NCBI GenBank assembly: GCA_035221665.1 | Contig: CM069135.1 | Coordinates: forward strand, 100,316,001-100,380,000 | Origin: Okamejei kenojei | Lineage: Eukaryota | Length of the DNA stretch: 64,000 nucleotides | Reading direction: 5' to 3' | Shown here: piece after piece, positions 1 through 64,000 of the stretch | Layout of the letters: each line of letters begins with the position of its first letter | How positions within the stretch are numbered: position 1 is the first letter of the stretch | The notes under the pieces: generated by a model | The model's input: the letters and a program-made list of their open reading frames with translations, nothing else | The model's database searches: none | What the model was told of the DNA's origin: nothing | Position numbers and translations under genes: made by a program

Positions 1-253
1 TCAATACAACGAAACAGCCACGGTCTCAAAAACCACGACAAAAGGTGAAGGGGTCTCAAACGACTACACAGCATATTCCTGCTCCTCATTTTTATATATG
101 TGGGAAGGAATTAGGCCATAATACATTAACAGTGATAGCCAAGAGAACAAAAACAGTATAAATTCCATGATAGCGCAGCTGCATTCAGTCTCTCTCTTGC
201 CAAGAGGTTTCCATCCTTTAGATTATATTTCACAAACCCCAGCAGCACTCAGC

Positions 254-382
254 AGATCAATTTCTTTAACCAGTTCTGTTCAAAGTGCAGCTAGAAGGTT
301 CCTTCCAGCCGTGGAAACCCTCAAGGAAGTCATTATGTGAATTTGTATCCCACCTCACTGCTTACACCTAAAACACTTCACT
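254..382 (+). repeat. ~130-bp diverged direct repeat, copy 1 (copy 2 at ~1743-1872)
   Basis: Both copies share aggttccttccagcc..ggaaaccctcaaggaa..gtcat.atgtgaatttgtatcccac..cactgcttacacc.aaaacacttcac. Confidence 0.85.
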
Positions 383-385
383 ATT

Positions 386-1730
386 GGGCGGCACAGTGAC
401 GCAGTGGCAGAGTTGCTTTACAGCGCCAGGGACCCGGGGTTCGATCCTGACTACGAGTGCTGTCTGGACAGAGTTTGTACGTTCTCCCTGTGACCTGCGT
501 GGGTGTTCTCCAGGTAGCAATGTTACAAAATTTTGAGATTTTAAAAATCAAGTCTGCAATTTATCCCATCAGGTAAAGCATAAAAATAAGTTTAATTTGA
601 CACCTAATTCATGTTCATATCTTCAGTTTTAAAAAAGTTATAGCCATTTTCATAGTCGGAAATTAGCATCTTGTTCCCTATTGCTTTTCCATTCTTAACT
701 CAAAAGCTGTGATCAAGGACAGTCAAAAGCCCCTACTTTTCTTAAAAATTAAGAGAACTGAATGAAATTTTCAGTTATTATAGATTGAAGCATTCTGAAA
801 CAGATATGAAACAATCTTACTTGGATGACCTGAAATTAAAGCATATAGTTAGTTAGTTACCTAATTGTAGCTAATTACAAAGTTCAATTACTAGATCTAA
901 ACAACTATCCATTTCTTAAGAAAAGGTTAACATTTTTTAATAGCCTAAGTGTCCAAATACCATTCACCCAAGAATTCACAATATAACATGATTTTTAAAT
1001 CTCATTGTCATGAATTTATAGGCCAAATGGAAGGAATTTAGTGTTTAATTCCCGTAAATTAATGGCCATTTAAATCATCTTGCGAGTGGGATTTTGTGGA
1101 ACACGATCGTTTGAAATGTTGCATTTGTGGTGAATTTAAACCCCATATCGGCAGGAAAAATACTGCCGGTTCGTATGGGGCCTAAGTCACCTTTTCGCAA
1201 ATTTTGATTAAAGGCATCCTAAGAAGCACGTTTATATGTAAAATAAACGGCGTACCTTGCTTTGTCCCGTACGTGAGATCCGTCCCGTTGTCGGCGTTGA
1301 TGGCTTTAGAAGACGCTTTTTAATTTACTCCCGCTATTGAATTATCCAGCGTAGTTTAAAAAAAACTTCAGAGAACGCATGTCGGAGTGCGATTTTTCTT
1401 CAGCAACTAAACAGCCTGACAAAGATCGATTTGAACAGGCTGGAGAAAACGGCATTTTAAACCCGCCCCCCTCTCAAAGGCGCCAAAGTCGCGCACACGG
1501 GCAGTGACAGAACTGCAGCGCCGCTGAAGGTAAGTTTTGTGGCATACCTACTCCAGGTGCTCCAGTTCCCTCCCACAACCTACAGACTTGCGGGCTTGTA
1601 AGTTAGTTGGCTTCAGTAAAATTGTGAACTGTCCCTAGTGTGTAGGATAGTGTTGGTGTTTACGGGGAGATCGCTAGTCAGCACGGGCACGGTGGACTGA
1701 AGGGCTTGTTTCCGTGCTATATCTCTAAAG
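386..1730 (+). mobile_element. HE1-like tRNA-derived V-SINE, interrupted by a DNA transposon at 515-1550
   Basis: tRNA-like head (ggcggcacagtgacgcagtggcagagttgc...gggttcgatcctgactac) and core gggtgttctccagg|tgctccagttccctcccac split by the insertion. CR1-like tail gaagggcttgtttccgtgctatatctctaaa. Confidence 0.85.
515..1550. mobile_element. Unclassified non-autonomous DNA transposon (~1.04 kb)
   Basis: Imperfect TIRs TAGCAATGTTACAAAA / TTTTGTGGCATACCTA. CTCCAGG is duplicated at 508-514 and 1551-1557. Cleanly splits a SINE and has no ORF. Confidence 0.75.
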
Positions 1731-1944
1731 TAGAAATTCTAAAGATCAAATGCTTTAAGCAGCTCTGTTCAAGCTGCTGCTGGAGGTTCCTTCCAGCCTT
1801 GGAAACCCTCAAGGAAAGTCATGATGTGAATTTGTATCCCACTGCACTGCTTACACCAAAAACACTTCACAAATGAAGTTAATTTGGTCCATTCTGTTCA
1901 GTTCATCTGCCAATTCAGGGTAGGGCAACACAACCTCAGCAACC

Positions 1945-2395
1945 CAACTGAGAAGGTCTCGAGGGTCTCGACCCGAAACGTCGTCATTCTATCTCCTTTC
2001 GTCTCCTTAGATGTGCTGCTGCACCCGCCTGAGTTTTCTCCAGCTTTTTGTGTACCCTCGATTCTCCTCCAAGGTTCCTTCTTTAAAACTTTGTCTACTC
2101 CACTGCGATATCTCCTCAGGGTAGAAGTTCTCCTCCTCCCTACGGAAACCTCGACCACGTCGCCAGCCCTTAGATGCTGCTGCACCCGCTGAGTTTCTCC
2201 AGCTTTTTGTGTACCCCCTGGTCTAAAAGGTTATTTGATAATGTACAACAGGCACTGAAAGAAATGTTACTGCTGCAAAGAAGGACAAAGCTGGTAGTGC
2301 TAAAAATGAAGACACAAAGTGCTGGAGTACTTCAGCGGACCAGGCATTTTGTGTCTTTTTTTCTAAACCAGCATCTGCAGTTCTTTGTGTCTACT
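1945..2395. mobile_element. Cluster of Penelope-derived terminal repeat fragments
   Basis: gggtctcgacccgaaacgtc; two copies of gatgctgctgcacccgctgagtttctccagctttttgtgtacc; collapsed palindromic copy at ~2305-2395. Confidence 0.65.
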
Positions 2396-2539
2396 GGCAG
2401 TGCTCAAGTTATTTCAGACAGGATCATGGAGAAATATCTCAGCATCCTGTTGTTTCTTCAGTAAGTGCAGTTTGATTTCACTAACTCCGTTTGAGGGTTT
2501 ACCAGGGTGTCCAGTCTCATCAACATTTCTCCTTCCCTT

Positions 2540-2822
2540 TAGACTTTAGACTTTAGAGAAACAGCATGGAAACAGGCCCTTCGGCCCACCGAGCCTGCGA
2601 TGACCAGCGGTACACTAGCACTATCCTACACAGTAGGGACAATTTACAATTTACAGAAGCCAATTAACCTACAAGCCTACACATCTTTGGAGTGTGTGGG
2701 GGAAGCCGGAGCACCTGGAGAAAACCCACGGGGTCACAGGGAGAATGTACAAACTCCGTACAGACAGCACCCGTAGTTGAGATTGAATCCAGCAACTCTA
2801 CCGTTGAGCCACTATGCTGCCC
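2540..2822 (-). mobile_element. HE1-like SINE
   Basis: Reverse complement of the SINE consensus with a (TCTAAAG)n-type tail. Confidence 0.85.
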
Positions 2823-2829
2823 GAGGAGA

Positions 2830-3372
2830 TTCAGTATGTCATCAAATACGTGATCAAGATTCTCCAGGTGCACGGTAGAGAGCATATCGACTGGTTGCAC
2901 CATAACATGGTTCAGTAACTCAAATGCCCAGGAACAAAGAAGGGTGCAAGAAGTGGTGGACATTGCCTGGAGTATCTGACCTCCCCACCATCGAAGAGAC
3001 ACACAGGAGGTGCAGCTCAAAAAGGCAGATAATATCTTCAAAGATCCACACCACCCAGGCCTCGCTCTCCTGTCACTGCTTGCATTGGAACCAGATACAG
3101 GAGCCTGAAAACCATGGCCACCAGGTTCTACCCAGCAATCATCAGGCTTGCATAACACCAACCGCTACCTCAGCGATCATGGCCCACTATGGACTTTGGT
3201 TTTGCATAGTTATGGTCTGGTTATTTAGTGTTACTGATTATTACTTTATTGCATTAACATTGAATATTTATTTGTGTGTTATTAGTTAATGAGCCAGTAA
3301 AACTGGAGCAAATAAGAATGTCATTTTTCCGTGATCAGTACATATGACAATTAAACACTCTTGACTCTTGAC
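2830..3372 (+). mobile_element. Rex/Babar-type LINE 3' fragment (degenerate)
   Basis: Remnants of RCTVESI.TGC..TWF.N..AQE.RRVQ.VV and KDPHHPG. 3' end catatgacaattaaacactcttgactcttgac. Confidence 0.7.
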
Positions 3373-3423
3373 TTAATGTTGTTGCTCTGATACTGTTCAA
3401 TCTCAAATAATTGTCTAGAAGAG

Positions 3424-4045
3424 CAGGGGTTGGCAACCTGCGGCCCGTAACCCGAAATCATCCCGCCCGCAGGCCTATTTTTTTTCCCGTAATTATCCAG
3501 CCTGCAGACTTCCGTCATCTCCGGTATCTCCCGGGCCCAAGGCCGTGGCACCCAGGCACGGTGACTCAAGGACGCAAGGAGGCCTGCGCTGGCGGCCGCA
3601 ATGGCGGAGCCGCCGAGGGGCGAGCAGTGCCAAGCGCTGAGCAGCTTCGAGCGCCAAGCGGCAAGCGCGGCGAGCTCTGGCTTTACCACGTCCTGCGCAA
3701 AGCCGCCGGCACGGCCGCGCACCTTCTGTGTCTGGGCTTCACTGTCGGGATCGGGGTTGTCAATAGGCCGGAGACGAGTGAGTGTGAGTATTTGAGCCAC
3801 CGCCTTCAGGACTGAGCCAAGGCATGGTCCGTAGGTGCGCTGTGTTCGTGAGCGCCCGTAGCTAGGGGCCAGTGCTCCAGGTGGTGTCCTTGAAGGGGCG
3901 GGATCTATGTGAACACGTGATTTGATGCCTGCCTTCTGGGGTGGGATGGGGGCGGGATCCATGTGAACACATGATAGATGTGGCCCGCCATCTACTCACA
4001 GACATGCGTCCTGGCCCCTACGCCGAACAAGGTTGCCAACCCCTG
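3424..4045. mobile_element. hAT-like non-autonomous element (MITE, 622 bp)
   Basis: Perfect 16-bp TIRs CAGGGGTTGGCAACCT / AGGTTGCCAACCCCTG. Flanks gtctagaagag / gtctagag resemble an NTCTAGAN 8-bp target. GC-rich interior. Confidence 0.85.
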
Positions 4046-4049
4046 GTCT

Positions 4050-4450
4050 AGAGTCATAAACATAGAGTCATAAGAGTCATTGAGTCTCACAGCATGGAAA
4101 CAGGCCCTTCAGCCCAACTTGCCCACACTGGCCAACATGTCGCATCTATTCTAGTCCCTCTTGCCTGCATTTGCCCCATATCCCTCTAAGCCGATCTTAT
4201 CCATGTACCCATCGTAATGTTTCTTAAACGTTGGGATAGTCCCTGCCTCAAGTACCTCCTCCTGCAGCTCGCTCCATACACCCCCCACCCATTGTGTGAA
4301 AACGTTACCCTTTGGGTTCAGCTTAAATCTACCCCCCCCCCCCCCCACCCCTCCCCACACTAAACCAATGTTCTCTGGGTTCTCGATTCCCTTACTCTGG
4401 GCAAAATTAACTGTGCGCCTACCAGATCTATTCATCTCATGACTTTGTAT
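4050..4450 (-). mobile_element. CR1 (HER1-like) LINE 3' end
   Basis: Minus strand gives FTQWVGGVWSELQEEVLEAGTIPTFKKHYDGYMDKIGLEGYG, the typical CR1 ORF2 C-terminus, plus the 3' UTR. Confidence 0.8.
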
Positions 4451-5659
4451 ACCACTATAATGACTATTGGCTACTAATTCTCTCCCGCAAAACATTAGCC
4501 AAAACAACTTCCCAGTTTACTTGATGCTAGTTTGTATTGGTGCTGCATTGATGCACCATTGCCGTCTGGCTTGAAACAATTTTGCAGATTTATGTTTGCT
4601 ACCACATTTGCAATTATAAATAACTCAAACTCTCACTCCGATAGAGCGTATACAATCCAAGCCTGTACAGTCTTTCCTTAGAGTCAGTCTTCTAACATGA
4701 AGGTGTCTACTATGCATCATTCCTTTCCTATGTATCATTTGCTCTGCCAGTTCTGTCAACTTAGTCAGTCCCTTATCATATATTTTTGTACTGCAGTACG
4801 ACTTCATCTCCCATTTGAAACATTCATTGATTTCACATCTAGTCGACTTCCGAGACTGTGTATCCTGAAAATCCATTTACAAATATTTTGTTTGACTGCA
4901 TTTGCTTTTAAGCAGCTTATGTTACAATTTGAAAGCCAATCTCCTTACTGGTTATTCTGTTACTGGAATATGGACAACTTCTCTCCCGTGTGGATGGGTG
5001 CCATTGTTCCTCGTTGGTTTTCTCTCCACGATCACCAGGCATCTCTGCAGTTTGTTGTTGCTTATAAATGTGCTCCTTCCATTCTCACAGCTAGAACTGC
5101 ACACACTGTTCAAGGTACCGTCTGAACATCTCGCTCCACTCAGTACAAGGACAATTCTCTCCGGTTTGTTCTCGGCCACTTCAATTATGTCTCTCATTTT
5201 CCTTTCCACTTCATTGCTCCCCAATTAGAATTACATCATTTCGGCGATACATCTCTCCAGCCACCCAGGGCATCAAACTTGGTAAGAAGCAATTCTGTCA
5301 CTGCCAGGATATTAACCTTGGGTTATCTGTGCTAATACAGTGAAAACATTTTTAATGTCCTTATTTTAATAGTAATGGGGACCATCACCTTTTGGGTTTC
5401 CAGGGCCCCCATGGGGTACCTGAAATACATTTTCCATAATGTTAATATTAATGTTACTCATAACTACCAGTATTAAATTTCAGCTGGGTAGCTATAGTTA
5501 ACCTGTGTTAATGGACCCAGGGTTTTTGGAATAGTAATTTTCTGACAGAATATGATCATTTCTTACTAATGAGATAATATTTCATTGAACACCTCATTGG
5601 CAATATACCCTTAATTGCACTCAATTAATCCTCCCTGCAGTCGAAGCTGTTGGACTCCA

Positions 5660-5757
5660 AAGATAGACACAAAATGCTGGAGTAACTCAGTGGGTCGGGC
5701 AGCATTTCTGGAGAAAAGAAATAGGTGATGTTTCGGGTCAGAACCTGTCTTCTGACT
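5660..5757 (-). mobile_element. Penelope-derived terminal repeat
   Basis: gatagacacaaaatgctggagtaactcag...ggtgatgtttcgggtc. Confidence 0.7.
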
Positions 5758-6289
5758 CGGATAAGAGGGCGATGACAAACATAAGGTCACAGGAGTTTGG
5801 ATTTGGCCTTGATTATATTCTCTGCATTTGAAAGAAAGAAAGGAAAGCCGAAAGAGTTGCATAAAATATGAGATTAGACTTGGCACAAACTGATCTCCTG
5901 TGTCCTCCATTCTCACCAAACTCCTCCACTCCACAGCACTCTAACAATCAAAAATATTTCCACAGAATAAAACCAACAGAATTTTAGACGCTATTTTGCT
6001 ATGAAGCCTGTCTCCGACCTTGTCACCTGCCACAATTCTACCCACTCATGGGATGAAGTTTAAGTCCTAAGTTGACCACCATTTGCAATATGGTGGAGCT
6101 AAGGTAAAGCTGGCTTGGCCTTGACGCTCCCAAGTAGCAACCTGCTAAATAGGAGACAATATACACCATGACAAACATAGAACATAGAACATGTGGGGAA
6201 TTGTCAAGGTGAATGCAGTCTTTTGTCCAGGATCGGGGAATCATGAACCAGAGAACATTTGTTTAAGGTGATGTGGTTATTCCCTTATC

Positions 6290-6523
6290 ATTAACCAAAC
6301 CTCAACGGTGGAACAGACGGAGGTTGATGGCTGGGAAGGTGGATGAAGGCTGCAGCAGAAAAGGGTCTCCGGTCGTCTTGGACTCCATGTCACTGGATCA
6401 AAACCCAGATCTGTCAAGGACCGTGTGGTGGCTGTCTGTGCACCAGTCTCCACATGTTAAAAAAAGTCACGCACAGGCGTCTCCCATATAAGGGTACAGT
6501 CATACTCGTTTCGAGTGATCGCC
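6290..6523 (+). mobile_element. Short RTE-related retroposon inserted in a LINE tail
   Basis: Ends gtcatactcgtttcgagtgatcgcc, resembling RTE 3' ends. Splits the gttattcccttatca|tttatctgtacactg tail seen intact elsewhere in the window. Confidence 0.45.
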
Positions 6524-6761
6524 GATTTATCTGTACACTGTAAATGGATCGATTGTAATCATGTATTGTCTTTCTGCTGACTGGTTAGCACGCAACAAAA
6601 AGCTTTTCACTGTATCTTAGTACATATGACAATAAACTGAACTGAGAGGAAAAAAATCTAACAGGAAGTTGAGGGGCCACGGTTACACACAGAGGGTGGT
6701 GGGTAGGTGAAATGAGCTGCCCAAGGAGGTAGTTGAGGATACATTAACAATATTTGTTATT

Positions 6762-7655
6762 TGTTATTTGACTTTAGGAGAGCTCCCCCTCCCCTCACCC
6801 CACTCACCATCAACAGCACCACAGCCACCACATCTTTGGAGTCTTTTAAGTTCCTGGGAACCATCATCTCCAAGGACCTTAAGTGGGGAGGCTACCATCG
6901 ACCCCACAGTCAAAAAGGCACAACAGAGGATGTACTTCCTACGGCAGCTGAGGAAGCACAATCTGCCACAGGCAGTGATGGTCCAATTCTATACGGCCAT
7001 CGTAGAGTCTGTTCTCACCTTCTCCATCATGGTCTGGTTTGGCTCAGCTACCAAGCTCGACACCTGGAGGTTGCAGCGAATTGTCCAATCAGCAGAGAAG
7101 GTTATTGGCTGCAACCTTCCCTCCATTGATGAACTGTACACTGCAAGGGCCAGGAAGCGAGCGGGTGAGATCATCTCTGACCCCTCTCATCCTGGCCACA
7201 AACTCTTTGAATCACTTCCCTCTGGAAGGCGACTCCGGATTGTCAAAGCTGCCACAGCCAGACATTGAAACAGTTTTTATCCACGAGTAGTTGCTCTACT
7301 CAACAGCCAAAAATCTGTAGCCTCCCTTTGATCTGGTATTTTGTTGGTTCACATGCTTGATCAATAGTGTTTTATCAGTAATATTTTATTATTATAAGGC
7401 AGGTACGGGATACTGAGTTGGATGATCAGCCATGATCATATTGAATGGCGGTGCAGGCTCGAAGGGCTGAATTGGCCTTACTCCTGCACCTAATTTCTAT
7501 GTTTCTATGTTTCTATGTTTCTATTATTAATGTTTAGTGTTTTCTGAGTCATTCGTAACTGTCACTGTATGTCATGATGTCATGTTGTTACTTGTGGGCG
7601 GAGCACCAAGGCAAATTCCTTGTATGTGAATACTTGGTCAATAAACTTACTTACT
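6762..7655 (+). mobile_element. Rex/Babar LINE, RT C-terminal part and 3' UTR
   Basis: FKFLGTIIS, KKAQQRMYFLRQLRK, FYTAIVESVLTFSIMVWFG, DPSHPGHKLFESLPSGRRLR. (ACTT)n tail at ~7645-7655. A CR1 tail is inserted at ~7395-7522. Confidence 0.85.
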
Positions 7656-8084
7656 TAAAGGATACTTGGACACGCATATGGATAGGAAAGGTTTGGAGGT
7701 TGACCTTCTGGTGAAGATATTTCCACAATGCTGTTGGGGAGGGAGTTCAAAGATTTAGACCCAGCCATGATGAAAGAACCAGAAAAGACGTCAAATCAGG
7801 GATTAGGATGGAAACCTACAGTTTCCATGATGGTGGTGTTCCCAGGCACCTGCTTTCCAAGTTATTCTAGGTAAATGTTGGGAGTTTGGAAGGAACTATC
7901 GGAATAGCCTGGGTGAGTAAATGTACTGCATTTTCATTGGCATGCTCTGTAGGCACAGTGTGCTTATTATGGAAGAAAGTGATGCTTAGGGTTGTAGTTA
8001 GGGTACTGACTTGGCCCTGAAAAGTGATAAATTCCTTGAGTGTCATTGGAGCTACATTTATTCTGGCAACCAAAGACTATTCCT

Positions 8085-8340
8085 TCATGGTATTGTGAGC
8101 AATTCTGAGGAAGGATGTGCTGGTTCTGGAGAGGGTCCAGATGATGTTTACGAGAAAGATCCCAGGAATGAGTCGGTTAACATATGATGAGCGTTTGAAG
8201 GCACTGGGCCTCTACTTGCTGGAGGTTAGAATGGGCAGGAGAATGGGGTTTGGAGGGAGAGCTAGATCAGCCATGGTTCAATCGCGGGGTATACTTGATG
8301 GGCTGAATGTCCTAATTCTGCTCCTATCATTTATGAACTT
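8085..8340 (+). mobile_element. CR1 fragment with internal deletion
   Basis: LERVQMMFTRKIPGMSRLTYDERLKALGLYLLE joined directly to the 3' UTR. Confidence 0.75.
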
Positions 8341-9031
8341 ATCATACTCGTGACCTGAAGATAATGGGGTTGCTTTGGGATGTTGGAAGGTGATGTCATG
8401 ATCCTGATGATTAGTGGATAGCCCATTCCTGCTTCTGCCTCTTCTTATATTCTTATATCCTCATGTTTAATCCTAAATGACCGACACCTTTTTTTCTAAG
8501 AGTCCCCAACTGAGGGAAACTTTCTCCTATTTTTGAAAGGGTTGAGTCCTCTAATCTGTAAGCCTCAATGAGATCGCAACCCATTCTTCAAAGCTCCCAA
8601 GAATAAATTCAATCTCTCCGCACATAACAGGCTTTTCACCCCACCACTTGTCAGGTGATTCTTCTCCGTCCCCTATCCAAGCACAAGGTATGTCATACTG
8701 TAACTACTAATGCCTTATTGTTTCATTAGCCTAATGTGAACTGAACTCATTATATTGAAATGTGATTATATTGATGGCAACCTTTTCTCATTTCACATCT
8801 ATTGAGAATAAGTTAAATAGAAATCCAATTTGCACTCGGAATTGAACGTTTCATATTAAAAAGGTTGCGTTGTATCTATCCTCGCTGATCTTTCAATAGA
8901 AAACACAGCAGGAGGCAATGATCCAAGTGCAAGGACAATATAGTCAGGTGATGGAAGCAAAGTGCTGAAGTAACTCAGGCAGCAACTCTGGAGAAAAAAG
9001 ATGGGTGACATTTCAGGTCGGGACCCTCCTT

Positions 9032-10910
9032 CATAGAAACATGGAAACATAGAAAATAGGTGCAGGAGTAGGCCATGCGGCCCTTCGAGCCTGCACCGCC
9101 ATTCAATATGATCATGGCTGATCATCCAACTCAGTATCCTGTAGCTGCCTTCTCTCCATACCCCCTGATCCCTTTAGCCACAAGGGCCACATCTAACTCC
9201 CTCTTAAATATGGCCAACAAACTGGCCTCAACTACCTTCTGTGGCAGAGAATCCCACAGACTCTCTGTGTGAAAAATGATTTTCTCATCTCGGTCCTAAA
9301 AGACTTCCCCCTTATCCTTAAACTGTGACCCCTTGTCCTGGACTTCCCCAACATCGGGAACAATCTTCCTGTATCTAGCCTGTCCAACCCTTAAGAATTT
9401 TGTAAGTCTCTATGAGATCCCCCCTCAATCTTCTAAACTCCAGCGAGTACAAGCCGAGTCTATCCAGTCTTTCTTCAAATAGCAGTCCTGCCATCCCAGG
9501 AATCAGTCTGGTGAACCTTCTCTGCACTCCCTCCATGGCAAGAATGTCTTTCCTCAGATTAGTCTGTGGCCTCACCAAGACCCTGTACAACTGCAGTAGA
9601 ACCTCCCTGCTCCTATACTCAAATCCTCTTGCTATGAATGCCAACATACCATTCGCTTTCTTCACAGCCTGCTGCACCTGCATGCCTACTTTCAATGACT
9701 GGTGTACCATGACACCCAGGTCTCGTTGCATCTCCCCTTTTCCTAATCAGTCACCATTCAAATAATAGTCTACTTTCCTGTTTTTGCCACCAAAGTGGAT
9801 AACCTCACATTTATCCACATTATACTACATCTGCCATGCATTTGCCCACTCACCCAGCCTATCCAAGTCACCTTGCAGCTTTCTAGCATCCTCCTCACAG
9901 CTAACACTGCCCCCCAGCTTCGTGTCATCCGCAAACTTCGAGATGTTGCATTTAATTCCCTCGTCCAAATCATTAATATATATTGTAAATAGCTGGGATC
10001 CCAGCACTGAGCCTTGCGGCACCCCACCAGTCACTGCGTGCCATTCTGAAAAGGACCGTTTACTCTACCCTTTGCTTCTGTCTGCCAGCCAGTTCTCTAT
10101 CCACATCAATACTGAACCACCAATACCGTGTGCTTTACGTTTGTATACTAATCTCTTGTGTGCGACCTTGTCGAAAGCCTTCTGAAAGTCCAGATATAAC
10201 ACATCCACTGCTTTCCTTATCACTCTACTAGTTACATCCTCAAAACATTCCAATACGATTCGTCAGACATGATTTACCTTTCGTAAATCCATGCTGACTT
10301 TGTCCAATGATTTCACCACTTTCCAAATGTGCTGCTATCCCATTTTAAATAACTGACTCTAGCATTTTCCCCACTACCGATGTTAGACTAACTGTCTGTA
10401 ATTCCCGTTTTCTCTCCCTCCCTTTTTAAAAAGTGGGGTTACATTAGTACCTCCAATCCTCAGGAACTACTCCAGAATCTAAAGAGTTTTGAAAAATTAT
10501 CACTAATGCATCCACTATTTCTGGGGCTACTTCCTTAAGTACCCTGGGATGCAGCCTATCTGGCCCTGGGGATTTATCGGTCTTTAATCCATTCAATTTA
10601 CCTAACACCACTTTCCGGCTAACCTGGATTTCACTCAGTTCCTCCATCTCATTTGACCCGCGATCCCCTGCTATTTCCGTCAGATTACTTATGTCTTCCT
10701 TAGTGAAGACAGAACCAAAGTAGTTATTCAATTGGTCTGCCATGTCCTTGTTCCCCATGATCAATTCACCTGTTTCTGCCTGCAAGGGACCTGCATTTGT
10801 TTTAACTAATCTTTTTCTCTTCACATATCGATAAAAACTTTTGCTGTCAGTTTTTATGTTCCCTGCCAGTTTTCTTTCATAATCCATTTTCCCTTCCCTA
10901 ATTAAGCCCT
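9032..10910 (-). mobile_element. CR1 (HER1-like) LINE, 5'-truncated ORF2/RT pseudogene
   Basis: [66 protein letters not shown]. (TTCTATGT)n-type tail. Inserted into a Penelope terminal repeat (ccttca on both sides). Confidence 0.92.
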
Positions 10911-11589
10911 TCAGACTGATCAGGCTTTATTGTCGGTCTTTGCACCAAGGATGGTTCTCGACATGGAAGTACATTTGCTACATGGAGCTACATCTCCATG
11001 GGGACTCTCTCTCCCGACAGCGGGAAATGACATTGCCTTGCTGCTGACTGCAAATTCTGGGTCAAACTCTTGATGTTACAAGTGACCCCCCCCCCCATTT
11101 CTTGGAGGGGGGGAGTCATGGGGGGGTGGGGGAGTCGTGGGGGGTGGGGGGTGGAACAGGGGTTGCATTCCTTAGTAAATAATCTGCATTGTGATTTTCC
11201 GACGCTGTAACAAGAAACTGAGTTGAAACAAATAGATTTTGTGTTTGTTTATTTGCTTTCCTTCACATGAATTTCGTCAGAGTATATTTTATTCCCGATC
11301 TTATATTTTTGGGTAATGACATGAATTCTGTAAGGGGGAATTTCCCGACTGGCCTTAACGCAGGGGTCTCCTGCTCTTGCACTCTAGCTGCCAATGGTAG
11401 GTGGTGGCGGAGGCAGATACAAATGTGGTATTTAAGAGGCTTTCGGACAGGCACATGGATATGCAGATAGAGGAGGGATAGCTGACGGGCAAAGCTGAGG
11501 AGATTGATTCAATTTGGCATCATGTTCGACACGGACATTGTGGGCCAGGGGGACTGTTCCTGCACTATGCTGTTCTAATCTTGGAAAAA

Positions 11590-11885
11590 GCAGCAGCGGC
11601 AAAAAATTAACCCTTGCATTCCCTCTCTCTCCATCCCTTCCCCACCCTAGTCGTCCTACTAGTTACACTGCCGTCCGCTCATTATCATCTTTTCCACAGC
11701 CAACAATGGACCATTGTGGGCCCCACCTTTCCCTGATCATCGTTGTTCTTTTCATACCTTTCATTCATCTGTTTTCTGTAACTTTTCATACCTCTAGTTT
11801 CCCTCTCCCCATACTCTCAGTCTGAAGAAGAAGCCTGATCCACTGAGTTACTGCAGCACTTTGTGTCTATCTTCAATGTAAACAA
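11590..11885 (+). mobile_element. Penelope 3' UTR/terminal fragment
   Basis: CT-rich UTR ending ctcagtctgaagaag...ctgagttactgcagcactttgtgtctatcttc. Confidence 0.6.
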
Positions 11886-11998
11886 TGAACTGCCTACCAC
11901 AATTTTGCAAAGATAAGATTTTACTTTGAGAAACACCATCTCATGGAAACAAGTCCAATATCTTACCAAGTACAACTAAAATACTAAAGACTAGGCCA

Positions 11999-12298
11999 GC
12001 AGGATGGTGCAGCAGTAGAGTTACTGCCTTACAGCGCCAGAGACGCGGGTTTGATTCTGACTATGGGTGTTGTCAGTGTGGAGTTTGCACGTTCTCTCTG
12101 TGACCGTATGGCTTTTCTCCAGGTGCTTCGGTTTCCTCCCGCACTCCAAAGACGTGCGAGTTTGTAGATGGATTGGTTTCTGTAAATTGTTCGTCGTGTG
12201 ATGCATAGAACTAGCCTACGGGTGATCGGTGTGGACTCGGTGGGTCGAAGAGCCTGTGTCCATGCTGTATCTCTAAACTAAAACCAAACTAAACTATA
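11999..12298 (+). mobile_element. HE1-like SINE
   Basis: Full head, core and tail with (CTAAA)n. Confidence 0.85.
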
Positions 12299-12302
12299 CT
12301 AA

Positions 12303-12397
12303 GTCTGAAGAAGGGTTTTGGCCCGAAACATTGCCTATCTCCCTCGCTCCATAGATGCTGCTGCACCCGCTGAGTTTCTCCAGCATTTTGTGTACCC
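12303..12397 (+). mobile_element. Penelope terminal repeat with hammerhead-like motif
   Basis: gtCTGAAGAagggttttggcccGAAAcatt followed by gatgctgctgcacccgctgagtttctccagc. Confidence 0.7.
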
Positions 12398-12869
12398 TAA
12401 AACTAAACCCTAGCTTATATCCAATACCAGTATCTTGACGTACTTTTTTTTATCACATAACAGGATTGGGAGAAGGAGCAGACATTCTGCAAAATGATAT
12501 CTTAATCACAGGTTTGCGTAGATTGTGACAGTTTCTCTCTCAAGCTGTGTGACTGCATCGAGTCACACTTCAGCAGGATAACTGCAGAGGCAGCAGTGGG
12601 ATAGTGCAATCTGTACCATCACAGGGGGTCCAGAGCGCATCGGTGAAACGGGACCAACACAATAGTAATAAGTGTTTCAAGGCACAAGTGATCCTTGCAT
12701 GACGGGCGCACTTGCTGTTAATTTCCAGTGTGAAATTCTCCATCAGTGCCACGCATGTTGAGCAAGTGAGAGGCAGACGGATATGGAGAGGAGGGGGGTG
12801 GTGGTGCCATGGTGCAGAGAGAGATCGCTGGAAACTGATTGCCTTCTACTCAGAAAAGGGTTGAGTGTG

Positions 12870-13165
12870 GTGTGTGTGTGAGTGAGTGAGAGAGAGAGAG
12901 AGGGAGAGAGGGAGGGGCAGGGGGAGAGAAGGGAAAGTGGGAAAGAGGGGAAAGAGAGAGAAGGGAGAGTGTGAGAGAGAGAGGGAGAGAGGAGTGAGAG
13001 AGAGTGAAAGTGAGAGAGAGGGAGAGTAGGACAGAAGAGGAAGGAGAGTGAGATAGGAGAGAGGGAGAGAGAGAGGTGGAGAGAAAGGGAGAGAGAGGCT
13101 AGTGAAAGGGGAAGGACGAGGGAGAGGCAGGGACAGCAGGAGAGAGAGAGGGGAGAGAGAAAGAG
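12870..13165. repeat. GA-rich polypurine low-complexity tract
   Basis: (GT)n followed by ~280 nt almost entirely G/A. Confidence 0.9.
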
Positions 13166-13659
13166 TATGGTGAAATGGAATATGCAGAAGGAACAATTGA
13201 ACTAAGTGTGTGAAGGTCAGGTCTGATCTGTATAGCACCACAGGGTGAACAGAGTATGGTTGCTATTATCCAAGAGCACTCAGATGAAAAGTAATTTTTG
13301 ACAGCTCAGACAAACAATTAGACTGTAATGGCACGCTTACTTACTGAGGGAAGAAAGGATTGGGGATACGCAGCTTTCCCATATTAACAGAGCCTGCAGC
13401 AAACTCTGGCCGTGGCACTCACTACAGCAACTGCCCACTCCGCTCACAGTCATGGTAAGATGGGAGACAGCTTAGAGATCTGTTTCTCATGAAATGACAA
13501 CACCACTTGACCATTCTGATATTTGTACGTTTAATCCACGGACAGCTATGAGAGCACATGCATTGACGTTACAAGAGATTTAGACTTCTGTGTGTTACCT
13601 GTATTTGTCAACTCTTTTCATTAACATGATTGGAACGGTATAGAATTTACAGCACGTAA

Positions 13660-13882
13660 ACGGAGTTGTACGTTCTCCCAGTGACCGCGCGGGTTTACCC
13701 CGGGTTTTCCGGTTTCCTCCCACACTCCAAAGACGTACCAGTTTGTAGGTTAATTGGCTTTGATAAAAATTGTAAATTGTCCCTGATGTATAGGATAGTG
13801 CTAGTGTAGGGGGTGATCGCTGGTCGGTGTGGACTCAGTGGGCCGAAGGGCCTCTAAACTAAACTAAACTAAACCAAACCTA
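13660..13882 (+). mobile_element. HE1-like SINE, 5'-truncated
   Basis: Core and (CTAAA)n tail. Confidence 0.8.
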
Positions 13883-14414
13883 AATGGAATATGCACTTGT
13901 TTATGTTTCAAAGGAGTCTTCTCTCTACTATTACCATGCCCTCCCATGCCATTCTCTCTCATCCAGCTTGTCCATGCATGCGTCAAGGCAGTAAATGAGG
14001 CTCACACTGACATTTCCAACCTGGATTTTGCACAATTGTACATGTTTGGACTTGACACCGGATAGCAATTAGCATCAGCGCATGAGGCCCTTAAATCAAA
14101 CCTTTGCTCGGGATTCACTCTGAGGCAAATGCTGAGCTGAGTCGATGCGCCGGGAACGCATTTACCCTGAATACACAAAAGGTGAAGCGTGTGAACAAGC
14201 TCACGATGAAATAGCTCTCTGCCATGTGGCCCGTCACAACCCCAAAGTATGGATATCATGTGTGGACCCGCCTTCCTCAAAGGAGCTTCTCACTTTAGTG
14301 ACCACTTTCATTCTGGCACTGGTACAACCCTTGGAATGAGATATCCTCTGGCCTTTTTGATCCAAGCTGCTTCTGTGAATAAGGATGATCTAACGGTTAA
14401 AATGGGGAAAATGC

Positions 14415-14893
14415 AGCCCTCTCTCTCCCGCCCACCCTTCCGCTCTTGCTATCCCCCTTCGCTCTTAATCTCTCTCTCCTCTCTCTCCCTCCTCCTCCCT
14501 CCCTGTCTTCCCACCTCACTACCCCCTTCTACTCTCTCCCTCCCTCCTTGCCCTCTCACTATCCACTTCTCCCTCTACCTCCCGCTCCTCTCTCCCCCTC
14601 TCTGTCCTACCCCCTCTCTCTCTCTCCTCTCTTTCCTACTCACTCCCTTATACACCCCTCTCTCTCTCCCTCCTTCCCATCTTACTACCCCATCTCCCTC
14701 TCCCTCTTTCTCCTCTCTCCCCCTCTCTGTCCCTCTCTCACTACCCCCTTCTAAACACTCTCTCCCTCCCTCCCTCTCTCACTACCACTTCCCTCTCTCT
14801 TCCCCTCTCACTCCCTCCTCCTTCTCCATTTCCCACCCTCCCTTCCCCTCTCACTACCCCCTCCTGCATCCCCTTTCTCTCTCTCGCACACAC
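14415..14893. repeat. CT-rich polypyrimidine low-complexity tract
   Basis: ~480 nt of C/T with a recurring ctcactacccc unit, ending in (CA)n. Confidence 0.9.
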
Positions 14894-15262
14894 ATAACCC
14901 TTCATATCACCATGGAAAATCTCGTTTGTGCTTCATCATATGCCCTGATACTGCAAGTTAAAACAGTGAAGTAGACTTGCTTAACGTGGAATCAGTGGGG
15001 AATAACCCAGTTATAGTTCAGGTCTAAGCAAAGCAAAAATGTTTAAAAGTGTCATCTGTGTTCCCAGGACATTCTGTACTTCAGAGTTAATGACTCACGT
15101 TTGATATGTATTTATCCAAGGAGGTGAAAAGCCAGAATGATCGAACAGTAGATCAAAAAATAATGAAGCAAATTGATGTTTATCGAGGTAAAAATGTTGG
15201 CAAGAAATCACCCTACTCTTCAAATAATGTCACAGTTTCTTTGCCATCCATGCAAATTGATA

Positions 15263-16250
15263 GTTTAGTTTAGTTTAGTTTAGTTTATTGTCACATGTAC
15301 CGAGGTACAGTGAAAAGCTTATGTTGCGTGCTATCCAGTCAGCGGAAAGACAACACATGATCACAATCGAACCATCCACGGTGTACAGATACATGATAAA
15401 AAAGGAATAACATGAATAACGCTTAGTGCAAGTTAGTCCAGTAAAGTCCGATCAAAGACAGTCCAAGGGTCTCCAATGAGGTCGATAATAGCTCAGGACT
15501 GCTCTCGAATTATTGGTAGGATGGTTCAGTTCCCTGATAACAGTCGGGAAGAAACTGCCCCATAATCTGGAAGTGTGCGCTTTCACACCTCTACCTTTTG
15601 CCCGATGGGTGAGGGGAGAAGAGGGAGTGGCCAGGGTGCGACTCATCCTTGATTATGTTGCTGGCCTTGCCGAGGCAGCGTGAGGTGTAAATGGAGGCAA
15701 TGGAAGGAAGGTTGGTTTGTGTGATGGTCTGGCGTGCGTCCACAATTCTCTACAATATCTTGTGGCCTTGGATGGAGCCGTTCCCAAACCATGCTGTGCT
15801 GCTTCCCGATAAAATGCTTTCTACGGCGCATCTGTAGAAGTTGGTAAAAGTAGTTGGGGACATGCTGAACTTCCTAAGCCTTCTAAGCATTGGTGTGCTT
15901 TATTGCCCATTGCTTCAATATGGGTAGTCCAGGACAAGTTGCTGTGATAATTACTCCTAGGAATTTGAAGCTTTCAACCATCTCTACTTCAGCGCCATCA
16001 ATGCAGACCGGGGTATATGTACTGCTTCGCTTCCTGAAGTCGATCACTTTCTCCTTTGTCTTGTTGACATTGAGAGAAAGATTGGTGTCTGGACACCAGG
16101 ACACCAGGTTCTCAATCTTCTCCCTGCACTCCGTCTCATCATTATTTGATATCCGGCTCACAACGGTGGGTGCCGTCTGCGAATTTGTGAATTGAATTGG
16201 ATTTGTACATGCTTGCACAGTCGTGGGTTTGCAAGGAGTAAAGAAGGGGG
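15263..16250 (-). mobile_element. Rex/Babar LINE RT fragment plus 3' UTR
   Basis: ISNNDETECREKIENLVSWC..NLSLNVNKTKEKVIDFRK, VESFKFLGVII. (CTAAA)n tail at 15263-15287. Confidence 0.85.
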
Positions 16251-17346
16251 CTCTCGATTTAACTTAATTTCTGACTGCACCACCTCTACAATTCAGTGTT
16301 TTTTCAGTAAGTCCAGGAGCTGGGTACGAATCTGGACTGAACTGGAGATAAAAGCACGAATCACTGAGCCCAACCATCACAATGTGGACGGCTCGACTGT
16401 AATCATGCAGAGTCCTAGGTTAACGCACAACAAAAAAGCTTTTCAATGTACCTCGACACAAGTGACAATAGACTAAACTAAACTATTGCCTTACAGTGCC
16501 AGAGACACGGGTTCGATCCTGACTACGGGCGCTCGTTTGACGGAGGAGGTGGTTGAGGCAGGCACTATCAAAGCGTTTAAGAAACATTTGGACAAGTACA
16601 TGGATAGGATAGGTTTAGAGGGATATGGGCCAAATGTAGGTATGTGGGGCTAGGGTAGATGGGGCGTGGGCAAGTTGGATCAAAGGGCATTCTACGGTGT
16701 ATGACTCTATGACTATGAGATATTAACCAAAGTGAACGCATATTGTGCCATCCCTTTTTAAACCAAAGCAAACAATTGCAGACGGTCGGGGAAGTAGCTG
16801 AAGAGTACAATCCTGCCATCAGCGACGTAAGGAAATGGATATGCTCCAAAGGGATCTGGAGCTGGCATTAATCCAGTGAATCTGCACCGCCGTTTCAGAA
16901 CAAAATGGACGCTGTGCAGTGCCTCAAGGAAGTATTGTCAAATTAGAATATCTGAAAAGGTTCAAAATGATAAATCAAAGCATCAATAATTAAGTGCTTC
17001 CCTCTAACAGTAATTACCCTGGCAGTCAATTATCCATGTTATAATCACTGACGACTTAACTCCTCAGCTTATTCCAATACACAGCTCCAAATACCAGTGG
17101 GCCAATGAGCCCTTATCAACTAATGGAGAGGAAGGAAAGAGGTGGTTGAATTAGCAGTGGAGGATCTCTGCCAGCTTGCAAGTTGTTCCTTTCTGATATT
17201 TTTTCCATTGCCCTCAGGTTAAAAATCTATCCTTTTTACTTTGGGTTTCTACAGTGCTATTTTAACTTCAATGCAGAAACAATTAACAAAATTGAGGCCC
17301 ATGAAATTAAAGGTCGGTAGTAGCTTGGAAGGAAAATTGGCTTAAA

Positions 17347-17547
17347 GGCAGACAGCAGAGGGTTGTGGTTAAAAGATGTTTTTCAGTCTGGAGGATGGCA
17401 GAGAGAGGTGTCCCAAATGGATCACTGCTGGGACCACTGTATATAAAAATATAAACAGCGGTCCCAGCAAGAAATCATTTGGGACAGCATCCTCTACTAT
17501 CCTCAGTCTGAAGAGCATTCTTTAACCACATACTTCTGTTATCCGCC
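17347..17547. repeat. Imperfect fold-back (~97-bp arms) of an old CR1 RT fragment
   Basis: The left arm aligns with the reverse complement of the right arm (tgtggttaaa, ttcag.ctg, tgtcccaaatg, tgctgggacc.ctgt.tata). The left arm reads RQQRVVV...GVPNGSLLGPL. Confidence 0.75.
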
Positions 17548-18984
17548 ATAGAGTCCTACAGCGTGGTAACTGGCTCTTCGACCTAACTTGCCCACACCGA
17601 CCAACATGCCCCATCTACACTAGTCTCACCCGCCCGCGCCTGGTTTGAGGATTTCATAGAAGCATTTACAATCATAAAGAGCATAGACATAGCAGACAAA
17701 GGCCAGCCTTGGGTTATGAATGCCCACCATAAGGATTCTATGTACAAATGAGCCTATGTGTGCCTATGTTCGTTCCCACGAACAGCATAACTAGTTTCCT
17801 CTCTCTATCCACTTTTAGTCATTATTCGTTGTTAACGTTCTTATGTGTTTTGACGCCATTTGTCACAATACGGTGGCGACCTGGTGGCCAAGTAGAGTGA
17901 ATTTTGTAGTCTTTCCATTGTTCTGAAATTTGTGCACCTTCCGACTTTCCCAGTTTTGTGTACTCCCTGACTTGCAGACGAATATCTTCCGGACATCCGT
18001 AGAAACGGTTTGTTTACAAGGGGACGGCCTGGAGTGAGAAACTGTGCTCATTAGCAAAAGGGTCCAAGGGCCAAATGTGTCCTCGGGCCAACTTCCTGCA
18101 CAGTGCGGGTTTAGTGTCTGAAACGCATGATCCGTGTTGGTTGTTCTACCTATTCAATAGCAGCATAGATAAGGTCACTTGATATATACAGCATAGAACA
18201 GTCCAACACAGCAACAGCCATTTTGGCCCACTGTGCCCGCGTCAAACATGGCGCCAAGTAAAATTAAACTCCTCTGCTTGCATGTGATCCATATCCCATT
18301 AAATGGCATTTTCACATCTGTGTCCACCATCTATGCCTCTCATAAATTCATATTCTTCTATCAGGTCTCCCCACAACCTCCAAAGTTTCATGGAAAACAA
18401 TCCCAGTTTGTCCAACCACTCCTTACAGGAATTGAAGAAGAGTTCCAACCCAAAACGTCACCTATTTCTCTTCTTGAGAGATGCTGCCAGACCCGCTGAG
18501 TTGCTCCAGCATTTTGTGTCTATTTTCGGTATAAACCAGCATCTGCAGTACCTTCCTGCACTTTTTGTCTCCTTATGCAGGTAATACCCTCTAATCCAGG
18601 CAACAAATATTCAAAAGGGAAGGCTGGAGAGGTGTTAGAAGAGTGTGACTAGATCGACTGTTCTAACAAAGCATTAGAATAAACTGTCTTCCTTTTGCTC
18701 TGTGTCTGTTCTGTTATTTTCTGATGCTGTGGAGCATCAAAAATGGTTGAGAAATGTGGTAGACACGTTCAAGAATAGGACTGCTTTTGATGAGATAGGG
18801 GGGATCTGTCCCCATTAACAGATAGCTCAAGGACCAATGAGTAACGATTTAAAATTTGAAAAAAAGTCAGTCTTTCAAATGTCTTTTATGACAAAATTGT
18901 ATTCACTTCTACAGCTTTCCCTGGCAGCTCATTCCGGACAGGGATTAGTCGCTGAGTGAAAAGGTTGCTTTTACTTTATATTTT

Positions 18985-19285
18985 GGACTTTAGAGATACT
19001 GTAAGGAAACAGGCCTATTGGCCATTGAGTCCGTGCCGACCAGTGATCACCTCTTACACTAGCACTATCCTACATACTAGGGACAACTTACAATTTTACC
19101 AAAGCCAATTAATTTGCAAACCTATATGTCTTTGGAGTGTGGGGGGAAACTGGAGCACCTGGAGAAAACCCACACGGTCACAGGGAGAACGTACACACTC
19201 CATACATACAGAACCCATAGTCAGGATTGAACTTGGGTCTCTGGTGCTGTAAGGCGCGAACTCTACTGCTGCGCCACCGTGCCAC
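18985..19285 (-). mobile_element. HE1-like SINE
   Basis: Reverse-complement match to the SINE consensus. Confidence 0.85.
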
Positions 19286-19597
19286 CTCGAGGTTCTTTTT
19301 CATTCTCTTCCCTCTCACCTTCAGCCTATGCCCTCGAAAGACTGTGAGCATTCACTTTATCCACACCCTTCATGAACTTGTACACCTCATTAAGGTCCCC
19401 AGTAGCCTCCTATCCTCCAAAGATATATGTCCCCGCCTATCCGTCTTCTCCCTACTATTCATGATGTCCCAACTTTTGTATTCAATACCCTTCCCAACAA
19501 AGGAAAGTGTGCCAAAAGTCTTCTTCATCACCCTTCATTCACCACTTTCAGATCTACATCAGTCTCAAGGGTTCTATCATTTACTGTTTCTGTCAGA

Positions 19598-19860
19598 ATG
19601 GCACAGTGATAGAGTTGCTGCCTTACAGCGCCAGAGACCCGGGTTCGATCCTTACCACAGGTACGGAGTTTGTATGTTCTCTCTGTGACCCCGTGGGCTT
19701 TCTCCGGGTGCTCTGGTTTCCTCCCACATCCCACAGGTTTGTAGGTTGATTGGCTTTGGTAAAATTGTAAATTGTTCCTAGTGTGTGGGATAGTGTTAGT
19801 GTACGGGGTGATCGCTGGCCAGCGCGCTCGGTGGGTCTGTTTCCACTCTGTATCTCAACA
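19598..19860 (+). mobile_element. HE1-like SINE
   Basis: Head agagttgctgccttacagcgccagagacccgggttcgatcc and core. Confidence 0.85.
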
Positions 19861-20153
19861 AACAAAGTGTCGTGCCATGGTTTGACATATCAACGAGCAA
19901 CATCTCACATTTGTCAGAGTTAAATTCCATTTGCCATTTCTTGGCCCACTTTGCCGACTGATCTGGATCCTGTGGTAAACTTTGATATCCTTCCTCAGTG
20001 TCCACTATACCACAAATGTTGGTGTCATCTACATATTTACTAAAATGTCAACTAACAACAGTGAATCCTGCGGCACTTCACCGATCTCCAATCAGAAAAA
20101 CAATCCTCCGCAACTATCCTTTGACTCCTTCCTCAAAGCTTGAATCCTATTGT

Positions 20154-20319
20154 GTAAGAAGGAACTGGATTACACCGAAGATAGACGCAAAGTGCTGGAG
20201 TAACTCAGCGAGTCAGGCAGCATCTCTGGAGAAAAAGAATAGGTGACGTTTCGGGTCGAGACCCTTCTGCAGACCGTCTGAAGAAGTGTCTCGACCCGAA
20301 ACATCACCTATTCCTTTTC
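20154..20319. mobile_element. Palindromic Penelope-derived mini-element with 11-bp TSD
   Basis: Head-to-head ...cccttctgcagac c gtctgaagaag... AATCCTATTGT at 20143-20153 and 20320-20330. Sits within an old CR1 fragment. Confidence 0.8.
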
Positions 20320-21584
20320 AATCCTATTGTTTAGCTCACCTGGGATTCCATGTGATCTAACCCTCCAAACTACCCTAACATGTGGATCTTGTCAAAGGCT
20401 TTTCAGAAGTCCATATACACATTATGCACTTGCCCTTCCCTCGTCAATCCTCTTGGTTACCTCTCCAAAAAAAGTCTATTAGATTTGATGGATGGACATA
20501 TGAAAAAGTGTGTGTTTACGCTGTGTTGCAATGATCTGGAATTCACTGCTGTGAGGAGTAGAAACTGCTGTGAGGAGTAGAATCAGGAAGATATGGAGGC
20601 GTTTCAAAGGGAATATTTTACATTGCTTTGAGGCTGGGAATGAGACTGACTGGATCACTCTGTTGGAAGCCAACAGAGACTCATGGGATGAACAATCTTC
20701 TTTCGTGCCATGACAATTCTATCATTCTGTAGCAACAGGAGCAAAAGCTGCACCTGTCGGAATCATTCAGGCAAAGAGGTGTTCAGGGGATGCCATAGCC
20801 AGCTCACAGGGTGCCCAGATGAAGACCTATTTCTTCGCATGAATATTTCCAGCACTCCATCGAGAACAGCGTCTCAAGAAATACTTGTTTGGTGGTTACT
20901 TGCAATATCCTGAGTGGTGTAAACGCATGATAGTTGCAAGCCTTTCATTTAAAAAAACGATGCTTTTCTAAATCTGCATCCACCACAACACCTGGTAGGA
21001 TGTTCCAGACATCCAGCTCTCGCTGTGTAAATAATCTTACCATGCACATCAACATAACCAATGTATCTGCTGCACACAATTGTATTAGTCAGAACGCCAA
21101 TGCCTGATCAACCAGATTAACCAGTCCTTTCCCCATAGAGTCTTTCAGCAAGCAGGAAGAACATTCTTGAGAGTTTGCCACTGTGATTGATATCTTTCAC
21201 TTCATTGATTGTGCATGTGCACTAGAACATATGCTGGAATCAGTAGGGCATAGAAAAAGCTACCAGTCCACTAATCTCCAAGCACAGTACCAAAGGAATG
21301 CGTATTCAGGCTGGTACTCCATAAGGTCACTAGGTCATAAGGAATAGAAGTAGAATTAGGCCGTTCGGCCCATCAAGTCTACTCCATCATTCAATCATGG
21401 CTGATCTACCTCTCCCACCTAACCCCATACTCCAGGAAGTACTTCCTTCAGTGTAGTCAGCAAGATTCGTGGGAATGAGTTGCTTTCTTCTCAGATGGTT
21501 CAAGGCAACCCTTCACACCCGTGCCATGTTTGTGTGATGTGGATAGAATCAAAGGAAAGGCTGAATAATTATTACGCATAATTG

Positions 21585-21890
21585 GGTAGTGCAGTGGTAG
21601 AGTTACTGCCTCACAACACAAGAGACTCAGGTTTGATCCTGACTATGATGCTGTCTCTCTCTGTAGAGTTTGTAGTTCTTCCTGCGACCACGTGGGTTAT
21701 CTCCGGGTGCTCCGGTTTCTTCCCACATCCCAAAGACGTGCAGGTTTGGAGGTTAGTTGGCTTTGGTAAAATTGCCACTCGTGTGTAGGTTAGTAAGTGG
21801 GATAACATAGAATGGTGTATGGATGATCGATGGTTGGCATGGACCCGGTGGGCCAAAGGGCTGTTTCCATGCTGTATCTCTAAACTAAAA
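21585..21890 (+). mobile_element. HE1-like SINE
   Basis: Matches the SINE consensus. Confidence 0.8.
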
Positions 21891-21962
21891 TTAAAATAAT
21901 TATGTTGGACAGCCAAATATTCAAGTCCAAGCTGCTTCTCTTCTATTAGGAGGGTATTTAGC

Positions 21963-22255
21963 TAAGTTTAGTTTAGAGATACAGTGTAGAAACAGGCCCT
22001 TCAGCCCACCAAGTCCATACCGACCAACGATTCCCAAAAACTAGTTCCGTCCTACAGACTAGGGACAATTTACAGGCCAATTAACCTACAAACCTGCACT
22101 TCTTTGGAGTCTGGGAGGAAACCGGAGCACCCGGAGGAAACCCACATGGTCACGGGGAGAATGTAGAAACTCCGTACAAACAGCACCCATAGTCAGCATC
22201 AAACCCAGGTCTCTGGCGCTGTAAGGCAGCAACTCTACTGCCGCCACTGTGCCAT
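21963..22255 (-). mobile_element. HE1-like SINE
   Basis: Reverse-complement match to the SINE consensus. Confidence 0.85.
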
Positions 22256-22796
22256 CGCTGTGTGGCTTGCATGGAAATTGTGTAAGCGAATGGGAATACG
22301 GTGCATCCTTCAGTGAAGCCTGAATGTAGAGGATGCAAAATAATTGCAGCTGTCACCAGTGAAAGAAGGAGAAGCAGAGTGAAAGCAGGAGGGAGAAGGT
22401 GGTCACCACTAAACCTTACAGCAAAATACACAAGGGCAGCTTATTGCTCAGTGGTTCTTGCCTTGAAAATTCATACTAAGGCCTAAAACATAATACTTCT
22501 TGCTATATATTTCATTGGTAATCCTGTATTAAATATTAAAAACTTTCAACCAGCTTCTTTGTGGAAGATGTACTGAGTATACTGACTCAGAGGCTGCTAA
22601 GATACCGACCCTGAGAATCTGACGCACTAATTGCAAAAAGCTGGAGAATTTAATTTCCAATAAAACAATTGTCTTCCAGTCAATTGTCACTTGACAGCCA
22701 ACCCGCGGTGTGTTTAGCAATTAAAAAGAGTTCCTAACTTTATAGCAGTGATCAATCACACTTCAGAAGAGCGCATTAGCTTTAAAGCACTTTGGA

Positions 22797-23290
22797 AGTT
22801 GCACCATGGAAAGCGTACTGTCGGGTTGCTGCATGGCATGCTTTGGGAACAACTCTGCCCATGACCGTAAGAAATTGCAAAGAATTGTAGATGTAACGCA
22901 GTCCATCACACAGACCACAGTTCCCACCATTAACTCCATCTACATATCAAGCTGCCGTGGAAAAGCAGCCAATTTAATCAAAGATAGACAAAAGTGCTGG
23001 AGAAACTCAAGCGGGTGAGGCAGCATCTATGGAGCGAAGGAAATGGGCAACATTTCGGGCTTAGACTGAAGAAGGGTTTTGGCCCGAAACGTTGCCTATT
23101 TCCTTCGCTCCATAGATGATGCCTCACCCGCTGAGTTTCTCCAGCACTTTTGTCTACCTTCGATTTTCCAGCATCTGCAGTTCCTTCTTAAAAATGTAAT
23201 CAAAGCGTTGTCCCAGCCCAGCCTGCTGCTCCCGCCCAGCAGAAGGTACAGAAGCTAGAGAGCGTGCATCACCAGGCTCAGGAAAAGCTT
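22797..23290 (+). mobile_element. Rex/Babar fragment interrupted by a palindromic Penelope mini-element (~22983-23192)
   Basis: ESVLSGCCMACFGN...KKLQRIVDV...KAANLIK. taatcaaag is duplicated around the insert. Confidence 0.7.
23066..23093 (+). ncRNA. Putative minimal hammerhead ribozyme motif (Penelope-associated)
   Basis: CTGAAGA-A-GGGTT TT GGCCC-GAAA-CGTT. Core nucleotides intact, local stem I poor. Confidence 0.5.
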
Positions 23291-25079
23291 AAATTCCTCA
23301 ATCTCCATTCTGAAGGTACGTCCTTCTATTCTGAGGCTGTGCCCTCTAATTCTAGGCTCTCCCATTATTGGAAACATCATCTCCCTCCCAGCCATGAATT
23401 CCTCCACAAAGATAGTCTTCAGAAAACCTGGCACAAGCCCTGGGGCTCAGTAATTGCAGGATTCAAGGTTTCAAGGGTTTCAAGGTCAAGGTCCAATGTC
23501 CACAATGGGGTAGAGGTGAATCGGATGGTATTCTAACTTATGGAAGGGCCATTCAGAAGCCTTATAACAGCGGGGAAGAAGTTATTCCTGAGTTTGGTGG
23601 TGCACGCTTTCAAACCTCTGTATCTTCTGCTTGACGGAAGCAGGAGAAGAAGAAATGACCAGGGTGGTCATTGACGTGTTGGTTGCTTTCCCAAGGCAGC
23701 ATGAAGTGTAGCCGGAGCACCACCTAACCATCTCAGGGGATACATGGGCAATCTTGCACAAACATTCCTATGTGATAGATTGGGAAGACCTTCAATCAGA
23801 CTGAGCAGAACCCCTGGAGTTATACACGCTGACCTCTTGCTGATGATGTGTTTATGGCTTCTCACATACCTCATTTCCACCTTCCCCAGGGAATACCTTC
23901 CTTTATCATTAAAATAAGGATTCAGGTATCTTTAATTTCCCCATCCTGAACATCCTCTGGAGAATTTTATCAGCAATCTCCTCCCTAGAGCAGGAATATC
24001 ACCTCGGTGAAGCATGCAGCTAACAGTTGATTTTAACCCAATGATCCGATACAATTAAAAACAAATGTATGATTTTATTATCGGGGCTATGACACATATA
24101 AAGGCATAGAATGTAATAATGCAATTTACTTCTGCACAGTGCCATGATTTATTTTTTGTGGGGAAAAAAAAAGAGTCAATTTTCCACTCTTCACAATTGA
24201 ATTTCTGAAGTTCAAATCAGTTCCATAGAACAGTGAATTTAACTGGACTTTCTGAATATTCATTCCTTGTGATTATTTGTATGTCGTTGGGATTGTTGCT
24301 GTGCACCTGCCTAAGTGGGAGGCAGAAAACCAAGTGTATTAGCGACTCCTAAGGTTCTGCGACCTCATCTTGAAGAGAACTGCCCTGAAAGCAGAGGCTG
24401 AGAGAGTGGTTTTAGCTCGCAAAAGGCTGGAAGAGGCTGGAGAGCCTAATGCAAACATGCAGAAAAAAAAAAGCGAGAAGACAAAGGTCCATCCAAATCT
24501 GCTTCAACCATGCTGTCCGTCTCATATTAAAACATTAATAAAGCTGTCGACTAATCACAGCAATCAATCCCTATCAATTATGGAACATCGGACCCAGACA
24601 TGAAACGAGAAAACCCCAGGGGTGACAGGATTTGGAAAGCAGAGAGCCAGAGCTGCTTGCTCCTGCCAACACGCTACACTTGCCACATGTTACGTCTCAT
24701 ATTACTCAAATACTCCATCCCAAAATCTTTCTTGTTCTGCGAAAAATATTTTTAACATGCATTTGAATGAATCAATACTTAGTGCTTGCATCGCCCACGG
24801 TAGGGAGCCTGTTCCACCGACTGTTCGCCTGTTCACTGGCCACAAAGGCTGAATGAGGCAGAAAAAAAAACAATGGTCCAAAACTCAAGGAATGGCGAAA
24901 TTGATGCACGGGCAGGAGTAAAGACCAGGAGTAACCAGCAAAGCACTTAAAAACGGCCATTGGAGCGTGAGGTGACGGCCAAATGTGAGTTATCCGTCCT
25001 GCTTGACTCTTCGGAGAGGAGAGCAGTAGCAATATGGCCATTGGAGCGTGAGGTGACGGCCGGAATTAATATTATATGA

Positions 25080-25312
25080 AGAAACAAAGAACTGCAGATG
25101 CTGGTTTATACCAAAGATAATGCTGGAGTAACCAAGCGGGTCAGGCAGCATCTCTGGAGAAAAGGACAGGTGACGTTTTGTGTCGGGACCTATCTTCAGA
25201 CATGACTCTGAAAAAGGACCTGAAGAAAGGTTCCGACCCGAAATGTCACCGATGCTTTACATCCAAAGATGCTGCCTGGCCCACTGAGTTATTCCAGTAC
25301 TTTGTGTCTATC
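25080..25312. mobile_element. Palindromic Penelope-derived mini-element
   Basis: Inverted arms around tcttcagac...ctgaagaaaggttccgacccgaaatgtcacc. Confidence 0.75.
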
Positions 25313-25854
25313 TTTAACATTGTATGAATTACCCAATAACGTCAAGAATACTTCACAGCGAATCATCTCAGTGCACTGGGTGTGTTCAACACAGTTTTTT
25401 CCTAACAATCTGCCACATCTTTACCTGTAAGGCCAGAGATAGTCCTAAAGGCTTCTCGTTACTCATTGCTTGTGCCCAATGTTCAGAGTTGCAGATTGGC
25501 ATGCCTACAAGTACACTTTTAAAGGGCTTTGCGCACAAAGTCAATGCAACTCAGCCAACTTACTGCCTGCCAAACACATAGTCAACCATCAACAGAAAAC
25601 AACAGACACAAAGACCCAGGAGTAACTCAAAGGGACAGGCAACATCTCTGGAGAACGTGGATGGGTGTTTCTTCAGACTGATTGCCATAACGGGGAGAAT
25701 GCTGGAAGAGAGGTGGGGGTGGGACAAAGCCAGGCATGTGAGAGATGGACAAAATGTGTAGGAAGGTACTGCAGATGCTGGTTTAAATCGAAGGCAAACA
25801 CAAAATGCAGGGGTAAATCAGCGGGACACGCAGCATCTCTGGAGAGAAGGAATG

Positions 25855-26296
25855 CGTGTCACCCAGGACTCACAGCAACTGGCCTGCCATCTCGTCGCCC
25901 TTCTCCTGTCACGCAGCGACCCTCTGTGACTCCAGTTTCAACACACTAGGAGCATGGAGAACCAGCTGGGAACAGACTTCGCGACCTCCTCAATTCACTG
26001 TTGCACCGAACACCACAGCCCCACCCGGCTGGGACCCGCCCCGCAAAGAGTGGGTCGCCCTGAACCAGCTCCGTACAGGGGTCGGCCGGTTCAACGCCAA
26101 CATGCATCGCTGGGGGTTGCGTTCATTATCAGCCTGCGTGTGTGGAGCAGACCAGCAAACAGCACAGCACGTCACTTCGACTGCGCTGTCCTCCATCCCC
26201 CTGGTGGAGGGGTAGACCTCATGGCCCTCGACAACAGCACATTGAACTGGCAGGGCGTTACATAACCTCTGCTGCCTCAAACGCAAGAAGAAGAAG
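25855..26296 (+). mobile_element. Ingi/Vingi-like (I-group) non-LTR retrotransposon 3' fragment
   Basis: WVALNQLRTGVGRFNANMHRWG..CVCGADQQTAQHV..C (CCHC finger) then LDNSTLNW. (GAA)n tail. Nested in a Penelope palindrome (~25757-26410). Confidence 0.65.
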
Positions 26297-27021
26297 GTGG
26301 CGTTTTGGGCTGCGACGTCGAGAAGAAGGGTCTCGACCCAAAACATCACCCATTCCTTCTCTCCAGAGATGCTGCCTGTCCCGCTAAGTTACTCCAGCAT
26401 TTTGTGTCTACAGGTACCTATGTGGGAGGTGGATGCAGGTGAGGGGATTGATTAGCAGATGAATGGAGAAAGGCTGGAGATGAAAAGGAGACAAAAGGGG
26501 TTGGGCTGGAGGATGGTCACTATGCTGTTGTCAATAATCTCAGGACGAGTGGCTGGTTGGTGACACCAGACTGCCACATTCATATACTGATTTGTGTACG
26601 GACACCAAGCCTCTGGTCCTACAAATGATACTAACGCCAGCCTGGAAAGGAGCTGGGTGGATTGTGATGGAGTGATACCAGGGAGACATTTGAATGGAGT
26701 GAAAACAATGAGGTGAGAGGTAAATTTGACTGCCCCTGGCAGTTCTGCTTCATGTTCAGTTGGGAAACTGTAATGTTTCCATTCTAGACAATTATATGGT
26801 GAACTGACAGACAATGTCCGGCAATTGTTTGGTTCGAACATGTACCCTTTAAACAGACGCTGCCATTCAATAACGTGGTCAGTGATCATGACCCTCTGGT
26901 CCAATATCCTGATCCACAAGGCCTCTGGTTCCCTTAGTTTGTAGACATCTACTAATGTCAGCCCAGAATTGCACAACAAGTTGTTCAGCATAGACAAGTT
27001 GGGATGAAAGGCCTAGAGTTA

Positions 27022-27254
27022 AGGGCCTGTCCCACTTTCACGACCTAATTCACGACCTTTCTTTACTCGTGGACATTTTTTATCATGCTAGAAAAAAACG
27101 CCCTGACCTACTTGATGCCACGAGTACCTAGTATCACGGCCTACTACAACCTACCCACGACCTCCTATGACCTTGTGACGACCATGCTGCGAGTATGATC
27201 AAGGGCAAACTCGGCAGAGGTCGTGAATTAGGTCGTGAAAGTGGGACAGGCCCT
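27022..27254. mobile_element. PIF/Harbinger-like MITE
   Basis: Long TIRs AGGGCCTGTCCCACTTTCACGACCTAATTCACGACCT / reverse complement. TTA TSD at 27019-27021 and 27255-27257. Confidence 0.85.
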
Positions 27255-29632
27255 TTACTCTATGACTGTGATTCTATAACTGATCATTTTTAGATTTAGG
27301 TTTGGGTTTAGTTTTATTATTCACGCGAGTACAGTGAAGAGCTTTGTTTTGCATGTTAACAGATCAGGTATATCATACACAAATATAATCGTCAAACTTT
27401 AGAGCAGATGGGAAGATACAGAGCGCAGAATATAATTCCCAGCATTATACTGCATTGTGGCACATCAGTTCCACAGACAGTCCAATGTCCACAATGGGGT
27501 GGAGGTGAATCGGATGGTACCCCAGCTTATGGAAGGACCGTCAGAAGCCACAACAATCTGACGTAGAGAATGCTAAAGTCCTAAAACCTGCTGTGTAAAG
27601 AAAGTAATAAAGCTTGGAGACTGTGCCCCTTCTAGATCAGCATCAATGTCAGCATTTGCTGTGAGGAAAACAATAAAATATGTCAAAGGTATGCAATCAA
27701 AATGAATAGTAATAAAGCTTGAGAAGAGTGTCTCCTAAAGCACCTGAGCGAAGGGATCCCTGAACACCATTCAAATCTGTGCAAACAAAAAAAAGTCCCA
27801 GGCTTGTAACATGTTGAGGAGCTGTGCTGTATTTTTGTTGACACCTCCTTAAACCTACATAAAAGTCGCGGCAGCATATTACACTCGACTAAACTGATGC
27901 GGTGGCGACGGCAGCCAGTTGAATGTGAGCCAAGTTTATCTGCCCCCTGGCTCTTGTTCCTATTCAGCTATTCAGCCATTGCAAAGAGAGAGAATATCTT
28001 TGTGCGTCAACGCATTCTAATTTGCAGCCAAACCAAGATGCAAATTTAATCCTTCATTGCTAACAAGGAGATTTTCAAGACAAAATCAGGACAGGTACAA
28101 TTTTCATTGTGCATTAAAGAAGTGTCAAAATCCCCTCCATAATTGTAAGAGTCCATATATATTAATGTAAAATAAAAAACAGGAACTTTTGTTTAATGTA
28201 TTATGCATGAATGGGATGTTCAATAGCCAGACATGGAACACAATTTACGTAGAGTGCAGGAAAGACCTCAATATCTAATTTTGGAACAATTATTGTTGCA
28301 GTTGTTATGAAATTTTCCCTAATTCTGGAACACAGCGATGAATGGAATAATTCACAACTTCATATATGAGGCAGATGGTATGACAGGGTCCAGTCAGAAG
28401 CAACGTTAATGACAGCAAATGCCTTTTGAATACAACCCCCTGGCATGGCGTTGAAAGCACAGGAAGACTATGAATAATTACTATGGGGTGCTAATGAGCA
28501 AGTCATAGGTTACCCCATAGCTCAATTTATCTTCCAGCAAACTCAATTCAGTAATTAACTGATTGCAGCATCTTTGAATGGCTCCATGTAGGTTCCAGGT
28601 AACAGCACTGACTAAGTCTGAGCAGGGGACAGGAGACGCATGACGTGAAGTTATCAGTCTCCCACTGATCTTTTCTACATGCTTTCATGGGTGGAGGCAG
28701 AGGTGCACCAGTCCTCTTGGCATTAACATGGAGGCCAGCAGCTTCCAAGATGATACTGCACTTGTTATCCCGGAGGGGGTTAACAATTCGCAATTATTTT
28801 CTCCCGTGTTGTATAAGGCGCAATTTAGTAAATTCACTGATCTTCATCTCCTTGGGTTTCCCACTGTTGAACGATCATCTAACCTCGATGATCATGTCAC
28901 CAGGGTTTCTTATATTCTGGTTGGTCACCTCTGGCCCCTGCCCTCACTCGCCACAAAGTTTGACGTTCAGATCATCTTCTCGCTCATAGAGAATATATTT
29001 GGTCATCGGTCCCATTCCTGGCCTGGAGATTTGCTCCCTTCTCACAAAGTATGGAATTTTGATCTCCAATCTCACCTTGCGATAACCCCATATTGGAATC
29101 TCCTCCATTCCTACACCCTCAGGCATAGAGAGCATGTGTACAAGCCTGGTACCAGAGCACCCACACAGCCAGCCAAACACAGGACTGACCAAAGTAATCC
29201 AGCCAATAAGTCGAACAGTCTCAGTCTTGTCACTAGCACTGCCAACTTCTAGAAAGCTTGCCATGCTGATCAATCATTCAACATGTGTCTTGCTGTACAT
29301 TACATCGCACGGTTCCCACTCTCAGCTGCCAAGGGTAATTTGTCAGTATCAAGCATCAGTCAGTAGCTCCCATTTTATAGATAACTGGCCCAGGTGGATT
29401 AGACATCTTTGACCTCTCCCCTCTTGCTATTCATGAGTGACTTTCACACAAGAGCTTGAGCATCACACAAGCATCTCTCATCAAGTCATTATATGTTTAA
29501 TGTTTGCTCGTTGGGAACTTTACGAACTTACTGTGCATGCTCTGGGTTCCAAAGGACACGGCAACCTTCAAGGCCCATCGCAAGCAAAATCACCGCAACA
29601 AGGCTCAGCTGAGGCAGAGTCACATATTCAGT

Positions 29633-29660
29633 CTGATGAAGGGGTTCCACCCGAAACGTC
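29633..29660 (+). ncRNA. Putative minimal hammerhead ribozyme motif (Penelope-associated)
   Basis: gt-CTGATGA-A-GGG GTTCCA CCC-GAAA-CGTC-ac. Canonical CUGAUGA/GAAA core and GUC triplet. Part of a Penelope terminal repeat at 29628-29728. Confidence 0.55.
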
Positions 29661-30911
29661 ACCCATTCCTTCTATCCAGCAATGCTGCCTGTCCCGCTGC
29701 GTTACTCCAGCATTCTGTGTCTATCTTCACCACAAATTCAACCCGGATCCACAGCTTATAACCTAAACCTGGAGTAAAGTGTTTACCTCAGAGCAGAGTG
29801 AAAGCAAACAGTCCAGGCTGTTATTTCATCGCAATTAAAACCACATAAACCAAAAAGTCATTTATACCTCTAGGAGTAGAGTGTGCAATAATAAGTCAAT
29901 AACCTGAGTCATCGTAGTCCTTTTATAATTGTGTATTTGGAATAATAACTTCAGGGCTTTAACATTTGTAATATCCATTCTGTCAGTTAGTAAATCAGCA
30001 GTTGGCTTAAATTTATTAGGGACAGACAAACACCAATTGTAATCAGCCTGAACTTTTTTGTTATTCCCATTGAGCTGTTGATTTAATAGAGTGATAAATG
30101 CAACGGTACCCATTCATCATGGTTTTACTGCAGCAGTGGATATTTTAGAACTTGGCATTGCCTTTCCAGAATAAAACTTTGAAGCACAAAATTAATTGCC
30201 CATTATTCAAGTAACTAAAGATTCAGTGTCCTAATGTTATATTTAATTTTCTGTACAGAAAGAGTATCGCAGCAAGCCCAATATTTTTAGTGTAGGAAGG
30301 AGCTGCAGATGCTGGTTTACACTGAAGACAGACACAAAATGCTGGAGTAACTCAGCTTGGGCAGCATCTCTGGAGAAAGGGAATAGATGGCGTTTTAGGT
30401 CGGAACCCTTCTTCAGGACTGGTATTTGTTGTTCCTCCTTATTTCCCATGAGTTCTTGAACTGCAGTAATCCTTTTGGCGAAGGTATTTTTTACGATACT
30501 ATTGGGTGGTGAGTTTGGGGATTTTGATCCATTATCAATGTAGGAACAACAATATATTTCTAAGTCAAGGTAACATGTGACTTTACTATCCATGTACCTC
30601 CCTCTACCATACCCTCTGGCAGCCCATTCCACATAGGAACAACACTCAGTGTGTGAAGGTTGCCCCTCAGGTCCCTTGTAAACCTCTAGTTTTAGACTGC
30701 TCTATCCTAGGGAAACGATTGTGGATATTCACCTTATATATGCCCCTCATGGTTTTATATAAAGTCACCCCTGGGCCTCTGGGAAAACGACCAAGCCTAT
30801 CCAGCTTTTCCTTATAACTCAAACCCACCAGATCTGGTAACATCCTTGTAAATCTCCTTTGTATCCTTTCCAGTTTAATAACACAATTCCTGTAGCATGA
30901 CGACTATAATT

Positions 30912-31560
30912 CAAGTTTTCAAAGGTTGAAGGTTAGTTTATAGTCACATGTGCCAATTAAGGTACAGTGAAATTTGAGTTACCATTAAAAAACAAGCAAC
31001 AAGACACACAACTACTTAAAATTAACATAAACATCCAGCACAGCGGATTCCCCACGTTCCTCACTGTGATGGAAGGCAATAAAGTCTAATCTTCTTCCCT
31101 CTTTATTCTCCTGCAGTCGGGGCAGTCGAAGCATCCACAGTCAGGGCGGTCGAAACCCCTGCATCAGGGCGTTTGAAACTCCTGCGGTTTGGAGTCCGCG
31201 ATGTTAAAGTCCCGCAGGCTCCCACAGTTGCCGCCCCAAAGATGACCCCCCTTCAGGGATCGCGAACTCCGTGATGGTTAGTCCGTAGGCTCCCATGATG
31301 GAGCTCCCGGTCGATCTCCAGCAAAGGCCGCCAACTTCAGGACGTTAGGCCGCAGTGCAGCCGGAGATATGATACAGATAAAATCGCATCTCTGTCGAGG
31401 TAAGAGATTAGAAGAATGTTCCCCAACTCCTCCCCCCCACATCAAATAAGTTAAAGAACACAAAAAAAAAAATACATTTAACACATACAAAACTGACACA
31501 AAGAAGGAAAGGACTGACAGACTGTTGGCGAGGCAGCCATTGCTGGTGCCACCCAGTGGT
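30912..31560 (-). mobile_element. Non-autonomous retroposon with Rex-like 3' tail
   Basis: Minus strand ends in a catgtgactataaactaaccttcaacctttgaa-type tail. GC-rich body. Splits an old CR1 fragment. Confidence 0.55.
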
Positions 31561-32460
31561 TAGGTACACAGTTCTCCAAGTACGGTCTTACCAATGTCTT
31601 GGATAGCTGTAACATGACATCCCAACTCCTGTACTAATAGCTGACGGATAAAGGCAAGTGTGCCAGCGACTTCTTCATCATCTTGTTTATCCGTGTCCGC
31701 ACATTCGTGGAATTATGTCGGTCCACCTCCAATATTACAACAACTTTGGTTCCAGAAAATCGGTAGTGGACCCCTGTACCTGCAGCTCTAAGTCCCTCTG
31801 TTCTAAAACATTCCTCTGGTCTCTATCATTTACTGTGTAAGTCTTGCCCTCACATTTATCTGAATTAAACTCCATCTGTCATTCCTCAGCCCGTGGCCCC
31901 AGCCAATCCAAGATCCCATTGTAATCTGAGATAACCTGCTTCACTGTCCACCATATCACCAATTTATTGTCATCAGCAAAATCGTTAATCTCAATAACGA
32001 ACAGTGGACCTAACACCGATCCCTGCAGCACACCACTTGGTACAGACCTTCAGTCTGATAAGCAACCCTCTGCCACCATCCTGCCTCTGAACCTCAGTCC
32101 AGTTTTGTACTCAGTTGGCTAGCTCGCCCATGTTACCTTGCGTTCCAAACCATCGATGATACAAATATATCTGACAGAAGCCTTGCAATTTCTTCCCAAG
32201 CTTCTCACAAGGATACACTTGATCAGGTCATGGAGATTTATCTACATTTATCTACATTTGGAAGACCTCCAGCACCTCATCATCTGTACTGTGGACTCTC
32301 TTCAAGACATCACCTGAGTTGTCCGGTCCCCACGTCTTTCTCCACGGTAAATTACAGACAAGAAAATGCATTTTTTAAGACTTTGCCAATCTTCCATGTA
32401 TAGATTACTTTGTTGATTTTCAAGAAGCCCTATTTTCTCCAAAGTTACACCTTTGCCCTT
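31560..32460 (-). mobile_element. Old degenerate CR1 ORF2 fragments (continuing ~30590-30900)
   Basis: Minus-strand remnants of GVLQGSVLGPLF, FADD, MEFNSDKCE and DLELQV motifs. Confidence 0.6.
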
Positions 32461-32909
32461 AATTTACCATGACCTGCAGGTTCAGGAACAGCTTCTTCCC
32501 AACAACATATCAGGCTATTGAACACTATAAACGGCAACTAAACTTCCAACAACTGGCTCGGTTGCACACTTGGAACTTCGGGCTTATGTTTTGTTTTGAA
32601 CTCATTTTTTTTTTTTTATCAATTGCACTTTTTGTAAATTATGTTACCTATTGAGTGCTATTCTTACAGACTACGGATGCTTACAGCTATTATGATATTG
32701 CAAGTGAGAATGCAATTTTTCTATTTTGGTACATATGACAATTAAACACTCTTCATTCTTGACTTTAGAATCTTTTTGGATTCTCCTTTACCTTGTCTGC
32801 CAAAGCAATATTATGTTTCCCAACTGATTTCCCTCTTTCCCCTTCACCCCTATACTCCTCAGGGGAGTTACTTGATCCCAGCTTCCTGTACCTAATATAT
32901 GCTTCCTCG

Positions 32910-33142
32910 TGTAGCAAAGAACTGCAGATGCTGCCTGTCCCGCTGAGTAAGTCAGCGGGACAGGCAGCATCTCTGGAGTGAAGGAATGGATGACGTTTCG
33001 GGTCAAGACCAGTCTGAAGAAGGGACTCAACCCGAAATGTCACCCATTCCTTCTCTCCAGAGATGCTGCCTGTCCCGCTGAGTTACTCCAGCATTTTGTG
33101 TCTATCTTCGGTTTAAACCAGCATCTGCAGTTCCTTCTTACA
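32910..33142. mobile_element. Palindromic Penelope-derived mini-element
   Basis: Inverted arms; CTGAAGAAGGGACTCAACCCGAAATGTC. Confidence 0.75.
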
Positions 33143-33614
33143 CAAAGTTCATGCATAAACAGTAAAGAAAAAGGATAGTTCTGATCATCGCCAAAGCAGA
33201 GATGCAATGATGTATATTAATCTCTACTTAATTTCAAGATTTGTTTTGCCGGTTTTTCCAACCATTTAAGAACCATTATCCTTCCTTTTCCATGCTTTGG
33301 ATACCAAATAACCCATTGTTGCTGGCAGGGAGATCTAAGACCACTCCATGGAGCCGTGCCCTGGCCCTCTGCGTAAGTGTTTGAGTGCCAGGACAGAGAG
33401 GTGTTTCTATTCCCCCTACTCCCAATGGCAAGATACCAGCTGTGCACAGCATCTCCACACCACAGCACGCCAGAATCACTTTCTTCCATGCAAATCCAAG
33501 GATCCAACATTCACTCAAGTTTTATAATTCTGTGTAGAAAAACATTCAGGGCTTCTGACAGCCCAGAAGGTGCTCCACCTAGCCAACACACACCACTCAC
33601 AATTTCCTAATAAA

Positions 33615-34055
33615 AGGGAACTGCAGATGCTGCTTTGTACCAATGATAGACACAAAGTGCTAGAGTAACTCAGCAGGTCAGGCAGCATCTCTCGAGCAAC
33701 TGCACGGGTGACGTTTCTGGTTGGGACCCTTCATCAGATTGATTGTAGTCGGGGGAGCGGGGAGAAGAAGAGGAAGTGAAAAGAGCCAAGATGAATCACA
33801 GCCCGCAACAGATGACCTCAGGGTGATGGAGGTGTCCCCTGATAGACGGATTGTTGGACAAAATCTGCCGAGCAGGGAACCACCTCACCTGACGTCATCT
33901 GTTGCCGGCCGTGATTTGTCCTGTTGCCTCGGTTTTTTTCTGCGGTCCCCCTACTACAATCAGTCTGAAGAAGGGCCCCCACCCGGAATGTCACCTATCC
34001 ATGATCTCCAGAGATGCTGCCCGGCCCGCCGAGTTACTGCCGGCACTTTGTGTCT
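33615..34055. mobile_element. Penelope relic with inverted terminal repeats
   Basis: Minus-strand CTGATGAAGGGTCCCAACCAGAAACGTC at ~33710-33738 and a plus-strand copy at ~33965-33992. Confidence 0.7.
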
Positions 34056-35237
34056 GTCGCTCACAATTTTCTCACTTTTTCTCTTTTCTAAAACCAATCA
34101 TTTCCCCCCCCCAAATACCAAATCTTCCAGACTCTCAGCTATCCTGTGTCCTGTCTCAAATCGATGTATAAGGTCCTGTGAATTTACCTCGAAGAATGCT
34201 TTTGGATAGGATCATGGATGTGTAGGAACTGGAGGGATCTGTGTCACATGTAGGCAGAGCAGATTAGTTTAACTCGATATCAGGTTCAGCACCGATATTA
34301 AGGGCCAAAGGGCCCGCTCCTATGCTGTATTAATTTATGTTCTATGTTCTTACAGCAGAAGAATTGCCAGCTGGTGTTCAATTCACTATTAGTCATGAAC
34401 CAAAGGCATGGAAACAGATAATTTGATGATCGTATTACTGCTGTTTGTAAGAGCTCAGTATGTGCAAGTTGGTTATTACATTTGCTATGTTGACCTATCC
34501 ATGTTCTCCAGGGATGCTGTCTGACCTGCTGAGTTACTCCAGCACTTTGTGCCTTTTTTTTGTAAACCATCAGGTGCCCAGTTTCCACACCTTAAAATTG
34601 CTTGACTGCAGAGGGCTGAGAAGCGTGGAACTATAGAAATGCAAAATATTTGTCTTCCTTTATTCCTCTCATGTGAAACGACATGGAGAAATATTAGAAG
34701 TCCGCTCCATCCTCGACCAACACCCACAGCGAGTGTGTGAGATCATGAGATATTGATCAAGAATCCCCGGGGAATTGTCTGCCACTTCGCCAGGCCCAAT
34801 TATCACATTTCCACTGACACAAGTAAACCTTTCTGTACAGTGCCTGGCATTGAAATGAAGGTTCCTCTTCATTTGTATTACTAAGATGCAAAGGGCAGCA
34901 CATCTAGCCAACATACTTTTAATAAAAGGCACTTCTCATTAAAACAAAGACAGCTGCAGAAGATGATTTTCAAGTAGGCATTTTGTTACTGCTCTGCCTT
35001 GTCCCATGTATGTGCTCCGTGGTCTTCTATGACACCCAGTGGTTGAATGCAGTATGGCAGTCTAAATCGTTTTAGTTCAGAAGCAGAGTCTATCAACTGG
35101 GATTTGAGTCCGATTGGTGACTTCCCGACCCGAAAAGTCACCTATCCATGTTCTCCAGAGATGCTGCCAGGCCGGGCACTTTGCGCCCTTTTTTATAAAT
35201 CGATAACTGTAGGGGCGGCACTGTGGTGCATGAAGGG

Positions 35238-35860
35238 GCAGCAAGGTGGCGCAGCAGTAGAGTTGTTGCCTAACAGCGGCAGCGACCTGGGTTCAATCTT
35301 GACTCTGGGTGCTCCCTGTGTGGACTTTGTACGTTCTCCCCGTGACCACGTGAGTTTTCCCCCCGTGCCCCGCTTTCCTCCCACACTCCAAAGGTGCACA
35401 GGTTTGTAGGTCAATTGTTTAGTTTAGTTTAGTTTAGTTTAGTTTAGAGATACAATGAGGAAACAGGTCCTTCGGCCCACCGTGGCTGTGTCGACCAGCG
35501 ATCCCTGCACATTCACACTAGCCACCACATTAGAAACAATTTACATTTATACCTAAACAAATAACCTACAAACCAGTACGTCTTGGGAGTGTGGGAGGAA
35601 ATCGAAGATTGCGGAGACCACCCACACGGTCACGGGGAGAACGTACGAACTCCGTACAGACAGCACCCGTAATCGGGATTGAACCTGGGTCTCTGGCGGT
35701 GTAAGGCAGCAACTCTACTTGCCGCCCTGTAATTGGCTTTGGTAAAAATTGTGAATTGTTTCTGGTGTGAGGGATAGGGTTGGTGTATGGAGATTGCTGG
35801 TCAGCGTGGATTCAGTGGGCTGAAGTTCCTGTTTCCGCACTGTATCTCATAACTAAACTA
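35238..35860 (+). mobile_element. HE1-like SINE interrupted by an opposite-strand SINE
   Basis: Head and core run to ggtttgtaggtcaattg (~35416) and resume at taattggctttggtaaaa (~35730). Confidence 0.8.
35417..35728 (-). mobile_element. HE1-like SINE nested in a SINE
   Basis: (TTTAG)n tail then reverse-complement consensus. Confidence 0.85.
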
Positions 35861-36191
35861 AATGTTCCTTGTTTCTATATTATTAACATCCAGTTCATGG
35901 TTCAGCTTGATACCCTGAAAATCCAGTTCATTGCTGGTCAGCTTGATACCCTGAAAATCCCAATTTGGCATCTGCACATCCGAAGGGCAAATTACACTGG
36001 ATGCCAGAGTGATGCACTTGTTAGAAAGTGTGGTGGTGGAGGCAGATATACGATAGTGGCATTTAAGAGGCTTTTGGGTGCGCAATGGATATGCAGGGCA
36101 TGGATGGTTATGGATCACATGCTGGCAGATAAGAGTTGATTGTGGCATCATGTTCGGCACAGACATTGTGGGCCGAAGGGCCTGATCCTCT

Positions 36192-36481
36192 GTTTAGAGA
36201 TACAGCGTGGAAAAAGGCCCTTTGGCTGCGCCGACCGGCGATCACCCCGTACACTAGCACTATCCTGCACACTAGCGACAGTTTACAATATTACCAGAGG
36301 CAATTAATCTACAAACCTGCACATCTTTGGGGTGTGTGAGGAAACCGGAGCACTCAGAGAAAATCCATGCAGTCACGGGGAGAACGTACGAACTCCGTAC
36401 AGACAGCTCCTGTAGTCAGGATCGAACCTGGGACTTTGGCGCTGTGAGGCAGCAACTCTACCACTGCACTAATGTGCCGCC
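36192..36481 (-). mobile_element. HE1-like SINE
   Basis: Reverse-complement match to the SINE consensus. Confidence 0.8.
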
Positions 36482-36831
36482 CAATTTGCAGCTGTTTTGT
36501 GGAATTAAGAATCATTCAGAATACATATTAGCCAGACGATATTGTTAAACAGTGAGACTTGGTATCAGCATTGATATTTTTGTGATGATTAATTCCCTCT
36601 CTTAACCTCACAGGGGTGGACAAGCTGCAGGAAGCTGCTTTAAAGAGAATATTAACTGTTGATGAGTGGTTTCTGATAACTGTTGCTAGTTTCTATTAAT
36701 GATTGGTGCTTCTAGTCCATCTTTCAGCTACAGAGAGTGATGCACTCGTTTCTAAAGGACATGTTTACAGATATCAAGGTTTCTGCAGTACGCTTTTACT
36801 GAAAACTTAACATTGACCTCGTGAGGCACAA

Positions 36832-37070
36832 GGCGGCACGGTGGTGCAGCGGTAGAGTTGCTGCCTTTCAGCGCCAGAGACCCGGGTTCTATCCTGACTA
36901 TGGGTGCTGCCTGAATGAAGTGTGTACCTTCAGGCTTCTAGATTACTTGACCAGTGCATTGTCCCTAGTGTGTAGGATAGCACTCGTGTCGCAGTGATCG
37001 CAGGCAGGTGCCTTGGGCCCGTTGGGTCTCGTTGGGCCTTGGGCCCGTTTCTAAGCTGTATCTCTAAAGT
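36832..37070 (+). mobile_element. HE1-like SINE with internal deletion
   Basis: Intact tRNA-like head ggcggcacggtggtgcagcggtagagttgctgcc...; tail present. Confidence 0.75.
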
Positions 37071-37189
37071 AAAATCAAAAAGTAGGTAAAAGTAGGTCTC
37101 ACAGCACAAGAGCTGATCTGCCGAGGCTTCTCCTAACTGAACACCACTGTGGAAACAGGAGAGAGCTATGTACGCTTTGTTTTGTTTAC

Positions 37190-37468
37190 TTTAGTTTAGT
37201 TTAGTTTAGTTTAGTTTAGTTTAGTTTAGTTTAGAGATACAGAGCGAAAACAAGGCCTTTGGCCCACCGAGACTGCTCCAATCAGCGATCCCCGCACATT
37301 AACACTATCCTACACATAGTAGGGACAATTTACAATTTACCAAAGCCAATTAACCTACAATCCGGCACATCTTTGGAGTGTGGGAGGAAACCGGCGAACA
37401 CCAGAGAAAACCCACACGGTCACAGAGAGAACGTGCAAACTCTGTACTGACAGCACCCGTAGTCAGGA
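37190..37468 (-). mobile_element. HE1-like SINE, head truncated
   Basis: (TTTAG)n tail and core. Confidence 0.8.
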
Positions 37469-37469
37469 G

Positions 37470-37620
37470 CAAACCCATTTACTACCTTCAACACCATTAC
37501 ACCATCCAAGCTTGTTATCACCAAACTCGTGCGACTTGGAGTCAGCACTCATCTCTGCAACTGAATCCTTGACTTCCTGACTAATAGACCCCACTCAATG
37601 AGGATAGGGGACAGATCATT
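37470..37620 (+). mobile_element. Rex/Babar RT fragment, part 1 (DIRS target)
   Basis: ITKLVRLGVSTHLCN*ILDFLTNRPHSMRIGDRS, continuing after the DIRS. Confidence 0.8.
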
Positions 37621-37647
37621 TTACTTCGGAGTCACGTGAGTGACTTT

Positions 37648-37674
37648 GTGAAGACCCCGCCAGCACGCATGCGC
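37648..37674 (+). repeat. DIRS left ITR (27 bp)
   Basis: GTGAAGACCCCGCCAGCACGCATGCGC is the reverse complement of 42241-42267 with 2 mismatches. Confidence 0.85.
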
Positions 37675-37878
37675 GACATATCGTCGCTCGCATTGCAACC
37701 GACAGGCTGGGAGGAGCGCAGCTCCTCTACTTGCAACTTTAAAAAAGACCCTCCAGGTAAGTTTTACTAACCTTGAGTTGGTTTGGCGCTCTGTGTTTAT
37801 CTTCTATTACAGAGCACGCAGAGCCGATTATGAAGGGAGAAAAGGGCTGCTTCCAGGCACGCCACGGAGGGCCGCGGG

Positions 37879-39026
37879 ATCTCGAAGAAAGTTCAGCGGC
37901 AAAATTCTCTAGAGCTGGCCGTTGAATATACGGCAGTCCCCGTTCCGCTACAGTCCGGAAGACTACCGCAGACTGGCGGGAAGGCAGCGCGGAAGTCGGG
38001 TAGCCCCGTTCTATCGGCAGGCCCCGACTCTCTACCGCTTAAGTCCAGAAGACCGCGGACTTGCGGCAAAACCGCGCGGAAGTCGGGTAGCCCCGTTAAT
38101 ACGGCAGGCCCCGACTCTCCACAGCGACAGTCTGGAAGACTATCACGGACTGGCGGTCACAGCCCCGTTGACTCAGCTGAGTCCGGGGACGACGACCTGC
38201 CGTTCGCAGACAGCGACGGCGATCTCATTGGAGCGGATGATGAAGCAACTGCTCCAGAGGAACCTACGCCAGCAGGAGCATGGTCCCCGTGGACCGCATC
38301 ACAGGCCCACGACAGTACCCTATCCAGGACTGCCCAATGTCTCTCCCTCCTCGGAGGGGAGTGCCAGAAGTCAGGGCTGGGCTGACTTTGAAGAGGGGTT
38401 GACAGAAGACCCAAAATTGCAGGGGATGCAAGAAGAGGAACTTCCGGGGATGGTGTCCAAATTTGCACAGTCATCCCAGAAAGGGCAGCCACTTCAGCCA
38501 TGGTTAGCAGCAAGTATTAATTACTTGACTACGCACCAGCTACAGGAGCAGGTCCATTGATGGCACAGACATGACAGAGGAGCAACAGGACGCATTAGCC
38601 CTGTTCTGCAATGCACAATATGAAATTAATTGTTTCGGGAAGAGCACGATCCGTCCCACGCTCAACCCCAAATTTGCGGGATTGTGCAAAGCCAGCGCTA
38701 CGCCGTCACCGAATTTGCTGTTTGGGGATAACCTGCCTAAACAGGTCAAGGACCTGGATGAGGAAGCCAAAGCAGTGGGCATGATAAAGCCACCTTCCAC
38801 CAACAGGCCAACAGCATACCGGCGGCAGCATCCCTATGCAACACCCAACAGGCCCCGCTTCCACCCAGACAGGATGAGGGGTGAAAATCCAAAGGTCGCG
38901 CCATACACACAAAGGTCTTTTTTAGGCCAGGGCCCAGCGCGACCTGCATGGAAGATGCGTCAACCCCACACCACAGTGCCTCCACTTCCCAAGAACCAAG
39001 GACGGAAGATCAAACACCACCAGTAA
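37879..39026 (+). pseudogene. DIRS ORF1 (gag-like), frameshifted and probably internally deleted
   Basis: Low-complexity N-terminus, LERMMKQLLQ coiled-coil-like segment, and DALALFCNAQYEIN...IRPTLNPKFAGLC...LLFGDNLPKQVKDL as in DIRS ORF1 C-termini. Confidence 0.7.
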
Positions 39027-39033
39027 CCAGTAA

Positions 39034-40967
39034 GTGGAGGTAAGTGGGTCTGGTTCCCTTGGGAATACTGCATGTATAACTTCACAAGTGGGAGGTAGAT
39101 TGCGCCTATTTGGGGATGCATGGAGCTCCATAACTTCTGACCTCTTTATATTACACAGTATTCAGGGATATAAAATTGAATTCAACAACAAACTCCTCCC
39201 ACCAGTTCAACATGTACCTGGCCGGAAATTTGTGCTTTCTCAAAACGAGAAACTGGGAGGACATGCAGAACTATTTAGGTTATATGCTAAGGGAGTAATA
39301 GAGAAAACAAAACATGAACCTCTTGAGTTTGTATCAAACATCTTTACCAAAACCAAAAAAGATGGTGGATGCCGTATTATTATTGACTTAACCCAACTGA
39401 ATACTTTTGTGCAATATATCCACTTCAAGATGGAAACATTTGAAACTGCCAAACAACTGATTTCCAGAGGGTACTTCATGGCCTGCATTGATTTAAAAGA
39501 TGCATTCTATTCAGTACCCATACATAAAGATCACCGCAGATATTTGAAGTTTGTCTGGATGGGGCAGCTGTTGCAGTATAGAGCACTGCCTAATGGACAA
39601 ACAACAGCTCCCAGGTTATTTACCAAAATATTGAAACCGGCATTGGCGTCTTTACGAAAACAAAACCACATAGTCATGGCTTATCTTGATGGCATTTTAA
39701 TTGTGGGGAAAACCTTGGAATTGGCTAAATTAGCTGTGACAGCCACCAAGCTACTACTTCAAGAGCTGGGGTTCGTCATCCATCCAGACAAATCCAAGTT
39801 AACGCCCTCTGTCGTAATGGACTATCTGGGGTTCACGATTAACACAATTCACGTGACTGTCACTTTACCAAATAACAAAACGGCAGATTTAATAGAGGCA
39901 TGTAATAGCCTTGCTTGCGCCAGCAAACCGACCATTCGACACACTGCCTGGGTAATCGGGAAACTTGTGGCTACATTTCCAGCTGCACATGATGGACCAT
40001 TACTTTATCAAAATTTACAAAGAGCAAAAATCTCAGCACTAAAGTCTCATGCTGGGCATTTTGACAGGCCTATGCAGCTACCAGCCAAAGCAAAAAACGA
40101 GCTGCGATGGTGGATAAGCAACATTCGACATTGCTTTAATCCCATCGCAGTTACAAATCCTTCAGTCGTGTTACAAACTGACACCAGCGCTCACGGGTGG
40201 GGAGCTACCGACACCACCTCCAGTTGTGGCGGTAGATGGAATTTGCATGAATCTACATTACTTCAGTCACGAGGTATAAACTATTTAGAAATGCTGGGAG
40301 CGTTTCACGGGCTACGGGCCTACTGTTACAAACATGCATCACCTGCATGTTCGTCTACAAATAGCCTGCACCACAGTGGTGGCATATTTAAATCATATGG
40401 GTGGTATCAAGCCGATATCTTGTGATGAATTGGCAAACACAATTTGGCACTGGTGTATTGAAAGAAACATTTATATTTCAGCTACATACCTTCCGGGTAA
40501 GCTAAATACAGTGGCGGACACCAGGTCACGCATAGTCAATGACAACACCGAATGGATGTTGAACCACCAGGTATTTACTGACATTACAGCTCAGTATGGA
40601 ACACCAGATATCGACCTTTTTGCGTCCCAGACTGAACCATCAGATACAAACATATGTCGCATGGGAACCAGACCCTGGGGCTGTAGCGATGGACGCTTTC
40701 TCGCTACATTGGGGGAATTTGTTCTTCTATGCATTTCCCCCCTTATGCCTCATCAGTCGGGTACTGCGGAAAATCCAATTAGATTCCGCATTAGGGGTCC
40801 TGATAATACCTGACTGGCTTACACAGCCATGGTTCCCGGTGGTCCTCGACATGGTAAAGGAACCATGCCTTCCGGTTCCCAAACGCCTGAACCTCCTGAT
40901 TCATCCTATAACAGGGGAAAATCATCCGTGCCATGGTCATATGAACCTGTTGGCTTGCAGGTTCTGA
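39034..40967 (+). pseudogene. DIRS reverse transcriptase-RNase H-DNA adenine methyltransferase-like polyprotein (two frameshifts)
   Basis: VGGRLRLF..W, KKDGGCRIIIDL..LN, HFKMET, IDLKDAFYSVPI, LPNGQTTAPRLFTK, YLDG (from YLDD), YLGF. RNase H LQTDTSAHGWGA..INYLE..TTVVAYLNHMGG..YLPGKLNTVAD. MT domain DIDLFAS..DAF..W..YAFPP..LIIPDW..QPWFP. Shifts near 40335 and 40625. Confidence 0.92.
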
Positions 40968-41912
40968 AAAGAACACTTCTGGAGTTCGGGCTGTCGAACA
41001 GGACCATGGACATCATCATGGCGTCGTGCAGAGAGTCCACAAGGAGGCAATACCTTACCCATGTAAGGAAATGGGAGGTGTTTTGTTCCAGGACTGGTAC
41101 CACCTTCAACTCTGCCACCATCACGGATGTGCTGGAATTCCTCGCGGGCCGTCACTACGATGAGGGCCTCAGTTCCAGTGCTATCAACAGCGCGAGGAGT
41201 GCTTTGTCATCCTACCTCAGGCTTGGAGTGGGATCCCATCCTTTGGTCTCCAAACTTATGAGGGGTATTTTTAATTCCAACCCTCCCAGACCATGATACA
41301 CGATGACCTGGGAAATCGGACTGGTCTTGTCTCTACTCAGGAGTTGGGCACCAGTCTCGAATCTCCCACTGGCTAAGCTCACCTACAAAGTGGTGATGCT
41401 AATGGCACTTGTCACTGCACAATGGATCCAGATCCTCCACAAATTAAAACTGGATAATATGGTCTCAACTCCCACCAAAGTAACCCTTTGTCGATGAGTT
41501 ACTAACACATCACAGAGCAGGAACAACCGGTCTAAAATTGGAATTTCTGGCATATCCTGTTGATAAACGCCTTTGTATAGTCACCCACCTTCGATATTAT
41601 ATAGATGTCACCAAGAATATCAGGGGTACAGAAGTAGGTGTTTTTTATCAGTTTCACCATAGGGTAACTGTTCAGACTATTTCCAGGTGGCTCAGGGTGG
41701 TGTTGGGTGCAGCAGGGGTAGACACTGACGTTTTTAAATCTCATTCTACCAGGTCTGCGTCCACATCAGCGGCGAGGATCATGGAGGTTCCCATGGACCA
41801 CATCCTCGCAACAGCGGGTTGGGCCAATGAGGGCACATTTCAGAGGTTTTATAATAAACCTGTGGCCACACCTGCAACGTTTGCTGACACTGTTTTAAGT
41901 TCTGTTTCCTAA
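40829..41912 (+). pseudogene. DIRS tyrosine recombinase (disrupted)
   Basis: STRRQY..KW..FC, AINSARSALS, HPLVSKLMRGIF..PPRP*Y, AQW (likely from catalytic AQR), FKSHSTRSASTS, AGW...TFQRFY. Stop at 41294-41296 and a frameshift near 41490. Confidence 0.92.
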
Positions 41913-42025
41913 AATTCCCCGAAGTTAGGGGTTATTGTTTGTTTATTAATAAATACATTATTATTTTTCAGCTCTGTTTTCAAGTCTGAAATACGTTAAC
42001 ATACTTTCTCCATCAGTCATTACGG

Positions 42026-42121
42026 CACGTGACTCCGAAGTAAAATAATAAGATTAAACGAGAACTTACCAGTTTGAAGTTTGATCCTTATTTTATGAGG
42101 CGTTACGATGAGGGATTTCGT
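42026..42121 (+). repeat. DIRS internal complementary region (ICR)
   Basis: 42026-42046 is the exact reverse complement of 37618-37638. 42047-42121 is the reverse complement of 42266-42340 with about 4 mismatches. Confidence 0.92.
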
Positions 42122-42340
42122 ACCCTCCGCTCCCAACCCTCTATCATAAGGTCAACCGGTATGTTGGTTTCTCTTAAAATCTTACTATCTTCAGTCAATA
42201 CTTCTATCTGTGATTTCACACCGCTGCTTTGAAGAATGGCGTGCATGCATGCTGGCGGGGTCTTCACGAAATCCCTCAGCGTAACTCCTCATAAAATAAG
42301 GATCAAACTTCAAACTGGTAAGTTCTCATTTAATCTTACT

Positions 42341-43060
42341 ATTCTCTATGATAATCCTCATTACTGGTGTTCTCAGCCCCCATTTTTACTCCTTGTTCAT
42401 CCACGACTGTGCAGCCATGTACAAATCTAATTCAATTTACAAATTTGCAGATGACACCACCATTCTGGGCTGGATATCAAATGATGATGAGCACAGGAAG
42501 GAGATTGAGAATCTGGTGTCCTGGTGTTGAGTCAACAAGCTTTCTCTCAATGTCAGCAAGACAAAGGAGATAGTGATCGACTTCATGAAGCGTAACGGTA
42601 CACATACCCCAGTTTGCATTGACGGTGCTGAAGTAGACATGGTCGAAAACTTCAAACCTTGAGAGTAAATATCACCAAGGACTTCTCCTGGACCACCCAT
42701 ACTGAAGCAACGACCAAGAATGCACACCAACACCTCTACTTCCTCAGAAGGCTTAGGATGTTTGGCATGTCCCCAACAACTCTCCCCAACTTCTACAGAT
42801 GCACCATAGAAAGCATTTTACACATGACAATGAACTAAACTAACTAACTAACCTAGCTCTCAGAGCAGGTACCATCGGACTATCTTTAATCTGACTTTAC
42901 TGGACTTTATCTTGCACTAAACGGTATTCACATTATTACCTTTATCATGTATCTGTACACTGTGGATGGCTCACTTGAAATCACGTATTGTCTTTCTGCT
43001 GACTGGGTTAGCACGCAACAAAAGCTTTTCACTGTGCCTCAGTACACATGACAATAAATT
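42341..43060 (+). mobile_element. Rex/Babar RT fragment, part 2, and 3' tails
   Basis: VLSPHFYSLFIHDCAAMYKSNSIYKFADDTTILGWISNDDE..EIENLVSWC; tail catgacaat.aa. Confidence 0.85.
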
Positions 43061-43234
43061 AGGTCGTTTAGGCTGGTACAATAACAACGTCTAACACTTG
43101 GACAGCTACATGGATAGGAAACGTTCAGAGGGAAAAGGGCAAAAAGTGAGCAAATGGGACTTAGATGGGACATAGTGGTTGTCATGGATGAGATGGGCGA
43201 AGGGCCTGTTTCAGTGCGGTATGTCCATATGACT

Positions 43235-44140
43235 CAAGTTTGCAGATGATACGAAAATAGGTGGAAGGGCAGGCAGTGTAGAGAAAGCAGGGACTCTGCA
43301 GAAGGACGTGGGCAGAGTGGGCAGAGAAATGGCAGATGGAATATAGTGTAGCAAAGTGTGGAGTCATGCATTTTGATAGTAGGAATAAAGGCGTAGACTA
43401 TTTTCTAAATGGGGAGAGAACCCAGAAATCGGAGATGCATAGGAACTTGGGAGTGCTGGTGCAGGATTCCCAAAAAGTTAACCTGCACGTTGAATCGGTA
43501 GTAAAGAAAGCAAACTCAATGCTAGCATTTATTTCAAAAGGGCTTGTATACAAAAACAGGGATGTAATGCTGAGACTCTATAAGGTGCTGGTAAGGCCAC
43601 ATTTGGAGTATTGTGAGCAATTTCGGGCACCATATCTGAGGAAGGATGTGCTGGCTCTGGAGAAGGTCCAGAGGTGGTTTACGAGAATGATCCCAGGATT
43701 GAGAAGGTGAACCTATGATGAGCATTTGTCGGCAGTGGGTCTGTACTCGCTGGAGTTTCGAAGAATGAGGGGGGACCTCATTGAAGCACACAGAAGAGTG
43801 AAAGGCTTGGATATAGTGGATGTGGAGAGGATGTTTCACTTGTGGGAAAGGTCATAGAGGTCATTGCCTCGGAATTAAAGGATGTTCTTTTAGGAAGGAG
43901 ATGAGGAGAAATTTCTTTAGACAGAGGGTGGTGAATCTGTGGAATTCTTTGCCACAGAAGGCTGTGGAGGCCGTCAGTGGGTATTTTTAAGGCAGAGATA
44001 GATACATTTTTGATTAGTACAGGTGTCAGAGGTTAATGGGAGAAGGCAGGAGAATGGGGTTCGGAGGGAGAGATAGATCAGCCATGATTGAATGGCGGAG
44101 TAGACTTGATGGGCCGAATGGCTTAATTCGACTCCTATCA
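43235..44140 (+). mobile_element. CR1 LINE RT C-terminus and 3' UTR
   Basis: KFADDTKIGG, KCGVMHF, LYKVLVRPHLEYCEQF, LEKVQRWFTRMIPG. Confidence 0.88.
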
Positions 44141-44304
44141 CATTACCCCATGACTCCTCATTTTAGAGTTACTGATCCTGCTACAATCCCAACGAGTGGA
44201 ATTTTGTGCGTTGATTCACATTTTGTTATGTGGAATCCTGTGATTACCATAAAGATAGACGTTGGGTCCTGTTTTCTCAAACAGAACCATAAGGAAGACC
44301 ATTA

Positions 44305-44715
44305 GATCATATCATGTGATAGGAGCAGAATTAGGCCATTCGGTTCATCATGTCTACTCCGCCATTCAATCATGGCCCCATTATCCTGCCTTCGCCCCAT
44401 AACCTCTGACACCCGTACTAATCAAGAATCGATCGATCTCTGCATTAAAAATATCCACTGACTTTGCCTCCACAGCCTTCTAGCAAATAATTCCACAGAT
44501 TCACCACCCTCTGACTAAAGAAATTCATCCTCATCTTCTTCCTGAAAGAACACACTTTAATTCTGAGGGCCTCTAGTCCCAGACTCTCCCACTAGTGGAA
44601 ACATCCTCTCCACATCCACTCTATTTAAGCCTTTCATTGTTCGGAAAGTTTCAATTCAACTTAGAAGAATGCCCCCCCACATTCTTCTAAGTTCCAGCGA
44701 GTGCAGGACCAGTGG
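44305..44715 (-). mobile_element. CR1 3' end (inverted relative to 43235-44140)
   Basis: Reverse complement of the same CR1 subfamily 3' region. Confidence 0.8.
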
Positions 44716-44989
44716 TATTCATGTTATCCCCTTTATCAGGTATTCTGTGCACTGCGAATGGATGGCTTGATTGTAATCGTGTATTGTCTTTCTGCTGACT
44801 GATGAGCAGGCAACAAATCATTTCACTGTACCTTGGTACACGTGATAATAAACTAAACTAATAAAGTACCAGCAAATTTTGATGGTATGCCATGGTCATA
44901 AGCAGACTCTGCACCTCAATAGAATTTTTTTTTCCAAAATGATGTGTCTGACAATATGCACAGAACAGCTCCATCCAAGACCAAAAGAA

Positions 44990-45413
44990 GTACTCGCTAG
45001 AATTTAGAAGATTGAGGGGGGATCTTATAGAAACTTACAAAATTCTTAAGGGGTTGGATAGGCTAGATGCAGGAAGATTGTTCCCGATGTTGGGGAGGTC
45101 CAGAACAAGGGGTCACAGTCTAAGGATAAGGGGGAATTCCTTTAGGACCGAGATGAGGAAAACATTTTTCACACAGAGAGTGGTGAGTCTCTGGAATTAT
45201 CTGCCACAGAAGGTAGTTGAGGCCAGTTCATTGGCTATATTTAAGAGGGAGTTAGATGTGGCCCTTGTGGCTAAAGGGATCAGGGGGTATGGAGAGAAGG
45301 CAGGTACAGGATACTGAGTTGGATGATCAGCCATGATCATATTGAATGGCGGTGCAGGCTCGAAGGGCCGAATGGCTTACTCCTGCTCCTATTTTCTATG
45401 TTTCTATGTTTCT
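44990..45413 (+). mobile_element. Young CR1 3' end nested in a Rex-like fragment (~44961-45780)
   Basis: Open frame RGDLIETYKILKGLDRLDAGRLFPMLGRSRTRGHSL...FFTQRVV..WN.LPQKVVEA; (TTCTATGT)n tail. Confidence 0.9.
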
Positions 45414-46539
45414 AAGTTACAAGGTCGAGTCGCACCGTAGCTACCCCCTCTCTCATCAGGCAAATGGTATAGAAAGCTAACCACCAGATTCAGGGACAGT
45501 TTCTTGCCAGCTGTAATCAGGCAACTGAACCATCCTACCACATCCAGAGAGCAGTCCTGAACCACTGTCTACCTCTTTGGAGACCCTTGGACTATCCTTG
45601 ATTGGACTTTGCTGGCTTTACCTTGCACGAAACGCTATTCCCTTATCGTGTCTCTAAACACTGAAAATGGCTCGATTGTAATCATGTATTGTCTTTCTGC
45701 TGACTGGTTAGCATGTAACAACAACTTTTCACTGTACCTCAGTAAACGTGATAATAAACTAAACTAATCTAAACTAAACTAAGTACCAGCAGATGTTGAT
45801 GTTCTTTATGCAGCGGTCATAAGCAGACTCTGCACCTCAATAGAATGTTCTTTTCCTAACTGACGTTGCTGACATTGTGCACTGCCAGTGGTATCTTTAA
45901 CAGGATGATAATTGTGGTTGTGCTCCTCTAATAATCTGCCTTTATTGTGGGGCTCCAGCTCCAAAATAATGTTCTCCCATTTGGCAGGTGAGTGTGCAGA
46001 GAAACGCAGAGTAGATGGTTCTTTCTAATCAGGTTGGAAACCAGTGCTTTGCATTTCCTGAGCCAGGCCTCAGTCACAAAAGTTGGCTCCCATCTCCTCT
46101 AACGCAGCTCCATAAATAACTGATGTGAGACAGAGCAGAGCGATAATAATGCCTCTGATTGCTCCATTTGGCCAGTCTCCACTCGGCTTCTTTTCCCCGC
46201 AATGACGTTGCAAGGCCAACAGTGCAGTGGTAGGTATTAAGTTACTTCCTTCAATTATAAATTAGTCAAAGGGATCTTTCGACCATACATTCTCTCTCTG
46301 TCCAAATTAATTAAAGGCATGGACTGCAAGGGCAGCAGGGTAGAATTTGAAATATGGCAGATATCTAAAACGAGGCGTAAAGTAAAATAAATTTAGCAAC
46401 ATAATTGTGAAAATACTGGGCATGATGCAGAGTGAATAAGCTTCTGGCAAGATTAACATTGCTTTATGTTAAAGGGATTACATGTAAATAGAGTACATGA
46501 CTTTTTACCTCCTCCCTTTCCAGCATCCAGAGACTCAAA

Positions 46540-46965
46540 CATTCTTGCTGGGTGAATCACTGATTCATTCACACCTCCGCCAATTTATTGTGCTCATTTA
46601 GCGTTTATCTCATGATCTCCTTTGCACAAGAGAAACTAAACACTACCTGGGTAACAGCACTACAGAATGCCTGCAAACAGTGATATGCTCGGTGCGGGCA
46701 AATGGGATTAGCTTGGGTGGTGTATGTTGGTTGTCATCGAAGAGTTGGGACGAAGGACATGATTTCCGTGCTGAAAGATTCTACAACCCCATGGCCACCA
46801 TTTAATCCAGAAAGGTGAGGCTGAACTTCCAGTTCCTTATCATTTCATTTCTCCACTCCAATTTCACTCTGACTGTCTTTCATCCCATTCACTGTTCTAT
46901 TAAAGTCCAGTGGAAACTCCAGGACATATCAGAACTCAGGACTCAATCTTGATTCAACAATTTCA
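46540..46965 (+). mobile_element. Old Penelope GIY-YIG endonuclease remnant, interrupted by a short CR1 tail
   Basis: Translates to LL.TRETKHYLGN..TECLQ and ELPVPYHFISP..HSD, resembling YIGETKR.LGDRF.EHL and LPVA.HFNSP.HSHSD. Confidence 0.5.
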
Positions 46966-46975
46966 GATAGGCTTG

Positions 46976-47917
46976 GGTGGCACAGCGATAGAGTTGCTGC
47001 CTTATCGCACCAGAGACCCGGGTTTGATCCTGACTATGGGTGCTGTCTGTACAGAGTTTGTACATTCTCCCTCAAGATTCAAGATTCAAGATTCAAGAGA
47101 GTTTATTGTCATGTGTCCCAGATAGGACAATGAAATTCTTGCTTTGCTTCAGCACAACAGAATTATGAAAGCGGAACAGATCAGTGTGTCCATATACCTT
47201 GTATAAATATATACACACATGAATGAATAAATAAAACAGATACAGTGCAAATAAACAGATAATGGGCTATTAATGTTCAGAGTTTGTTTGAAGTTGTGTT
47301 TAATAGTCTGATGGCTGTGGGGAAGTAGCTGTTCCTGAACCTGGATGTTGCAGATTTCAGGCTCCTGTACCTTCTACCTGATGGTAGCGGAGAGATGAGT
47401 GTGTGGCCAGGATGGTGTGGGTCCTTGATGATGTTGGCAGCCTTTTTGAGGCAGCGACTGCGATTTATCCCCTCGATGGTAGGGAGGTCAGAGCCGGTGA
47501 TGGCCCAGGCAGTGTTTACAACGTCTTGCAGCCTTTTCCACTCCTGGGCGCTCAAGTTGCCGAACCAAGCCACGATGCAACCGGTCAGCATGCTCTCCAC
47601 TGTGCACCTGTAGAAGTTAGAGAGAGTCCTCCTTGACAAACCGGAAGTAGAGGCGCTGATGTGCTTTCTTTATGATTGCATCAGTGTTCTCGGACCAGGA
47701 GAGATCTTCAGAGATGTGCACACCCAGGACTTTGAAGCTCTTGACCCTTTCCACCATCTCTGTCTGAGATCTCTGGTTTCCTCCCACACTACAAAGGCGT
47801 ACAGGCTTGTGGATTAATTGTTTTTGGTATCATTGTAAATTGTCCCTGTGGTGTGTAGGATATTGTTAGTGCACAGGTTGGCGATGACTCGGTGGGCCTC
47901 TGTATCTCTAAACTAAA
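46976..47917 (+). mobile_element. HE1-like SINE split by a Rex/Babar insertion
   Basis: Head at 46976-47071; core and tail resume at ~47770. Confidence 0.75.
47072..47760 (-). mobile_element. Rex/Babar LINE 3' fragment
   Basis: FYRCTVESMLTGCIVAWFGN...KDPHHPGHTLISPLPSGRRYRSL..TSRFRNSYFPTAIRLLN; (TTGAATC)n tail. Confidence 0.88.
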
Positions 47918-48179
47918 TATCCAGATTGTGTTCAGTTCGCGTTAATTCTGGCAAAAGATCATCAACCTGTATGTTAAAAATATTTCTCTCTCCTTTATTT
48001 TTCATTCATATCCTTCCTCATTCACCTCGTCCAAGCAGATTATCTGTGATATACAAGCCTTCACTTCCCTCTCAACTGGCACCACCATCATTATGAAATA
48101 CAGCCACTCTTGGTCTCCACCCTAGCACAGATGTATCCTTTCCGTCTCTATACCTCCTCAGCCCTTCTGAAGTTGTTCC

Positions 48180-48470
48180 ATCAGAGGAGTTGAGTTTGGG
48201 AGCAAGGAGGTCCTACTACAGTTGTACAGGGCCCTGGTGAGATCGCACGTGGAGTATTGTGTGCAATTCTGGTCTCCTAATTTGAAGAAAGATGTTATTG
48301 CTATTGAGGGAGTGCAGCGTAGGTTCACCAGGTTAGTTCCCGGGATGGCAGGCTGACATATGATGAAAGAATGGGTCGACTGGGCTGGTATTCCCTGGAA
48401 TTTGGAAGGATGAGAGGGGATCTTATGGAAACATATAAAATTCTTAAAGGATTCGACATGCTAGATGCAG
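48180..48470 (+). mobile_element. CR1 fragment
   Basis: LLQLYRALVRSHVEYCVQFWSP..KDVIAIEGVQRRFTRLVPG. Confidence 0.85.
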
Positions 48471-49097
48471 GACCCTTCTTCAAATTTAGAACCCAGGTCA
48501 AAGAACAGTACAACACAGGAAGGGGCCGTTCGGCCCGCAATGTTTGTGCCAAATACGATGCCAAGTTAAACTCATCTCATCTGCCTGAATATGATCCCTA
48601 TCCCTCTATTCGCTGCACTTCAATGAGCCTATCCAAAAGTCTCTTAAACGCCAACATCGTATCAGCCTCCACTACCTCCCTTGACATGCCATTCCAGCAC
48701 CCCATCACTTTATGTGTAAAAACATGACCTGCATATCTTAACCAAACTTTCCCCCTCTCACCTTATAGCTCTGCCCTCTCATTTTTGACATTTACACCCT
48801 GGGAAAAAGGTTCTGACTGTTTATCCTATTTATGCCTCTCATAATTTTATATACTTTTATCAAGTCTTCCCTCGACCTCTGACATTCCAAATGAGAATGA
48901 GAAAACAATCCAAGTTTAACTAACCTCTCTTCCTGTAATTTACAGAGTACTATGTTTACATATCTGTTGTGTTGCTGCAAGTAAGAATTTCATTCTTCAA
49001 TTTTGGGATATATAAAAAACTCTTGACATGACTCTTTACTCACTTGAGCTAATACCCCCCAAATCCACGCAACATTCTGGTAAACCTATGGTAAGTG

Positions 49098-49405
49098 GGT
49101 AACACAGTGGTGCAGCGGTAGAGTTGCTTCTGCCTTATAACTGCGCCAGAGACCTGGGTTTGATCCTGACTATGGGTGCACACTGTGCAGAGTTTGTATC
49201 TTTACCCTGTGACCCTCGTGGGTTTTCTCCAGGTGCTGCGGTTTCCTCCGACACTCCAGAGGCGTGCAGGTTTGTAGGTTAATTGGCTCTTGTAAATTGT
49301 CTCAAGTGTGTAGGATAGTGCTTGTGTGTGAGGTGATCGTTGCTCAGCATGGACTCGGTGAGCTGTAGGGCCTGTGTCTCTAATGTCTGAAATAAAGTCT
49401 AAAGT
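49098..49405 (+). mobile_element. HE1-like SINE
   Basis: Matches the SINE consensus. Confidence 0.8.
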
Positions 49406-50999
49406 CCTCTGCATCCTCTCCAAAGCCTCCACATCTTTCCTGTAATGGGGTGACAAACACGACCTTTCCCAACAAATGTTGCCTGACCCATGGAGTACCT
49501 AATTTTCTGTTTTCATTGCAGAGAATAACTTACAGCAAAGGCCTTTAATATTGTGCTGATTACCTCTGTCAACAGAGAAACGCCAGTTGAAAATGGAGCT
49601 GACAACATTAATAATAGATAATTAAATGTTCTGCAAAATGCAGTGCTGTGGACCAGGAGAGAGCAAATGCAGCTGGGGCCAGAGTTAATTGTGTGCGCTG
49701 TACAGTTGGACTGACATCCCACAATTTCACTCTATTTTCAATGTGCGGGATTGATGCCAAAGTTCACAAACCTTGGTTTTCTTGGAACTCAACAATGGTC
49801 TTCAGTTAATTTAACCTTTCAGAAACCTGCCTGGTGATCAGACCTTGTGATGGGGAGGGGGGATTCCAAGGCACCGTACCATGCGGTGGGCAGGCGAGAG
49901 ATCGAGGCCTCGATTCAGGATGGTTGTTGAGCCCAGTGAATGCAGAGTTTAGGCCAATCAGCGAATTGAGGTTTCAGAGAGTTTGAGCTGAGCACAGAGC
50001 TAAGACCTTTGGACCTACGGCGTGGAAACAGGCCCTTCACCGAGCCCGCACCGACCAGCGATCATCCCGTACACAAGCACTAGGGACAAGTTACAATTTT
50101 ACGCACAATGTTACGTACTATTTCAATTAGGCTTGAGCTTTACACTTGAACTACAATTCACCAAATACACCAAGTAGTAACTCAGCCAACATGGTTTGGT
50201 ATGTCTGCCTACATATTCACCTTGGTATTATCTTCAATGATGAGTTCTTCGCAAAGAGTGTGTCCAGTTCTGCCCTAAGTGCAATCCAAATAGCCAGAGC
50301 CAATTATTTGGATGCAAGAAACTGGAGGTGCTTTAGACTTCGTGGAGATACAGCGTGGAAACAGGCCCTTTGGCACTATCCCGCACAGGAGGGACAATTT
50401 ACCATTTTACCGAAGACAATTAACCTACAAACCTGTATGTCTTTGGAGTGTGGCAGGGAACCAGAGCACCCGGAGAAAACCCACGCAGGGGGTAGGGGGG
50501 TAGGGGGGGAGGAAAGGGAAGATGGGAGGCAAACATTTCTTCTTTCAGGAGTAACGTAGTGCTGAGCTTTGTGAGAGGAGGAGCAGTTTTGTTGAGAGGT
50601 TTAAAATTCCATCAGAGAGAGGATGACTGATTCACTGAAAGAGTTGAGACTATCATCCTGCAGTGTCATCTTCACTTGATGCTCTCATGTTTCTGCCCAG
50701 GCTAATGAAAGTAGCCCTGATTATTCTTCCCTATCCAGGAGCCTTTTATATTTTTGCATCTCTGCTTTCCAATGATGCTAACACCATTTGCTTGCGCTTC
50801 AAACACTTTACCACTCAAAGCACTATTTTTTTTGCAGTTCATTTTCCGCTCTGTGGTGCAATATTTTGTATGCTCTTGGAAGAAAAATATAGCAAGCAGT
50901 GCATTGCTTTAAAAGAAGTATTCTAGCAGGATGTTAAAGCCACTTCACAGGTTTTTGACATCATGCAGAGCAGCCTGAAGCAAGTGGCAGATGTAGGAG

Positions 51000-51194
51000 T
51001 GTGTAGGATGGAAGTGCAGATGCTGGTTTAAACCAAAGATGGGCACAAAATGCTGGAGTAACTCAGCTGGTCAGACAGTATCTCTGGAGAAAAGGAATAG
51101 ATGACGTTTCGGGTGAAGCAGGGTCTCGACTAGTCGTTGTCTCCAGAGAAGCTGTCTGACCCGCTGAGTTACTCCAGCTTTCCGTGTCTACCTT
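51000..51194. mobile_element. Palindromic Penelope-derived mini-element with 15-bp TSD
   Basis: TGGCAGATGTAGGAG at 50985-50999 and 51195-51209; inverted arms. Confidence 0.8.
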
Positions 51195-53076
51195 TGGCAG
51201 ATGTAGGAGGCTTCAATAACTTTCCACAGAGGGCTGAAGATTAAGTCTGCTCAACTGTATCGGCTTTCTGTAGGGAGAACTGCAGATGCTGGTTTATACC
51301 AAAGATAGACACAAAATGCTGGAGTAACTCAGCAGGTCAGGCAGCATCTCTCGGGAAAAGGAATAGGTGACGTTTCCGATTGGAACCCTTCTTCAGACAG
51401 TATACTCTTTGATTGGGGGCATAGGAGAGAGAATGGAAACGGTGATAAAAGAGTTTCTGCTTTGTGTTACGAGGTACTGCATGACATTTGAGATGGAATT
51501 TTCTTTCACAGCAATGTTAACTAATATTCTGTCCCCATATCTATATGATGCGAAGAATTTTCATTCTGCATTCAGTGGGTACATAATAATTTCAGCTTGA
51601 CCGTTTAATGAAGGCACATGGAACAAGTACTTAATTAAGGATATGTACTTGAAGCATTAGAGTGGACCGTGTCCCGGCACTGCCTTGACTCTAATCTCCA
51701 TTTAAGTGATACATTCCACAATTCTTGTACTTTTTTTGACAGAAATATCATGCAATGTACAGAAATGTAAGTATTGTTCATGATTTATTTTAGCTGAAAC
51801 ACGCACTGGATTTGAATAATTGATGTCTGTGTAGTGGGTGTCCTCATTGGCATTCTGTATGTGGTGATGAATGGGGCGTTGTGAAAGATTCTAAACTTAA
51901 ATGTAACATCCTCAGTTGCGTGCATCAATAATCCGCCTCGCCTGAGCCTTGAGTTTCTCTCTCAGGGGAACCAGCTACTGACTCCCTTCTTCACAGAAAC
52001 CTAATTTTCATAAGTCTTTGGAGCAGAATTGGGCCATTTGGACCATTGAGTCTCCTCCGCCATTCTACCATGTCTGATCTATCTTTCCATCACGACCCCA
52101 TTCTGCTTTGACACCCTTACTAAACAAGAATCTGTCAATCTCCGCTTTACACCTCACGCTGCCTCGGCAAGGCCACCAGCATAATCAAGGATGAGTCGCA
52201 CCCTGGCCTCTCCCTCTTCTCCCCTCTGCAAAGACTTGTCCCACACCAGTCATTCCCTCTTCTCCTTACTCCCACCTGACAGAATGTACACAGGCTTCTT
52301 CTCCTCTGTTGCCAGACTTCTAAATGGCCCTTCCATAAGCTAGGGTACTGTCCAATTCACCTCTACCCCATCTTAGACATTGGACTTTGTCCATGGAACA
52401 GATACACTACAATGCTAAGAACTATATTCTGCACTTTGTATCTTCCCCTTTGCTCAATCTATTGTAGTGAGTTTGACTTGACTGTATCATGTATCTGATC
52501 TATTTGGATAGCATGCAAAACAAAGCTTTCCACTAACTCTCGGTACACATGACAATGTTGAACCCAAATCTAAATTCACCATGTTTTAGGCTGTAAAATA
52601 CTTGCCAATTAAGCCCCAAAATATTTTTTGATATGTTATATATTTTCACCTGGAACTAATTCAGTAATCATATGTCCAAGCAATGTTTGTTGAAGTTACT
52701 TCAGCAGTACTTCTTCAAAAGTGCTGATAGTATCAAAACTCCATGAATTATATTGAGAGGGTTCAGGGACTAAATATTCCAGGGTCAGAGTACTGAATGA
52801 GTACCTCACAGCAGGGAGATATATCAATTTAGTTTTGGTTTCCTTTTTTTATGTTAAGGGCTTGATAACATTGCAGTAACTTTTTAAGGTTAATATGACA
52901 TGGCTGGTATAACTGGAAAATGAAAAATAAGCAGATGCAGGAAACATGAAATAAAAACAGAAAATGCCAGAGACACTCAACAGGCCAGGCAGCATCTGCG
53001 TAGGAAAAAATACAGGTAATGTTTCAAGTCAATGATCTTTCACCTTACATGATTAAACCTCAGTAAGTTTTGTTTA

Positions 53077-53660
53077 GACACAAGGAACTGCAGACAATGA
53101 TTTGCAAAAATAGGCACAAAGTGCAGGATTAACTCAGCGGATCAGACAACATCTCTGGAGAACATGGATAGGTGACATTTTGGTTTGGGTACCTTCTTCA
53201 GACTGATTGCCAGAGTGAAGCCATGTGCAAAATGGCACCCCATATTACACTTGGGTACCTAATGGTCCGAACACTGAATTTGCCAATTTTTAGTTACCTA
53301 CCAACAACATCTCTCCCTCCATGTTTCTCCATCTCTTCCCTGTGCCCCACTTGTATGCGCACCCACTTCTCTCACTGTCTTGCCTCCCTTTCCACTTCCC
53401 ATATTCCTGTCCATGGCTTCATATTTTGCATCTCCTCTCCTTATCTCAATGATCTTCCTCCCATCTCTAGCTTTCTACCTCCCCCTCTTCAGCTCACTTG
53501 TATCCACATATCACTTGCCTGGCTTTGTCCTGCCTGCACCTCGCTTCCAGTTTTCTCCCCCCTACTAGAGACAGTCTGAAGAAGGGTCCCGACCCGAAAT
53601 GTCACCTATTTTCTCGAGAGATGTTGCCTGACCCCCTGAGTTACTCCAGCACTTTGGGTC
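53077..53660 (+). mobile_element. Penelope element 3' end with inverted upstream terminal repeat
   Basis: CQSEAMCK..HLGT..NGPNTEFANF (GIY-YIG C-terminus remnant), CT-rich UTR, and terminal repeat with CTGAAGAAGGGTCCCGACCCGAAATGTC (53576-53603). Inverted copy at 53077-53205. Confidence 0.75.
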
Positions 53661-54009
53661 TTTATGTTTCGTTTAACAAGGAGAAAAATACTGGATATTT
53701 ACCATTTATCAAAGATAATCAATGCTATTAGCAACAAATCAAACAAATGAACTACATCTCAACTCCTAGTCTCAAGCTAACTAAAACAATAATTAATTCT
53801 CTGTTTGCAGATGTTTTCACAGCAGGTACATGGATGTCACGATGCTGCCAGTGACTCAATACAGATTGAAAATACAAAATTCATCAACCGTATCCTTTCA
53901 CCTTATGCTGCTTAACTGCATGGTGAGAAATATCGAGCTTTCCTGCACAGATGTTCTTCTGAGTCTTTGGAAAAGGGCAGAGGGCTGCATGGTGCTTCAG
54001 AGGCCGATG

Positions 54010-54285
54010 CGGTGACACAGCGGTGCAGAGCTGCTGCCTTAGTGCCAGAGACCAGGGTTCAACCCTGACTACAGGGGCTGTCAGTATGGAGTTCGTACAT
54101 TCTCCCCATGACCTACGTGGGTTTTCTCCTGGGAGCTCCGGTTTCCACCCACACTCCAAAGATGTACAGGTTTGTAGATTGGCCCTAGTGTATGTGGGAT
54201 AGTGTTAGTGTATGGAGATCGCTGGTCGGCGCGGATTCAGTGGGCTGAAAGGCCTGGTTCCATGTTCAACTAAACTAAACTAAAA
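54010..54285 (+). mobile_element. HE1-like SINE
   Basis: Matches the SINE consensus. Confidence 0.82.
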
Positions 54286-54384
54286 GAGCTGACCAAGCTA
54301 TTTGCACTCCTCGTATTTTCCTCATAACCTGTAAATCAACCCTCTTCAAGTCTGATTACTTTAGAAAGCCCCTCAGGAATGTCA

Positions 54385-54700
54385 TTTTAGTTTTAGTTTT
54401 AGAGCTACAGCGTGGAAACTGGCCCTTCGCCCCACCGGGTCTGCACTGAATAAAGATCATACATTCACGTTGGATCTATATTATTCCAGTTTCGCATCCT
54501 ATACACTACCCGCTATTTACAGGAGCCAATTAACCTACAAACCTTTGGAATGTGGAAGCAAATCAGAGCACCCGGAGAAAACCCACATGGGTCACGGTGA
54601 GAACGTACAAACTCTGTACAGACAGCACCCGCAGGCAAGATCGAACCCAGGTCCCTGGCACTCTAAGGCAGCAACACTACCGCTGCGCCACTGTGCCACC
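54385..54700 (-). mobile_element. HE1-like SINE
   Basis: Reverse-complement match to the SINE consensus. Confidence 0.8.
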
Positions 54701-55322
54701 CTTGGTTTTACAAAACCTTTTATGTATTGCTATTCAGACGTTAAAAATCCTTTGCACAAAAAACAAATCCTTTAGTTAATTTGCCAATAATTTGAAATAT
54801 ATGACTTTTGGTTACCAAGCCACTTACCGGAGGAAACAATTGCTTCCAAATTGTTCTATTAAAACACTTCATAACTTAATAGCTCTAATAGTAACATGCT
54901 CTGGCCCATGGAGAGTAATTCCAAATTTCCTATTCCCTACATAAGCAAGTCACAGATGAAGTACTTTACAGAGCTCTGACAACACCACGGGACGTGCAAT
55001 TACAGGAATAAAGTGCTGAGAAGATTTATGAGGATGTTGTCAGGGCTGTAAAAGTTAGTTGTCAGGAGAGCCAATCTAGACCAGGGGTTATTTTCTTTGG
55101 AACAAAGGAAATTGAGGGGAGCTTTAACTGATTATATTATAGGAGGGGTGTATTTGTACTGGAGAGGATGCAGAAGAAATTCACCAGGATGTTGCCTGGG
55201 ATGGAATATTTCCGCTCGGAAGAGAGACGGGATGGCGAGGGGTTTGTTTTACATCGAGTAAAGGCAGCAGGGCACGGGAGGTGTCGGAGTAAGGTATATT
55301 AAATTATTTTTCTTAGATGTAG

Positions 55323-55612
55323 ATTTAGAGAAACAGCGTAGAAACAGGTCCTGCAGCACACCGCACCGCCCCGTCCACGCCCCTGAGCACTATCCTCACA
55401 CTAGGGACAATTTACAATTTTTTTACCAAGGTTAATTAACCTATGTTCCTGTACATCTTTGGAATGTGCGAAGCAGCTGGAGCTCCCAGAGAAAACTCAC
55501 ACGATCACGGGGAGAACATACAAACTCCGTACAGGCAGCACCTGTAGTCAGGATCAAACCCGGGTTTCTGGTGCTGTTAGGCAGCATCTCAACCACCACG
55601 CCATTGTGCCAC
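55323..55612 (-). mobile_element. HE1-like SINE within old CR1 remnants (~55000-55940)
   Basis: Reverse-complement SINE consensus. Flanks show LERMQKKFTRMLPG-like remnants. Confidence 0.75.
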
Positions 55613-58019
55613 CTGTTATGGAGGGCATAGAGAGTGTAGATAGCAAGGAACAGTTTTCTTTTAGCAGAAATGTCTATGACCGGAGCACACATGTTTAAAA
55701 CACGAGCTAAGAGCTGTGGACAATATTCACGGACGATTTTTTAATGAGTATCTGAAATCCGGAATTCACTGCCTGTGGGAATAGTGGGGGTGTTTAAGAA
55801 GTATTTAGATAAATACTTGAAACACTGAGACATGGAAGGCAGATAGGCCAGTGGTTGGAGATGGAATTTGTATAGATCAATACCCAATGGTTGGCACAGG
55901 CGTGGTGGGCCGGAGGGCCTGTGTCTGTGCTCTGTGAGTCTATATCTTTAAAAAAAATGATAGAAGGCCCAGGTGCCTTGTAAAGGGATGGCAGCGCTGC
56001 AGCAGTTCATGCTACAACCTCATAGTTTCAGGATCCTGAGTTTAATCGTGAGCTCAGGTGCGATCGGAGCGTTGCTTGCACATTATTCTCCATTGTTGTC
56101 CCCATGACTCCATTGTTTCCTCCAGGTGCTCTAGCATGTCCCAAAGACATTCTGGTAGTTTACTGTCAACTTAAGGGTATGCTAGAAGCAAAAAGAATCA
56201 AAAGTGCAATGATGGTGAACTTTGAGACAGACTAAGCAACCTATTGATAGAAGCCATGGGATTGAGGAAATATTTTCCAGAAATAAAGATAACGTAAAAG
56301 GAATAAATGGGTTTACTTCCCAGAACCTGACACAGCCCCGATGGGCCAAATGGCTCCTTGTGTGATAAGACAGACAGGTGAAGACAAAGGATTCATTCTT
56401 CTTGGTACAGAAATTGATAACTGGGAAACATACGTTTAAATCAATTGGTAAAAATATGAGATGGGATTGAGGAAATATTTTAATATCCAAACTAGAGTGA
56501 AGATCTGGAACTGACTATTGAAAGAGGTGGTAGATGCACTAACTCTAAGCACCTTTAAGGGTTAAAAAAAATTGAACTGCTGGAGGGACTCAGCAGCTCC
56601 AACAACATGTGTGGAGGGAAATGAACAGATGACGCCTCAGGTCAGGACAATTCTTCAGACTTTTGGCCCAACCTAGACTCTTCCCTCCCCAGATGCTGCC
56701 TGACCTGCTGAGTTCCTCCGGCACTTTATTTATGGCGAAGGCTCCAACATCTGGTGTTCCTTGCGTCTCTACCTTTAAGGGATACTTGATAAGCGCTTGA
56801 AAAGCCCTAACCTGCACGCATTAGCATGGGCAAGATGAACTGAATGATGAACTGAAAATCATTGATTTTGTATTTAGGTTTTAGTTTTAGTGCTACAGTG
56901 CGGAAACAGGCCCTTCGGCCCACCAAGTGCACGCCGACCAGCAATCATCCCGTACACTAGCACTATCCTACACACTAGGGACAATTTCATGTCCCTTTTT
57001 ACAAAGCCAAATATTCCCTAACCTTGAGTAACATATCCATTTATACTCCAAGATATGTGAAAATGTAACTTTCCTCATCCCTCTTATCCACCCTACAGCT
57101 TAAAATATAGTGTACTCTTATCTCCAAGCCCAAAGTATCTGACCACTCATTGAAATGGAATTATTCCTATGGAAGTAACAGTGCCCATATTTACTTGCCA
57201 GCCAGAATCATGTGTGGTGCTCGGGTTTAAGAACCCTAAATATACTTCTTCATGTGTGTAATGCGGGATATGGAAGCAAATAATATCAGCCTTCTCTTGT
57301 TCCAGCATGACTGAGATTAACCACAGCATGAAGTAGGAATAAAGACTAGAGTTTTATGGTTGTTCCACTTAATATGCAATGAGCAAAAATGCACAGATGG
57401 GACTGTTTAACGCAAATTCTTAAAAAGGGTTTAGAGAGAAAGATGAGAGAGGCAAAGGTTAATGGAGATGTGCAGGGCAAGTGTTTTTGTTTTCCATGGA
57501 GGGTGGTGGGTGCCTGTAACACGCTTGTATGGTGGCTGTAGAGGCAGATAGAATAATGGCATTCAAGAGGCTTTTGGATAGGCACGTGGACATGCAGCGA
57601 ATGGAGGGATATGGATCAGGTGTAAGCACAGAAGATTTGTTTAACCAGGCATTGTGTTTGGCATGGACATTGAAGGCTGCAGGGTTCCTACGTTCCTATG
57701 TTCCTATACTGCTTTATCTTCAATGTTCTATGTTATTCGTAATAAAAAATAAGCTTAACATATCCCTTGGCATAGATAATGCATGGGGGAAAAAAAACAC
57801 AAGTGAAACACTCAGCGGTTCATGCTGCATCTCTGGAGGTCATGGTTAGGTGACATTTTGGATCAGGACCTTTTTCAAACCAATTGTAAGGGAGGAGGCT
57901 GGAAAAGAGGTGGGGGCACGACAATGCCCGACAAGTGTTAAGTGGAGGAAGGAACTGCAGATGCTTGTCAGTCTGAAGATCGGGTTCCGACCCAAAAGGG
58001 TTCACACCCGTCCGTTTTC

Positions 58020-58058
<39 letters not shown>

Positions 58059-58219
58059 TGCCTGACCCGCTGAGTTACTCCAGCACTTAGTGTCTATTTC
58101 AGTAATAGGTGGATACAGGGGAGGGGAGGGGGTTTGGGGTTTGATAGGGTGGTGGGAGGAGTGGGGGGCATGCACACACAGGAAGTTCTGCAGAATTAGC
58201 AGTCAACTCCAGAGTGCAA

Positions 58220-58412
58220 CAAAGGCAGAGTAACTCAGTGGGACAGGCAGCATCTCTGGAGAGAAGGAATGGGTTGAGACGTCTGAAGAAGGGTCTCGAC
58301 CCGAAATGTCACCCATTCCGTCTCTCCAGAGATGCTGCCTGTCCCGTTGAGTTACTCCAGCATTTAGTGTCTACCTTCGATTTAAACCAGCATCTGCAGT
58401 TCTTTCCTACAC
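58220..58412. mobile_element. Palindromic Penelope-derived mini-element
   Basis: Well-preserved right arm gtctgaagaagggtctcgacccgaaatgtcacccattcc...ccagcatctgcagttctttcctac. Confidence 0.8.
58283..58310 (+). ncRNA. Putative minimal hammerhead ribozyme motif (Penelope-associated)
   Basis: CTGAAGA-A-GGGTC TC GACCC-GAAA-TGTC. Perfect stem II; ACGT decayed to ATGT. Confidence 0.5.
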
Positions 58413-59196
58413 ATGGTTCAACAAATGCAGGTCAACATTAAATTTCAGCTTTCGTATGAAAGACAGCTGCAGAGTCAAAATAAGTAGTTCTCTTGTTGTT
58501 CTATGTCCCAATGTGGATGCAGCTAATCTACAGTACACAACAGTTGGCTTAATGGCCAACGAATTTGAATGGGGTTTTCTGGTATTCAACTACAAGAGGA
58601 CTGACAGCTGGCCACAACACTGCATTAACTCCAGATTTATCCTCTGGCCACCATCTTTGGACATCATTTAGTTTTGGCGAGAAATACAATTTTATTTCCC
58701 AATCTGCTAGCAGCTTTAGGTCAAATTTGTAGCCTTTTAAAACCAGGATTAAGTCTCCTTGAAACTTTTTGACTTCCACCCCCTTTCCCCAACGCTTCAG
58801 ATATTTTAGGCATGTTTTCATCACTTAAGTTTGGAAATGATAAATGAGTCAAGAGAGCGGGTGTTTGCAATAGAGAGGAACTTGGATTCCTTGGTGTTGT
58901 ATTCCTTCAGCTGTTCCAACGGACTTCTGCTGTAATTCCAGCAACTGTCTAGGGAAACAGTCCCAGAATGAGGCCTGGGCTTAGATTTTCCACAAGGTAT
59001 TGAGGGATGTGAAGGACACAGAGCTAGCGACGCAGAACAATGGTGGTAGGGCAGGGACCTGTTATTCTGCCAACTACTGCTTCCATATTGCCAGCAGTGG
59101 TGCCCAGCAGTGGAGGGCACTAGGAGGGAATTATAAGCCAGTGATCCTCATGTCTGTGGTAGGTTTAGTATTATTAATTAATTTATTATTAACAGA

Positions 59197-59478
59197 TTAG
59201 TTTAGAGATACAGCACGGAAACAGGCCCTCTCGTCCCTCCGAGTCTGCACCGACCAGCGATGCCCGCACATTAACACTACCCTTCACACGCTAAGGACAA
59301 TTTACATTTATACCAAGCCAATTAACCTACAAGCCTGTACGTCTTTGGAGTGTGGGAGGAAGCCAAAGATCTCGGAGAAAACCCTCATTTCACGTGGAGA
59401 ACGTACAAACTCCGTACAGACAGCACCCATAGTCAGGATCGAACCCAGGTCTCTGGCACTGTCTCCACCGTGCTGCCC
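59197..59478 (-). mobile_element. HE1-like SINE
   Basis: Reverse-complement match to the SINE consensus. Confidence 0.82.
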
Positions 59479-59904
59479 TTAAAGGTTGAAGAATGAAAGC
59501 TCAAAGAGAAACAAACGTTATATTGAGCATGATAATTGTGAAGGGAGGGTGTAAATGCATAATATGAAAACATGAGATATGACTTTTAAATGTGGCTGTA
59601 AGGAACATGTTGAATTGAACTTTCGTGAAAAGGAGTAGAAGTTGTGTTGAACCTAACCCTATGCAGACAAAGAATGGAAGAACAAGTAAGTTATCTGAAA
59701 GATGGATTCGGGCAAGATAATGAATAAAGGCAGCAGTTTGCAAGAGGGTCAAAGATAGACACAAAGTGCAGGAGTAACTCAGTAAAACTTGCTGGATTCT
59801 CCTACACTAACCCATTGGAAATCGATGAGGTGGAAAAGAGGACAACGTTAAGTGGCAAGCCTTACTGGTAACCTTCCACCAGGATGATTTGCCTCCTTTA
59901 CTGT

Positions 59905-60051
59905 GTCGGGAGGAACAGCAGATGCGGGTTTAAACCAAATAGATATACAAAAAACTGGAATAACTCAGCGGTCAGGCTGAGAAAAGGAAAAGAAGTAGGC
60001 CCAAAATACCATCTATTCCTTTTCTCCACAGATGCTGCCTGACCTGCTGTG
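59905..60051. mobile_element. Collapsed palindromic Penelope mini-element with 17-bp TSD
   Basis: TTTGCCTCCTTTACTGT at 59888-59904 and 60052-60068. Confidence 0.75.
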
Positions 60052-60615
60052 TTTGCCTCCTTTACTGTCATCTGTCCACCCACAATCCCACCTCCCTTGA
60101 TCTTGTCATAGCTCTTGCCTTGTCAGCTACCATTTAACTGCAAACACATGATAGGCATTGGGTCCTTGGCTGCTTCCCTCCATAGTGTTCACACACTAAG
60201 GGTCTACCTGATGGTTGACGTGAGTCTGGAGAAGGGCCACAACCGAAACGTCACCTATTCCTTTTCTCCAAAGATGCTGCCTGACCCGCTGAGGTACTCC
60301 AATATTTTGTGTCTATCTATGGGTCTACCAAAGTGGTTGGACCATTTGACCCTTGGGAGTCCATTGATCTCCTCTCTTTGATGAGGTCTACTGCATTACA
60401 GGAGAGGCTTTAATAGTGGTCTCCGTTGTCTCAGCTGAGGTTATTTCATTTTCTGCACTCGTTAACTTTTTGGATCCTCCCTTAGGAGTTGTGGTGGTGA
60501 AGATATGCGTGTTCTCCCCTGAAAAATTCAGAAAATGGCGGGGGACCCGATATTCCACCGGAAATCTGCCCTGTTCGGCAACAGTCCCTCTCCTCAGAAT
60601 AATAAAGGAGAGTTA

Positions 60616-60954
60616 AGCCCCTGTCTCACTTTCCCGAGTTACTCACGAATTCTCCAGAGTTTTCCCCTTGATTCAAACTCGGAGAATTACGGTAATAGCC
60701 AGCCGTAGGTACACGGGGCTATTTTTTTTTACTCATGGACATTTTTCAACATGCTGAAAAAACGTCCCAACTTACCTGATGCCCCGAGTACCTACGGCTG
60801 GCATTACGAGCCGCTACAAAATATCTATGGACTCCTACGGCCTCCTACAGATTTGCTACGGCTTCCTACGCTCGCTACAGACATTCTCCGAGTTTTAATC
60901 AAGGGGAAAACGCAGGAGAATTTGTGGGTAACTCGGGAAAGTGGGACAAGGGCT
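60616..60954. mobile_element. PIF/Harbinger-like MITE (related family)
   Basis: TIRs AGCCCCTGTCTCACTTTCCCGAGTTAC / GTAACTCGGGAAAGTGGGACAAGGGCT. TTA TSD. Internal ctacg repeats shared with 27022-27254. Confidence 0.8.
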
Positions 60955-61864
60955 TTACGCCCATGAAATTCCTACCCAACTGTAAAGAGAACCACAAAGC
61001 TTCCCTCTGTTTCACCAACCCTCCCCTCCACCAGCACCACAATGTTTAATTGGCAATATTTAAGGTCATAAGGTCATAAGGAATAGGAGTAGAATTAGGC
61101 TATTCTGCCCATCAAATCTACTCCATCATTCAATCTCTCCCTCCTAACCCCATTCTCCTGCCTTCTCCCCATAACCTCTGACACCTGTACTGATCAAGAA
61201 TCTATCTATCTCTGCCTTAAAAATATCCACTGACTTGCTGCACTGACTTTCCACTAATCCATACTTTTTAAGTGACTCTGGAAACAATATTGTGCACCTG
61301 GTTTACAACAAAAGCTAATGTAATATGAGCATATACAAATATAAATGGTCCATCAATCAATTAATTAATGGTACAGTGAAATTCATTTTTGTATACAGCT
61401 CAGTATGTATCACTAAACAGAGGAAAAATGGTCTGAGGACAAACTAATTATTCTAGGCTATCAAACTATTTATTTGCACATCCTATGACTGATTCCATTG
61501 CCAGAAATGGCGATGCAATCCACATTTGTAAAGCTACTCGGGGATTTTTACAACAGAATGTACTTACAACCACATCTCACGGGTCCTCTGCATTCTTCCA
61601 CCCTTATAACACACTTTTTTTCGTCGCCAGGACATCCTTTGGTCAGCAAGACCTCTCTCACTCCAATACCTTGTCATAAAGAGGCCAATGTTAATACAAT
61701 GGGATAAAGATTTCATCACTCTCTTTAAATCAATTAGTTTTTGGTGGGATAATGGGTAAGTGCATATCATTAAGTGCACTATGTGGCTTCTCTTTTGAGA
61801 TTTGGCTGTTAGATGTGCATTCTTGACAATCAATAAAGATGTTTGGATTGAAGTTCTATCCTCG

Positions 61865-62700
61865 TCGGAGGTTGAGGGGAAACTTGATAGAGATATACAA
61901 AATTATGAGAGGCATAGATAAAGGGCCTGTCCCACTTTCACGACCTAATTCATGACCTTTTTTACTCTTGGACATTTTTCATCAGGCTAGAAAAACACCC
62001 CGACCTACTTGATGCCACGAGTACCTACGACTAGCATCACGACCTGTTACCACCTACCTACGACCTCCTACGACCTTGTGGCGACCCTGCTGCGAGTATG
62101 AGTCAAGGGAAAACTCGGCAGAGGTCGTGAATTAGGTCGTGAAAGTGGGACAGGCCCTTAAGGTAGGCCGTCAGAACCCTTTTTTCCCCCCAGGGTGGAA
62201 ATGTCCAATTTGTGGAATTCCCTGGCACAGAGGAAAGTGGAGGCCAAATCACTGGATGTATTTAAGAGAGGGTTAGATAGAGCTCTAGGGGCTGGTGGAA
62301 TCAAGGAATGTGGGGAGAAGGCAGGCACGGGTTATTGATTGGGGGAGGATCAGCCATGATCACAATGAATGGGCCGAATGGTCTCCTCCTGCACCTATTT
62401 TCTATGTTTCTATGCTAAAGGGCATAGCAATGAGGTGAGGGAGGGAAAGTTTAATGGCGATGTGCAGGTCATGTTTTTTAACACAGAGAGTGGTGGGGCC
62501 TGATGCACGTTGCCAGGGGTGCTGGAGGAGCCAAGTATGATAATGGCATTTAAGAGGCTTTTTGATAGGCACATGGAAGATCAGTGAATAGAGGATATGG
62601 ATCATGTACAGGTAGATGAGATCAGTTTAACTAGACATCATGTTCACACCAACATTGTAGGCCAAAGGGCCCATTCATGTGATGTACAGTTCTAGTCTCT
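61865..62700 (+). mobile_element. Fragmented CR1 3' ends
   Basis: RRLRGNLIEIYKIMRGID, VEAKSLDVFKRGLD, and 3' UTR stem-loop tails. Confidence 0.7.
61922..62158. mobile_element. PIF/Harbinger-like MITE (same family as 27022-27254)
   Basis: Same TIRs. TAA TSD at 61919-61921 and 62159-62161. Splits a CR1 fragment. Confidence 0.88.
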
Positions 62701-62840
62701 ACGTTCTTATTGCTTACCTGACTAAACAGCAATCATAGAGAATATTCCTTTTGCAATAAATTTTGAACTGAGGAAGTCACAAGAAAAAAGTAATTGAAAA
62801 GGAAAAGATAATAGGGTTCTTTGGACATAATACCTTTGAT

Positions 62841-64000
62841 GCAGGCACGTGCCGTCAAGGTAGGCAAGGTAGGCACTGCCTCCCCTGACTAAAATTATAA
62901 CATGGTAATAACTAAATATAAATAGTAAAGGCATGGGAGAATTATGCCTATGTAAGAGACCGATCTCTTAGGTAGGCATAATTCTCCATGCCTTTCATCT
63001 GCAGCGCTTGTAACACGGGAAGCTCTGTGCAGCCCACGTGCCGTCAGCGCTGCCTGAAGCTGTCAATGATAATCGGGGCGGAAGGCAGCAGAAATTCTGC
63101 CTTTGCAGCACTGCGCATGCGCATCGGTCTACTGCGCATGCTCAGAGCAAGTTTCTTGGCGGGGTTTTCAAATATGGTTTGTCAATATCTTAAGTGTATG
63201 TTAGGAAACAAAGAGAGAAGAATGGAGCTTGTGTACCAATAATGTGGTAAGTACATTTTGTGTTTATGTTTTTAAATACTGTATTTCCTGGGGTGTGGGG
63301 GGGCGGGGGGGGGGGGGGGGGGGAGAGCTCCTTTCACAGTGTTTGGGGAGTCTGGCCCGGGGTAAGGTTGCGGGGAGGGCACGAATGTTATGAATGAGGG
63401 GATTGGGATAATGCCACTTGCGACGCTCCTTGCATTGAGGGCATTGAGGCCGGGGGGGGGGGGGGGGGGGGGGAGAGAAGTAGCTCGGGTGGCTGAGCGG
63501 CCGCCGGGCCGGACAGCGGAACCAGCCGCCACCTTAGCTCACCTCTGGCAGTTCTCCGTCTACAAACCACTCTCCTGCCGCTCGCTGACCTCACTCATGT
63601 CCTTAAATTCCGACAGCGCTATTGAGGTTACTCGGCTGTGGGAATTTAAGGATTTGCAGGAAGCCGCTGACATGAGCGAAGTCGGCGAACGGCAGGTGAC
63701 AGGTGTTCCGACGGAGAGCACTGCCAGAGGTGAGCGGGCCGGCAGAAGGCGCTGAAGTGGCGGCCAGTTCTGCTGTCGAGTACCGGCGGCCGCTCGTAGC
63801 TACCCAAGCTGCTTCTATCCCCAGCTACAGTGCGGGGACTTCGTGCCCGGAGAGCTGCGGCAGCGGTGAGTGAGTAAGTTTCTGGCATTATCCCCGACAC
63901 CCTCCTTCTCAACACTCGTGCCCTCCCCACAACTTTACCCCTGACACAGACTCTCCACACGCTGTGAAAGGAACTGTTCCCCCAATTGGTCTAGGACTAG
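62841..64000 (+). other. GC/CpG-rich region: probable left part of a hAT-like DNA transposon, or a CpG-island promoter
   Basis: Starts CAGGCACGTGCCGTCAAGGTAGGCAAGGTAGGCACTGCC (TIR/subterminal-like). NRF1-like TGCGCATGCGCA, poly-G runs, dense CpG at 63400-63880. No matching right end in the window. Confidence 0.4.

Follow-up and report, generated by a model that had tools for sequence, protein, structure and literature searches.

The question raised by this locus is whether the hammerhead-like motifs scattered over it act as ribozymes in host RNA or are remains of the element that once carried them. The window, that is, the whole stretch analysed, comprises 64,000 nt of Okamejei kenojei (GCA_035221665.1, CM069135.1, 100,316,001-100,380,000). 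A sequence-only reading had described it as an array of 20-25 copies of a CTGA(A/T)GA-A-[stem II]-GAAA-CGTC motif, and the motif was indeed present at the cited coordinates on both strands. With a profile HMM, 43 dispersed fragments of a ~95/130-nt repeat were detected between 1962 and 60327 (23 plus, 20 minus), matching the 3' end of the pseudo-LTR (pLTR) described below. The hammerhead core was spanned by 23 of them (13 plus, 10 minus; from model column 8 or earlier through the cleavage triplet), in agreement with the claimed number. As a control, shuffled sequence gave no HMM matches and, in five shuffles, no matches to the strict descriptor defined below. Repeat density was 0.67 copies/kb vs 0.44 genome-wide, where we estimate ~1.2 million fragments and ~75,000 strict motifs (39,000-115,000), and at least seven matches were found in 15 of 77 random 10-kb genome samples. 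The window is thus ordinary in repeat content, at ~1.5 times the genome mean density, and "array" overstated it. Apart from a 44-bp UTR scrap (11608-11651), the RT/EN body was absent from the window. An Rfam search of the window returned no hammerhead family; the top matches were sub-threshold miRNA entries, several located at head-to-head pairs of the repeat.

We next assessed how intact the window copies are. The strict descriptor demanded the core, G10.1-C11.1, a stem II of at least 3 bp, the ACGU palindrome, and a 2-bp helix I. It was matched by one of the 43 fragments, with three more if wobble was allowed, and most of the nine copies singled out as best were not intact. The sole strict copy is a plus-strand solo pLTR at 29629..29754 (core 29633-29660, 3-bp stem II, ACGU, 2-bp helix I), with a predicted cut at 29660/29661 and a predicted stem II probability in context of 0.12. 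The plus-strand cores at 33014, 53576, and 58283 carried AUGU in place of ACGU and pair by wobble only. The first and last are plus arms of head-to-head pairs (32907..33146, with 32907-33015 minus and 33010-33146 plus; 58183..58415, with 58183-58284 minus and 58281-58415 plus), and the second lies in a plus-strand copy that includes upstream 3' UTR (53572..53673). In a plus-strand B-type subfamily copy at 12302..12401 (core 12305), the palindrome was lost to ACAU. The core at 23066 lacked helix I and belongs to a pair at 22972..23194, composed of a minus copy with a short 3' end (22972-23066) and a plus copy with a long 3' end (23063-23194). All three cited minus-strand copies were broken: the core at 20245-20272 carried A6>C, in a pair at 20150..20319 whose plus core (20278) combines a disrupted stem II with ACAU, and G10.1-C11.1 was disrupted by an A opposite G10.1 in the core at 33710-33737 (copy 33610..33740) and by a G in that at 51369-51396 (solo copy 51271..51399). 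Because most copies were broken, the claimed one motif per 3 kb was a count of remnants; usable same-strand motifs numbered one (strict) or four (wobble) per 64 kb. The CpG decay and the 2-bp local helix I were as described. The window held nine head-to-head pairs, the others being 25082..25317 (long 3' end minus, short 3' end plus), 51000..51228 (junction inside the stem II region), 56575..56766 (older and diverged), 59900..60054 (older, intact core absent), and 2301..2388 (short, 3' fragments only).

The source of the repeat was found in intact genome copies, in which a 1,185-aa RT + GIY-YIG ORF is flanked by two pLTR repeats. The motif was present in both flanking repeats of four full-length elements, L122 and L178-L180, and the open frame extended over 1,197 codons in L178 and L179. 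The direct repeats measured 898 bp in L178 (99.8% identical), 495 bp in L179, 1,476 bp in L180, and 117 bp in L122 (91%). Pfam matched RVT_1 to the ORF at E 5e-6 and GIY-YIG at E 0.004, in each case short of the curated Pfam cut-offs. The ORF also contained DKG, YLRYIDD, and LIY..YIG motifs, and in its homologues, which are unnamed or hypothetical proteins, the RT was accompanied by further shared domains. A CCHH endonuclease motif was recognized, with CxxC between LIY (1089) and YIG (1102) and His at 1117 and 1133. Judged by sequence, the RT with C-terminal GIY-YIG, the pLTR repeats, the inverted pairs, and the CCHH motif identify the element as an EN+ Penelope-like element. Between RT and EN, a CX4CxxC linker at residue 1052 fits the CX2-5CxxC feature given for Neptune in Craig et al. 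2021 (PMC8557442). The probable Neptune label follows this linker and not a placement by tree; Nematis also has a reduced linker. By these sequence features, the repeat is the pLTR of a Neptune-type Penelope-like retrotransposon, in line with the Penelope-associated minimal type I hammerheads that had been claimed. In the literature considered, the active full-length system is Poseidon; with its intact 1,185-aa ORF and near-identical repeats, the Neptune-type element found here would be well suited to biochemical work.

That Penelope ends carry minimal hammerheads is already known. In the source elements, the sequence features of the minimal type I class are present in both pLTRs. As in the metazoan hammerheads of Cervera and de la Pena 2014 (PMC4209133), the core is CUGANGA/GAAA/UH with an extra base after A9 and G10.1-C11.1, 15.2-16.2 is palindromic without helix III, the motif is in both pLTRs, and copies are mostly solo with opposite-strand neighbours. 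Helix II is 4 bp plus a tetraloop here vs 7-8 bp there, and helix I has the 2 bp known from D. virilis vs 4-5 bp. The ~75,000 strict motifs compare with ~4,000 in coelacanth and ~9,000 in Xenopus, although those counts were obtained under another descriptor. The one supplement of PMC4209133 searched contained no entry for a shark or skate. Subfamilies whose ORFs share ~75-78% identity had the same 32-nt motif. Differences in the motif vs the downstream sequence amounted to 0/32 vs 26/100 (p=0.0005), 0/32 vs 25/103, and 2/32 vs 22/100 (p=0.06) in three subfamily comparisons, and of the 57 young copies that cover the motif, 47 passed the strict descriptor. The motif, being unchanged between subfamilies, therefore has some role in active elements for which our preferred explanation does not account, and this counts against it.

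The dispersed copies showed no sign of constraint. Non-CpG changes affected 121/1762 core sites vs 339/4430 downstream (p=0.31). Decay at CpG sites of the catalytic core was stronger, not weaker (152/549 vs 164/731), and G12 was altered in 47/184 copies. The hammerhead core in dispersed copies decays neutrally, without purifying selection; the window repeats are neutrally decaying pLTR fragments, and the window itself is the usual repeat debris. The sequence-only reading had proposed stem II covariation as a check, and double changes were no more frequent than CpG decay predicts, with compensatory change absent, unlike in the systems of PMC4209133. Pair 10.1-11.1 was A-T in 10/237 copies, vs 26 with A and 57 with T singly, and the stem II changes that mark subfamilies were one-sided U-A to U.G only; the test had low power because the source stem is nearly invariant. 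Of the 2 bp of helix I, one is, in the young family, a U.G wobble; position 2.3-1.3 was A/C in 173/192. The cofold minimum lay 13 kcal/mol below the predicted dimer fold. Stem II was predicted with a probability of ≤0.004 for the young unit and of 0.00-0.12 for three out of four window copies. In the predicted fold, a long-range stem joins the first core strand to the end of the tail. These folding predictions disfavour cleavage of naked RNA.

The reading had further suggested that dispersed copies dimerise via ACGU within one host pre-mRNA and cleave it. The genome does hold strict motifs in the number given above, dimeric minimal hammerheads have low in vitro activity (PMC4209133), and both strands of the repeat occurred in a related organism's poly(A) RNA. 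However, in that RNA (one raw run from a different organism, ~6% of it examined), no pile-up of read starts or ends was observed at the cut site or elsewhere. No host-gene Pfam match was obtained among 150 + 70 ORFs in the window and a 70-kb flank. The nearest wobble partner of the single strict window copy is 3.4 kb off, in a head-to-head pair, and of the six plus-strand copies cited, three lie in such pairs, which would form long hairpins. Moreover, only 1/9 natural frog dimers cleaved in vitro (bioRxiv 10.64898/2026.07.22.740005). Given the few intact copies, the neutral decay, the head-to-head pairs, the lack of a host exon in the region searched, and the unfavourable predicted folds, host-RNA dimer cleavage is unsupported, and we regard it as exceedingly improbable. 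These results suggest that dispersed copies would have no ribozyme function when present in host transcripts.

To see how the copies arose, we examined the 5' ends of young insertions, numbering positions from the first core base, C3, so that the cleavage site falls at +26..+30. The young subfamily comprised 40,122 exact genome matches to a 38-nt stretch, of which the first 100, all lying within the initial 6 Mb of a single chromosome, were sampled with a search that excluded starts after +32. Among these, 55 began at -7..+9 and 43 at -4..+2, and none began at the cleavage site. Stops per base were 4.9% at -7..+9, 0.17% at -130..-8, and 0.22% further upstream. Outside inverted contexts (n=60), 33 copies started at -7..+9 and none at +10..+31. 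Sixteen of these 33 solo edge-starting copies had an exact duplication of at least 7 nt ending no more than 10 nt from the 5' end, and in mixed-age copies a flush target-site duplication of at least 8 nt was found in 12/70 vs 0.3 in controls. In an unbiased sample, 114 copies reached the core, of which 53 began at the edge, 44 were in inverted pairs, and 17 extended upstream; model columns 31-39 were the start of 8/175 copies. The proposal that source RNA is cleaved at GUC before copying does not fit 5' ends that avoid the cleavage site. Most copies begin just before the motif, not at the predicted cut site, which suggests that their template was uncut RNA. Young insertions in the tens of thousands (5' ends sampled in 100) would keep the whole motif and start at its 5' edge, providing genome-scale evidence on when, if ever, a Penelope ribozyme cuts. 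No description of 5'-end clustering at the ribozyme edge was found in the literature searched, including the part of PMC8557442 on Neptune EN+ elements covered here.

At the other end, two 3'-end classes ~33 nt apart were observed, at ~+93 and ~+126 from C3. In head-to-head pairs (n=68), 36 were long/short, 7 long/long, 6 short/short, and 19 unclassified; young pairs were long/short in 12/13. Similar behaviour is known for the Anolis carolinensis Poseidon protein PAc (Frangieh et al. 2024, PMC11167929), for which internal initiation at two sites sets the tail, cutting and extension take place on both strands, the main substrate is uncleaved RNA, no RNA-seq ends lie at the cut site, and the ribozyme requires the protein. 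The evidence for PAc is biochemical, whereas the initiation sites proposed here, at ~+93 and ~+126, come from genomic evidence, and the Poseidon-clade PAc ORF starts inside the ribozyme whereas the likely start codon here is ~160 nt downstream of C3. The edge-starting insertions agree in vivo with the anole in vitro result that the template is uncleaved RNA.

We consider it probable that the pLTR fragments decay neutrally while the source carries an intact motif, and that most copies arose by internal priming on uncleaved RNA, likely with run-off at the motif edge. By analogy with the anole protein in vitro, the element protein would nick DNA and prime at two internal sites. The 95-130-nt copies would result when priming falls in the transcript's 5' pLTR and the longer 5'-truncated ones when it falls in the 3' pLTR, while priming on both target strands would give the head-to-head pairs. 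The ribozyme may cleave, if at all, only with the element protein and not on copied RNA; the Penelope self-cutting motif is likely protein-dependent. Penelope has an internal TATA-less promoter (PMC2377424). Here, the transcript may start at about -4/-3, where the sequence fits the initiator pattern, and reverse transcription would run off this 5' end at the ribozyme edge. The initiator pattern is YYANWYY. More tentatively, and with somewhat less than even confidence, we propose that transcription begins at the very first hammerhead bases, the conserved 32 nt being both start site and 5' end; that 5'-pLTR priming yields strong-stop-like 95-130-nt insertions, most of the ~1.2 million copies; and that a dimeric protein acting on two strands and two sites yields the long/short pairs. 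If so, a SINE-like flood would be made directly by an autonomous element from uncleaved RNA. A cap-derived extra G was weakly suggested (6/11 non-C, p=0.04). Several observations count against the preferred explanation: no element transcription start was observed in the RNA run; long 3' ends showed no clear excess in short over long copies (24/67 vs 8/33); 5' ends spread over ~16 nt, not a single base; and 4/100 young copies, three independent and all in inverted pairs, began at +31, which lies 3 nt beyond the point of cleavage.

The dispersion of 5' ends, with modes at -4, -1, and +2, would also be expected if the template were uncleaved but reverse transcriptase stalled ~60% of the time at structure or bound protein at the 3'-pLTR hammerhead, with microhomology and CAG-N-CTG aiding joining. 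In solo copies reaching -3, base -4 was the element's own C in 21/32, above chance, so many templates extended beyond -3. Several pairs were joined exactly at the CAG-N-CTG quasi-palindrome (L190), several duplications overlapped the first bases of the element, and the predicted long-range stem could act as a barrier. However, only short 3' ends would meet that stem, and long and short copies stopped at the motif edge about equally (16/32 and 39/68); stops inside stem II (+10..+25) were few, at 0.53% per base. We regard such stalling as a serious but less likely account than run-off.

The edge might instead be a 3' splice acceptor, short copies deriving from spliced RNA with an upstream exon. 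In every subfamily seen, the core follows a pyrimidine tract and CAG, the solo 5'-end mode at -1 directly follows AG, and a D. virilis intron ends at helix I (PMC4209133). The flush duplications leave no room for a captured exon, edge copies had no common upstream exon, the ORF-end-to-motif junction pattern had two genome matches, both coincidental, and no GT..AG joint into the motif was present among the joints listed; splicing is highly improbable. Only a very small chance is likewise given to a model in which the short unit is a non-autonomous retrozyme or SINE in its own right, which cleaves itself, circularises, and is copied by the protein of the Penelope element. Short, solo copies with flanking duplications do make up the majority, and animal non-LTR retrozymes are likewise short non-coding pLTR-derived units with type I hammerheads and dispersed monomers (bioRxiv 10.64898/2026.07.22.740005). 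Unlike retrozymes, the repeat formed no tandem arrays of units with two intact cores; the one adjacent same-strand pair in 100 young matches (L233) had both cores incomplete. Its units neither began nor ended at the cleavage site, and short and long copies had subfamily sequence in common, the short ones being no separate family from the coding element.

A hammerhead-like motif was located at the positions cited by the sequence-only reading, which had described a window-wide array of minimal hammerheads associated with Penelope-like elements (PLEs). A profile seeded with eight window copies and refined in one round detected a ~140-nt repeat, represented in the window by 43 fragments, and gave zero matches in shuffled sequence. 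The hammerhead-like part forms the 5' end of the repeat, and the core was spanned by 23 of the 43 fragments (13 plus, 10 minus). Under a strict descriptor (core, G10.1-C11.1, stem II of at least 3 bp, Watson-Crick 15.2-16.2, and a helix I of 2 bp), 29633 was the sole copy retained, and the copies at 33014, 53576, and 58283 were added once a U.G wobble in the palindrome was allowed. These four were among the copies ranked best by the earlier reading; of its other two plus-strand copies, the one at 12305 has no palindrome and that at 23066 no helix I. The three minus-strand copies it had put forward as good motifs carry A6>C or a disrupted 10.1-11.1 pair and could not be upheld. The unpaired extra base after A9 in PLE hammerheads is remarked on in PMC4209133. 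Nine head-to-head pairs were present in the window. The Rfam scan of the window returned no hammerhead family among 15 matches at E<=5; its miRNA matches were sub-threshold, and several coincided with head-to-head (inverted) pairs.

We identified the element by walking upstream from genomic copies of the repeat: beyond a pyrimidine-rich 3' UTR came first a GIY-YIG endonuclease, then a cysteine linker, and finally a reverse transcriptase (RT). One locus, L122, holds a full-length element that is degenerate but carries the motif in each of its flanking repeats. Through a protein search, we also found a young subfamily in which many open frames are nearly identical. L178 and L179 contain a frame of 1,197 codons (1,185 aa when counted from the first Met), flanked by repeats with 99.8% identity; the L180 locus is a tandem of 3,958 bp. 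The RT, CX4CxxC linker, and CCHH-type GIY-YIG motifs were present, with both Pfam scores below the curated cut-offs, and among protein homologues, Chiloscyllium was the source of the only named vertebrate one. Judged from these sequences against the features given in PMC8557442, the element is assigned to the Neptune-type PLEs, and the repeat corresponds to its pseudo-LTR (pLTR). The young 3' UTR (L178:5870-6108) looks chimeric: one older subfamily is resembled by its first part and a different one by the remainder, and the L178 segment after the motif is of the same type as the first part. This arrangement suggests template switching between subfamilies.

Next, the ends of inserted copies were mapped, with positions counted from C3, the first core base, as 0 and the predicted cut at ~+28. 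A 38-nt stretch 3' of the cleavage site had 40,122 exact matches in the genome, and the first 100, all within C1:0-6 Mb, were used as young copies. The 3' ends lay at ~+93 in 68 and at ~+126 in 32. The 5' ends lay at the border of the core (-7..+9, hereafter the edge) in 55, at +10..+18 in 8, upstream of -7 in 33, at +31 in 4, and at the cleavage site (+26..+30) in none, all rows being retained in these counts, including two "-4" starts (L247, L277) that run on into the UTR of a different subfamily, two "+8/+9" starts (L230, L249) that are alignment slips, several -188..-235 breaks that sit at a poly-C indel or subfamily switch, and two L272 copies that repeat L214/L215. Stops per base amounted to 4.9% at the edge versus ~0.2% upstream. 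The unbiased sample of 114 copies agreed: 53 began at the edge, 44 were inverted, and 17 were extended, and a few of the 53 resembled rare-subfamily UTRs. In 16 of 33 edge copies outside an inverted context, an exact duplication of at least 7 nt lay no more than 10 nt from the 5' end. Among mixed-age copies, duplications of at least 8 nt occurred in 12 of 70 (0.3 in controls), and an over-strict test detected adjacent duplications in 5 of 60 (0 in the control). Of 68 head-to-head pairs, 36 combined a long with a short 3' end, as did 12 of 13 young pairs. At L076 (oriented 1269-1400), a short unit was inserted within the RT gene of another copy. Likewise, a short unit at L107 (2591) interrupts the RT or EN part of an older copy of the same element. 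At L177:16-285, five short units are clustered in mixed orientation, each beginning in or near stem II.

The distribution of 5' ends bears on how short copies arise. Cleaved RNA as the template is disfavored because short copies retain the core, whereas a cleaved template predicts starts at +28 without it. We infer that short copies would be run-off products from the 5' pLTR of a transcript that starts at ~-4/-3, where the sequence matches an initiator consensus. A cap-derived G at the 5' ends was only weakly indicated. An internal TATA-less promoter in Penelope is described in PMC2377424. The main rival to run-off is a stall at the motif, and the 5' ends, which are spread out and often include -4, speak in its favor. 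An origin of the edge as a splice acceptor is disfavored, since the duplications are flush with the edge, no spliced junctions into the motif were found among the joints listed for the second alignment of the RNA run (the first had skipped 1440-1551 as repeat), and the junction pattern gave two genome matches, both coincidental. According to PMC11167929, priming by the anole Poseidon protein occurs at two internal RNA sites bounding the tail; the protein extends both DNA strands and uses uncleaved RNA, and the ribozyme cuts only with protein. The genomic end pattern of the present element fits this reaction. By analogy with anole Poseidon, the motif conserved in active elements would likely serve protein-assisted cleavage at a later step.

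The RNA data consisted of one poly(A) run, possibly from a different organism, aligned with three contig sets. RNA depth stepped ~tenfold or more at the same edge, with the strands about equal. Loose ends were observed at this edge and at each of the two 3' ends, and molecule ends did not pile up at any position in the ~6% of the run that was covered. The depth pattern is that expected from read-through of genomic copies.

We also examined selection on the motif. Within the 32-nt segment spanning -4 to +27, L178 showed 0/32 differences from two of three older copies, versus 26/100 and 25/103 downstream; the third differed at 2/32 and 22/100, respectively. Because these 32 nt are nearly unchanged while the downstream sequence and the ORFs (~75-78% identity between subfamilies) diverge, the motif is constrained in active lineages, though inter-subfamily recombination could contribute. 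Inserted copies are not under constraint: non-CpG changes in the core (121/1762) were comparable to those in reference blocks (339/4430; p=0.31), catalytic CpG sites were changed in 152/549 versus 164/731, G12 was altered in 47 of 184 copies, and a smaller copy sample gave the same outcome. No compensatory double changes in stem II were found beyond the CpG-decay expectation. Subfamilies are distinguished by U-A to U.G changes at 10.4-11.4 and 2.1-1.1, as well as by loop changes. The hammerhead fold did not emerge when 106 copies were folded comparatively. The predicted probability of stem II was <=0.004 in the young unit and 0.12, 0.00, 0.99, and 0.03 in the four window copies, none of which exceeded 0.002 for helix I, and the predicted dimer fold reached -6.7 versus a cofold minimum of -19.7 kcal/mol. 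The ribozyme fold is thus predicted to be disfavored on naked RNA. At L178:2153-2280, long-range pairing of the first core strand with the tail end is predicted, closing the short unit into one domain; such pairing would, by prediction only, sequester the ribozyme.

The window occupies C5:100,316,001-100,380,000. In 77 evenly chosen 10-kb pieces (769.5 kb of the 2.76-Gb genome), 336 repeat fragments were counted, or 0.44/kb (bootstrap 0.36-0.51), compared with 0.67/kb in the window; extrapolation gives ~1.2 million genome-wide. The 21 strict motifs in the same sample correspond to ~75,000 (39,000-115,000). The earlier proposal that motifs pair as dimers within a host pre-mRNA was unsupported: none of the 150 low-repeat ORFs scanned (of 195) had a Pfam match, and the 70 long ORFs scanned (of 283) in the window and 70 kb of flank yielded retroelement domains only and no host exon, a result compatible with either an intronic or an intergenic window.

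PMC4209133 reports minimal hammerheads in pLTRs, dispersed as solo and opposite-strand copies with low dimer activity, PMC8557442 tail and inverted copies of PLEs, and bioRxiv 2026.07.22.740005 retrozymes derived from pLTRs. A literature search excluding subscription papers and Repbase found no description of this cartilaginous-fish family or of a clustering of 5' ends at the edge of the ribozyme, though supplementary files could contain either. Of the present results, the clustered 5' ends and the intact element with its recent activity merit further attention.

Other repeats were also identified in the window. A DIRS-type tyrosine-recombinase element lies in pieces on the plus strand (37834-41909), where an RT frame (39034-40422; RVT_1, E 4e-19) precedes phage-integrase-like frames (40814-41293 and 41484-41909; ORF domain scan). 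An abundant SINE family with a tRNA-like head, which we take to resemble vertebrate V-SINE/HE1-type SINEs, extends over 434-55614 (repeat families D3, D6-D9, D13, D14, and D17-D20), with copies at 12002-12190, 35244-35428, and 49111-49300 and, on the minus strand, at 19035-19287 and 36230-36482. Dispersed repeat ends with short TTTAG-type tandem tails (2537-59235, e.g., 21957-22031 and 35428-35502; families D10 and D11) are probably LINE/SINE 3' ends. The ALKBH8_N match at 6711-7265 (plus strand, Pfam E 1e-14) is likely a LINE C-terminal fragment rather than a host exon, since ALKBH8_N also follows the RT in another locus, L197. A long inverted repeat pair, 9034-9401 and 45040-45414, is 90-95% complementary over a distance of 36 kb and represents two recent copies of one repeat.
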